Part shown: positions 1 through 56,936 of the stretch, piece by piece
Layout of the letters: each line of letters opens with the position of its first letter
Numbering within the stretch: position 1 is the first letter of the stretch
Assembly (NCBI RefSeq): GCF_004010195.1
Contig: NC_057752.1
Span: 4,649,201-4,706,136, forward strand
From: Chiloscyllium plagiosum
Lineage: Eukaryota
DNA: 56,936 bases
Reading direction: 5' to 3'
Program-made: the position numbers and the translations under genes
Notes under the pieces: generated by a model
The model's database searches: none
What the model saw: the letters and a program-made list of their open reading frames with translations, nothing else
What the model was told of the DNA's origin: nothing

Positions 1-281
1 CCTTCCTGTTCTTGCCACCAAAGTGGATAACCGTACATTTATCCACATTAAACTGCATCAGCCATGCATCTGTCCACTTACCTAACCTGTCCAGGTCACC
101 CTGTAATCTCCTAACATCCTCCTCACATTTCACCCTGCCACCCAGCTTTGTATCATCAGCAAATTTGCTAATGTTACTATTAACACCATTTTCTATATCA
201 TTAATATATATTGTAAAAAGCTGCGGTCCCAGCACTGATCCCTGCGGTACCCCACTGGTCACCGCCTGCCATTCTGAAAGG
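1..281 (-). mobile_element. CR1 LINE reverse-transcriptase fragment (runs off the window start)
   Basis: Minus-strand translation [26 protein letters not shown]...[11 protein letters not shown]...LQGDLDRL...QFNVDKC contains the CR1 RT motifs [10 protein letters not shown] and FADD. Confidence 0.9.
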
Positions 282-1377
282 AGAGTGCTGCTCCTCTTAT
301 CAGGTGGTGAAGTGAAGAGAAGCACAGACACAGAAATCGGCAGACAGTTTGAAAGATCATACAAATAGTGTGAGTGGAGTGTCGACAGGTTGAATAATAA
401 GTCTCTGCGGGTGATCAAGTGTCAACAGCTGAATAGCAAGTGAAGGGATGACTTATGATCCGATTAATTGAAGCAGAGATAATTACAAAAAATTAAAAGA
501 AAGATGGTGTTGGAGACAAATCAAATGGCTCAAATATGATGATAGGTCTAAGAGTCGCATGCTGAAGGTCAAATCAAAGTAACAAGTAACCCAAAACTGT
601 ACAAAATAATTAAAGTTGAGAGATCATAACAATTTATCAACGTGGTATCGTCAAAACAGGACAATAAGGAAGATTTTACAATACAGTACAGTATGGTGGG
701 GTTACATGGAGTGCAACATGAACCCAAGATCACAGTTGAGGCCATCTTCATGGGTACAGAACTTGGCGATCAGTTTCTGCTTGGTGATTCTGCGTTGTGG
801 AGTATCTCAAAGGCTGCCTTGGAGGACACTTACCCGAAGATCAGAGGCCGAATGCCCTTGACCGGGAGGGAACATTCCTGTCAGGCGATTGTTGTGCGGT
901 GTCCATTCATCCGTTGTAGTGCCTGCATGGTCTTGCCAATAAACCATGCCTCAGGGCATCCTTGCCGAACGCGTATGAGGTTGGCACCATTGGCCGAGTC
1001 ACAGGAGTATCTGCCACGTAAACGTGGGTGGCGTTCCCACGTGTAATGAGTGTATCCATGTCGCTGATCTGTATTTTTTGCAGAGGTTGCTGTGGCAGGA
1101 TTGTGTGGTGTTGTGGTTGATGCTGTCCTGAAGGCTTGGCAGTTTGCTGCTAATGATCGTCTATTTAAGGTTTGGCAGTTGTTTGAAGGCGAGAAGTGGA
1201 GGTGTAGAGATGATCTTCGCAAAGAACGCGGCAGAGTTTCTCTGCTCTGGGGAAGTACTGGACAGAGGGTACTCGATTGGTCATGTTCTGTGTCTGTCTT
1301 CTGAGAAGGTTGTTGAAGTTCTTCACTGTGGCACATCGGAACTGGCAATCGATGAATTGAAGATCGCATCCCGCTCA
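282..1377 (-). mobile_element. Penelope-like element (Neptune-type GIY-YIG 3' part plus pLTR), left arm of a head-to-head inverted pair
   Basis: Minus ORF 881..1378 contains GRYSCDSANGANLIRVRQGCPEAWFIGKTMQALQRMNGHRTTI, a decayed GIY-YIG. Its reverse complement aligns with 1378-2990. Confidence 0.8.
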
Positions 1378-2256
1378 TAAGAACAGGGTACGATGACGCT
1401 CAACTGATTAATCACCAGTTCTCATGTGCCACAGCAAAAAGCCACAACAACCGCCTCAGAAGACAAGACACAGAACACGATCAATACAGTACCCTTCACC
1501 TGGAGCAGAAACACTACACCATGTCCTTCGCAGCCTTCAGTATGTCAAGAATGACAACGAACATCTCGCCATGATCATCTCTACGCCTCCACCTTTCGCC
1601 TTCAAACAACCATCAAACCTTAAACAGACCATCGTTTCCAGCAAACTACCCAGCCTTCAGGACAGCATCTTCCACAATTCTGCCACGGCAATCTTTGCAA
1701 GACATGCAGATCATGGACATTGACACTCATCACCTATGGGAACACCACCCATACGTACAGTGCAGATGTTCATGTGACTCGGCCAATGCTGTCACTACAG
1801 GCCAGGATGCCCTGAGGCACGGTTTATTGACAAGACCATGCAGGCGTTACTACAATGGATAAATGGGCGCCGCACAACAATCGCCTGTCAAGAATGCTCC
1901 CTCCCAGTCGGGGAACACCTCAGCAGTCAAGGGTATTCGGCCTCCTATCTTCGGGTAAGCACCCTCGAAGGCAGCCTTAGAGACACACAACAATGCAGAA
2001 TTGCCGAGCAAAACTGATAGCCAAGTTCCATACCCATGAAGATGGCCTCAACTGTGATCTTGGGTCCATGTCGCACTAGGGGTAACCAGACTGTACTCTC
2101 TATTGTAAAATCTTTCTTACTGTCCTATTTTGACGATACCACATTGATAAATTATCGTGATCTCTCTACCTTAATTAGTTTGTAGTTTTGGATTACCTGT
2201 TACTTTGGTGCAACCTTCGCCACGTGACTCTTATACCTATCATCTTATTCCAGTCA

Positions 2257-2462
2257 AATAAAAACCGAAAGGACAGCGGATGCTGTAAATCAGGAGCAGG
2301 GGCAAGGGTTCCTGGCCGGGGGGGGGTGGGGAAGATGCTCCGTGGGTCTGGCAGCGTCTGTGAAGAAAACCTCCGAGTTAACGTTCCGGATCCGGTGACC
2401 CTTCCAGCCGTTTTCTTTCCAGATGCTGGGGTTTTTCTAGCAGCGTCTGTGTGTGTTCCGCG
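2257..2462. mobile_element. Short fold-back PLE pLTR derivative (second family) with 12-bp TSD
   Basis: TTATTCCAGTCA occurs at 2245-2256 and 2463-2474. Inverted internal segments (cagcgtctgtgaagaaaa / ttttctttccagatgctg) and a decayed minus-strand HHR at ~2377-2408. Confidence 0.7.
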
Positions 2463-2597
2463 TTATTCCAGTCAGTTGGTTTGTCTCTAGCACCACCTTA
2501 GTTTTAATAGTTTGTAATGATCTCTTTCCCTCATTTAATCAGTCATCCCTTCGCTTGTTATTCAGCTGTTGACACCCTTGGTCACTTGCAGAGACTT

Positions 2598-2846
2598 TAG
2601 ATTCGATTCCCTCCAGCCCAACCAGTCCACAGCAACCCTCCCCCTGCCTAATGCACCTAACACTACGGGCGATTTAGCATGGCCAATTCGCTCTGACCTA
2701 CACATCTCTGGACTGTGGGAGGAAACTCACACAGACACAGAGAGAACGTGCAAACTCCACACAGACAGTCGCCCGAGGCTGGAATCGAACCTGGGACCCT
2801 GGTGCTGTGAGGCAGCAGTGCTAACCACCAAGCCACCCATGCCACC
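2598..2846 (-). mobile_element. HE1-type tRNA-derived V-SINE
   Basis: Reverse complement of GGTTAGCACTGCTGCCTCACAGC..CAGGTTCGATTCC..GACTGTCTGTGTGGAGTTTGCAC with a (tagat)n tail. Confidence 0.85.
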
Positions 2847-3879
2847 CACAGATGTTTTGTTTCGATTCTCCACTCGCACCAGTTGTATGATCCTTTGGCC
2901 TCTCTGTCCTTGATCTCTCTGCCTATAAACTCCATGTCTGTGTGCTTCCCTCTCACTGCACCTGGCAGAGGGGCAGCGCTCCGAAAGCTTGTGATTTCAA
3001 AATAAACCTGTTGGACTGTAACCTGTGTGACTTCTGACTTTGCCCACCTCCCCAGTCCGACACCGGCACCTCCCCATCGTGCGTTAACATCACAAACGTC
3101 TGGCTGTTCTTTCAGGCCGCGGAAACAATTGCCATTCAGTTTGCTGCTTATCTCCCCAACCTGTGAAGAGCCAACAGAGCAGGCCACGTTGGAGTCCACC
3201 CCTCCGCTGCCTTCTGTCCAAAGCGACAGCCAACGTTCCCCAGGTCAGCTCCATCCTGTCTGATTCCTGCAGTTCCCTGCAGGGAACCGGGAAAGCTAAG
3301 GGCTCCACACTGTTCAGGGAGAAATCTGACCCCATTAAAGCTTCCAATTCTCCTTCTGGGAGGTCCTGGAAACTCTTCAAAGTGAACGCCAAGGTTGTAG
3401 GCCTGTGTTGCACCAATGCTGTGTATCGTTATGGTGTGCCTGTTGAATGGACCGTTTGGCCTGCACCTCTCCCCTCCGCCCCCCGCCCCTCCCCATTGAA
3501 AGCACTCAGGGCTGGATGTGGGACAAATGAACACTTATCCCATCAGCAGACTCCCTGGCCTGATTGACATGTTAGTTTTCACATCTTGGACGGACATCAG
3601 GAACAAATTTACCCTGGTCATGTTAACCTTAAACTGCTAAATGAATCACAAGGAGAGGGACAGTGTCCGTCTTGAGGCCCTTTCCTCTTTCACAGTCCTC
3701 TTCAGTTTTCCTTTCTCGTCAACTGGCCTCCGATCAACGTTTTTCACTCCTTTTCCCATTTTTGGAAGCTGATTTTCTTTTTTTTTTTAACTTTGGAAGA
3801 GAAGGTTTGGAACCAACTTTAAAAGTGACTTTTCCAGTTGATGGGAATCCTACATTCAGAAGGTTGCTAGCCTTGGCTG

Positions 3880-4225
3880 AGGTAGCTGGGTCAGCCATTG
3901 AACAGGTCATCTGGCTTCAGAGTCCCAGCACAGTGCTGCACTGTCGGAGCTGCTGCTTCTGTTAAGACATTAGACTGAGTCTCTGGCTCCCCTCACAGTC
4001 GGACAGAAGATTGAGGCTGTCTCATTCCAGCATCCTGTTTATCCCTCTGTTTCAAGGAAACAGATTATCTGCTTTTGGCCACATTCCTGTTTGTGGGATC
4101 TTGCTGTGCCCAGCTTTTCCGGCTGCGTTCCCCTCATCGCCACGGCGACTGCTTTTCGAGAGCGGCCGGCGCTCACTCCAGCGCATCTTGAATGGCGCGA
4201 TGCGAGGCCGCACTGTTCCTTTCCC
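3880..4225 (+). mobile_element. Deu-domain SINE (SacSINE1/AmnSINE1-like), GC-shifted copy
   Basis: cagtgctgcactgtcggag...gtttgtgggatcttgctgtg... aligns with copies at 35050-35600 and 42600-42990. Confidence 0.6.
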
Positions 4226-4502
4226 TCTCTCCATGAGGCTGGCATAGTTACTGCAGCGCCCATGGCAACCACCACTCAGAGGCAGTTCCTCAGCGACCCC
4301 CGTCCCCCCCCCAGATACAAGACGCTGGGCACACAGTGAAATTTTGATTTTTCTTTCCAAGTCGACAAGTTATGCCACAAGCTGCATCTCGAACAAAGGT
4401 GGTAAGAACGCCTCCGAAAATGCAAGTTACTCTGGATGGTGCCTTCCTTGGCGATCACTCTGCTCACAGTATCAGAAGCATTTCAATATCATTTAGGTAT
4501 CG

Positions 4503-4820
4503 GGGAGGGGATGGTGTAGTGGGTGACATCATTGGGGTGGTAACTCAGAGGCCCAGGCTAATGTGCTGAGGAAGTGGATTCGCATTCAGTGAAAATCTGA
4601 ATTTAAATGCTCGCTTAACTGTCAATTGTCATTAAAAAAAACCCATCTGGTTCACTAATGTTCTTCAGGGAAGGAAATCTGCCATCCTCAGCTGGTCTGG
4701 CCGACATGTGACTCCAGACCCACAGCAACGTGGTTGACTCTCAACTGCCCTCTGGGTAATTAGCGATGGGTAATAAATGCTGACCTAGGACATCCCATGA
4801 ACAAATTTTGGAAAAAAAAT
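4503..4820 (+). mobile_element. tRNA-derived SINE family B (tail ggcaataaatgctggcc...catcccatgaa)
   Basis: The core aaacccatctggttcactaatg..agggaaggaaatctgcc..ggtctggcc.acatgtgactccagacccacagcaa recurs several times in the window. Confidence 0.8.
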
Positions 4821-4859
4821 TCATCCTTCCCTCCCTCTTATACAATAATTACATCAAGA

Positions 4860-5181
4860 GGACGCATGGTGGCTCAGTGGTTAGCACTGCTGCCTCACAG
4901 CGCCAGGGACCCAGGTTCGATTCCAGCCTTGGGCGATTATCAGTGTGGAGTTTGCATATTCTCTCCGTGTCTGCGTGGGTTTCTTCCTACAATCCAAAGA
5001 TGTGCAGGTTAGGGTGGATTGGCCACGCTAAGCTGCCCCATAGTGTTCAGGGGCATGTAGGTTAGGGTGGATTGTCCATGCTGAAATTGCCCCATAGTGT
5101 TCAGGGATGTGTACGTTAGGTGCATTAGTCAGTGGAAATGTAGAGTAATAGAGTAGGGGAATGGATCTGGGTGGGTTACTT
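4860..5181 (+). mobile_element. HE1-type V-SINE with an internal ~54-bp tandem duplication, ends at gap
   Basis: A box (GGTGGCTCAGTGG), B box (GGTTCGATTCC) and V-domain present. aggttagggtggattg...ccccatagtgttcaggg occurs twice. Confidence 0.85.
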
Positions 5182-5681
5182 NNNNNNNNNNNNNNNNNNN
5201 NNNNNNNNNNNNNNNNNNNNNNNNNNNNNNNNNNNNNNNNNNNNNNNNNNNNNNNNNNNNNNNNNNNNNNNNNNNNNNNNNNNNNNNNNNNNNNNNNNNN
5301 NNNNNNNNNNNNNNNNNNNNNNNNNNNNNNNNNNNNNNNNNNNNNNNNNNNNNNNNNNNNNNNNNNNNNNNNNNNNNNNNNNNNNNNNNNNNNNNNNNNN
5401 NNNNNNNNNNNNNNNNNNNNNNNNNNNNNNNNNNNNNNNNNNNNNNNNNNNNNNNNNNNNNNNNNNNNNNNNNNNNNNNNNNNNNNNNNNNNNNNNNNNN
5501 NNNNNNNNNNNNNNNNNNNNNNNNNNNNNNNNNNNNNNNNNNNNNNNNNNNNNNNNNNNNNNNNNNNNNNNNNNNNNNNNNNNNNNNNNNNNNNNNNNNN
5601 NNNNNNNNNNNNNNNNNNNNNNNNNNNNNNNNNNNNNNNNNNNNNNNNNNNNNNNNNNNNNNNNNNNNNNNNNNNNNNNNN
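5182..5681. other. Assembly gap of 500 N (other gaps: 9776-10065, 39943-40537, 48311-48810, 53981-54240)
   Basis: Runs of N. Confidence 1.
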
Positions 5682-5999
5682 GGGGATCTGATTGGCAGGT
5701 ATGAAATGATAGGTGCAATACTTTATTAGAAGTATTCATTCCCTTTGGCCATTGTAGCTGCTACCTGCCAAGGGGAAGAGTCCATTGCAAGTAGAGGATG
5801 ACACACTGACCAACATTAGACAGACTATATTGGATTTATTAATGTAAAAGTTAATTCAAATCACTGTGCAATAACTTATTCCTGCCACTCACATTTATAA
5901 AGCCTAAAGGCACTGGAGAAGGCGAAAAACATATTTATAAAGATGATACAAGATCTGACAAACTAGTATTCTCAAAAAAAGAACACATTGAGACTCCTT

Positions 6000-6640
6000 T
6001 CAGAGAAAAGAAAGCTGAGGGGTGACCCAATGGAAATAGTTAAAATCATGAATTTGATAGGGTAGACGTGGGGAGCCACGAGGTTAAGCTGCAGCTCGAA
6101 AGAGCCTTGGATAGACCACACTTGGAATATTGTGTTCAGTTCTGGTCACCTCATTATAGGAAAGATGTGGAAGCCTTAGAGGGGGTGCAGAGGAGATGTA
6201 CCAGGATGCTGCCTGGACTGGAGGGCACATCTTGTGAAGAAAGGTTGAGGGAGCTCGGGCTCTTCTCATTGGAGTGAAGAAGGATGAGAGGTGACTTGGT
6301 AGAGGTGTACAAGATGTTGAGAGGCATAAATAGTGGATAGCCAGAGACATTTTCCCAGGGCGGAAATGTCTATCAAGAGGGGGCATAATTTTAAGGTGAT
6401 TGGAGGAAGGTTTAGGTGAGATGTCAGAGGTAGGTTCTTTACATAGAGTGTGGTGGGTGTGTGGAATGCACTGCCAGTGGTGGTAGTAGAGTCAGATACA
6501 TTAGGGAGGTTAAGGTGACTCTTGGATAGGCACATGGATGATAGTACAAAGAAGGGTATGTAGGTTCGTCTGATTTTAGAGTAGGATAAAAGGTCAGTAC
6601 AACATTGAGGGCTGAAGGGCCTGTACTGTTCTATGGTCTG
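6000..6640 (+). mobile_element. CR1 LINE 3' fragment
   Basis: [36 protein letters not shown]...LGLFSLE followed by a CR1 3' UTR (gggctgaagggcctgtactgttctat). Confidence 0.9.
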
Positions 6641-8039
6641 TGTAGGACTGACAGAATCCTGGGAACAGGCTCCAGTGACCCACATATAAACCAGAGAATG
6701 GCAAAATAAAAATTTAAGAGGGGAGGCAGGCTGAAAAAATAGTAAAGAAAGTGGAAATAGCAAGACCTGGTAACCCTGCCCAAGAATGTCAAGACAACTT
6801 AGAAACTGGATTTTTGTGCATTTTCTCCCCGGGAGCACTTCTTTAATTAGCAAAAAAGAAATAGGTAACCAGTACTTAGCAAAATGCTTGAAAGCACAGA
6901 TAAGCTGCCTTTGAACTTTACATTGAAAATCATGATGATTTAAGGACTGAGGCATGTTTGTTTGATCAGTGAGCTGCCAGGCATAGCCGCCCCTGCAGGA
7001 TGGTTGGCAAAAGACATTTCAACATGAAAGGCCTCTCCCTCAGCGTAATGTGGTCCTTGAAGGAACAAAGAAAATTTATGCTGCTGGAATGTGGACACCG
7101 TAATGCCTGATCTATTGTTCAGTGTAAAATGGAACACAATACAAGGTCAGGTGGACTCATAACAAACATGAAGCTGTCAGTTAAAATCTTAGAATAACAG
7201 ATGGATGTGTGGCCAAATATTGCCATGATCAAGACCATTAATTCAACATTTGGACATTGTTAAGTTTAATATTACCTCAATTATTGTCACATAATTTTCC
7301 AATTTGATGTTACATACTCTGGTATGTATTCATTGTAGTATTAATCTCAAAACAACTCCATCATGGCAGTGGCAGCACTAACTGGACTACGTGATCACAA
7401 GGCCAGGCTTATTGCGGGTTCTGTGGGCGTGACCTCCCATTCCACCAAACTCTCCATCACATCGCCGTGAGGATGCATTTGTTCACCGAACAACAGGGTG
7501 TCCCCAAGCTGCTCCTGCTTAAATCCCGAGCAATTACAGGGCTGGGCCCAAGTTACCCTCTGCATAACAGCCCAAGAAGATGGAAATTGAAGGGGAAGAA
7601 ACAGAATAGATTTCAAGGGCATGGAAAAAAACATCTTCTCAGCGCGGATTTAATTCTGGGTCATGTTTTGTGGTCGGATGGTATTCCTCAGACCAAATAT
7701 CTACCGGCCACAATCACAGTGACATTGTGCCTGGTGGAGCTCTCCAGCTTAGACGCTGCAAGTGATAGGTGGTTAGGCGGGTACTACGGGTACCTCTCCA
7801 ACATCCACTTGCATCATGCTGCCTACCTGTCACTGCTGAAGCTTGGCGTTGTGGAGGACAAGGAGGAGAAAGTTGCTGAGCCCTCTTACCCTCAAGAGTC
7901 TAGGCAACGTCCCCCTTTGTCTTTTGTGATGGCCAATTCTTGACTGTTTAGTGGGGGGGTGGGGGTAAGAGAGAGTGGTGGTGGGGGCATCCAAGCTGCT
8001 TTGAGACATTATGAGGCTAGTATGTTTTATGTCACCCAA

Positions 8040-8620
8040 ATAAAGACTTGCATTTCGATAGCGCCTTTCACAAGTTTGGGAAACACTTTACAGCCAGTTA
8101 TGTGCTTTTGGAGCTGATCCTGGGAACGTTCTGTCCCTGTCTCTGCTGCCAGGCTACCCACTCTGTTTTATCTGCCTAGAATATACAACGTCTCATTTTT
8201 CAGCAGACGAAAGGACATTTGGAACTGGAATGTGAAAAAGGCGAATAAGGGCTCTACTGAGATATAAATGCATGAAAGTAAAGAAGTCACCTCTCAAACT
8301 TGAGATTCCGAAGTACTCCATTTAAGGCTTGAGGGAAAATTCTGTGAGTTTTTCTTGACAAAGACTCTGAGATTTTAATTCATACCCTATTTTAGCACCA
8401 TATTCGGCATTGTTCTCACTACACCAGAGAGGGGAAATAGATTTTTAATGTCCATCTGAGAGAGAAGACAGGGCCCAAGTTTATTGTCCCATTCAAAAAG
8501 GGCAATCAATATTGTACAGGATCACCAGCCTTAATTATCATGCTGAGGTTTTTGGAGTGGAATTTGAATCTACGTCGAAGTGACTCACTGGTGAGGAGTC
8601 CCATGACTGGGTCCCAACTT
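8040..8620 (-). mobile_element. Fragmented Deu-domain SINE remnants
   Basis: Tail aaagacttgcatttcgatagcgcctttcac at ~8042 and catctgagagagaagacagggcc..catt at ~8453. Confidence 0.45.
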
Positions 8621-8624
8621 CTTT

Positions 8625-8970
8625 TATTATTTATTCATTCACAGGACATGAGCATCACTGGCTGGGCCAGCGTTTATTGCCCGTCCCTAATTGCCCAGAA
8701 TTCAGTTAAGAGTCAACCACATTGATGTGGGTCTAGAGTCCTGTGTCAGTCAGACCAAGTAAGGATGGCAGTTTCCTTTCCTCAAGGACATGAGTGAACC
8801 AGATGGGTTTTTCCCTGACAATTTACAATGGTCCCATTATCATCATTAGACTCTTAATTCCAGATTTTTATTGAATTTCACAATCTGCCGTAGCGGGATT
8901 TGAACCTGAGTCCCCAGAATATTACTTGGGTCTCTGGATTAACAGTCCAGTGATTGACCATTGCTTCCCC
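8625..8970 (-). mobile_element. SINE family B
   Basis: Reverse complement of the 4503-4820 / 30963-31310 family, including a B box (gggatttgaacc). Confidence 0.85.
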
Positions 8971-9377
8971 AAGCTGGGGAATTGGTATTTGTCAGTGTCA
9001 GAGGTACCTGTCTCCTATCTGTACCCTCTCTTCTTGTCGTTGTTGGCTGTATGTGGAGGTTCGACAACCAGCTCCCTACTGAGGCTTTCACTTGGGTTTC
9101 ACAAGACTCCCGCTGAGACTCCAAAATCATTGAGGGAGTCCCACGACATTCCCAAGGAATTTTGCAGTTTTTGCAACTTCAGGCTGCCTCATCATCATAT
9201 TTCCCCCCTTCACTGATTCGCCGTTTCCAATTTCATTTGCATCTCTCTCATGTTTGGCAAATCACTACTGCTCTCTTTGAATGGGAGTTAAAGACAGTCC
9301 ATGAGCACCTACATGAACATATTACTCCTGTTCAAGGGGAGAATCAAAAGGGACTATCAGCTTTGGGAAAGATATTT

Positions 9378-11277
9378 ATAGAGTCATAGAGCTGCACAGC
9401 ATGGAGACAGACCCTTCGGTCCAACTCGTCCATGCTGACCAGATATCCTAAACTAATCTAGGGTCCCATTTGCCAGCACCTGGCCCATATCCCTCTAAAC
9501 CCTTCCTATTCATATACTCATCCAGATGCCTTTTAAATGTTGCAATTGTACCAGCCTCCACCACTTCCTGTGGCAGCTCATTCCATACACGTACCACCCT
9601 CTGCGTGAAAAACGTTACCCCTTAGGTCTCTTTTATATCTTTCCCCTCTCACCGTAAACCTATGCCCTCTAGTTCTGGACTCCCCCACCCCAGGGAAAGA
9701 CTTTGTCTATTTATCCTATCCATGCCCCTCATGATTTTGTAAACCTCTATAAGGTCACCCCTCAGCTTCCGACGCNNNNNNNNNNNNNNNNNNNNNNNNN
9801 NNNNNNNNNNNNNNNNNNNNNNNNNNNNNNNNNNNNNNNNNNNNNNNNNNNNNNNNNNNNNNNNNNNNNNNNNNNNNNNNNNNNNNNNNNNNNNNNNNNN
9901 NNNNNNNNNNNNNNNNNNNNNNNNNNNNNNNNNNNNNNNNNNNNNNNNNNNNNNNNNNNNNNNNNNNNNNNNNNNNNNNNNNNNNNNNNNNNNNNNNNNN
10001 NNNNNNNNNNNNNNNNNNNNNNNNNNNNNNNNNNNNNNNNNNNNNNNNNNNNNNNNNNNNNNNNNCTTACTAACTATACCTCCTATGTTCACATCCAAAT
10101 CATTTATATAAATAACGAAAAGTAGTGGACCCAGCACCAATCCTTGTGGCACTCCACTGGTCACAGGCCTCCAGTCTGAAAAACAACCCTCCACCACCAC
10201 CCTCTGTCTTCTACCTTTGAGCCAGTTCTTTATCCAAATGGCTAGTTCTCCCTGTATTCCATGAAACCTAACCTTACTCACCAGTCTCCCATGGGGAACC
10301 TTGTCAAGTGCCTTACTGAAGTCCATACACATCACGTTCACCGCTCTGCCTTCATCAATCCTCTTTGTTACTTCTTCAAAAAACTCAATCAAGTTTGTGA
10401 GACACGATTTCCCACACACAAAGCCATGCTGACTATTCCTAATCAGTCCTTGCCTTTCCAAATATATGTTAATCCTGTCCCTCAGGATTCCCTTCAACTT
10501 GCCCACCACTGACGTCAGGCTCACCGGTCTATAGTTCCCTGGCTTTTCCATACCACCTTTCTTAAATAGTCGTACTATGTTAACCAACCTCCAGTCTTCC
10601 TGCACCTCACCTGTGACTATCGATGAGACAAATTTCTCAGCAAGAGGCCCAGCAATCACTTCTCTAGCTTCCACCAGTGTTCTAGGGTACACCTGATCAG
10701 GTCCTGGGAATATGGACATTTTTCAAGATATCACCATCTATTTCTCTGCATTCTATATCTTCCATGTCCTTCTCTACAGTAAATACTTTTGCAAAATACT
10801 CGTTTAGTATCTCCTCCATCTCCTGCGGTTCCACAAAAAGGCCGCCTTGCTGATATTTGAGGGGCCCTATTCTCTCCCTTGTTACCCTTTTGTCCTTAAT
10901 GTATTTGTGAAAACCCTTTGGATTCTCCTTAACTCTATTTGCCAAAGCTATCTCATGTCCCCGTTTTGCCCTCCTGATTTCCCTCTTAAGTATACTCCTA
11001 CTGCCTTTATACTCTTCTAAGGATTCACTCGATCTATCCTGTCTATACCTGACATATGCTTCCTTCTTTTCCTTAACCAAACCCTCAATTTCTCTCGTCA
11101 TCCAGCATTCCCTACACCTACCAGCCTTTCCTTAAACCCTGTCTCTGGACTCTCGTTATCTCATTCCTGAGGGCTTCCCATTTTCCAGCTGTCGCTTTAC
11201 CTGCGAAGATCTGCCCCCAATCAGCTTTTGAAAGTTCTTGCCTAATACCATCTAAATTAGCCTTCTTCTAATTTAGA
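9378..11277 (-). mobile_element. HER1-like CR1 LINE, 5'-truncated ~1.9 kb of ORF2 with frameshifts (spans a gap)
   Basis: [66 protein letters not shown]; (CTCTATGA)n tail at 9378-9391. Confidence 0.95.
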
Positions 11278-12814
11278 TTTGAGGGCTATAAGCTTGGATT
11301 TTTTTAAGTTTGAGAAACTTCAAGTTGCTCCACTCCCCAAATCCCAGCTGCACTCTCTCGGGAATTTCCCTGCGGAGTCTGCCAATGCAATTTCTAGTTG
11401 GTAATGGCACACGAACCTGCTTCGTTCAAAAGGCCCAGTCAAAATGCTTTTGCACTCAGTCAACATTTCCATGGCAAACTGCTGAATGTAGCTCCTTTCC
11501 TTGGTCCTTCGAGAAATGGAATGCATACCTTGATAAGCTTGATGCTGATAAGAGAAATGTTTTTAATTGTTCCCACCACCTTGCACAGAGAGACTTGACT
11601 ATAAATTATGAACAATCTAACTTTAATGGGAACATTGCCATGAAGTAGATTGCAGGTAAGTGGAGTTTCTTTGTGGTACTAAACCACATAAAGGACAATA
11701 AGAGGCTTTGTTTGACGGATATTTAAAAAAACACACATTCTCTCCTCAAGGTACTCCCTCCCACTGTGTTACATTCCACAGGCTTTGGTAGCCTCTTTGT
11801 ACCTTGCATGATTGGCCATTCTTCATGTGTGAACTGGAGAACAGCACAGCCTGAGCTCAATTGTGTCTTCATGCATTTAGTGCCTAAGAGCAGGCACTGA
11901 TTTTGATTAATTTTCATTTTCTTCTTCCTCCTCTTCACCCTCTCCACCCCAATTCCAAAAAATACTCAAGAGGTACTTCGGCCAATTATTGAATTTCTAT
12001 TGTCATCAGTACAGGCCAGTTATCAAATCTGGGCACGTTATTCTAATGGAAACATTCGCCCCTTGTTTTAAGCTGACTAAAAGCAGTACAAAACTTAAAA
12101 ACAACAGCAAGGAATTAGATTTCAAGTGTATTTGGGTTCATGTGAAAACATCCTGAACAGACATTTCTACCCTATTATCTGTGAGTCCTGAAACAAAACA
12201 ATGTTTTCTCTCTAATTATATATTCCAGATCCTCATTTTTGTTAATAGCTGTAAACAGAGATACCCAGTGATCTTATCTATTTGCATCTGACTCTGATCA
12301 ATCATGTGTGACAAAGTGTTAAACAAATATGTTGAGATTGACCTTTGGTGAAAAGCACTGTGACACTGAAGATTCGTTAAACCTGCTGAAACAGTGCTGG
12401 GTTCAGGCTGTGAAATATCTCAAGACTGACATACAAAATGTTTATCTTTGACAAAGGGTAAAGGAATGTGGGGAGAGATACTCAGGGATCATTTAACAGA
12501 TTTACAGCAGAACTCCCTCATTCTTGAGGAGTTGTTGCCCACAGGAGATTGGTTTTGCCTCCCATTCCACAGAACATTCCTCACACCCTGTTACAGAGTC
12601 AAAACAGCAAAGTCCATGAGCCAAAGGATCTTATAATATTGCATCGTATCAGATTATTTTGTTTTCTGTTCCACATTAAAATTAAACCTAAGGTATGTTT
12701 CATCACCTCTCAAATGTTCTTTACAAAGGGAATTGACAATTCTACAGTCAAGTTTGTACCTAAGTCATCTTCTGGCAATGTCCTGATCCTTGTCATAAGA
12801 CTAATAGTACTGTA

Positions 12815-13237
12815 CCTTGAAGACCATCAACTCGGTAAAAGACACTCTTTGGTCTGCCTGAAGCCTATTGGTCTTCCAGTGTAAAGAGTTGCCCTTGGCT
12901 GAGTGTTGCAGACTGGCACATTCTAAGGTCCAGGACTGCGTGCTGAGGGGCGCTGTAAAGCTTGGGCCAGCTGCTGCCACGGCGCAATGGGGTCTTTCTA
13001 TTAGAATACAATGGGGGTCCATTCAGTTATCAGACTCTCGGTGACTCAAATGTATGTAAGTATAGTCTTGCATAAGTAAGAAATGCCTTGGATTTTGATT
13101 TGCAACTGCAGGAAATGCCAAATTCTCATGCTAGTTTGTTATTTATGTGCAAAGACTGCACAGAGGTGCTTCACTACCTGTGTATGTATATAAAGATGTT
13201 TTTATGAATGAAGTATATTTTTGCAATAAAAGAAAAA
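12815..13237 (+). mobile_element. Tx1/L1-clade LINE 3' end (ORF2 C-terminus, 3' UTR, A-rich tail)
   Basis: Frame from 12823 reads TINSVKDTLWSA*SLLVFQCKELPLAECCRLAHSKVQDCVLRGAVKLG (W-x-x-R-N motif decayed by CGA>TGA). Ends tttttatgaatgaagtatatttttgcaataaaagaaaaa. Confidence 0.7.
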
Positions 13238-13800
13238 TCAAGGGTACTAAGTAGCTGTCTTCATGCCAGAGTGACTAGAAATGTTTGAGTTCAGTGCTGA
13301 GTGTTGAGAGATATTTTAGAATTCAATTCTGCCCTCAGTTCTCAATCAAACATTTTCAAGCAGAATTGGGTATGCGAATTTGCTTTGTTTTGTTCACTCC
13401 CTAACCTTTATAAAGTGAAGGGAGGACCCATTCCTGATTCTCTAGCTAAAATCAATTTGTCCTCGAAACTGCCCCTACATTCCTTGATTGTATAACAATT
13501 AGCATTTTATTCCTCCTTATCTGTTCATTTGTGAGGGTGAATAAATAATAGATCACAATCCAAATTCAGAACTTGCTTCATTAGTAATATTTTGTGGCGA
13601 TAATTTTAATATAAAGTGCTCATGCTGCTGTGACATTTGCACAAAATGAGAGGGTAACCCATGCAGCATAATGAACGGAGTTCTGTACTGCTCAAAAATG
13701 AGGAGCATAACAAAGAAAAGTTTGATTTTCCTTCAAATGTTACAATTTATGTGTGTTATTTTCTTCATGGGCTTCTAGTGGCTGGACCTTTAAAAAGAAT

Positions 13801-14152
13801 AGAATCGAGAATGTGGTGGTGGAAAAGCACACAGTCAAGCAGCATCCGAGGAACAGGAGAATTGCCGTTTCAGGCAAAAGCCCTTCATCAGGACTGAGGC
13901 AGGGAGCCGGGTAAGGTGAGGGGAGGGGAAATGAGGAAACTGGTGAAGTCCATATTGATACCCTGGGGTTGGAGGGTCCCGAGGCGAAGATGAGGCGTTC
14001 TTCCTCCAGGCGTCAGGTGGTTAGGTAGTGACAATGGAGGAGGCCCAGGACCTGCATGTCCTTGGCGGAGACACTCTGCCTGACCTGCTGTGCTTTTCCA
14101 GCATCACACTCTCGCCTCCAACCTCCAGCATCCGCAGTCCTCACTTTCGCCT
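13801..14152. mobile_element. Fold-back PLE derivative with an internal GIY-YIG C-terminal fragment
   Basis: Left gtggtggtggaaaagcaca..aagcag is inverted as ctgcctgacctgctgtgcttttccagcatcacac on the right. The right end carries the tail ctccagcatccgcagtcctcactttc. Imperfect TSD tttaaaaa.aat. Confidence 0.8.
13864..13891 (-). ncRNA. Minimal hammerhead ribozyme motif, probably inactive (cleavage triplet GGC)
   Basis: Minus strand CTGATGA-A-GGGC-TTTT-GCCT-GAAA-CG-GC. Confidence 0.6.
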
Positions 14153-14961
14153 TTTAAAAAATAATGTTTTTGGGCTTTCTGAATGCAATAGATACTATGC
14201 AAATATTATCTGCAGGTTGAGGGGAAGCCATTGTTAATGAAACCACCTTAATCAGATCAAATGTTTTCACCTTATATCGAGAATTATGAATTTAACAGTA
14301 CAGGATGAGATCATTCTCACTCTCCATGTACTGTCCCCACAAAAGAGCTCTTGACCTCATCCCTTTGCCCACACCCTTCTAATTATTTCTCTTTCAAGTA
14401 TTCACTCCTAAACGTGATGGAATTTCTCAACACCAACAGTGCTTCTGGTAAAACATGTTGACTCCATGTAAACAAACTCCCCCAAAGCTTTTCCCTTTGT
14501 TCTTTCGGTGATAATTTTAAATTTCTGGTTGTTAGCTACAGGCTCATGGCCCAGTGGCAATTGGCTGCCATGTTTGCTTAGATGTCAAAAATATGTCCTT
14601 GGACATTGGGAAGTCCCAAGAATGTAAAGAAGTGTCAGTATAAGTGCAAATTCTCTCTTCCCTAAAAGTACATTTAGGTCAGATGTCTACACTGAGGAAT
14701 TATAGTTTCATGAATTCAACAGCTCACTGGAATATGAATGGAATGTGTCCTCAAATACTCAACAAGCAGAAAGACTATCTAGATTGTATTTACCCACTGA
14801 ACAAAGAAATTTATGCAGATACCTGGGGGACTACAATTGGATACTGTTGACAAACAAATTTCTCCAAATAAACATTTCAAATGCTGTGAAACATTTTACT
14901 GTGTTAACACATGTTAACGTGCTTAACAAAGCACTTTTGTTTTCATTCAGCTCACAAGACC

Positions 14962-15168
14962 ACCTTTTATTTCCCATTCCTAGTTGCCCCTTGAGAAGGT
15001 GGGGGTGAGTTGCCTTCTTGAACCGCTGCAGTCCATGTGCTGTAGGTAGAGCCACAATGTCCCTTTGGGAGTGAATTCCAGGATTTTGACCCAGCGATAG
15101 TGGAGGAACAATAGTATATTTCCAAATGACGATGGTGAGTGGCTTGGAGGGGAACTTGCAGCTGGTGA
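14962..15168 (-). mobile_element. 3' end of a CR1/L2-type LINE sharing its tail with SINE family B
   Basis: Minus strand ...gggtcaaaatcctggaattcactccc...ggactgcagcggttcaagaaggcaactcacccccaccttctcaaggggcaactaggaatgggaaataaa. Confidence 0.6.
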
Positions 15169-15171
15169 CTT

Positions 15172-15380
15172 TTTTAGATTAGATTCCCTACAGTGTGGAA
15201 ACAGGCCCTTTGGTCCAACCAGTCCACACCGACTCTCCGAAGAGTAACCCAACCAGACCCATATCCCTCTGACTAATGCACCTAACACTATGGGCAATTT
15301 AGCATGGCCAATTCACCTGACCTGCACACCTTTAGACTGTGGGAGGAAACCAGAGCATCCAGAGAAAACCCATGCAGACT
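15172..15380 (-). mobile_element. HE1-type SINE (3' part)
   Basis: (ttaga)n tail, cagtgtggaaacaggccc, gactaatgcacctaacactatgggcaatttagcatggcc. Confidence 0.85.
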
Positions 15381-15399
15381 GGATCTACAGACAGTCAGT

Positions 15400-16132
15400 G
15401 CGAAGTGTACAGTTAATGGAGGGCCCTGGAGTGTGTTGCTGAGCATGAGACTTCGGAGTACAGTGCATTGTTCTTTGAAACTGGAGTCACAGATATACAG
15501 GGTGGTGAAATAGGTGTTTGGCACACTTGCCTTCATTGGTCAGAATATTAATATAGGAGTTGGGATGTCATGTTGCAGCTGTACAGGACAGTGGTGAGGC
15601 CATTTTTTTTTAGAATACTGCGTGCAATTCTGGTCTCTCCTCCATAGGAAAGATGTTAGTAAATTTGAAAGGGTGCAGAAAACGTTTACAAGGATGTTGC
15701 TGGGACTGGAGGGTTTGAATTATAGGGAGAGGCTGAATAGGCTGGGACTTTTTTCCCTGGAACATCAGAAGCTGAGGGATAACCTTATAGAGGTTTATAA
15801 AATCATGAGGGACACGGATAGGGTTAATAGCTAAGGTCTTTTTCATTGGGTGGCAGAGTCCAAAACTAGAGGGCAAAGGTTAAACATGAAAGGGGAAAGA
15901 TTTAAAAGGGACCTGAGGGGTAGAGTGGTATGTGTATAGAATGTACTGCCAGGGGAAGTGGTGGAGGTGAGTAGGATTACAATATTTAAAAGACATTTGG
16001 ATGTATACATTAATAGGAAGGATTTAGAGGGATTTGGGCTAAATGCTTGCAAATGGGACTAGGTCAGATTGGGATGTCTGGTCAGCATGGACCCATTAGA
16101 CTGAAGGGGCTTGTTTCCTTGCTGTATGACTC
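15400..16132 (+). mobile_element. CR1 LINE 3' fragment
   Basis: QFWSLLHRKDVSKFERVQKTFTRMLLGLEGLNYRERLNRLGLFSLE followed by a HER1-type 3' UTR. Confidence 0.9.
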
Positions 16133-16409
16133 AAAGTACTCAAAGTACAATTGAAATTCCTGGATTGCCTTTGTTCCTTCATGAGATTGATCGCTTCAGC
16201 CACCTGGAACTGGAAGAAGGCTGTCGAGAGTCTTCCCTGTCAGCTTCACAGTGAGATGTTATCTTGGGTTTCATTCTCCTGTTGGACTGACAAAAAAAAT
16301 CTATTGTGCAAAGGCAGACAGCTATGGGAAAGTTTGTCAATGGTCAGGAATCTAAAGTTCTCATTAGATAAAAATTAAGGAGAGGCTAAAATAAATTCCC
16401 CTCCTACTT

Positions 16410-16690
16410 TAGGTCATCCAAAACCACTTCAGAGCCAATTAAATCCTTTTTGAGTGTAGTCACTATTATGCTATAGGGAAATGTAGCAGACAGTTCTGTA
16501 AAGGCCCTGAAACAGGAAATAACCAGGTAATCTGTTTGGAATGTTGAGTGAGAGAGAGATAAATATTGACCAGGTCACTGCGAATAATGCTTTTGCTGTT
16601 CTTTGAAATAATGCTGCATAGTCTTATACCTGAGAGGGATCTTCCATCTGAGAGGGCAGACCGAGTCTTAATTTAATTTTGCATCTGAAA
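16410..16690 (-). mobile_element. Deu-domain SINE fragment
   Basis: ttttgagtgtagtcact..ataaatattgaccagg..ctgttctttgaaata..catctgagagggcagac is the reverse complement of the Deu-SINE core. Confidence 0.55.
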
Positions 16691-16691
16691 G

Positions 16692-16934
16692 TATTTTTTA
16701 TTTCAAAAACATACTTCACTCATAAAAAAATCAATATGTATATACAACAGGTACTAAAGTGGTTCAATACAGTTTTGCATAGAAATAAAAAAAACAAATA
16801 TTGAAATTTGACATTCCCTGTAGTTGCAGAAACCAAAGGCGGTTTCTACTCATACAGGACCCAGTTTACATATATTTTGAGGCAAGGAGAGGATTTGATA
16901 TCTGAATGAACGCTTGTTGACTTTCACAGAAAGA
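16692..16934 (-). mobile_element. Tx1/L1-clade 3' UTR fragment
   Basis: The minus strand ends tttttatgagtgaagtatgtttttgaaataaaaaa, matching the end of 12815-13237. Confidence 0.55.
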
Positions 16935-18152
16935 CAGTAACAAAGAGGATTGATGAGGGCAGAGCAATAGACTTGATCTATTTGGACTTCAGTGAGCCGT
17001 TCGACAAGGTTCCCATGGGACACTGATTAGCAAGGTTAGGTCTCATGACATACAGGGATAATTAGCCATTTGGATACAGAACTGGCTCAAAGGTAGAAGA
17101 CAGAGGGTGGTGGTGAGAGGTTGTTTTTCAGATTGGAGGCCTGTGGCCAGTGGAGTGCCACAAGGATTGGTGCTGGGTCCACTACTCTTCGTCATTTATA
17201 TAAACGATTTGGGTGTGAGCTTAAGAGGTATAGTTAGTAAGTTTGCAGATGACACCAAAACTGGAGGTGTGGTAGACAGCGAAGAAGGTTACCTCAGATT
17301 ATAACGGGATCTTGATCAGATGGGCCAATGGGCTAAGGGGTGGCAGATGGAGGTTAATTTAGATAAATGCGTGGCGCTGCATTCTGGGAAAGCAAATCTT
17401 AGCAGCACTTATACACTTAATAGTAAGGTCCTAGGGAATGTTGCTGAACAAGAGACCTTGGAGTGCAGATTCATAGCTCCTTGAAAGTAGAGTCACAGGT
17501 AGATAAGATAGTGAAGAAGGCGTTTGGTATGCTTTCCTTTATTGGTCAGAGTATTGAGTATAGGAGTTGGGAGATCATGTTGCAGCTGTACAGGACATTG
17601 GTTAGGACACTTCTAGAATATTGCGTGCAATTCTGGTCTCCTTCCTATCGGAAAGACGTTATGAAACTTGAAAGGATTCAGAAAAGATTTACAAGGATGT
17701 TGCCAGGGTTGGAGGAATTGAGCTAGAGGGAGAGGTTGAATAGACTAGGGCTGTTTTCCCTGGAGGCTGAGGGGTGACCTTATAGAGGTTTACAAAATTA
17801 TGAGGAGAATGGATTGGATAAATAGGCAAAGTCTTTTCCCTGGGGTCGGGGAGTCCAGAACTAGAGGGCATAGGTTTAGGGTGAGAGGGGAAAGATATAA
17901 AAGAGACCTAAGGGGCAACTTTTTCACACAGAGGGTGGTACGTGTATGGAATGAGCTACCAGAGGAAGTGGTGGAGGCTGGTACAATTGCAACATTTAAG
18001 AGGCATTTGGATGGATATATGAATAGGAAGGGTTTGAAGGGATATGGGATGGGTGCTGGCAGGTGGGACTAGATTGGGTTGGGATATCTGGTCGGCGTGG
18101 ACGGGTTGGACCGAACTGTCTGTTTCCGTGCTGTACATCTCTCTGACTCTAT
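16935..18152 (+). mobile_element. HER1-like CR1 LINE, 3' 1.2 kb with stop codons
   Basis: [58 protein letters not shown]; tail ctctgactctat. Confidence 0.95.
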
Positions 18153-18765
18153 GTGGGGCAATCTAGAATGAGAGGTCATAGTTTTAGGATAAGGGGTAAC
18201 AGAAGTAGAACCAAGTTGAGGAGAAGCTACTTCTCCCTCAGGGTTGTGAATCTGTGGCATTCACTGCCCCAGAATGTGGCAGACACTGCGACAGTGAGTA
18301 AATTTAAGGAGGAGATAGACGGATTTTTAATTAATTTAGTAACAGGTGGAAGGGCTATAAAGAGCAGGCAGGAATGTGATGTTGAGGCTGAGCTGAGATC
18401 AGCACGGTGTCTCAGTGGTTAGCACTGCTGCCTCACAGCGCCAGAGTCCCAGGTTCGATCCCAGCCTCGGGTGACTGTCTGTGTGGAGTTTGCACATTCT
18501 CCCCGTGTCTGTGTGGGTTTCCTCCGGGTGCTCCGGTTTCCTCCCACAGTCCAAGGATGTGCAGGTCAGGTAAATTGGCTGTGCTAAATTGCCTATAGTG
18601 TTAGGTGCATTAGTCAGAGGGAAATGGGTCTGAGTGGGTTACTCTTCGGAGGGTCAGTGTGGACTGGTTGGGCCAAAGGGCCTGTTTCCACACTGTAGGG
18701 AATCCAATCTAAATGGCAGAGCAGGCTTGAGGGGCTAAATTGCTTATTCCTGCTCCTGGTTCTTA
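18153..18765 (+). mobile_element. CR1 3' end of a second family, interrupted by an HE1 SINE
   Basis: SRMRGHSFRIRG..YFSLRVVNLWHSLP; the UTR resumes after the SINE (aatggcagagcaggcttgaggggctaaattgcttattcctgctcct). Confidence 0.8.
18401..18712 (+). mobile_element. Full-length HE1-type SINE
   Basis: A/B boxes, V-domain and tail gggcctgtttccacactgtagggaatccaatctaa. Confidence 0.9.
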
Positions 18766-19630
18766 ATCCTTACAAACTATCAACCTGGTTTGTAGATCCA
18801 ATAACATATTTTCCTGGTAAATAATTCTGGACAGTAATTTAATTTGTACTTGTCCATCTATTAATGTGATATTTTCCCCTGTCTGAACTGGCAGGTGAGG
18901 ATGTTTGGCTATCCCGCACATTCTATAATTTACAGCCATCACAGTTAATAATCAGACTTAAAGGTGGTAATTCAAATATGACAAGTTTTAGCAAATCCTC
19001 CAGCTAAGGAACCCTTGCTGTAATTTCATAACGGAAGACAGAAATGTAACAATGATTGTCTCACTGAAGTATCACAAAAATACACAAATGAGAAGCAAGA
19101 TCTATATAAAGTTACACTGAGATTTTAGATAGACAGGGTTCGGCCTACTATATCTCCAATGCAAGTCGTTGCTGAGGAATGTTGCTTGTAACTTGTTGAA
19201 ACCTCGGTTTTAACTGAAACAGTGGGACTGGCATCAAGTTGGGCCAGTGTCACTTGACAGATTTCAGCACCATTTCACTGCTCCTTTTGAAACGACAAAA
19301 ATGCATGTAATCCAACCAACTGGAAGATGCCGAAAATGAAAAAAAACAACATCCCATTTTACAAGCAATCTTATATAATAATAAGATTAGTGCATCATAA
19401 TCTGTTGGCTGTGACAGATAAAAAATGGAGGTATGGTTCATTCTTTAAAAGATGCTGCCATTGATAGAGTGGGGAGATGGGCTGGAAAGTGATGGATGTC
19501 AGTACGTGTGCCAAGAATATAGAGCAAGGATCAGTCTATGTGAAAGGAATGAAGCTTGGGGATATATAAGAAGAAGAAAGAACTGAATTGCAGATTGATA
19601 CAATTCGAAGTTTTATTCCAAAAATAGATG

Positions 19631-20778
19631 TGGACAGATTCTTAAAGGGGCCCAGAACAAGGTCAGGCTATGGTGAGAAATCTGGGAGAATCATGTGAGG
19701 CCTATCTCCAGGTTGGGAGCAACTTGCTGCATTTCCCAACAAAGTTCTATTAAGATTCCCATCAGCAGCAGCGGGATGCCTATTATGTGGGATTATTGCT
19801 TGTTATCACCCTCATTAACTGCAAATCTCACTTTATTAATATGCAGCTTCCTATTATGCCACCTGTAATAGAAAACTAGAACAGAACTTTGGGAGTGGGA
19901 TCAGAGAGAGATTTTTTTAAAAACTCATTCATGGGATATGGGCATTGCTCATTGGCCAGCATTTATTGCCCATCCCTAATTGCCCAGAGGCCAAATAAGA
20001 GTCAACCATATTGCTGTGTGTCCAGAGTCACATTGTGGCCAAAGACAGGGATTTCCTTCACCAAAGGGCATTAATGAACCAGATGGGTGCTTCCAACAAT
20101 CGATTTAATCTCAAAAGCATTGTTAGACTCTTAGAGTGGCATCACATTAGCCAACCTCCAGTCTTTCGGCACCACAGCGGTTAATCCCAGATGTTTGTCG
20201 ATTTCAAGTTCCACAATTTACCAGCCAGTTCCTCTGAACATTGCCTGGGTCTCTGGATTGGTGGTCTAGTGAGATGGCAGAGCGAAGGTGGTGGCACTTA
20301 CCCTGATAAAATGACCTTTTTCCTTGCACGGCTGGGCATTCTCCAGATGGTTGTGACAACACTGACCCAAAGGGCGGCAACTTTGGACCAGAATAGCATG
20401 GCCTCCTCCACTGGTCCTGGGGAGGACGACATCCCATCTTTGCATCACACTGTCCTGGTGCCTGTCCGCAAAGCGGAGTACCAATTTCCCTTTGACTGCC
20501 ATGTATCACAAACAGTGCAGGGTAGCTCCGGAGCGATGGTGCCTGTCTGACGGCACAATGGCCTTTTAAAGATGGTGCTAGCGACAGGGATCTAGGAATA
20601 TCCTGGCTATGCCGAGTGGTGGAATTAGTCTGGCATTGGATGAGAGTATCACTGTAGGGGAGGAGTAGGTAAGTAATTAACAAGGTGAGTTTGGTACGAT
20701 CGTGTGAGAACATTCGCTAAGCCGTGCTCAAAATTCAATGAACATGAGACTTAGCCAAAGTATGACCAGATTCAGCCC
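19631..20778 (-). mobile_element. PIF/Harbinger DNA transposon relic with a decayed Myb/SANT-like ORF (20297-20502), interrupted by SINE B
   Basis: Minus strand MAVKGKLVLRFADR..QRWDVV.(fs)PQDQWRRPC..W..VA..VSVVTTIWR..Q..RKK followed by donor gg|gtaagt. The right end attcagccc resembles a Harbinger TIR. The left boundary is uncertain. Confidence 0.5.
19912..20265 (-). mobile_element. SINE family B
   Basis: cattcatgggatatgggc..ggccagcatttattgcccatccctaattgcccagagg..aatgaaccagatggg..cctgggtctctggatt. Confidence 0.8.
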
Positions 20779-21224
20779 ATAGAATATTAAAAGCAAGAGG
20801 TAATGATGAGTTGTTGCTATCTGGGATGTGCTGCTTGAATGGTTGGAGGAAGCAGATTCAGGCATAACTTTCAGAAAGTGAATGGAATAAATACTTAAAA
20901 GCAAAAAAAACAGGAAGGACAGGAGAAAGGGGGCAATTTGAATGGCTCTGTTAAAGAGATATAATGGACTGAATGGCCCCCTTCCATGCTGTGTTGTCCC
21001 ATGATACTTTAAGTATCAGTTGGAGTACTGTCTGCAGTGTACAGCACCAAATCATAGAAGGAGTATTCAGGAATTTGGGAGAATCACAGCATAGATTCAC
21101 AAAGAAGTAACTTGCTCTGATGAAATAGAACTATAGAACTGATTGTTTCCAGTGATTGATTCGTCAAGAATGAGTGGTTATCAATACATGATTAGTCGCC
21201 AAAGATCCAGAACAAGACAGTAGG

Positions 21225-21672
21225 AGTCATAGTCATGCAGCATGGAAACAGACCCTTCTGTCCAACTCATCCATGCTGACCAGGTATCCGAAACTGAACT
21301 AGTCCCATTTGCCAGCATTTGGCCCATATCTCTCTTAAACCTTTCCTATTCATTGGCTTGTCAAAATGTCTTTCAAATGTTGTATTTGTACGTCTAGTGC
21401 TTCCTCTGGTAGCTCATTCCATATACGCACCACCCTCTGTATGTAAATGTTGCCCCTCAGCTCCCTTTTAGATCTCTCCCCCCTCTCACCTTACCCTTGG
21501 GCTCCTTTACCCTTGGAAAAAGACCTTGACTATTAAACTTATCCATGCCCCTCATGATTTTATAAACCTCCATAAGGTGATCCCTCAGCCTCTGACACTC
21601 CAGGGAAAAAGGTCCCAGCCTATCCAGGCCTCTGCTTATAGCTCACACCCTCCGGTTCTGGCAACGTCCTTG
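21225..21672 (-). mobile_element. HER1-like CR1 3' end, flanked by older plus-strand CR1 remnants at ~20790-21110 and 21680-21850
   Basis: gagtcatagtcatgcagcatggaaacagacccttc..agctcattccatatacgcaccaccctctg..ccctcatgattttataaacctc. Confidence 0.85.
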
Positions 21673-22794
21673 GGAAGATTTTCTGAACTCATTCCAAAGG
21701 CATCAGTATTCAAGAATTGGAGGATGAAGGCAAATAGAATGAAAAGATGTGGTAAAAGGGTGGGTAAATGTGATTTGAATAATGTTTTGACATTGAGGGA
21801 AAATGCCAGCATGGACTGGTTGGGCCAAATGGCCTGTTTCACTGTCATAATTTATGTACAGTTCGATGATACCTTTCTTATAAACGTAGAAGCTCCCACA
21901 TTCGTGAAACAAAACTGATGAGACCCTGATGCTGGCACAACAGCCTCTATAAATACAACATATACGGGTGGAAATAGACAAACGTCAATAGTTTCAAAGC
22001 CCATCCCCTCTGTTCAAAAGCTGTTGGTTTCCTGCAGTTTGTACTGACCAGGGTTAAAGGCTTTCTCCATGATTTCCTTGCCATCTTACATGTTCAATTA
22101 AAGTTGCCCTGATCCTCAAGGGCATGTGGCTCGTCTGCTACCATGTGATGATTTTATTCCTGGTTCAAGAGTATTGCTGTTAAGTGTTTCAGCCTCTGTT
22201 TCCAAGTAGGGAAGGTATTGCTCACGTGCAGTCATGTCTAAAGCACAGCAACAGTGCTGCTCAAGACAGCTCCCTCAGTTCGCCCAGATTGCCTCTGTTG
22301 GTGTTCGAGTGCTGGAGGAGACAGAGACGTCTATTTTCATCGACAAATCCTGAACTGCAACCTGGTAGAATGCATTAACTGTCCAGTATGAGATACAGGC
22401 AATACTTCCTTCTATTCACTTTAATGGAGAAAAAGGATAAATAAGGAGTGTTTAATAACAAGTGGGCACTATTACTAACCATGTGGTGAAGATAATTTAC
22501 CTCTGAATCGTCAAGCCCTGATTAATCCACATCTTCTGGTTCTGTGTTCTTGATCTTGTTCTACGTTGAAATAAACATCATAGAAAACCACTTTTCATTT
22601 TGACACACGCATTTTTTTTATTTATCCACTTAGTCCCTCAATCATCCTTTCGAATGCTAACTGTACATAATGTTTGAGCTTGGCTTTGTTGGTGTGTTCA
22701 TGCTTCTGAATAAAAGATCATCAATCCTTTATCTTGTGCTTTAAGCCAAGCCTGCAATCTGCATATTATAATACCAATCTGGAGTATCTCTGGG

Positions 22795-23520
22795 CTATGT
22801 GCTGGCATGGCCTTTGACTGCCTGAGGAAAAGGGTGTTGGAGGACAACAACATCAGATCCGACACCAAGATCATGGTTTACAGAGCTGTGGTGGTTCCGA
22901 CCCTCCTATACGGCTCTGAGACGTGGACTGTCTACAGCAGGGACCTCAAGGTGCTGAAGCAGTCCCACCAGCACTGCCTGGGCAAGATATTGAGAATCCA
23001 CTGTGAATACAGACGCACCAACACCAGTGTCCTCGACCAGGCCAACATCCTCAGAATCGAGGCACTGACCCCACCTTGATCGGATACGATGGGCTGGGCA
23101 CGGTGTCCTCATGACCAACACAAGAGTCCCCAAGCAGGTGCTCTGCTCCCAGCTCCGAAACGGCAAGCGAGCCCCAGGTGGGACAGAGGAAGTGCTTCAG
23201 GGATACCCACAAGGCCTCACTGGTGAGGTGCAGCATTCCCACAGACACCTGGGAATCACTGGCCCAAGACTGTCCAGAGTGGACAGAGAGCATCCAGGAA
23301 GGCGTTGAGCACCTCGAGACTCACTATCGGGGAAAAAGCAGAAGCCAGGTGAAAACAGTGAAAGGAGCACACTGCTAGGCCAATACCCCACCCACCCCCT
23401 TTTCACTAACACCTTGTGCCAAAGTGTAATAGAGGCTGCAGAAACTGCATTGGACTGGTCAGCTACCTCTGGGCTCACCATGAGCGTGCAAGAGAGCCAT
23501 CCTCATCTTCCAGTGAAAAA
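22795..23520 (+). mobile_element. RTE-clade LINE 3' fragment
   Basis: TKIMVYRAVVVPTLLYGSETWT..HQHCLGKILRI, RWAGH..M.NTRVPKQVL.SQLRNGKRAPG, GQRKCFRD..KASL. Confidence 0.85.
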
Positions 23521-23699
23521 TTATCTCTGGGCCTTGGGTACCTGCACACACACACTGTTCCTGAGGCTGCTTGCTCCTTATCTTTGAGTAAGCCTCTTCA
23601 ACTCCTCATAGAATATCATACTTTGTTATTTATATCTGTACATAGGGGATTATCAAATACAGCTCCCTCATAAAGTGTCTCTTCATGTGTTCATTCCAG

Positions 23700-24190
23700 A
23701 TGAGTGTATTTTCTCTTATTTAAGAGTCATGTGATCGGTTAAACGTGAAATACTGCAGATGCTGGAAATTCGAAATGAAAACAGGACGGGCTGGAGGAAC
23801 TCAGCAGGTCTGGCAGCATACGTGGAGAGCGAATGTTTTGAGTCCATTATGACTCTTGTTCAGAACTTAATGCTCAGGTTCCGTGATGCATTCCAGGCTG
23901 ATAACACAGTGTCGTTACTGAAGGAGTACAGCATTGTGAGGGGGCATCCTTTTAAAGAAGCACGCCCCGCCCTCTTGCTTTTGTCTTTTGGTATAGATCT
24001 TCTGCCACTCTTCATCTTCACTCTTCTGGCAATCGTTTCATCCCATGTCCAACCCCCAATCCCACACGGAGCAGCTAGCTGCCTGTTTGTTATCCTTCAT
24101 GGGATCTTACTGTACACAATTGGGTGGCTGCATTTACCAACAGAATGCCAAACGCTGCCCTTGAAAAGTAATCTGCACCACATCAGAGAG
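23700..24190 (+). mobile_element. Deu-domain SINE interrupted by a PLE pLTR fragment (23741-23867)
   Basis: SINE: caggctga..cagtg..tactgaaggagtacagcattgt..gggatcttactgtacacaattggg. Insert: tactgcagatgctggaaat..actcagcaggtctggcagcat..gagtcc..gactcttgttcagaact, with a decayed HHR on the minus strand. Confidence 0.6.
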
Positions 24191-24892
24191 TATAGGATGA
24201 TTCCCTCCCAGCAGTTTATGTTCTGGGGTTTGAGACTATGCCATATTCTGTGATACAGTCATGCCCAGTCCAGAGAACAGACTTTAAACCTCAACCCTTT
24301 TCCCAGCCCTTGTTGCTGTGCTATCTCCCTGTACACATACACAAAAATGTCATCATTGACTGCATTGCAATCTCTTTTGCTTTCCATTTCTGAATGCCAG
24401 TCACCTGGCGAGGGAACCTGGGCATGGCGTGCCGTTTTTTTCCCCCATCCGTTTGCTTGTTTACACAGAGCTGTCCCATATGTTGCTACAGCAAATAAAC
24501 CAATCAATCTGCCAAATGGTTTCTGCTACATTTAAAGTGGGTAGTGCCTTTATAGGAATAATATCTTGTGACGGTTAGGAGCGGAGGAAATTGAGTGACC
24601 CGTTGAATTGGAGCCCTCTTTCACTTCAGGAACATTCATTTGAATGAGGCTAAGATTTGAGAGCCTGACTATTCCAGTGCACTCCTGGTCACCTAAACCT
24701 GAGCTTATCTAAAACCCTGCTTCCCATGTCTTAACTCACAGCAAGTCCCATTCTCCTATCATCCCTGCGCTCTCACTGATCTATATCAACTCCCAGGAGA
24801 AAGTGAGGTCTGCAGATGCTGGAGATCAGAGCTGAAAATGTGTTGCTGGAAAAGCGCAGCAGGTCAAGCAGCATCCAGGGAACAGGAGAATC

Positions 24893-24920
24893 GACGTTTC
24901 GGGCATAAGCCCTTCTTCAG
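24893..24920 (-). ncRNA. Minimal type-I hammerhead ribozyme, core intact (mirror copy)
   Basis: Exact reverse complement of 24955-24982. Confidence 0.8.
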
Positions 24921-24954
24921 GAATGAGGAAAGTTTCTACAAACTTTCCTCATTC

Positions 24955-24982
24955 CTGAAGAAGGGCTTATGCCCGAAACGTC
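24955..24982 (+). ncRNA. Minimal type-I hammerhead ribozyme, core intact
   Basis: CTGAAGA-A-GGGC-TTAT-GCCC-GAAA-CG-TC: CUGANGA, stem II, GAAA, palindromic ACGU mini stem III, GUC cleavage triplet. Confidence 0.8.
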
Positions 24983-25194
24983 GATTCTCCTGTTCCCTGG
25001 ATGCTGCCTGACCTGCTGCGCTTTTCCAGCAACACATTTTCAGCTCTATATCAACTCCCAGTCAAGCAACAGGTTCATTTTCAAATTCTCATCCTTTGTT
25101 TACAAATCCCTCCTTGGCCACACCCTCTCCCTCTCTCCCCCGGCCCCAGTACCCTCCAAGTTATCAGCACTCCTTTAATTCTGACCTCTTAGAG

Positions 25195-26140
25195 AGACAC
25201 AGAAGAGGCCCTTTGGCCGATCAAGTTTGTGCCAACCTATCCCAAACTGGCCCATAGTCTTGAATCTTATAACGTTTCACATGCTCATCCAAGTCATGTT
25301 TAAGGGTTGCGAGGTTTCCCACCTCAACTACCCTCCCAGGCAGTGCATTCCACAATTCCACCACCCTCTGGATGCAAAGTGTTTTCCTCAAATCCACTCT
25401 AAATTTCATGCCCTTTCCCTAAAACGATGGCCCCCTCACTATTGATCCTTCCACTAAGGGAAATCAGGTCCCCTCTTAACCTTGTTTGCTCTAAAGAAAA
25501 CAACCCAAGCTTATCCAGCCTCTCTTCATATCTGAAATGCTCCATATCAGGTAACATCCTGGTGAAGCTCCTCTCGCCCGTGCTCCAGTTCAATCGCATC
25601 CTTCTTATTGTGTAGTGACCAGAAGTGCACACAGTACTTCAGATGAGGCCTAACCAAAACTTTGCAAAAGTGAGGACTGCCAATGCTGGAGATCAGAGTC
25701 TAGATTAGAGTGGTGTTGGAAAAGAACAGCAGGTCAAGCAGCATCTGAGGAGAAGGAAAAATCGATGTTTCGTGTAAAAGCCCTTCATTCCTGATGCTGC
25801 TTGACCTGCTGTGCTTTTCCAGCACCACTCTAACCAAAACTTTGGATAACTGTAAAGTAACATCCCTGCTTTTATAATCTATGCCATGACTGATAATAGC
25901 AATTCTCCCCTATGTCCTCTTAATTACTCTGTTAACCTGTCCTGCCATCTTCGGGGATCTGTGGGCAAGGACCCCAAGATCCCTCTGTTCATTGGAGCTT
26001 CCTAATGTCCTACCATTCACTGGGCACTGCCTTGTCTTGTTACTTCTTCCAAAGTGCACCACCTTGTGCTTTTATGAACTGAATTCTACCTGCCACTGAT
26101 CTGCCAATCTGACCAACCCAATTATATCCTGCTATAACCT
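25195..26140 (-). mobile_element. CR1 LINE 3' fragment with a nested PLE palindrome
   Basis: Minus ORFs: RSFTRMLPDMEHFRYEERLDKLGLFSLEQTRLRGDLI; QRVVELWNALPGRVVE. Confidence 0.85.
25665..25829. mobile_element. Fold-back PLE mini-element (HHR core disrupted) with a 15-bp TSD
   Basis: CTAACCAAAACTTTG occurs at 25650-25664 and 25830-25844. Arms ttagagtggtgttggaaaagaacagcaggtcaagcagcatc / gatgctgcttgacctgctgtgcttttccagcaccactctaa. Confidence 0.9.
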
Positions 26141-26474
26141 AAGATGTTCTTTTGCATTCCCCATTATAATTTCTCAGGCCTTGAAACCTACCGCTTTGAC
26201 CAGCCATTTGGTCATCTCCTTCTGTTGCATGTGATCCAACTTGTTTTACAATGCTCCTCTGAAATGGCTCAGGCTGTTATGCTACTGGTGCCATATAAAC
26301 ATAAGCCTGCTGTTGTTGTAAGTGCATGTTGGGATAGAAGTTTCCTCCACCTGTTGGAGAAATGTTTACACAACATCAATGAAGTGATTCCAGTCCCACA
26401 GCTCAGCTCTGACTGGCAAGCTTACAGCAACCTTCAATCATGACTGCTACAGCTTGTGGACTTATACCAGAAAA

Positions 26475-26689
26475 TAGTCTCGCCATGATCCCATTCTCTC
26501 ATTAGAGAGACAGAGAGAGAGAGAGAGAGATGAGTGGTGGTGAGTTTAACCTGAGGGTCACCACTCTTCAAGCAAGGAGTGTGGTTGATAAGGTGGGACT
26601 TCCATGGTGACCTCAGAATTGAGCCCACCCTGTTGGTGTCACTTTGCATCGCAAAGTAGCCGTCCAGCCAACTGAGCTAACTGACCCCC
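26475..26689 (-). mobile_element. tRNA-derived SINE family C (other copies 27508-27603 partial and 35612-35824)
   Basis: The minus strand begins ggggtcagttagctcagttggctggacgg (A box) ..gggctcaattc (B box); shared core gaccctcaggttaaactcaccacca.(ct)n.aatgagag. Confidence 0.75.
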
Positions 26690-27675
26690 AACTAGGTACT
26701 GCCACAGTAAGAGGTGCTCTCCTGAGCTTGGAGCGGAGTGGGAGTAAGAGTCAGTTTGCACAATGCTGGACTGTCATGACCAAATAATGTTCTATTTCTC
26801 AGGAGATAAAACAAAATTCCATCTATTCGTGACTGAAATGTGGTAACTTGGTCATTTTGGTTATCTTTCTCTTTCCTTAAGGTGACTGATATCATTCCAA
26901 CTTAACAGGCTTTATAAGCCACTGCAGCTAAGCGCCAGTTCATTGATTGCCAATGGACAGAGAGGGCCTTTACTCATTTGGGGAATCATACTCAGAGCAA
27001 TTTTCATCTCAACTGCCTGGGCAGAAGTCGGGTGTGGAACTTATTGCTTGCCCATGGCATGACCGGCCTCATCTTCATACCATTGTAACCAGGTGATCAG
27101 CTCTGGCAGATTTACCATGCAGAACACTGACAGCACAGAAACAAGCCATTCGGCCCAACTAGTCAATGTTTTGCATTTATGCTCCACACTGGCCTTTTCC
27201 CATCTCTTTTCAGTGAACACCATCAGAATATCCTATTCCTTTCTCCCTCCTGTGGCTCTCCAGCTTCCTCTTTCAATGAAACTTGGCTATTTGCCTCAAC
27301 CACGCCCCGCGGTAGCAGGTTCCCCATTCTCACCACTGAAGGTGAAAATAATGCCCACTGTTTGCAGGCACTGGGTGTAATGTTAGAGGCTGCGATTATT
27401 GTGGTGAGTTTCTATTGACTCAGTAATTCTAATTATCTGAGGCTGGGTGGACTCCTCTCAATATTATCCTCCCCACTCCAATTGTCTGCCCTCCTCATCT
27501 AAAAGATAAAGGTAAAATCGCCATAGTCCCAGAGGACGAGAAGGTGACTCTCACATTAGAGAAAGGCAGTTGGTGGTGAGTTTAACCTGAGGGTTACCAC
27601 ATCTAACCCTTCCCCTATACACAACAATTTCTGACTGGGATGTGCTCCATGGGAGTCAGCAACCTTTCTATGTAG

Positions 27676-28000
27676 GGGCAGCACGGTGGCTCAGTGGTCA
27701 GCACTGCTCCCTCACAGCGCCAGGGACCAGGGTTCGATTCCCACCTCGGGCGACTGTCTGTGTGGAGTTTGCACATTCTCCCCGTGTCTCCGTGGGTTTC
27801 CTCTGGATGCTCCGGTTTCCTCCCACAGTCCAAAGATGTGCAGGTTAGATGAATTGACCATGCTAAATTGCCCATAGTGTTAGGTGCATTAGTCAGGGAT
27901 ATATGTGGGAAATGGGTCTGGGTGGGTTACTCTTCGGAGGGTCGGTATGGACTTCTTAGGCCAAAGGGCCTGTTTCGATACTGTAGTTAATCTAATCTAT
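27676..28000 (+). mobile_element. Full-length HE1-type SINE
   Basis: GGCAGCACGGTGGCTCAGTGG..GGGTTCGATTCC..V-domain..(aatct)n tail. Confidence 0.9.
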
Positions 28001-28409
28001 GTCTCATCCAGGTGCAACCATAATGAGTGTTCAGGCTTTATCGTCACCTTGGTGACACTATCTCTGTTCTAAAGCCATGCAGAGGCCATTAGATAGTGAG
28101 CTCAAGCAGCTGCCCTGATGTTGTTCCCTCCTTAGCCCAGGGCATCCAAATTGCTATGTTGGAATCAGCTAACTGAGCACTGACTCTGGAGTCAGGCCTG
28201 AATCCCATAAAACTTAAATCAGAACAGCATCAACACTTCACAACAATGTACTGTTAGCTATCATTTCAAGCAAATAATTGCTGCACTCAGTAAGTGGAGG
28301 ATATCCATTTGTGAAACATTTGAGTGAAAGGCGAAAGGTGCCAGTCATTCAGTGGATGGAGTGCAGTGAAGGTTTACTAGACTGAGTCCTCGGATGGCAG
28401 GAAATCCCA

Positions 28410-30050
28410 TTTACAAATTTGCTGACCCCCGTAGTCGGCCAGATGTCAAACAGTGACGAGACAGGGAACAGAAACGAGATAGACAGCTTAGGGGCATGGT
28501 GTAAAGACAACAATCCCTTGCTTAATGTCAGCAAAATGAAGGAGCGAGTCATCGACATCAGGAGTCAGAGTGGATGGCACACCGCTCTCTGCATCAATGC
28601 TGCTGAGGTGGAGGTGGTCGAGAGCTTTAGGTTTTGAGGGAAATATCACCAACAATCTGTCCAGGCCCATCCATGTCAATTCTGTTGTCACACAATCTCT
28701 ACTTCCTCAGGAGGCTAAGGAAATTCGGTATGTCCACAATGACTCTTACAAATGTTTAGAGATGCTCCATAGAAAGCATCCTATCTGGATACATCAGAGC
28801 GTGGTATGACAACTGGTCTGCCCAAGACCACAAGAAGTCACAGAGAGTTGTGAATGCAGGCCAGTCCATCATGAAAAAACCAGCCTTCCTTCCATTAAGG
28901 GTGTTGGTGGAGGGTTGCTTTTCAGACTAGAGGCCTGTGACCAGTGGAGTGTCACAAGGATCAATGCTGGGTCCATTGCTTTTTGTCATTTATATAAATG
29001 ATTTGGATATGAACATAGGAGGTATGGTTAGTAAGTTTGCAGATGACACCAAAATTGGAGGTGTAGTGGACAGTGAAGAAGGTTACCTCAGATTACAAGT
29101 TAGGAGTTGGGAGGTCGTGTTACGGCTGTACAGGACATTGGTTAGGCCACTGTTGGAATATTGTGTGCAATTCTGGTCACCCTGCTACAGGAAAGATGTT
29201 GTGAAACCTGAAAGGGTTCAGAAAAGATTTACAAGGATGTTGCCAGGTTGGAGGGTTTGAGCTATAAGGAGAGGCTGAATAGGCTGGGGCTGTTTTCCCT
29301 GGAGCGCTGGAGGCTGAGGAATGAACTTATGGAGGTTTACAAAATCATGGGGGTTATTGATAGGGCGAATAGCCAAGGTCTTTTCCCCAGGGTGGGGGGA
29401 GTCCAAACCTAGAGGGCATAGGTTTAAGGTGAGAGGGGAAAGATTTAAAAAGGACCTAAGGGGCAACCTTTTCACACAGAGCGTGGTGCGTGTATGGAAT
29501 GAGCTGCCAGAGGAAGTGGTGGAGGCTGGTACAATGACAACATTTAAAAGGCATCTGGATGAGTATGTGAATGGGAAGGATTTTGAGGGATATTGGCTAA
29601 ATACTGGCAAATGGGACTAGATTAACTTAGGATATCTGGCCAGCATGGACAAGTTGCACCATAAAGTGTGTTTCCATGCTGTACATCTCTATGATTCTAT
29701 GACTCTATCTATACTCCCTGCTGCCTTGAGAAAACTGCCAACATAATCAAAGACCTCTCCTACCCCAGTTATACTCTCTTCCAATCTCTTCCATCGGACA
29801 GAAGATACAAAGGTTTGAAAATACGTGCCAACAGATTTAAGAACAGCTTCTTCCCCGCTGTTATCAGACATCTGAACGGACCGTTCATATATAGAGTTGA
29901 TCTTTCTCTGTACCTTCTCTGTAGCTTTAACACTATATTCTACATTCTATTACCCTGCTGTACTTATGTAAGGTATGATGTGTCTGGATAGCATGCAAAA
30001 CAATACTTTTCACTGTATCTTGGTGCATGTGATAATAATATATAAAATCA
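28410..30050 (+). mobile_element. Rex1/Babar-clade LINE 3' fragment split by a CR1 insertion
   Basis: KFAD..VVGQMSNSDETGNRNEIDSLGAWCKDNNPLLNVSKMKERVID; resumes at ~29708 with KTANIIKD..LPSDRRYK..RANRFKNSFFPAVIRHLN. Confidence 0.8.
28898..29707 (+). mobile_element. HER1-like CR1 with an internal deletion
   Basis: [33 protein letters not shown] is fused directly to RSWEVVLRLYRTLVRP; the segment present at ~17303-17560 is missing. Tail tctatgattctatgactct. Confidence 0.9.
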
Positions 30051-30962
30051 AAAATCGTGTCCCATAAACACTTCACCAAATACTCCACTGACTGTAAACC
30101 CTTTTCAGACTTTCTCCTTTCAACATGAATTACTACCAAAAAGTGAATCAGTATGGCAATCTCGATAGGTACTGTAATAGAAACTTGCCTTTAATTATCT
30201 TTCTAAATCATTATTTTTTGTTTCGTTTTCAGCATCTGTTGGGTCTCACAAAGCTGTAAACCGAAACTACTGAGTGGTAAATTTAGGGCTTTTCCTCTGA
30301 CACTTTGAAATGGTCTGGGTCCAGGTGGACAAAGAGTAACAGCAAATACTTTGGCAGAAAAATACCCCTCAGTGAAGGTGGATTTAATGCATGTTTCAGA
30401 TGGATGCCAGCCAATATAAACACATCAATGCTTATCACATTCCTACCACAGAAAAACCCCCCACAAAGGATAAAAAACAAGCCTTCACTGTTCTGGCTTT
30501 AGGTATTTATTAATGAAAACAAACACGAACAGACTCAAAATGGAAGTGTGCATGCAGAGAGCAGCCATTTTGTGTCTGTGAACTGGGCAGTTATCTATTC
30601 ATTAGAAAAGTATTGGACATATGGGATTAAAGGCTATTTGACATTCAAGATTGTTCTAATTGATTAAGAAAGCAACTTAATTGGCTGTGGGAAGACAAGT
30701 CATCCCAGTGGCTATGCTGTGAAGCATGATGGGAGAATGGTGGTAGGTCACGTGGTGCAGTCTCTTGAAGTACATTCAACCTGAGTTGGCAACGTTACCA
30801 GGAAACCTGGGTGAAGCTACACCTCACACTCCATTAAAGATACATCGTTTAAAGGCCAGATATCCTGCAATCAAGATGGGGACTTAAATAGCTTGAAGAA
30901 TCCTACAACAGCAATTTTGCCTTATAAGTAAAATTCTTCAGTCCAGGCAACATCCTTGTAAC

Positions 30963-31310
30963 TGGAGGTGATGGCCTAGTGTTTTATCAAGAGACGATTT
31001 ATCTAGAGTCCCAGGGAAATTTCTGGCTCCCAGGTTTGAATTCTACCATGGCAGGTGGTGGAATTTAAATTCAATATTTAAATAAGAGCCTAATGATGAC
31101 TATGAAACCATTGTCAATTGTCAGAAAAACCTATCTGGTTCACTAATATCCTGTAGGGAAGAAAATTTGCCATTGTCACCCTGGTCTGGCCTACATGCGA
31201 CTCCAGACCCACAGCAAGGTGGTAGATGCCTAAGCCCTCTCAGGGCAGTTAGGAATGGGCAATAAATGCTGTGCCTACTAGTGACTCCCACATCTCATCA
31301 ATTAATTTTC
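30963..31310 (+). mobile_element. Full-length SINE family B inserted in an old minus-strand CR1 remnant (~30930-31430)
   Basis: ggtgatggcctagtg (A box), ggtttgaattc (B box), core and tail ggcaataaatgctg. Confidence 0.85.
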
Positions 31311-32185
31311 AAACAACTCCTCTGCACATTCTCTTATGCAATCACATTTTTCCTTTAGCGAAATGACCAGAACTGCATACAGCGTTCCAGCTTTGGTCCA
31401 ATTCGTGTTTTATACAGTTCCAGCATAAACCCCTCCAGCCAGGCAAATATTTTGGAAGTTTAAACCTGCTATGAAATTGCTAAATAGGTGTTAAAAGTTT
31501 GTAAGATTGCATGCCATTTCCAACGTCTTTGTGCTCAATTTATTTTTCACCCTTAACATAAACTCGTAACTGGCCTCATTGCGAGTTTTCAAAAAAAAGG
31601 AATTTGTATCTTGGAAGAGATGGAATTTTGGGGTCAGGAATGTTTAAAAGGCAGGGCTAACAAAGATTAAGGTCTTTTTGCTATCTAATGGCCACTGTTG
31701 CTTTTCAATCAGCTCCTTTTCATCGGAAAGCAAGCGGGGGGGGGGGGGGAAGGCCTGACAGAGATGATCTTACAACAGAGCGCAGTTACTGTGGATTATC
31801 CTGGCCAGGTGGTATAAACACAACTGTAGTTATTGTTCAGGAGTTTGACCTTGTGCAAAATCCCCGAGACCTTCAACCCTTTTGCAAACAGTCTCCTGCT
31901 GTTTATGACAAGTGATTCAATCTGATAGTTAAAGCACGAACTGTTGTGTTTTTTTTCAATTTCCAGATCAAGGCCTATTTTTTCCAGATTCTGTTAAAGT
32001 GGGATTTGTTGAGAAATTAACAGCTCCTGCTCTCCCTGTTATTCTACAGAAAACAGCTCCAGGATTTTGCAGTAAACCTGTCTCCTGAATAATTTCAATT
32101 CTGTTTTCTTTCCCTCCTTTGCCCAATCTTCTTGCATCACCTCTCTGAAAAGCAACAATTTTTGGTGAACCGGACGGGGCTCAGT

Positions 32186-32757
32186 AAAGAGTCTCTACAC
32201 TGTCCTCATCAAAGACTGGGGGAACGCAGTCAGGCTTGGGGTTAGATACAGAGTGAAGCTCCCTCAACATTGTCCTCATCAATCACTCCCAGGACAGGGA
32301 CAGGATGGGGTTAGATACAGAGTAAAACACCACTACATTGTTCCACCAAACATTCCCAGGATAGACACAGCACTGGGTTAGATACAGAGTAAAGCTCTCT
32401 CTACACTGTCCCCATCAAACATTCCCAGGACAGGGACAGCACAGGGCTACATACAGAGTAAAGCTCCCTCTATGCTGTCCCTACCAAACACTCCCAGGAC
32501 AGGGACAGCACAGGGCTATAAACAGAGTAAAGCTCCCTCTGCGCTGTCCCTATCAAACACTCCCAGGATAGGGACAGGACAGAGACAGCACAGGGATTAG
32601 ATACAGAGTAAAGCTCCCTCTATGCTGTCCCTATCAAACACTCCCAGGACAGGGACAGCACAGGGCTTTATACAGAGTAAAGCTCTCTCTACACTGTCCC
32701 TATCAAACACTCCCAGGACAGGGACAGCACAGGGGTTAGATACCGAGTAAAGCTCTG
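32186..32757. repeat. Tandem array of a ~69-bp unit, about 8 copies
   Basis: Unit TACAGAGTAAAGCTCCCTCTACACTGTCCCCATCAAACACTCCCAGGACAGGGACAGCACAGGGTTAGA; one unit carries a short internal duplication. Confidence 0.95.
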
Positions 32758-32974
32758 CCAGGTTAGAGTTAGGTTGGCAGCATTCCGGATCTGACCTGAA
32801 CTCTCAAGAACTGAATCCTCCCCCATGGATCTGCATTCCAGCATCTGACCCAGATGACCATTCTTCCCATGTGAACCCAAATGGGCAGTGTTGGTAAGCT
32901 GTGAGGAGCATGGCATCTGCAGTGGGCTATTCATCACCTTCCACCCTCATGAACCTGCTCCACTGTTTGGTACT

Positions 32975-33368
32975 CATAGAGTCATAGAGCTGTCCAGCAT
33001 GGAAACAGACCCTTCATGGAAATTTGTCCATGTCCCAAACAGTTAATCCTAAATTAATCTAGTCCCATTTGGCCCATATCCTTCTAAACCCTTCCTATTC
33101 ATGTACCCAGCCAGATCCCTTTTAAATGTTGTAACTGTACCAGCCTCCTCCACTTCCTCTGGCAGCTCGTTCCATACACGTACCACCCTCTGTGTGAATA
33201 GGTTACCCCTTAGGTCCCTTTTATTTCTTTCCCCTCTCACCCTAAACCTATGCCTTGTAGACTTGGACTCCCCTGCCCCAGAGAAAAGACCTTGTCTATT
33301 TATCCTAACCATGCCCCTCATGATTTTATAAACCTCGATAAGGCCACCCCTCAGCCTCCGACGCTCCG
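32975..33368 (-). mobile_element. HER1-like CR1 3' end
   Basis: RRRLRGGLIEVYKIMRG..NLFTQRVVRVWNELPEEV; (catagagt)n tail. Confidence 0.9.
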
Positions 33369-33496
33369 ACATTACTCGTTACAATTAAAGAAACATATAA
33401 CTTCCCTACCCAAATGCTTGCTGTACTTGCATGTTAATTTTCCATCTTTTTTATACAATGAAATCAATTGACTAACATTTACCAGTTTTTGTAAAT

Positions 33497-33685
33497 AGAA
33501 TCCCCAATGTGGAAACAGACCATTCAGCCCAAGTCCACATCAACCCTCTAAAGAACATCCTACCCAGATCCACCCCCCTACTCTATCCCTATAACCATGC
33601 ATTTCCCATGGCTAATGCACCTAACCTACATGTTCCTGAATACTATGGGCAAGTAGGATCATGGCAGATTGTGCACCTTAACTCC
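33497..33685 (-). mobile_element. HE1-type SINE 3' fragment (others at 36370-36632, 37440-37612 and 45123-45325)
   Basis: tagaatccc..gtggaaacagaccattcagccc..gcatttcccatggctaatgcacctaacc. Confidence 0.75.
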
Positions 33686-33889
33686 ACTTCTTCTGCCCTA
33701 TCCCCAAGTCACAGCAAAAAGCTTATCGAAGACCCACATTATCAGGAATGTCAGCTCCGGTGGATTTTCTCAATTATTGCCTCTTCTGTCAGCACTTTGG
33801 ATTAGTTCACAGCATAGAGTATAAAGGCTTTGGAAATTCCTCAGTAAGCTTCCCCCCCCCACCCCCCGCCAACCCATAACAAAAGTGTT

Positions 33890-34109
33890 TGTAGTGATTG
33901 GATGCGTTCATAAAATATGAGTCCCCCAATTGAGGAAGTCAATCTGAATCAATCAGGGAGCCCTGGCTGACAGATATAAACAGGAGTGTTAGAAGTTCTG
34001 TTCACTCTGAGAGCTGCCTCTGAGGAAGCCGGACCAGTGTCAAGTAGGATGCATGTGTAAAGAAAGGGTGACTTGGTGACAGGATACCAATCTCTGTGGA
34101 GTTATTTCA
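33890..34109 (+). mobile_element. Probable solo LTR (220 bp)
   Basis: Starts TG(TAG) and ends (TTT)CA, flanked by GTGTT / ATGTT (5-bp TSD, one transition). Internal GATATAAA and a degenerate poly(A) signal AAGAAA ~45 nt from the end. Confidence 0.65.
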
Positions 34110-35049
34110 ATGTTTGCCCACAGTGCGTTGGAGGGTTTGACTAAATGTTTGCATCTCTCTCACAAAACTGAAAGATTGGGTCCGTGACCTCTCTAGAGAT
34201 GTTTACCAATGCTCTTATCATTGGATTTTCCTTCCACTTTTTGCTGACAACGCCTGGCACTTGTGTGACATGAATGTTTCCTGCCACTTATCAGCCCAAG
34301 TCCAAGTATTGTTCAGGTCTGTAGTGAGGTGACAGGGCCAGTCTATGACCTGAACCCTAATTGGGTTCTTGTTTCAAGTTTTGGCCTAATTTTCTGATAG
34401 TATGACCGTGGATTTTTGATTAAGAAAATGTAAATCCATGCAGCATCAGGGTGAAATTGATTGCTCCACGATCCAGGGGCCCAACAGAATATTGTAGATT
34501 GACATTTCGGGTCTACAGAGTTCCAATGTTCTGGAATCAGGACCTGAAGGAACAGCTTTTCACTTCTATCCTGACTTGATCCCCTCCCATGTGAACTAAG
34601 CTCCATTCACTGGTGATCAAAAGAAGTTGTGTGTAACGTCTTATTATTCCCACCATGTAATGATTAACAACTAAATGAGAGTTTATGTTGAAGGCACACA
34701 AGAGGTTAGGCAGCAACTTGCGGGAAGGACAGGCAATGTAACAATTTGGGCACAGACCCTGTTTCAAAACAGATCATGTCATCATTCACAGGTTTATGGG
34801 TCTTGCATCAATTGTATAATAAGTAATTCATTTGGAAAATGCAAATAAAACTCTCCTGCTGTTAAGGACTCAAATTGATGGCACAGCCCAACCCTGTAGG
34901 CCTACAACTATCTGAGCCCTCAGCATTTCAGTGACTCTGTCTTCTGAATAACTGATTTTTCAGCTGATGGCTGTGCCTTGGGTCATAAATTCCAAAGTTC
35001 TCTCTTTGCCGCTATCCTCCTTTCAAACGCTCCTTCAAACTTACCTCCT

Positions 35050-35600
35050 TGGTGTTCCAGCTCAGTGAGTAAGCAGTCTTATCTCTTGAGTCATAATGTT
35101 TTAGGTCTAAGTCATGAAAACTCAGCTGACACTCCCAGTGTGTATCATCGAGGGAGTGTTGCACTGTTGGAGATGCTGTTTTTTCAGTTGAGACATTAAA
35201 CTGAGGCCCATCTGCCCCCTCAGGTGGATGTAAATATTCTCACGGCACTGTTTTGAAAATGAGCATGGGAATTCTGAAGAAGAGTTATGCCAGACTTGAA
35301 ATGTTCACTCTGTTTCTCTCTCCACAGATGCTGCCAGACCTGCTGAGTTTCTCCATCGTTCTGTGTTTGTTTCAGATTACCAGCATCCGCAGAATTCTGC
35401 CTTGATTCGAGTTCTCTCGATGAGCTGGTCAATATTTATCCCTCAGTTAATATCAGGAAAACAATTGATCTGGTCATTATCACAGTGGTATTTGTGGAAG
35501 CTTGCTGTGTGCCTGTTGGCTATTGTGTTTCTGACACTACAGCACTAATACACTTTCAAATGTATTTAATTAATTGTAAAGTGCTTTGGGATGCCTAGTG
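35050..35600 (+). mobile_element. Deu-domain SINE interrupted by a PLE pLTR fragment (35271-35405); other copies 36770-37100, 42600-42990, 44310-44425, 50460-50800(-)
   Basis: gctgacactcccagtg..gagggagtgttgcactgttggagatgctg..gagacattaaactgaggccc..caggtggatgtaaa..caatatttatccctca. Confidence 0.75.
35274..35305 (+). ncRNA. Hammerhead motif, partly decayed (second PLE family)
   Basis: CTGAAGA-A-GAGTT-ATGCCA-GACTT-GAAA-TG-TT. Sibling remnants at 39061-39095(+) and ~23832-23863(-). Confidence 0.55.
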
Positions 35601-37757
35601 TTTGTGTTTAAAGGTAAAGTTGACATAGTCCCACTCTCTCGTTAGAGAGAGAGAGAGATGGCTGGTGGTGGTTTAACCTGAGGGGCATCATACCTCGGAT
35701 GGGGTTGATGTTGAGAAGGAGAGTCCATCAAGGTAACCTCAGTCAGTGCAGGAATTAAACACGTGCTGTTGTATCACCCTGCATCACAAACCAGCCATCC
35801 AGCCAACTGAGCTAACCAAACCCCAGTGTTTGTGATAAGCGCTTATATAAATGCAAGTCTTCTCTTTTGACTAAGCTTTAACTTGCTGATCCTAATATCT
35901 CCTTATTATCGCTAAAGCGGATATTATTTGGTGGCGTTTCCGTGAAGCACATTGGAGATGCTGTGCTGTATTACAGTGCTTTATATCTGCAAGAGTTGTT
36001 ACAAACTTGGAATTGCTCTGAATTTGCTTGAGTTTAAAATGCACCCTGATCACATTGCAATTCTGAGCACTGGCACGAGTTTATGTTTTCATTCACAGAG
36101 TATATGTTCCCAATGCAGGAGATTGGCATTGCCATTAAATGTGGCCACCATGATCCATCCACAATGGCACAGCTGCATCAGTGATGTCACACCTTTCACC
36201 AAATTCGTAAATTATTGCTTGTTAGAAAGAAATTCTTCAGACTGTTCTTAAAACGTTGAATTTACTTATTGCTCTATGCAAGCACTGATGAAGCTTTAAA
36301 TTCGCAACTGTGTTTTCTCATTTGTTTCCTACAATAAGGAGAAGGAAGGACGTGGTTAGATGATGTGAATCGTAGAATCCTTGCAGTGTGGGAGCAGGCC
36401 ATTCAGCCCACTGAATCCACACTGACCCTCTGAAGAACATCCCACCCAGACCCACCCCCTACCCTATCCCCATAACCTTGCATTTCCCATGGCCAATCCA
36501 CCCTAACCTGCACATCTTTGGACTGTCAGAGAAAACTGGAGCATCCAGAGGAAACCCACGCAGACACGGGGAGAATGTACACAGTTGCCCGAGGCTGGAA
36601 TCGAACCCGGGTCTCTGGTGCTGTGAGGCAGGTGGTGAAATGTCAGCATTAAGTTGTGGAAATAGTGTGAAGATGTTACTGATATCTTCAAATAATCACT
36701 CAATGTCACTCCACTTTTGCACATTCTGGGTTCAGTGCTCTGCCAAATGCTGGTGTCAGCCACCAATGCGACCTTTCATTTATCCATTCATTAGATGTAA
36801 GCCTTGGGTGTGAGTCCCAGTCCAGGAGCTGAGCCCAAATATCTCAGCTGACACTCCAGTGCAGTATGGAGGGAGGCTGCACTATTGGAGGGACCCATCT
36901 TTTGGATCGGGCATCAAATTGAATGCCCTCTCAGGTGAATGAATCCCTACCAGAGGACTTAACCCTTGTGTCCTTAATATCGTCAATATTTATCTTTCAA
37001 TCAACATCATTGAAATAGATTGCCTGCTCATTATCATAATGGAGCTAACTCTATGCAAATTGACAGCCATGTTTCCGACATCGCAACAGTGATTGCAGAT
37101 CTTGATGTTCTGCTTGTCCTACCAATCGAAGTAAGCTCCTGGATTATTTAAGGAATTATCCATATCCAACAGTTGCAGCAGTATTAGAAGAATGGCAATA
37201 TCGTGGTTACATTATTGCGCTGGTAACTCAGACAGTACGAGTTCAAATTACTACAAGGAGTTTTCAACTCGGTTTAAAAACAAATCTGAAAATACTGAGA
37301 TCAGTCAAAGTGATAATGAACCTGTTGGATTGTCATTATCACTCAAGTGGTTCAATGATTTTGATTAAGTTGAAGGAAATCTAGTGCCCTTACCCCGCCT
37401 GGCCTTATATGCGTGTCAAGTACCACAGAAAGACTGTAGAATCATAGAATCCTTACAGTGCAGAAAGAGGGCTTTCAGCCCATTGAGTCTGTACTGACCC
37501 ACCCAGTCCCAGCTCCCTACCCTATCCCTATAACCTCGTATTTACCATGGGAAATCCACCTAGCCTGCACATCTCTAGTCACTATGGACAATTTAGGATG
37601 GCCAATTTGCCTAAGATAGTTGATCTTGAATGTCCTTGAAATGGCTTCGCAAGTCAGTCAGTTGCATCTTGCTGTTACAATGCAGCAGTTCAGTAAGGAG
37701 CTGTTTTCACTGTTTTCTCCGGGCAACTTGGGATGGATATAAAGAGTGATGCCCACA

Positions 37758-38076
37758 TAGATTGGATTACTTACAGTGTGGAAACAGGCCCTTCGGCCCA
37801 ACAAGTCCACGCCAATCCGCCGAAGCGTGACCCACCCAGACCCATTCCCCTACATTTACCCCTTCACCTAACGCTACAGTAAATTTGGCATGGCCAATTC
37901 ACCTAACCTGCACAGTTTTTGGATTGTAGGAGGAAACCGGAGCACCCGGAGGAAACCCACGCAGACACGGGGAGAATGTGCAAACTCCACACAGACAGTC
38001 GCCTGAAGTGGGAATTGAACCCGGGTCTCTGGCGCTGTGAGGCAGCAGTGCTAACCACTGTGCCACCGTGCTGCCC
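37758..38076 (-). mobile_element. Full-length HE1-type SINE inserted in the tail of an old SINE B (37190-37757)
   Basis: Ends gctaaccactgtgccaccgtgctgcc; B box gggaattgaaccc. Confidence 0.9.
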
Positions 38077-39169
38077 ATCTTGAGGATGAACATATAGAAA
38101 ATGTGGAGCTTTCAATAAATTTAACGCTGACTGTATGTCAAGTCTTACAAATATTTGGGGAAACTTTCACGCACTTCACAAAAAGGGACCAATGAACATA
38201 AGTACAGACTTACAAACAACCCTGTCTCCCAGTTACAGTAATATGACTATTGAATTTCATCTAGGCACCTTGAAGCCTAGCCAATGCATTGTAAATCAAG
38301 AGATCAGCAACATACAAGCTGCTTTTGATCAAGGTGCGTGCTGCAATTTTACACTGCTGTTTACTTTATGGGGCTAACATTAATCATTTTCCACTTTCCA
38401 CCCCTCCCTACCCCATTGTGTACCATCAAGCAATTTCACTGAGCATTCAGAGGCCATCAGTAACCTGTCTATCATGGTACAATGGGGTAGTAAACTTCAT
38501 CATAACACATCATTGGTGCAAATTGAGAAGCATTTTTGTGTGCAGACTGACTGGTTAATTTTTAATCACTTCCCCAATGACTAACCACAGCTTAAATATT
38601 ATGCAGCTAGAAAATGCCATCTCTTGCCAAGTCACACATGACAAAACATTAATTTAAGTCTACTCCTTTTAAGTACTGATTTACTTCAAACCATTTAAAT
38701 CATCATGAAAAGTAAACACACAGAAGTCATTAAATAAAGCCCTAATCTCCAAAAAAGTGGTTCTTTTGGGTGGTTCAGCAAATCAAACCTGTTACCTTTC
38801 CACCCTGGAGTATGTAGCACCTTTTACTGGCTGGTGTTCAATTCGTTGTTTGCCACTTTCTCCATTTTCTTCAACTTTACTGAAAATTAGCCTTTATGAA
38901 CTGGAAGATAAGGAATGAGAGATCCTGTTATTCAGTGCCTAAATTGGTTTTCTCCCCAAAATATTATGTGCTTCCTCTGCAAATAATGCGAACAGCCAAA
39001 GTATGGGTGTCATCTATCTTCATGGGTTGAAACAGCTGCAGTGCATATATTTGGTCCGTTCTGAAGAAGTGTCATACTAGACTCAAAATGTTAACTCTGT
39101 TTGTCTCTCCACAGTCGCTGCCAGGCAATGCTCTGTGTACCGTACATGGTCTTTCTGACTACAAAGAAC

Positions 39170-39353
39170 AGTGGTGCAGGCTGGTACAATTGCAACATTT
39201 AAAAGGCATCTGGATGTATATATGAATAGGAAAGGTTTGGAGGGATATAGGCCAGGTGCTGGCAAATGGGACGAGATTAATTTAAGATATCTAGTCGGCA
39301 TGGACAAGTTGGACCGAAGGGTTGGTTCCGTGCTGTACATTGCTATGACTCTA
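39170..39353 (+). mobile_element. HER1-like CR1 extreme 3' end
   Basis: VQAGTIATFKRHLDVYMNRKGLEGY; tail ctatgactctat. Confidence 0.85.
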
Positions 39354-39768
39354 TAACCACCATGCAACTTGATGCTGAGATATGGTGCATCAAAGCCATC
39401 CTGTGGTGACCCAAATCAGATAATTTCTTGCTATATATTATACAAATTCATAAATAGCCCGAAGGCTGTCAGTTTAATCTTGAAACGTGTCCAATCGACC
39501 TTGGATTAAGGTAAGCGGCCTCAGAAGTGTGAGCAATAAGTGAAGCTTGCTGTCTCGTGCTTTTGTGAAGTAGTCGCAACGTGAGTGGTTTTCTCTAATG
39601 ATGGGTATTACTGTCAAACCAACAAGATCATTTGCCGATCACACAAATGAGAAATATGGTATATGAATTTCAGTGCCGGTGTGATGTAGGCTATACATCC
39701 CAAAGACTGGCGGGTCACATCCTAAACAGCATGTCCTTTTGGCTGTTCACCACAGGCAATGTTCTGAC

Positions 39769-41274
39769 GATGGCAGAGTGGGAACTGCAGAGGCTGGAGA
39801 TTAGAGTGGTAGTGGAAAAGCACAGCATCTGAGGAGCAGGAAAATCGACGTTTCGGGCAAAAGCCCTTCATCAGGAATGAGGCAGGGAGCCTCAGGAGTG
39901 GAGAGATAAATGGGAGGGGAGTGGGGCTGGGGGGAAGGTAGCNNNNNNNNNNNNNNNNNNNNNNNNNNNNNNNNNNNNNNNNNNNNNNNNNNNNNNNNNN
40001 NNNNNNNNNNNNNNNNNNNNNNNNNNNNNNNNNNNNNNNNNNNNNNNNNNNNNNNNNNNNNNNNNNNNNNNNNNNNNNNNNNNNNNNNNNNNNNNNNNNN
40101 NNNNNNNNNNNNNNNNNNNNNNNNNNNNNNNNNNNNNNNNNNNNNNNNNNNNNNNNNNNNNNNNNNNNNNNNNNNNNNNNNNNNNNNNNNNNNNNNNNNN
40201 NNNNNNNNNNNNNNNNNNNNNNNNNNNNNNNNNNNNNNNNNNNNNNNNNNNNNNNNNNNNNNNNNNNNNNNNNNNNNNNNNNNNNNNNNNNNNNNNNNNN
40301 NNNNNNNNNNNNNNNNNNNNNNNNNNNNNNNNNNNNNNNNNNNNNNNNNNNNNNNNNNNNNNNNNNNNNNNNNNNNNNNNNNNNNNNNNNNNNNNNNNNN
40401 NNNNNNNNNNNNNNNNNNNNNNNNNNNNNNNNNNNNNNNNNNNNNNNNNNNNNNNNNNNNNNNNNNNNNNNNNNNNNNNNNNNNNNNNNNNNNNNNNNNN
40501 NNNNNNNNNNNNNNNNNNNNNNNNNNNNNNNNNNNNNAGCCTCTCCCTATAGCTCAAACCCTCAAACCCTGGCAACATCCTTGTAAATCTTTTCTGAACC
40601 CTTTCAAATTTCACAACATCTTTCCGATAGGAAGGAGACCAGAATTGCACGCAATATTCCAACAGTGGCCTAACCAATGTCCTGTACAGCCACAACATGA
40701 CCTCCCAACTCCTGTACTCAATACTCTGACCAATAAAGGAAAGCATACCAAACACCTTCTTCACTATCCTATCCACCTGCGACTCCACTTTCAAGGAGCT
40801 ATGAACCTGCACTCTAAGGTCTCTTTGTTCAGCAACACTCCCTAGGACCTTACCATTAAGTGTATAGGTCCCGCTAAGATTTGCTTTTCCAAAATGCAGC
40901 ACCTCGCATTTATCTGAATTAAACTCCATCTGCCACTTCTCAGCCCACTGAGGCGTGGACTTGACCAGGTAGATCACGGAGGGAACGGTCTTTGCAGAAA
41001 GCGGATAGGGGTGGGGAGGACAATATATTCATGGTGGTGGGGTCCATTTGGAGGTGGCAGAAATATCAGCAAATGATGCGATTTATGCGGAGGTTGGTGG
41101 GGTGGAAGGTGAGGACGGGGGGGGGGGGGGGGGGGGTTCTGTCCTTGTTGCGGTTGAAGGGGTGGGGTTCGAGGACTGAGGTGCTGAAAGTGGATGAGAT
41201 GCGCTGGAGGGATCCTCAACCATGTAGGAGAGGAAATTATGGTCTTTAAAGAAGGAGGCCATCTGGTGTATTCA
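39769..41274 (-). mobile_element. Neptune-type PLE insertion (pLTR 39775-39942, coding fragment 40950-41270) containing a gap and a CR1 fragment (40538-40948, minus)
   Basis: The pLTR belongs to the same family as 24797-25044. Candidate TSD CAATGTTCTGAC (39757-39768) / CAATGGTCTGAC (41275-41286). Confidence 0.6.
39847..39874 (-). ncRNA. Minimal type-I hammerhead ribozyme, core intact
   Basis: Minus strand CTGATGA-A-GGGC-TTTT-GCCC-GAAA-CG-TC. Confidence 0.8.
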
Positions 41275-41385
41275 CAATGGTCTGACTGTACCTGACCAAC
41301 TTGAGCTTCCAAAACTTGCAACATCGTGTCCAATGTTCAATCTGATTGTGCAATTGGGCAACATTTGCTGGGTATCCTGACTGTG

Positions 41386-41676
41386 TGGCACGGTGGCTCG
41401 TGCCACTGTTAGTGCACAGTGCCAGGGTCCCAGGTTCAATTCCCACCTCAGGCGACTGACTGTGTGGAGTTTGCACATTCTCCCCATGTCCGCGTGGGTT
41501 TCCTCCCACAGTCTAAAAATGTGCAGGTTAGGTGAATTGGCCATGCTAAATTGCCCGTAGTGTTAGGTGAAGTGGTAAATGTAGGGGAATGGGTCTGGGT
41601 GGGTTACACTTCGGCAGGTCGGTGTGGACTTGTTGGGCCGAAGGGCCTGTTTCCACACTGTAAGTAATCTAATCTA
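41386..41676 (+). mobile_element. HE1-type SINE
   Basis: ggcacggtggctc..caggttcaattccc..V-domain..gtaagtaatctaatcta. Confidence 0.9.
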
Positions 41677-43002
41677 AACTGACACCCAATTTAAGATTGT
41701 CAGTCAGGACTGTGGCACACTTGTGTGTACTGGATTTTGCGTATATTAATTGACAGGATTCTGCATTTTGCAGATACAAAAACAACATGTACAAGCATTA
41801 CACCTGTTTCAACTCAACAAAACCAGTGACAGCCATTTGCCAGTTTATTTCTCAGGGCAATGCCCTGATTAGTCAGTCAACCAACTTGATAAAATTTAAA
41901 CAAAGCCAGGCAGTTAATTGTAAATCATCATTAATTGGTGCTTTGTCCATGGCAATGCCTCTACTAATCAGAGTACAGCTGTCAGCCAATCAACTCTCTC
42001 CTTTCATGCAGTATAAATATTGTTTTTTTCCTCTTAAACTAGTTTTTCGTGTGAATTGTCCTGATAAGTGCATAACAAAACACTTGTACCTTTTTTCAGC
42101 AATGCCTTTCAGGTTCTGTGCTAAAAACCTGCCTGTTGAGGGTTAGCAATGTTGTGATTGAAATGTTCACTTCAATAGGGTTGTGGTTGAGGTTCAGGGA
42201 AGCCTGTTTTTTTCTCTGATGGTAACGTTCTGGGCACATGCTCAATTAATGCATCACTGAACTGCTTGATGATGCCCTAATGGAGGTGTTTCTCCGCTGA
42301 GGTACTGCGTTATGCAAACTGGATATCACCACTCAGTGGAACGAGGACCTGACCCATGCAACTCAAAACAATGGAATGTAAGGTTTGGGTGAGGTTGATG
42401 TGAATGGTTGAACAGTTTCCTGGCCAGCAACACCTTCAGCTATTCCCCCTAATTTCCTTCCTGGCTGCACAGGTCTCTGAGGCCTGTGTGCGTGACAACT
42501 TCCAGAACTGGGAGTCAGTGCTGCCATTGGTGGGCTGACACCAATTTCTATATGGAGCAGCTGTGTATGCTCACAGCCATACAGCTTAGACGGAGACTTG
42601 GTGTCTGTTGTAGCTCATTTAGTTGCACTCTGGCCTCTGAGTCCAGAGATTTGAGCATCTAATTCCAGGCTAACACTCTTGGTGCTGCGTTATCTGAGAT
42701 GCTGAGATGTAAAAACAGGTCCTTCTCATCTGCCTTCGGAATCAAAAGACCCTTCAATATTTTTTCAAAGGAAAGGGGGGTTCTCTCTGGTTCCCTGGGC
42801 CAAACCTAATCCTTCATACAACATCTGAAGAACAGATGATCTCATTGTTGTTTGTAGGAGCATGCTGTGTGCAAATTGGCTGCTGCCTTTGCTACATTAC
42901 AGTGCAGTTACGCTTCAATAATAATTCACTGCAAAGGGCTTTCGCACATCCTGAGTTTGTGAAAGGTGCTGTAACAAAGCAAGCATTTTCACTTTTATGA
43001 TG

Positions 43003-43500
43003 TGTCATAGAGTCATAGAGCTGTACAGCACAGAAACAGACCCTTCAGTCCAACTCGTCCATGCTGACCAGATATCCTAAATTAATCTAGTTCCATTTGC
43101 CAGCACTTGGCCCACATCCCTCTAAGCCCTTCCTATTCATATACCCATCCAGATGCCTTTTAAATGTTGCAATTGTACCAGCCTCCACCACTTCCTCTGG
43201 TAGCTCATTCCATACACATACCACCCTCTGCGTGAAAAGGTTGCCCCTTAGGTCCCTTTTATATCTATCCCCTCTCACCTTAAACCTATGCCCTCTAGTT
43301 CTGGATTCCCCCACCCTAGGAAAAAGACCTGTCAATTTATCCTATCCATGTCCCTCATGATTTTATAAACCTCCTCATGATTTTATAAACCTCATTAAGG
43401 TCACTCCTCAGCCTCCGACGCTCCAGGGAAAACAGCCCCAGCCTGTTCAGCCTCTAACCCTGGCAACATCCTTGTCAATCTTTCCTGAACCCTTTCAAGT
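43003..43500 (-). mobile_element. HER1-like CR1 3' end
   Basis: GESRTRGHRFKVRGDRYKRDLRGNLFTQRVVCVWNELPEEVV; (catagagt)n tail. Confidence 0.9.
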
Positions 43501-44809
43501 TCCTGTTCCATGAGGCAGTGAATTCAGTTAGAAACAGCAGGATAAAAATACTGCATATTTCTATTTCCTGTCATTAATCATCTAAAGAGTCACTGCCTTC
43601 ACCAGACTTTGGCCTTGTATAACAGATACAAAAGCAGGAGGGGATGTTCAACATTCAGCTCTGCTCAACTGTCACTAGTCTGGTGTTTCTGAGCCATTTC
43701 AACTGCGTGCCTCCAGTTACTTTCATAAAACTGCCCATAGGAAGCAACAAGTTGAAGCAGATATTGGCTTTGCGTCTGGACAGACACCTTTGTGTCATCC
43801 CCATTATGAAGACCATCAATCTTTGGCTTAGGAGGAGCAAGAAATGACAGTGCATGACTGGAATCCACAGTCTGGTCCCTCTCGGGTCATTCTTGTTGAT
43901 TGTCTTTTATTCCACCCCTTGATCAGGCAGCAAATTGCTGGTCGCCTTTATTATTTGGGAGAGAAATGGCAGATACGCAATAAGTGGCAGAAACTCTCCA
44001 AGTTCATTGCTGTGGTCATAAGAGTACAAAGGAATGTTTCATGTGCTAAGCCAAGAAGCATTTTTAGAATGGCAGATTGTTTACAGAGTACAACAATAAA
44101 TTAAGATCCTGTGTGGTACCGACTGGCAATTGTGACATAGTTCATGGAGCTTTTTATTGTGAATTATAATCACCAGTAACACTCATCAGTGAAGGCCTCT
44201 GGATTTAACTTGTCTCAAGAACTGGTCAGTGTTAAGTTTTAGAAATTTATGAGCTTAGGAATTATTTTTCGCATTGTCATTTAACCATGTTGCGCTCAAA
44301 ACGTTTGTTATGGTCCCTACATCATAACAGTGACCGCACTTCAGAAGTATTTCATTGGCTGTAAAGTGCACTGGGGCACCCCGAGGTCATGAGAGGCACT
44401 ATAGGAATGCACATTCTTTCTTTTCATGCTGCACACACTGCAAGCCGCAAGGCTGCACACTTTTGGAAAAAAATATCTCTTGATTGTAGAAAGCCAAAGG
44501 GAATGCATCGAGCTACAGGTCAGCAGTAGCAGAGTTCGGTTGCAGCTTTTTCTCAAATTTCCAGCCCAAACTCACAAACATACTGCAGTAATATTAGCAC
44601 TTAGCATGCCCTGACCAAATCACAACCAATCGAAGAGCAGTTAAATGGCCAGTTCATTTGCATTTTTTGGTACCGCTGGTTGAGGGAGGTATAATGTCTA
44701 AGTCGCAAACAAAATCAACTCTTCGCGGAACATGGTACCAAATGAATTCGTTACCCTCAGGTGTCAGATGGTTAAGTGTGGAGGAATATGTTGAATGGGT
44801 GGGATGCAG

Positions 44810-46130
44810 AAGGGTGGGAGAGGAACGACTTGGATAAGTAAAGTGATTGTACTATCGCCAAGTTTGTAGATGTCACAAAAATAGGGAGGAAGGCAAGTGG
44901 TAAGAGGACACAGTCATCTACAGAGGGATGTAGACAGGTTAAGTGAGTGAGCATAAAACTTGATACATGGGCAAATGTGAGCTTATGCACTTTGGCAAGA
45001 AGAATAAAGGAGCTGAGTATTATTTAAATGGAAAAAGACTGCAGCAAAGCTACAAAGCAAGGGTTTTGGGAGTCCCCATTCATGAATCACAGAAAATTAG
45101 CATCCAAGTTCAGTGTTCCTTATAGAATCATCACAGAATCCCTACAGTATGGAAGCAGGCCATTTGACCCACTGAGTCCACACCAACCCCCCGAAGAACA
45201 ACCCACCCAGACCCATGCCCTATCCTATCCCTGTAACCCTGCATTTCCCATGGCTCATCCACCTAGCCTACATATCCCCGGACACTGTAGATACTATGGG
45301 GCAACTTAGCACGGCCAATTCACTTAACCACTTAATCCACCCAGTGTTGGCCGATATTTCAAAGGGAATGGAGTGTAAAGGTAGGGCAGTTTCGCTAAAA
45401 CTGTACAAGGCACTAATCAGACCACAGCTGGAATACTGTGAACAGGTTTGGACTCCTTGTTGAATTAAAGATATACTGTCATTAGAAGCAGTCCAGAGAA
45501 GGTGCACTCAGCTGATCCTGGATATGGAGGGACTGTCTTATGAGGTGAGATTGAACAGCTTAGGCCTGTACTCATTGGAATTGAGAATAATGAAAGGCAA
45601 ACATATTGTAACAAACAGGATTCTGAGGCATTCTGGATCAGTGGTGCTGGAAGAGCACAGCTATTCAGGCAGCATCTGACGAGCAGCAAAATCAACGTTT
45701 CGGGCAAAAGCCCTTCATCCGGAAATTGACAGGGTCGATGTGGAAGGTTGTTTTCCTTAAAGGAGAGCTTAGGATCAAAGGGCATAATTCTGATTAAAGA
45801 ATTGTCCATTTAAGACAGCGATGAGGAGGATAAGGTTGACAAAAATAATTATTCTCGTTGGCTGATAGTACCAGTGCTATGAGACAGAGATTTAAGATTT
45901 TAAGCAAGAGTTGTAGGGGAATTTAAGGAAGAATTTATTTATGCAGTGAATGGAATGAACTGGAGACAATTGTATAAGGGTGCTGGAAACAGATTCAATC
46001 AATCATTTCAAAGTAAATTTGTTGGGCATTTGAGGTAAATAAACGTGCGGACTTTGGAGATGGAACAGAGGGGTGGGACTGACTGTATTGTCAAATACAG
46101 GCTGAATGGCCTCCTTTGGTACCGTTGTGA
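44810..46130 (+). mobile_element. Decayed CR1 fragments interrupted by an HE1 fragment and a PLE pLTR fragment (45632-45724)
   Basis: IAKFVDVTKIGRK; LKLYKALIRPQLEYCEQVWTP. The pLTR HHR on the minus strand at 45694-45721 has its core mutated to CGGATGA. Confidence 0.75.
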
Positions 46131-46175
46131 CTCGATGTTCCCTGTTTCATTACTGCTGATGTAATATTGTGAATA

Positions 46176-47581
46176 GTGTGGCGCTGGAAAAGCACAGGCT
46201 GGGGTTGAGGTAGCTGGAAAGGCGATAGTTAGATGCAGGTGCGTGGGAAGGAAGATTGTCAGTTCAAGAGGGCGGTGCCGAATTAGAGGATTGGATCTGG
46301 GATGGGATGGGTGGGAAGGAAGATGAGGAAACTGGTGAAGTTAAAGTAAATGCTGTGCAGTCGGAGGGTCCCAAGGCGGAAGATGAGGCGTTCTTCCTCC
46401 AGGTGTGAGGTGGCTTGGATTTAGCGGTGGAGTAGGCCCAGGACCTGCAGGCCCTTGGCAGAGTGGGAGGGGGAGTTGAAGTGGTCAGCCACAGGGCGGT
46501 GGGGTTATTGGGTCCGTGTGTCCCAGAGACGTTCCCCGAAATGTTCCGCGAGTTGGCGTCCTGTCTCCCCAATGTAGAGGAGACCACATCGAGAGCGGAA
46601 GAGGTCCAGGACCTGCAGGCCCTTGGCAGAGTGGGAGGGGGAGTTGAAGTGGACCTGACGAGGGAGTTGTGGAGGGAATTGACTCTGAGGAATGCTGATA
46701 GGAGTGGGGAAGGAAATATATCTCTGGTGGTCAGGGTCTGATGGTAGGTGGGGGAAATGGTCATACAGTGCATTATCCTTTGCCATTTCCACCACCTACA
46801 ATCAGATCCCCACCACCAGAGATATGTTTCCCTCCCCACCCCATCGGCAGTCCACAGAGACCATTCCCTCCGCGACTCCCTCATCAGATCCACACCCCCA
46901 ACCAACCCACCCTCCATTCCCGGAACCTTCCCTTGCTGCCGTGGGAGATGTGAAACCTGCACCCACACCTCCCCCCCTCACCTCTGTCCAAGGCCCCAAA
47001 GGATCCTTCCACATTTGGCAGTGATTTTCCTGCACATCCAAACACTTCATCTACTGTGTCCGTTGCTCTCGATGTGGTCTCCTCTACATTGGGGAGACAG
47101 GACGCCAACTCGCGGAACGTTTCAGGGAATGTCTCTGGGACACACGGACCCAACAACCCCACCGCCCTGTGGCCGACCACTTCAACTCCCCCTCCCACTC
47201 TGCCAAGGGCCTGCAGGTCCTGGACCTCTTCCACCGCTAAATCCAAGCCACCCCACACCTGGAGGAAGGACGCCTCATCTTCCACCTTGGGACTCTCCAA
47301 CCACAAGAAATCAACGTTGATTTCACCAGTTTCCTCATTTCCCATTCCCCCTCATCACAGATTCAACTCTCCGACTCGTCACTGCCCTCTTGAACTGTCC
47401 TACCTGTCCATCTTCCTTCCCACCTATCTGCTCCACCCTCCTTTCCGACCTGTCACCATCACAAGGGCTTCTGCCCGAAATGTCGATTCTCCTGCTCCTC
47501 GGATGCTGCCTGACCTGATGTGCTTTTCCAGCACCACTCTCTCGACGCTGATCTCCAGCATCTGCAGTCCTCACTTTCTCC
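46176..47581. mobile_element. 1.4-kb fold-back Neptune-type PLE with a GIY-YIG remnant in both arms and a 14-bp TSD
   Basis: Right arm: PGTFPCCRGRCETC..FSCTSKHFIYCVRCSRCGLLYIGETGRQLAERFRE..PVADHFNSPSHS. The left arm is its inverse. TAATATTGTGAATA (46162-46175) / TAATATTATGAATA (47582-47595). Confidence 0.9.
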
Positions 47582-47822
47582 TAATATTATGAATACACAA
47601 CTAATTAACCAAAGCAAGCTTTTACATCACACATTTATACGAGACTAGAGAATCAGAAAGCTATGCTGTAATTAATATATTATCTAATTACTTGGAGTGC
47701 TATTACCTTAATGTGAATGTGATAACATCATTGTCAATTTCTTCAGCTATAAAATGCACATTAGCACAGCTGTCTGTATGGTACTGCATAATAAGCTGAA
47801 ACAACAACAGTCCTTCTCACAA

Positions 47823-48105
47823 ATTAGATTAGATTAGATTCCCTACATTGTGGAAACAGGCCCTTCGGACCAACCAGTCGACACCAAACCCATTTCCCTC
47901 TGACTAATGCACCTAACACTATGGGCAATTTGGAATGGCCAATTCACCGGATCGGCACATCCTTGGACTGTGGGAGGAAACTGGAGCACCTGGAGGGAAC
48001 TCACGCAGACACGGGGAGAATGTGCAAACTCCACACAGACTGGAGGCTGGAATCGAACCTGAGTCCCTGGCTCTGTGAGGTAGCAGTGTTAACCACTAAG
48101 CCACC
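47823..48105 (-). mobile_element. HE1-type SINE
   Basis: (attag)n tail, V-domain, B box ggaatcgaacc. Confidence 0.9.
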
Positions 48106-48810
48106 GAAATTATTTATAATCTCAAATTGTTTTACAATAGTCCGAGGGGAAATTTATTAAAACCGATAATGTGAAGTGAAAGAGTAAACCCAAGAGTTTA
48201 CAACAACAACTTATGTTTGGAAGGCACCCAAAATGCTTCATTTGAGAAGAGAATCAAACAATTGACACTGAACCAAACCAGCAGATGTTAGGACAGGTGA
48301 CCGGGTAACTNNNNNNNNNNNNNNNNNNNNNNNNNNNNNNNNNNNNNNNNNNNNNNNNNNNNNNNNNNNNNNNNNNNNNNNNNNNNNNNNNNNNNNNNNN
48401 NNNNNNNNNNNNNNNNNNNNNNNNNNNNNNNNNNNNNNNNNNNNNNNNNNNNNNNNNNNNNNNNNNNNNNNNNNNNNNNNNNNNNNNNNNNNNNNNNNNN
48501 NNNNNNNNNNNNNNNNNNNNNNNNNNNNNNNNNNNNNNNNNNNNNNNNNNNNNNNNNNNNNNNNNNNNNNNNNNNNNNNNNNNNNNNNNNNNNNNNNNNN
48601 NNNNNNNNNNNNNNNNNNNNNNNNNNNNNNNNNNNNNNNNNNNNNNNNNNNNNNNNNNNNNNNNNNNNNNNNNNNNNNNNNNNNNNNNNNNNNNNNNNNN
48701 NNNNNNNNNNNNNNNNNNNNNNNNNNNNNNNNNNNNNNNNNNNNNNNNNNNNNNNNNNNNNNNNNNNNNNNNNNNNNNNNNNNNNNNNNNNNNNNNNNNN
48801 NNNNNNNNNN

Positions 48811-49125
48811 AGGAGACCATTATTTCATCCTCCTCTATCTTAGTGTCTTTGGTCCTCAGGAATTCTTGGGGGGGGTGGATGGAGTGGTGTGAGTCTTCTA
48901 CCCAGTGTTTTAGTCTTTGGTGGAGCAGCTTGGCCAGTCTGTAAGTTGGTGTTCCAGGTAGCGAGACTATGGGTCTGAGGGGCGGGGGGGGCTCCTGGTT
49001 TGTGAATTTTGGGTAATCCGTAGAAACGTGGTGTGTTGGATCCGTCTGGTTTCATTTTTTGGAAGTCCGTCTTATTTATCTGTCCAGATTTCTGAAGTTT
49101 TTTTGAGTAGGGCTGTGATTCGGTT
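48811..49125 (-). mobile_element. Penelope/Poseidon-type RT fragment
   Basis: MKPDGSNTPRFYGLPKIHKPGAP (fs) RPIVSLPGTPTYRLAKLLHQRLK..SHHSI..EFL..EDEIMVS contains the PLE RT motifs YGLPKIHK and RPIVS. Confidence 0.9.
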
Positions 49126-49269
49126 ATATAAAGAAATGGGGAATAGTTTTACGTGGAAGTCTTTCATAGTTTAAGCAAAGATGCCACGGGAAAACAAAGG
49201 ATCCGCATTTTATCCCAAAGCATTGCCAGACTGGGAGCAGGCATGGGGTGATGGGTGAACAGAGCTTGT

Positions 49270-49507
49270 CACGGTGGCTGCCTCACAGCACCCGGGACCC
49301 AGGTTTGATTCCAGCCTCGGGCAACTGTGTGGAGTTTGCACAGCCCCCGCCTTGGGATTCCTCCGAGTGCTCCGGTTTCCTCCCACACTCTGAAGCTATG
49401 CAGGTTAAGAGGATTGGCCGTGGGAAATGTAGGGGTTTCAGGGATTGAGGGTCAGGGTGGACCCAATAGGCTGAATGGCCTGCTTCCATACTGTCGGGAT
49501 TCTCTGA
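49270..49507 (+). mobile_element. HE1-type SINE (degenerate)
   Basis: cacggtggctgcctcacagc..caggtttgattccagcctcggg..gtggagtttgcac. Confidence 0.75.
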
Positions 49508-49519
49508 ATATGGACAGTG

Positions 49520-49841
49520 AAGTTGGAGCCGAACAGAGAGACGCACGAGAATTCCTAGAAGCATGGCATTCCAACCGGAACACACTCAACAACATATTGA
49601 CTTGGACCCCATTACCACCCTCTGAGAAAAAGAACAGGAAATGATGTCACCACAGGAAATGACATTACCAACTCAAACATATGAATAGAAAGCGGGCTAC
49701 ACCACCAGTGCTTCACCCAGAGGCCCACTGATGATGTTACCTAGTAGGGTGACGAAACTTCTGAAAATAAACCTTCCAGCTCAGCGAGCAAACCTATATG
49801 CAGAACCTCAACCTGAGCTACAACTCTTCTCAAAACTCACT
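49520..49841 (+). mobile_element. Penelope/Poseidon-type 3' end (GIY-YIG C-terminus plus pLTR)
   Basis: AEQRDAREFLEAWHSNRNTLN is a PLE endonuclease C-terminal motif; an HHR and AATAAA follow. Confidence 0.8.
49728..49761 (+). ncRNA. Minimal hammerhead ribozyme (third family), core intact
   Basis: ca-CTGATGA-T-GTTACC-TAGTAG-GGTGAC-GAAA-CT-TC-tg, with a 6-bp stem II containing one G-U pair. Confidence 0.7.
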
Positions 49842-49861
49842 ATGAACAGTGGAAGTTTGGA

Positions 49862-50106
49862 GGTGCCAGGGTATACCGACAGGTAAACGTGCCAGAGTCC
49901 GGTGCCAGGGTATACCGACAGGTAAACGTGTCAGAGTCCGGTGCCTGGGTGTACCGACAGGTAAACGTGTCAGAGTCCGGTGCCTGGGTGTACCGACAGG
50001 TAAACGTGCCAGAGTCCGGTGCCAGGGTGTACCGACAGGTAAACGTGTCAGAGTCCGGTGCCAGGGTATACCGACAGGTAAACGTGTCAGAGTCCGGTGC
50101 CAGGGT
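49862..50106. repeat. 39-bp minisatellite, ~6.3 copies
   Basis: Unit GGTGCC(A/T)GGGT(A/G)TACCGACAGGTAAACGTG(C/T)CAGAGTCC with only three variable positions. Confidence 0.97.
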
Positions 50107-50944
50107 TACTGTCCAAGGCTGAGTGACTGTTCCAGATGGAAGAACTGTCGCTGCTGGTTGTTCCTATTACAGGAGAGGCTTCAGAGACAAGCCCCATCCC
50201 ACCATTTCTCCCCCCGCCCCATCTCTCCACGTCCACTTCCCAGCAGAGGGCACTGTGCGGAGACCAGGTCTCCAGCTTTAGCCCCAGTGAGTCCTGATGC
50301 TTTCTCACCAACAGTGCCATCCTCAGCTCAGTGTAGATTGAACGTGTGCACAGATGGATTTCCATGACACCCTGCCAAATTCAAGGTCGCTTTGAGAGAG
50401 TGAGCCTTCATTGTTGGAGCCCTTGCACGCTTCCCCTCCATCTTCACTTCTCCAAGAAAGAAGGGAAAGGCTTGCATTATGATAGCGCCGTTCCCCATCC
50501 TCATGGCATCTTTATAGCAAATGAGGCATTTTCTAAGGTGTTGGAATGGAGAAACCAGCTTCCACCCGTAGCAATGTGATCGTTTGCTTTTCCTGGTCAA
50601 GGGATAACTGTCATCCGGTGCCCTTCTTCGGAATAGTGCCCAGGAGCCTTTAACGTCCGTGATAAGGACTCAATTTCCCACCGTGTCTGAGAGACTAGCC
50701 TTCCAACGCTCACCCGGACTCATCCACAGAGCTCCATGTTGATGGTTGGGTTCAAGCCCCAGAGTGGGAGTTGAACCCTGGACCTTGGGAGCTAGCAGTG
50801 GCTGGCATGGTACCAGCCAAACCAAGCCTTTGCTAGTCTGCCACTTACTCTTACCCTCTTAAAATTACTGGGTGAAGCAGTTGACGGGCGCCTCACCGGG
50901 CACCAATCCCTGGGCACAGTCTTGGTGCCAAGATCACACTGGGG

Positions 50945-51270
50945 TACTTTTTAAATTGAGGGCATCGCTGGCTAGGCCCAGCATTTCTTGCCCATCCCTA
51001 AATGCCCAGGGGGCAGTTAGGAGTCAACCCCACATTGCTGTGGGTCTGGAGTCACATGTAGGCCAGACCAGGTAAGGATGGCAGTTTCCTTCCTGAAAAG
51101 GCACTTGTGAGCCAGATGGGGTTTTCCTGACAGTGGATCCACGGAATTAGACTCTTAATTCCAGTTTTTTTTTTCTTATTGAATTCAAAATACACCTTTG
51201 GCCATGGCAGGAGTCCAACCTGGATCCCCAGGGCATTACCTGGGTCTCTGGATTAACAATCCACCAGGCC
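50945..51270 (-). mobile_element. SINE family B (a degenerate plus-strand copy also lies at 56130-56445)
   Basis: gggcatcgctggctaggcccagcatttcttgcccatcccta..gtgggtctggagtcacatgtaggccagaccaggtaagg. Confidence 0.85.
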
Positions 51271-51899
51271 ATCACGCGCCCCCCCCCCAGCCTGCCTGTG
51301 TGCCCGCCTTGGTGGGCACCAAACAGAAAATACCTGTCCCATTCCTCTCAGCCCAGGGACACTCAAAGGAACTCTGCCATCTTTGGGAATGAGATGCCAG
51401 ATACTCTGCTCTGTATTGGCTCACTGTGAAATGGTTATCAATAGAGCAGAGAGAGGGAATGCCAGGTGTTTTACTGTGGAGGCTTGGCCTGAGAAAGCAG
51501 GAGAGAGCCAAGTCACTCCTAAAGGAACCAGTGCATTCAATGGTAGGACATGAAGGGACGGCTAATTTAAACAAAGGAAAGGAATCCAAACCATGGATCA
51601 GGAGAGACACTGAGATTTACAGCTGGGCTTTCTGCCAAGCTGGTCGAGATGGAGTTTGTGCAGAGGCAGCAGGAAGGAGTTGCGGAAATCCAACAGTGGA
51701 ATGGTTTCATTCCCCTTCCCCATTGGAATGTGCACAGCAGCTTAAAATGTGGAGCAGGTTCAGTGTTCCAGCTGGAACAGAAACAAGGCCTGGCTCCCTT
51801 GTGGTTTTCCTGTGACACTGTCCCTGCTGAGACCCCACACACAAATCCTATTATCAACAGACTGCAACAGATATATACACACAGCCCCACAAACTGACT

Positions 51900-54800
51900 G
51901 ACACGCAAAAACACACCGGCAGAGGCCCACAGACACAGGCAGAGGCCCACAGACACAGGCAGAGGCCCACAGACACAGACAGACAGACACACACAGACAC
52001 AGGCAGAGGCACACACACACAGGCAGAGACACACACACACAGGCAGAGACACACGGCGTGTGCGCACACACAGGCAGAGGCACAGACACAGGAAGAGGCA
52101 CACAGACACAGACGCGCACACAGGCAGAGGCACACACACACAGGCAGAGGTGCACAGACACAGGCAGAGGCACACACACAGGCAGAGGCGCACACACACA
52201 CAGGCGGAGGCACACAGGCACGTGCGCACACACACAGGCAGAGGCATACACACAGGTTGAGGCACACACAGGCAGAGGCACACAGACACAGGCGTGTACA
52301 CAGGCACACACAGGCAGAGGCAACACACAGGCAGAGGTGCACAGATACAGGCAGAGGCACACACACAGGCAGAGGCGCACACACACACAGGCGGAGGCAC
52401 ACAGGCACGTGCGCACACACACAGGCAGAGGCATACACACAGGTTGAGGCACACACAGGCAGAGGCACACAGACACAGGCGTGTACACAGGCACACACAG
52501 GCAGAGGCAACACACAGGCAGAGGTGCACAGATACAGGCAGAGGCACACACACAGGCAGAGGCGCACACACACAGGCGGAGGCACACAGGCACGTGCGCA
52601 CACACACAGGCAGAGGCATACACACAGGTTGAGGCACACACAGGCAGAGGCACACAGACACAAGCAGAGACACACAGGCGCGTGCGCACACACAGGCAGA
52701 GACACACAGGCAGAGGTGCACACACATAGGCAGAGGCACACACACACAGGCGCGTGCGCATACACACAGAGGCAGAGGCGCACAGGCAGAGGCCCACACA
52801 CACAGGCAGAGAGACACACACAGGTAGAGGCACACACGCACAGGCACACAGGCACAGTCGCGTGTGCACACACAGGCAGAGGCCCACACACACAGGCAGA
52901 GGCCCACAGACCCAGGCACGTGCGCACACACATACACACAGGCAGAGGCACACAGGCGCGTGCACACACACACACACACAGGCAGAGGTGCACACGCAGA
53001 GGCACACACACAGAGGCAGAGGCACACACACACACAGGCAGAGGCACACAGACACAGGCGCGTGCGCGCACACACACAGGCAGAGGTACACACACAGGTG
53101 CGTGCGCACACACACAAGCAGGCAGAGGCACACAGACACAGAGAGACACAGGCGCGTGCGCGCACACACACAGGCAGAGGTGCACACACAGGCAGAGGCA
53201 CACACACACAGGTGCGTGCGCACACACACATGCAGGCAGAGGCACACAGGCAGAGGCACACAGACACAGGCGCGTGCGCACACACAGGCAGAGGCGCACA
53301 GGCAGAGACACACAGGCAGAGGCCCACGCACACAGGCAGAGGCCCACAGACACAGGTGGGTGCGCACACACACACAGGCAGAGGCGCGCACACACACACA
53401 CACAGGCAGAGGTGCACACACACAGGCGCGCACACACACAGGTCCACACACAGGCAGAGGCACACACACAGAGGCACGTGCACACACACAGGCAGAGGCA
53501 TACACACACAGGCAATGGCACAAATACACAGGCAGAGGCACACACACACACAGGCAGAGGCGCACACACAGGCAGAGGCACACAAACACAGGCACACACA
53601 CAGGCAGAGGCACACAGACACAGGCACGTGCGCACACACACACAGGCAAAGGCACACACACACAGACACAGGCGTGCGTGCGCACACAGATACAGGCACG
53701 TGCGCACACACAGGCAGAGGCACACACACAGGCAGAGGCACACAGGCACGTGCGCACACACACAGGCAGAGGCACACAGACACAGGCAGAGGCATACACA
53801 CACAGGCGCGCACACAGGTAGAGGCACACACACAGGCGCGTGTGCGCACACAGGCAGAGGCACACACACAGGCGCACACACAGACAGAGGCACACAGACA
53901 CAGGCGCGTGTGCACACACACAGGCAGAGGCACACAGACAGGCGCGCACACACAGGCAGAGGCACACAGGCGCACACACANNNNNNNNNNNNNNNNNNNN
54001 NNNNNNNNNNNNNNNNNNNNNNNNNNNNNNNNNNNNNNNNNNNNNNNNNNNNNNNNNNNNNNNNNNNNNNNNNNNNNNNNNNNNNNNNNNNNNNNNNNNN
54101 NNNNNNNNNNNNNNNNNNNNNNNNNNNNNNNNNNNNNNNNNNNNNNNNNNNNNNNNNNNNNNNNNNNNNNNNNNNNNNNNNNNNNNNNNNNNNNNNNNNN
54201 NNNNNNNNNNNNNNNNNNNNNNNNNNNNNNNNNNNNNNNNCACAGGCAGAGGCACACACACACAGGCAGAGGCGCGCACACAGGCAGAGGCACACACACA
54301 GGCAGAGGCACACACACACACACAGGCAGAGGCGCAAACAGGCAGAGGCACACAGACACAGGCACACACAGGCAGAGGCATACATACACAGGTGCATGCG
54401 CACACACACACAGACAGAGGCACACAGACACAGGTGGGTGCGCACACACACACACAGGCAGAGGTGCGCACACACACACACAGGCAGAGGTGCACACACA
54501 CAGGCGCGCACACACACAGGTCCACACACAGGCAGAGGCACACACACAGAGGCACGTGCGCACACACAGGCAGAGGCATACACACACAGGCGCACACACA
54601 CAGGCAGAGGCGAGCACACACAGGCAGAGGAACACAGACGCGTGTGCGCACACACACACAGGCAGGGACACACACACAGGCAATGGCACAAATACACAGG
54701 CAGAGGCGCACACACACACAGGCAGAGGCACACAAACACAGGCACACACAGAGGCAGAGGCACACAGACACAGGCGCATGCGCACACACACACACACAGG

Positions 54801-55880
54801 CAAAGGCACACACACAAAGGCAGAGGCACACAGACACAGGCGCGTGCGCGCACACAGACACAGGCGTGTGCGCACACACAGGCAGAGGCACAGACACAGG
54901 AAGAGGCACACAGACACAGACGCGCACACAGGCAGAGGCACACACACACAGGCAGAGGTGCACAGACACAGGCAGAGGCACACACACAGGCAGAGGCACA
55001 CAGGCACGTGCGCACACACACACAGGCAGAGGCACACAGACACAGGCAGAGGCACACAGACACAGGCGCGTGCGCACACATAGGCAGAGGCACACAGGCA
55101 GAGGCACACAGACACAGGCAGAGGCCCACAGACACAGGCACGTGCGCGCACACATACACACAGGCAGAGGCACACAGGCACGTATACACACACACACACA
55201 CACGCAGAGGCAGAGGCACACAATCATTGGCACACACACACAGGTGCACACAGACAGAGGCACACACACAGGCAATGGCCCACAGACACAGGCATGTGCG
55301 CACACACATACACACAGGCAGGGGTGTGCATACACAGGCAGAGGCACACACACACACAGGCAGAGGCACACAATCAGAGGCGCACACACAGGCGCACACA
55401 GACAGAGGCACACACACAGGCAGAGGCACACAGACACAGGCACGTGCGCACACACACACAGACAGAGGCACACACACACAGGCAGAGGTGCACACACACA
55501 GGCAGAAGCACATACACACGCGCACACACAGGCCCACACACATACAGGCAGAGCCACAGGCAGAGGCACACACACACAGGCAGAGGTGCACAGACACAGG
55601 CAGAGGCACACACACAGGCAGAGGCACACAGCGGCAGAGGCACAAGCACACACACAGAGGCACACATACAGACACACACAGGCAGACACATACACAGAGA
55701 GAAACACACACAGAGACACACAGAGAAAGAGGCACACCCACATGCAGGCAGACAGGCACACACGCACTTTCACACCCCCTACACACACAGACACACACAC
55801 ACCTTTCACATACACTACACACACACCCTGAAACATAGACACATACACACACACATACCCCCTTCACACACAGACAGACA
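51900..55880. repeat. ~4-kb compound satellite (CA)n-GGCAGAGG with higher-order repeats; contains a gap
   Basis: Recurrent CACACAGGCAGAGG. The marker AGGTTGAGG occurs at 52254, 52441 and 52626, giving 187/185-bp periods. Confidence 0.97.
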
Positions 55881-56734
55881 CTAATGTAGCAGTCCTGTGT
55901 CGATGATTTATCACTGATTCCTGGTCTCATTTCCCCAGGTCGCAGAGCTGAAAAATCCAGTCGGTTTCTGGCTGGCCTTTGAGGTTCGTGCTGGAGCAGG
56001 TTGGGCCTAACTTCCTTCCAGACGGTTTTCCTTACCTCCTGAGGGATTCGGCAGGATAGCAGCTGGAGGGGCTGTACCAGGGGCCCCCTGTTCACTCCAC
56101 GGTGGGGAATAGATGGCACAGCTCGTGGGTTCTGGGTATGGAACTGAACTCGTAATCCAGAGATTTACGTTCACCTCAAGGTAATTGGGGAATTTCAAAT
56201 CAGCTAGTTATAGGCATCAATAAGAAAAATGCTAGTATAGCTCATCTGGTTCAGTAATGTGAAGGAAATCTGTCCTTGCCTGGTCTGGTCTATATGTGAG
56301 TCCTGCCCATGGGTTGACTCTGAAATGGCCCAGAAAGCTCCTCAGTTCTAATCAAGAAGACAATTCACCATAAACTTCTGAAGGGCATTGGGGGTGGGTA
56401 AGAAATGGGTGATATTGTCATCCTGTGAATGAATTGAAGAAAATCCTGTTTCCTTTTCATATCCATCAGCTGGCATTTATGCCTGTGCCCATGACACTGT
56501 GGACAAATTACTTAGCCAGGTTGGCATTGAGATTAAATATTCTGCAATGTAGCTCAGTGACACACCCAAAGTGTGGCCACTTTGCTCACACGCCTGAACC
56601 CAATGAGCACAATTGGTGACCCATGTGTGCCAACCTGTTGGCAGCCTCAGAATGCAGTCACTGCTCTGGTGGTGGAAGTACCAGGCCCATGATGTACCAG
56701 GTACAAACACTGTGGTTATGAATGAAAGAACGTG

Positions 56735-56836
56735 GAGGCAGGAGGAGGCTGTTCAGCCCTTTAAGCCTGCTCCGCCATTTCATATGATCTCAACTCGGCC
56801 TGAACTCCACCCTCCTGCCTGCTCTCCATAACTCTC
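56735..56836 (-). mobile_element. CR1 extreme 3' end (second family)
   Basis: ggaggcaggaggaggctgttcagccctttaagcctgctccgccattt is the reverse complement of the UTR seen at 18715-18755. Confidence 0.6.
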
Positions 56837-56936
56837 CGACAGGCGGGAGGAGGTGGGGGTGCGGTGTTGGATGGGGGCAGGAAGGAGGTGGGAGGGGGAG
56901 GTGTTGGATGGTTGAGGGGCAGGGGGGTGGGGGACT

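Follow-up and report, generated by a model that had tools for sequence, protein, structure and literature searches.

Head-to-head 3' ends of Penelope-like elements in a shark genome and a possible dual-priming route to their formation

How a retroelement comes to leave two inverted copies of its own 3' end at one target site, with a tail on only one of them, is the question raised by a 56,936-nt stretch of the genome of the shark Chiloscyllium plagiosum (hereafter, the window). Five insertions within it, E1 to E5, are head-to-head 3' ends of Penelope-like elements (PLEs), and they are best explained as dead, 5'-truncated insertions whose source was endonuclease-bearing PLEs. The combination of an inverted copy with a one-sided tail is an already published PLE pattern, the unit of endonuclease-positive PLEs having been described as an inverted, 5'-truncated copy with a tail of 30-40 bp at one end and a target site duplication (TSD) (Arkhipova et al. 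2013, PMC3846280; Craig et al. 2021, PMC8557442). The five cases were hand-picked in a first-pass annotation of the window, whose coordinates and lengths (206, 352, 248, 165, and 1406 bp) proved correct; the seven other PLE pieces in the window lack an inverted arm within 1.5 kb as well as any direct repeat longer than 8 bp.

Each insertion had been described as a long arm bearing the tail and an inverted short arm, an arrangement that is clear in E2-E5 but depends on the alignment register in E1. In E1, exactly repeated 12-bp TSD copies (2245..2256 and 2463..2474; all TSD copies are given on the plus strand) enclose a minus-strand long arm with the tail (2257..2404), which is G-rich and diverged, belongs to a second pLTR family, and aligns to the related pLTR copies 35265-35396 and 23742-23875, and a plus-strand short arm (2410..2462). 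Alignment to the related copy 35265-35396 (35300-35400) places the end of this short arm ~36 nt short of the tail end, and MAFFT yields another register; only 19 nt align between the two arms, the inverted arm has no blastn match at E 1e-3, and the short-arm junction holds three unexplained letters and no microhomology. E2 begins with an imperfect left TSD copy (13789..13800, eight exact bases), followed by the short-ended minus-strand arm (13801..14070), composed of a pLTR with a hammerhead core and then the 3' UTR and the end of the endonuclease, with an internal deletion. Its centre (14064..14080, unstranded), compared with 47185-47215 and 47495-47520, consists of a 7-bp stem with a 3-nt loop and then a jump into the pLTR via a shared 5-mer, and the plus-strand long arm with the tail (14076..14152; 77 nt, without the hammerhead) is 87% identical to 47506-47582.

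E3 lies between exact 17-bp TSD copies at 24780..24796, the last 2 nt of which also match the element end (family end at 24795), and 25045..25061, the first 3 nt of which (TCT) match the element. Its minus-strand long arm, with the tail and a minimal hammerhead motif (24797..24937), and its plus-strand short arm, also with the motif (24938..25044), form an unstranded palindrome with zero spacer and 108 of 110 mirror pairs (24828..25047). E4 is located inside an old CR1-type LINE, between exact 15-bp TSD copies (25650..25664 and 25830..25844, the first 4 nt of the latter, CTAA, matching the element), and comprises a minus-strand long arm with the tail (25665..25788), a 37-nt plus-strand short arm (25793..25829), and an unstranded centre (25780..25796) which, compared with the copy 39845-39895, has a shared 4-nt word at the inversion, a 5-nt loop in short-arm orientation, and then a deletion via another shared 4-mer. 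E5, flanked by 14-bp TSD copies with one mismatch (46162..46175 and 47582..47595), has a short-ended minus-strand arm (46176..46760) containing a 22-nt pLTR end, a deletion over the hammerhead, part of the UTR and endonuclease, a 56-nt block, and part of the linker, and a plus-strand long arm (46761..47581) containing a Cys-rich linker, a broken GIY-YIG domain, the 3' UTR, a partial pLTR, and the tail.

The single architecture that had been claimed for all five holds for their ends but not for their interiors. Large deletions occur in one or both arms of four of the five elements, the hammerhead region is on both arms in E3 only, and E5 was rearranged after insertion, its 56-nt block (46597-46652) being identical to 47177-47232. 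Later deletion and arm-to-arm conversion are shown for E5 and probably also affected E1, E2, and E4. Derivation of the two E5 arms from two different active subfamilies is not supported, enrichment of the differences at third codon positions being absent (12 of 41; 10 synonymous, 31 not).

The source of the E2-E5 family can be judged from its coding remains. In E5, 47028-47240 matches PF01541 (E 5.8e-4; 20.5 bits, under the curated cut-off of 22.6), and the GIY-YIG region is 72-75% identical to two longer shark RT/GIY-YIG proteins; by sequence, the family appears to possess the C-terminal GIY-YIG endonuclease of endonuclease-positive PLEs. The endonuclease piece had no counterpart among solved structures at E up to 1. 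The telomerase-like RT that such PLEs encode upstream of the endonuclease in one ORF has been truncated away in all five insertions, and the homologue P0002 has a weak RVT_1 match (E 0.0077) upstream of its GIY-YIG domain. E5 46775-46993 ends in a Cys-rich CX2-5CxxC motif and shares 58% identity with the corresponding region of P0002 over 66 aa. A Cys-rich CX2-5CxxC linker between the RT and the endonuclease characterizes the Neptune clade (PMC8557442), and the E2-E5 family is probably Neptune-type on this linker, which is also common to Nematis. Coding sequence of the E1 family is absent from the window.

By pattern search, the full minimal hammerhead motif, with core, 4-bp stem II, and GAAA strand, is present in three of the ten arms (E2 left and both arms of E3) and is lost or damaged in the other seven, the right arm of E5 retaining the GAAA strand only and E1 showing no motif. 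No hammerhead was among the nine Rfam matches at E up to 1; all nine fell below the gathering scores, most of them being miRNA hairpin models placed on the palindromes, and were dismissed as chance folds. No consistent structure emerged when RNA of the tail region was folded (z 0.02 for 143 nt; 0.25, -0.82, 1.37, -0.19, and -2.11 for the five tails), and therefore no start-site stem-loop is claimed. DNA pattern scans of viral contigs and metagenome contigs returned 0 matches, and a protein scan of metagenome contigs returned 588 pattern matches, with 0 confirmed relatives.

Independent insertion with true TSDs is borne out by empty sites for E1, E3, and E4, where the target is single and the TSD was therefore made on insertion. 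For E3, contigs of two related organisms, B and C, skip 24780-25044 (two of the three runs of relatives bridge the site, and run X5, without one contig that crosses E3, is not counted); for E1, a single copy of the target, at ~526-536, is present in the paralogous host sequence 399-634; and for E4, the LINE paralogues 17446-17734 and 40541-40830 hold the site once, no bridging contig being found for E4 among the relatives' contigs listed. The reported TSD lengths stand for E1, E3, and E4 (12, 17, and 15 bp, exact) and for E5 (13 of 14), whereas that of E2 is weak, with eight exact bases in an A/T run (13789-13796/14153-14160) that can be lengthened by allowing one indel and one mismatch. When compared with 20,000 end pairs drawn at random from the window, the direct repeats of E1-E5 have P values of 0.00065, 0.003, 0.00015, 0.0003, and 0.00065, that of E2 rising to 0.014 against 20,000 AT-rich pairs. 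A stagger of 12-17 nt had been proposed; it can only be bracketed at 10-17 nt, as ambiguous junction bases also allow 10-12 nt.

The outer ends of the arms are not uniformly distributed along the element. As the first-pass annotation had held, the short ends are clustered, lying ~36, 33, 36-33, 45-41, and 43-42 nt from the tail end in E1-E5, that is, all within 33-45 nt (register-dependent in E1). Those of E1, E2, and E3 occupy nearly the same homologous position in two families, where one further contig end was found among the contig ends listed. The tail end is sharp in three species, 24795 being the top loose-end position among those listed in each of four runs (1007, 636, 972, and 893 contigs). 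Loose-end positions 25828, 25833, 25036, and 25040 were rejected as a short-end distribution, since divergence between subfamilies confounds them.

The evidence does not establish that short sequence matches prime synthesis. The overlaps TCT (E3) and CTAA (E4) do exist, come from the host, and match the element, but the first-pass annotation cited only these, the best two of five, E5 having 1 nt and E1 and E2 none. Overlap at the short ends totals 8 nt, where 3.3-4.3 would be expected (P 0.04-0.10 under a two-sided null and 0.003-0.01 under a one-sided one; P 0.04-0.06 at p = 0.25-0.27; n = 5, chosen by the first-pass annotation), and, with overlaps of 2, 1, 1, 3, and 1 nt at the tail ends, the short ends are no higher.

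The arms meet near-symmetrically, a feature not remarked in the first-pass annotation. At the centre, the arm ends differ by 0-2 nt in E3, ~2 in E2, 9 in E4, and ~20 in E5, although they lie from ~140 to more than 800 nt from the tail end; E1 is asymmetric by ~45 nt. Among the fold-back joints listed from four runs in three species, 12 of 15 belong to other copies, with offsets of 1-18 nt, and these joints are visible only inside the E3 span and cluster at the hammerhead edge, so that their symmetry may reflect a common stop and not coupling. A variant frequent in organism A alone is present in both arms of E3 (mirror sites 24878/24997). In E4 it is the short arm that carries the loop, in E5 the long arm, and therefore either strand can fold; loop orientation can also flip after insertion. 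Together, the near-symmetric centres and the zero-spacer E3 palindrome point to fold-back synthesis.

The reading that we prefer, at about an even chance of being right, is dual priming at two preset points followed by fold-back closure. The GIY-YIG endonuclease would cut both target strands 10-17 nt apart, and the 3' overhangs probably left by the cut would give rise to the TSD, which is itself observed. Each 3' end would then prime antisense cDNA on the pLTR region, one start lying at an outer site (the tail end, fixed to ~1 nt) and the other in a looser inner zone 33-45 nt further in, both being presumably set by the element RNA or protein, as the Anolis in-vitro system suggests, with pairing of 0-4 nt at most a helper. 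One cDNA would fold back, its returning strand would pair with the partner cDNA, and this pairing would complete the insertion, leaving a head-to-head repeat whose centre is near-symmetric, after which deletions and arm-to-arm conversion would erode older palindromes. Such a mechanism is deduced here from genomic DNA. Priming by both target strands, part of the earlier proposal, is shown in vitro for the Anolis PLE (PMC11167929) and would apply here by analogy, an analogy drawn from a Poseidon-clade element whose start sites lie within the start of the ORF to shark elements (E2-E5) of Neptune type; in the literature covered, no assay of a Neptune protein was found. The proposal of one primer at the RNA end fares less well, both Anolis starts being internal, and DNA alone cannot place the RNA end. 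Only tentatively, and with a probability well below even, can it be suggested that shark PLE integration is obligately asymmetric and two-ended, with one strand always using the outer site and the other the inner, short pairing tuning the inner site, and closure by snap-back of one cDNA onto the other.

A single priming event is an unlikely alternative in which cDNA synthesis begins at the tail end, the product folds back and copies itself, synthesis halts at a bound protein or RNA 33-45 nt short of its starting point, and microhomology joins the product to the other target end, in the manner of LINE 5' junctions. It would account for the zero-spacer palindrome and near-identical arms of E3, for a short end looser than the tail end, and for the 3-4 nt overlaps at E3 and E4; however, the E4 loop has the orientation of short-arm cDNA, from which the tail cannot be derived, E1 and E2 have no overlap, and both strands are extended in vitro (PMC11167929). 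More doubtful still is the model of the first-pass annotation, in which one cDNA begins at the RNA end, a second, independent cDNA is primed internally through microhomology with the target, and the two are joined end to end without fold-back. Two of the five short ends lack overlap and the tail ends have as much, the in-vitro start sites are described as not homologous to the target (PMC11167929), one RNA cannot give arms that overlap in sequence under twin priming, and symmetric centres deep in the element (E2 and E5) would go unexplained, all of which count against it; the host-derived TCT and CTAA, the summed overlap at P 0.04-0.06, and the prospect that short copies might both end at the edge of the hammerhead count in its favour.

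Self-priming before integration (Arkhipova et al. 2013), in which antisense or read-through RNA primes itself and the resulting hairpin cDNA is resolved into the target by the endonuclease, leaving the tail on one side, is given a slightly lower probability again. It was put forward for exactly such head-to-head palindromic junctions (PMC3846280), the tail has been attributed to endonuclease resolution (PMC8557442), and the E3 centre suits it, yet later in-vitro work ties the tail to two RT starts on sense RNA with target priming (PMC11167929). That the inversions arose after insertion, through replication slippage or gene conversion, or through assembly error, is very improbable and already largely excluded: although E5 underwent later arm-to-arm copying and no contig among those listed spans the E3 centre, the TSDs enclose both arms, a separate run of organism A (possibly the source of the window) spans both E3 junctions, and many other fold-back joints occur in four runs and three species.

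Compared with published PLE units (PMC3846280, PMC8557442), the shark insertions share inverted head-to-head pLTRs, a tail on one arm, a TSD around the whole, a junction palindrome, and microhomology-type deletions, but they belong to Neptune-type families, reach down to 165 bp, and have apparent TSDs of 12-17 bp (10-12 without ambiguous bases) against 8, 9, and 10 bp in rotifer examples. For PAc, the Poseidon-clade PLE of Anolis carolinensis, Frangieh et al. 2024 (PMC11167929) report a purified protein, predicted to be a dimer, that cleaves both strands and extends them, using two internal start sites that are spaced by the tail length and not homologous to the cut DNA. The shark insertions resemble PAc in two starts spaced by the tail, AT-rich targets, a pLTR hammerhead, and a presumed cutting and extension of both strands; they differ in clade, and TSD length, the pairing of long and short starts per insertion, and closure of the centre appear to lie outside that paper's scope. 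In L1 twin priming (Ostertag and Kazazian 2001, as described in PMC2246262), both sides of the break likewise prime reverse transcription and the inversion lies inside the TSD, but two different, non-overlapping regions of one RNA are copied, giving inversion without duplication. An L1-type inversion was rejected, and the label "twin-priming-like" does not fit, since the shark arms duplicate the same region and meet near-symmetrically, with the poly(A) end absent and both outer ends at preset positions.

A MITE or other non-autonomous DNA transposon was rejected on ends that are offset and not flush, TSDs of 12-17, and five different sizes and centres. Non-LTR retrozymes consist of head-to-tail tandem hammerhead units, and this identity was rejected for the single, head-to-head shark units. 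In a search outside which most subscription papers fell, including older PLE ones, no literature was found on a shark PLE with inverted hammerhead units, nor any, within the text available, on twin priming as a PLE mechanism; the available portions of PMC12602865, PMC9977147, PMC8969392, PMC6515669, and bioRxiv 10.64898/2026.07.22.740005 treat the architecture in general terms at most.

The structure is textbook for PLEs, and the finding is unsurprising and of modest mechanistic interest; its value lies in the test material that it offers. The later steps of PLE integration are described as not validated (PMC11167929), and in this genome each family is present in many hundreds of short copies, whose empty sites can be verified in close relatives. 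Counts of start-site pairing, TSD, overlap, and centre offset could separate dual-priming fold-back, single priming, and self-priming. If the obligately asymmetric reaction is true, these abundant small palindromes would constitute a genome-scale fossil record of start-site pairing, stagger, and second-strand closure, the steps left open in vitro.

Sequence comparison of the window confirmed the five fold-back insertions of Penelope-like elements (PLEs) reported by the first-pass annotation, numbered E1-E5 from left to right, each combining a long arm with the complete 3' tail and an inverted short arm that ends before it. E1 (2257-2462), E3 (24797-25044) and E4 (25665-25829) are flanked by exact target-site duplications (TSDs) of 12, 17 and 15 bp, respectively, E5 (46176-47581) by a repeat of 14 with one mismatch, and E2 (13801-14152) by 8 exact bases within an A/T run. 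Against a null of 20,000 random end pairs from the window, the flanking repeats of E1, E3, E4 and E5 gave P values of 0.00015-0.00065 and that of E2 gave 0.003 (0.014 against AT-rich pairs). The 3' ends of every arm face outward, in a head-to-head orientation, and as a set of insertions E1-E5 are real and well supported.

For E3, the empty site was sought by aligning contigs from four sequencing runs to 24300-26300. In organism B (run X6) and organism C (run X8), relatives of the species in which E3 is filled (organism A), a single contig each passes directly from 24779 to 25045; the 265 nt absent from both equal E3 plus one TSD copy, and the flanks differ from the window at 16-17 letters in 478. 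Run X5 of organism B was left out of the count, having two separate contigs, of which the left one reaches no further than the second base of the 17-mer. At some point within 25045-25150 the relatives are 9 letters longer, which rules out a full second 17-mer and leaves room for a few extra junction letters. The organism A run, which may be the window's own source, crosses both filled junctions. The host sequence of E1 (2150-2597) has an inverted paralogue at 399-634 (77-79%) with the target present once, and E4 sits in a CR1-type LINE whose copies at 17446-17734 and 40541-40830 hold the site once, CTAA included. Since the target is single at the empty sites of E1, E3 and E4, the TSDs of three of the five elements arose on insertion.

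Among the 24 top rows listed, the tail end is sharp, the top loose-end row lying at 24795 in all four runs (1007, 636, 972 and 893 contigs), followed by 24796 or 24794. Letters past the tail end show low overall agreement among those rows (0.32-0.35), and six of the seven listed at 24795-24796 share the same final four letters beyond the element, in register, which hints that some copies extend beyond the tail end, or at target choice. The short arms stop inside the tail end by ~36 (E1), 33 (E2), 36-33 (E3), 45-41 (E4) and 43-42 nt (E5); with E2 excluded and for cases picked for this trait, the chance that four arms 125-820 nt long all end within 15 nt is ~2e-5 if ends are uniform. A high-depth X8 contig running from 25033 to 24796 connects a short end with a tail end via ~20 letters resembling host sequence; tandem units with one target copy between them would give this, and so would a circular form.

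At the centres, where the arms invert, E3 is a spacerless palindrome with 108 of 110 mirror pairs matched and one mismatch 2 bases off the axis. E2 shows a 7-bp stem and a 3-nt loop, after which a shared 5-mer takes the sequence into the pLTR. E4 has two shared 4-mers: one lies at the turn, where a loop of 5 nt is oriented as the short arm, and at the other, past the centre, the hammerhead is deleted. At the turn of E5, ~20 nt belong to the long arm, and the asymmetry of E1 is ~45 nt. In E2 and E5 the arm ends lie 2-20 nt apart, hundreds of bases inward, which argues for fold-back rather than two independent truncations. Of the 15 joints listed, 12 come from other genomic copies, detectable in this way only inside E3's span; these turn at the upstream edge of the hammerhead, with arm ends offset by 1-18 nt. 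A variant at the mirror sites 24878/24997, in both arms of E3, accounts for ~40% of the family's depth in organism A, against 1-7% in organisms B and C; it marks a pLTR subfamily of a lineage-specific burst in organism A, of which E3 is a member. E5 is an old, reworked copy: moving along the arm, identity to the partner drops from 50/50 to 31/50, one block of 56 nt has been copied perfectly from the opposite arm into a displaced position, and arm differences are distributed across codon positions. The arms are 70-85% identical except for a patch of 92-100% (46400-46652 versus 47065-47260) that includes this block, the product of later arm-to-arm conversion or template switching.

E2-E5 form one pLTR group (pairwise likeness 78-87%), and E1 belongs to a second, with kin at 23742, 35265 and 39058. 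The E1 long arm (2257-2345) is G-rich, with 34% G across the element and a G run, where related copies show A/T on the same strand; candidate causes are A-to-G hypermutation, biased conversion and poor sequence. On the minus strand, 48821-49051, adjoining an assembly gap, is a PLE-like coding fragment that we take to be RT-like from its motif; the profile search returned no Pfam match for it. The E5 right arm codes for a GIY-YIG domain, now broken (PF01541, E 5.8e-4, below the curated cut-off), with a Cys-rich CX2-5CxxC linker ahead of it, and its product is 72-75% alike to two longer proteins source-labelled bamboo-shark (2 matches among 16 candidates), one of which has a weak RT match upstream of its endonuclease domain and shares the linker (58% over 66 aa). 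PMC8557442 gives this linker as a mark of the Neptune and Nematis clades, and PMC4209133 gives the minimal hammerhead motif as a known PLE feature; the motif is complete in 3 of the 10 E1-E5 arms. Elsewhere, 40950-41200 is a PLE-like linker-region coding fragment 72-75% alike to E5, 49728-49758 holds a hammerhead-like motif of a third family with a longer stem II and without inverted arm or TSD, and 51800-55900 is a long TG-rich tandem-repeat array with an assembly gap, which results in spurious long ORFs.

The fold-back pattern is common, not universal. Seven more PLE pieces (23742, 35265, 39058, 39774, 40950, 45638 and 49715), one adjoining an assembly gap, had no inverted partner within 1.5 kb and no end repeat >8 bp. 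Their best inverted-partner scores were 19-35 (null median 22, 95th percentile 32), the top score, 35, being E3 itself.

The best reading, to which we give about an even chance, is that the target would be cut twice with a stagger, both strands would prime at two preset element sites, and one cDNA would fold back and pair with the other. It builds on the TSDs, end positions, centre symmetry and later decay observed in E1-E5; two-strand extension and two start sites would carry over from Anolis, and we infer that a single event pairs both sites and that fold-back closes the insertion. PMC11167929 describes a purified Anolis PLE protein that cleaves and extends both strands from two internal sites, their spacing being the tail, without homology to the cut DNA. 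This biochemistry is consistent with the two-strand idea of the first-pass annotation, and with both starts internal its proposed priming at the RNA end is unproven. Its stagger of 12-17 nt kept the upper limit and lost the lower, as 10-12 nt are left once ambiguous bases are removed, placing the stagger between 10 and 17. Twin priming, a process described for L1 in PMC2246262, was also proposed, in a form guided by microhomology, and appears distinctly unlikely. Target overlaps of 0, 0, 3, 4 and 1 nt at the short ends of E1-E5 are similar to those at the tail ends (1, 3 or 1, 2, 1 and 1 nt). With the two-sided null, which is the appropriate one, P is 0.04-0.10 for either set and 0.15-0.28 when the tail overlaps are counted cautiously; a one-sided null gives 0.003-0.01. 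A small microhomology excess is possible, though unproven, and it would not be peculiar to the short arm.

Single priming followed by fold-back and end joining is unlikely. Self-priming ahead of integration is the cause given in PMC3846280 for the 'typical Penelope structure', in which the pLTR is inverted, one arm bears a 31-bp tail, the TSDs measure 8-10 bp and the junctions have palindromes; for E1-E5 we consider it quite improbable. Later rearrangement has left its mark within E5, and as the origin of the set it or an artefact is barely credible. A bolder version of the two-site reading, in which long-short pairing with snap-back closure would be obligate and legible at genome scale, is offered tentatively. 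PMC8557442 reports the same Penelope structure for all clades, with a one-end tail of 30-40 bp. Neither shark copies nor start-site pairing came up in a literature search with thin coverage of subscription journals. E1-E5 follow a known PLE insertion pattern, and what they add is its shark Neptune-type examples.

Follow-up and report, generated by a model that had tools for sequence, protein, structure and literature searches.

MITEs and foldback DNA transposons have symmetric terminal repeats, a fixed short target-site duplication (TSD) and uniform copies with a fixed centre. In L1 twin priming the second target strand primes a second cDNA, which gives a 5' inversion joined by microhomology, and the inversions of L1 cover non-overlapping parts of the RNA. 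For Penelope-like retrotransposons (PLEs), the way in which inverted structures form is named as an open question in the available text of two accounts (PMC8557442, PMC3846280). PLE transcripts are reported, in excerpts of the papers concerned, to start within the pseudo-LTR (pLTR) (PMC6765202, PMC2377424). In vitro, according to the accessible part of PMC11167929, the protein of an anole PLE cuts each of the two target strands and extends it, and its reverse transcriptase (RT) begins at two positions within the RNA, one at either end of the tail; inverted insertions are not derived from two-strand priming in that part of the paper.

The locus compared here with these systems lies in a 56,936-nucleotide stretch of Chiloscyllium plagiosum DNA (the window). 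The original prediction described a palindrome with 108-bp arms, one mismatch and a 4-nt centre, flanked by a 17-bp TSD and carrying a hammerhead core on each strand. All of these features are present (Table 1): sequence comparison places the 108-nt arms at 24828-24935 and 24940-25047, and the single mismatch pairs 24867 with 25008. The variant base at the mismatch occurs in 5 of 178 sampled arms, a frequency inside the range of ordinary transitions, so that it may be either a source allele or a later mutation. An empty orthologous site, which had been suggested as a check, exists in related organism B, where a 1,098-nt contig runs straight from 24302-24779 into 25045-25334 with one TSD copy. 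The exact TSD and this empty site together indicate that the insertion and its duplication are real. The nick positions are ambiguous because 3 nt of the right TSD copy and 2 nt of the left one also match the element. The four bases of the centre comprise two that carry on the parent sequence and two that have no template there.

Table 1. Coordinates of the inverted pLTR pair and its parts
Feature	Position	Strand	Basis
TSD, left copy, 17 bp	24780..24796	+	Exact repeat; present once at the organism B empty site
Long arm: 139 nt of PLE pseudo-LTR, 5'-truncated, full 3' end	24797..24935	-	97.8% identity over 139 nt to the L181 pLTR
PLE tail, 31-34 nt, long arm only	24797..24830	-	Short (tail-less) arm stops 30-40 nt before the 3' end in 90 of 101 head-to-head insertions
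Minimal type-I hammerhead motif; core 24920-24893, predicted cut after 24893	24893..24924	-	Sequence
Putative RNA 5' end, in the minus-strand hammerhead	24924		Arm-end pile-up
Join between arms	24936..24939	.	24938-24939 continue the parent, 24936-24937 untemplated; genome-unique with up to one mismatch allowed
Short arm: same pseudo-LTR inverted, without tail; last 3 nt overlap the TSD	24938..25047	+	Sequence comparison
Minimal type-I hammerhead motif; core 24955-24982, predicted cut after 24982	24951..24986	+	Features match PMC4209133
Stem I of the plus-strand hammerhead	24951-24954 with 24983-24986	+	3 of 4 pairs
TSD, right copy, 17 bp	25045..25061	+	Exact repeat; organism B empty site

Could the palindrome nevertheless be an artefact of assembly? 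No contig examined spans the whole filled site, and the lone left-junction contig, from another study, has 21 nt on the element side, against a bridge threshold of 31 nt. The exact TSD, the empty site in organism B, the asymmetric arms and the untemplated centre, however, all fit a real insertion, and 94-95% of sampled words occur in two DNA runs, one of which may be the assembly's own source. We regard an artefact as hardly credible.

Judged by sequence, both arms are the pLTR of an endonuclease-bearing PLE. The arm repeat presumably resembles repeats of cartilaginous fishes, and the last 50 nt of the long arm have 9,061 exact matches in the 3.56-Gb genome. The PLE origin that had been proposed is borne out by two copies, L181 and L182, in which an ORF with RT and GIY-YIG domains is followed by a pLTR 96-98% identical to the arm (97.8% in L181, 96.4% in L182). 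The Pfam RVT_1 model scores 31 bits in L181 and 32.5 bits in L182, above its cut-off of 29.6; GIY-YIG scores 21.4 and 21.7 bits, just below its cut-off of 22.6 (E 3e-4). Both copies are without the ORF 5' end, and no intact full-length master copy was found among the copies examined. Two frames of L040, neither of them the coding frame, gave no Pfam match. The pLTR stands on both sides of the PLE ORF, preceding its start and recurring after the stop codon, and some copies continue past the tail into a common ORF start about 40 nt downstream. Since the element extends beyond the tail in this way, reverse transcription must prime inside the RNA. Longer copies have, upstream of the pLTR, a reading frame whose last domain is GIY-YIG and whose linker contains three cysteines; in protein P0001 this three-cysteine motif lies directly before that domain. 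A Zn-finger-like Cys motif in the RT-EN linker is a criterion of the Neptune/Nematis clade in the available text of PMC8557442, and the linker motif points to the Neptune or Nematis clade as the likely home of this element. A sibling subfamily with a sibling pLTR has an 893-codon open frame (L177:1027-3705, reverse strand), the 5' part of which is a tandem duplication of an ORF segment.

The two hammerheads were originally read as minimal type I, and the features listed for this form in the accessible part of PMC4209133 are indeed found: the conserved core, an extra base before 10.1, the G10.1-C11.1 pair and a palindromic stem III. Stem I, described as weak, has three of its four pairs here and all four in the sibling copy L177. 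The Rfam match that had been looked for did not appear, as no hammerhead family matched in the window at E<=1 or on one arm at E<=10; the only Rfam matches were to miRNA-hairpin models and were sub-threshold. Folding predictions for one arm by itself do not yield a hammerhead (z about 0; -5.3 versus -8.2 kcal/mol), whereas the RNA of the whole palindrome is predicted to form a hairpin of -226.9 kcal/mol (z = -28), which none of 200 shuffles equalled. This agrees with the sequestering hairpin of the original prediction: because the two motifs are mutually antisense, both ribozymes of a read-through RNA are predicted to be trapped in the hairpin and inactive. One polyA single-cell RNA run, of which about 2% was sampled, held 2,210 reads of the PLE family, not assignable to this locus. 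None of the runs listed as containing the sampled words is recorded as RNA. The single-cell run contained no reads from the sequence immediately flanking the insertion and no start or end peaks, and at this sampling it is uninformative on expression, editing and the RNA 5' end.

The stability predicted for this hairpin raises the question of whether the host has kept the insertion as a functional hairpin RNA or cruciform. We consider this highly improbable, as the insertion is absent from related organism B, is one among thousands of like structures with an arm identity ordinary for the family, and has no recognised host gene nearby among the long open frames (a survey of frames rather than a gene annotation).

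To place the locus within its family, insertions were taken from the first-listed matches to two 3'-end patterns on contigs C1-C3, chosen blind to the junction; 194 were parsed, 16 were removed for N and 178 were retained. The sample consists of exact-match copies and is hence young. It comprises 101 head-to-head insertions, 73 that are simply truncated and 4 that are direct. A TSD was detected in 110 of the 178, of 11-17 bp in 100 of these 110 and with a mode of 14-15 bp. Among the 101 head-to-head insertions there are 82 different junction classes; 57 of the joins show microhomology, 12 are blunt and 32 have inserts. Both arms extend past the start of the hammerhead core in 16 of the 178 insertions. 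Genome-wide, the first 11 nt of the core occur back to back within 30 nt in 8,390 matches; this figure takes in sibling subfamilies, occasionally counts a place twice and does not cover the core beyond those 11 nt. The two arms of a pair differ at 2.1% of sites, and in 35 of the 65 pairs with at least 60 common columns they differ at no more than one site. Near-perfect arms are thus ordinary in this PLE family.

The window itself holds other, older PLE fragments in opposite orientations. A more diverged head-to-head pLTR copy lies at 25650-25852 (arms 25694-25756 and 25782-25844, TSD of about 15 bp), with a different junction and one arm that has no hammerhead. At 46251-47582 an older PLE insertion combines sequence from the endonuclease region, present in both orientations, with a pLTR (47463-47582), and the hairpin match at 46719-46824 originates from it. 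Further fragments of several ages are at 13807-14152, 39823-39938, 40952-41265, 45633-45724, 23743-23880 and 35274-35355, with a complete hammerhead core at 39847-39874 (-) and a core-like motif with a different stem II at 35274-35305 (+). Other repeats in the window are a 4-kb purine-skewed minisatellite (51911-55881, 18-20-nt unit) that gives rise to long spurious open frames, tandem arrays at 32238-32755 (units of 69-81 nt) and 49862-50106 (39-nt unit), and a 219-codon frame at 10066-10722 (-), which we take to be a fragment of a CR1/L2-type LINE ORF2.

Is the palindrome a unit that copies itself, or is it made anew at each insertion? The headline of the original prediction was a minimal non-coding mobile unit, retrozyme- or MITE-like, with a by-product of PLE insertion as its second option. 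That the palindrome, or the class of copies with a nearby centre, is a non-autonomous unit transcribed and re-inserted whole would account for two observations. First, 18 of the 40 best-matching loci have a common overlap centre near the present one. Second, at 13 loci both arms reach the same point with a spacer of 1-14 nt, and two spacers are each found twice among them. These 13 loci nonetheless have 11 distinct spacers, that of the present locus being unique, and its centre occurs once genome-wide even with one mismatch allowed. The common centre falls on a 7-nt quasi-palindrome of the parent and so is able to recur, and recurrent centres coincide with microhomologies. Its middle base is G in 7 copies and C in 11. 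An exact search for it returned 18 places, of which one (L235) is a chance match outside the element. The copies that carry it represent at least five source haplotypes, and in two cases a single haplotype has both middle bases (L009/L020 and L022/L048). The common centre must therefore have arisen repeatedly, and the sharing of a centre by copies from different source haplotypes shows that the palindrome is not replicating as a unit. There is also no tandem array at the site, and an RNA folded into a 108-bp hairpin would probably be a poor template.

Replication as a unit thus appears very unlikely, and we are confident that the palindrome is a by-product of PLE insertion, made per insertion. 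Of the outcomes contrasted in the original prediction, a replicating family and fold-back points that differ between copies, it is in substance the second that was found, as centres vary per insertion. The mobile-unit headline accordingly falls, given the unique centre, the 82 junction classes and the recurrence of centres in different haplotypes, and its second option stands. A MITE or foldback DNA transposon was rejected in view of the asymmetric ends, the TSDs of mostly 11-17 bp and the number of junction classes.

How, then, does the inverted pair form? We think it probable that a single insertion of the high-copy PLE leaves two 5'-truncated pLTR copies head to head, both target strands priming and the cDNA ends being joined. 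The PLE endonuclease would make a staggered cut in the target, and RT would have two start sites within the RNA, separated by about 34 nt and each serving one target strand, giving one arm with the tail and one without it. Both cDNAs would normally extend to the very 5' end of the RNA and run off there, some 128 nt in, at a point that coincides with the hammerhead's first base, and their ends would then be joined via microhomology or with a few inserted bases. The present copy, whose long and short arms reach 139 nt and 141 nt inward, would derive from a longer, read-through RNA, and its two hammerheads would be passengers of the pLTR.

The alternative is that the same PLE by-product arises by self-priming, one cDNA or antisense template folding back and copying itself, with later central deletions making the arms unequal. 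Self-priming is the explanation proposed for head-to-head PLE copies in the available text of PMC3846280. The inner ends of the arms speak to this choice. The arm with the greater inward reach is the tail-less one in 63 of the 101 head-to-head insertions (by at least 8 nt in 47) and the tail arm in 34 (by at least 8 nt in 22). Where the tail-less arm is the longer one inward, each arm has sequence that the other lacks, which implies two RNA-templated syntheses unless there were later deletions; fold-back of a tail-bearing cDNA cannot yield arms that each have private sequence. Central deletions after insertion could also give asymmetric arms and the mixed G/C centres. A similar spread of inner ends is, however, seen in non-palindromic truncated copies, so that shortening needs no palindrome, and direct copies made by target priming end at the same position as the outer end of the tail-less arm.

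Alleles of the source elements were compared in the 101 pairs, and the arms were concordant in 20 cases and discordant in 5, where 4.5 discordant cases are expected from mutation alone and 1.4 concordant ones under random pairing. Since the arms share alleles, they derive either from a single RNA that was copied twice or from a single source locus. This concordance is also what fold-back predicts, and the short, locally templated inserts at some joins (L076, L100) resemble brief fold-backs. Two different RNA molecules per insertion were considered as well: a few arms differed at linked sites (L101, L010), and the idea is unsupported in the 101 pairs. Taken together, the junction statistics favour two end-joined cDNAs over simple self-priming, and we judge self-priming rather unlikely. 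Some junction inserts of 4-9 nt (L076, L100, L138, L208) are copied from nearby stem II sequence and presumably resemble the templated inserts of polymerase-theta end joining.

Returning to the two-cDNA model, 93 of 174 insertions have a longest inward reach of 123-131 nt and 14 have one of at least 139 nt, the minority range into which the present copy falls; of 22 downstream tandem copies, 16 have their start at 127-132. Position 128 is the first base of stem I, and the A at this position belongs to what we take to be an initiator-like motif. The pile-up of arm ends near 128, seen in DNA only, is likely to reflect cDNAs running off the 5' end of the RNA; alternatively, RT may be strongly halted by the ribozyme. 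In the partial tandems L319, L321, L324, L328, L332, L335, L336 and L339-L345, a copy from near 128 follows a variable length of ORF 5' sequence; they have the appearance of run-off at the 5' end of the RNA and a subsequent template jump. Three head-to-head copies (L208, L233, L319) have the tail on both arms, one of which continues deeper into the ORF, so that RT is evidently able to start downstream of its two usual sites as well.

Do the hammerheads leave a trace in these junctions? Most arms run through the hammerhead cut site, so most templates were uncut. Seven arms end exactly at the cut site and none at the next three positions. In a hand tally of the first 100 of 649 matches selected for ends at positions 93-100, these positions have 9, 16, 11, 30, 12, 6, 9 and 7 ends, respectively, the cut site being position 96. 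Microhomology joins make up 13 of the 30 cut-site ends, and the remaining 17 compare with about 10 per neighbouring position. This weak excess is suggestive only.

A broader reading is that head-to-head junctions record PLE integration, namely cDNAs primed by both target strands from two internal starts near the 5' end of the element's own transcript, run-off at the first base of the hammerhead and end-joining, the minority of arms that end at the cut site being a footprint of cleavage in vivo. We offer this tentatively, as a possibility somewhat short of even; if true, it would replace the self-priming explanation for PLE inverted repeats. Neither a two-primer model for PLE inversions nor this PLE family was found in the literature searched, which was of partial coverage and excluded repeat databases. 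The locus itself, as one of thousands, matters little. The value lies in the family-wide junction record: a young, very abundant family with statistics that separate models of formation. A caution for sequence scans is that PLE insertion is expected to leave double-hammerhead palindromes flanked by a TSD. If read through, thousands of hairpins of about 100 bp could give this genome a sizeable supply of double-stranded RNA.

As in endonuclease-bearing PLEs (PMC3846280 and PMC8557442, in their available parts), an inverted copy, itself 5'-truncated, adjoins the 5' end, a TSD is present, the pLTR contains a hammerhead and a 30-40-bp tail occurs on one end only; the asymmetry of the arms, with a tail on just one, is the published form of a PLE insertion. 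Unlike the head-to-head copies published in those parts, both copies here are so short that only the pLTR remains, and the TSDs, with a mode of 14-15 bp, exceed the 8-10 bp of the rotifer PLE examples. The Poseidon PLE of Anolis, PAc, as described in excerpts of PMC11167929, similarly has internal RT starts that bound the tail, extension of both strands in vitro and uncut RNA as its main template, as here. It differs in that its ORF start is inside the hammerhead, whereas that of the present element is about 40 nt downstream of the tail, and the linker here has a Neptune/Nematis-type Cys motif. The ribozymes correspond to the minimal hammerheads of PMC4209133, as far as its available text goes, in the extra base between 9 and 10.1, G10.1-C11.1, a palindromic 15.2-16.2 and the lack of a loop 3; stem I of this subfamily contains a U-U mismatch, against four of four pairs in the L177 sibling. 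A further difference is that the present motifs are antisense to each other and so unable to form the dimer in cis. Non-LTR retrozymes (bioRxiv 10.64898/2026.07.22.740005, in part) are likewise non-coding, derived from a PLE pLTR and equipped with a type-I hammerhead. They are direct tandem units, whereas the present locus is an inverted pair with a per-insertion centre; no tandem array of hammerhead units was found at the site, and a retrozyme was rejected for these reasons. The head-to-head form dominates the family studied here (101 of 178 sampled). Finally, unlike in L1 twin priming, the two putative cDNAs cover the same stretch of about 100 nt, and the product is a palindrome.
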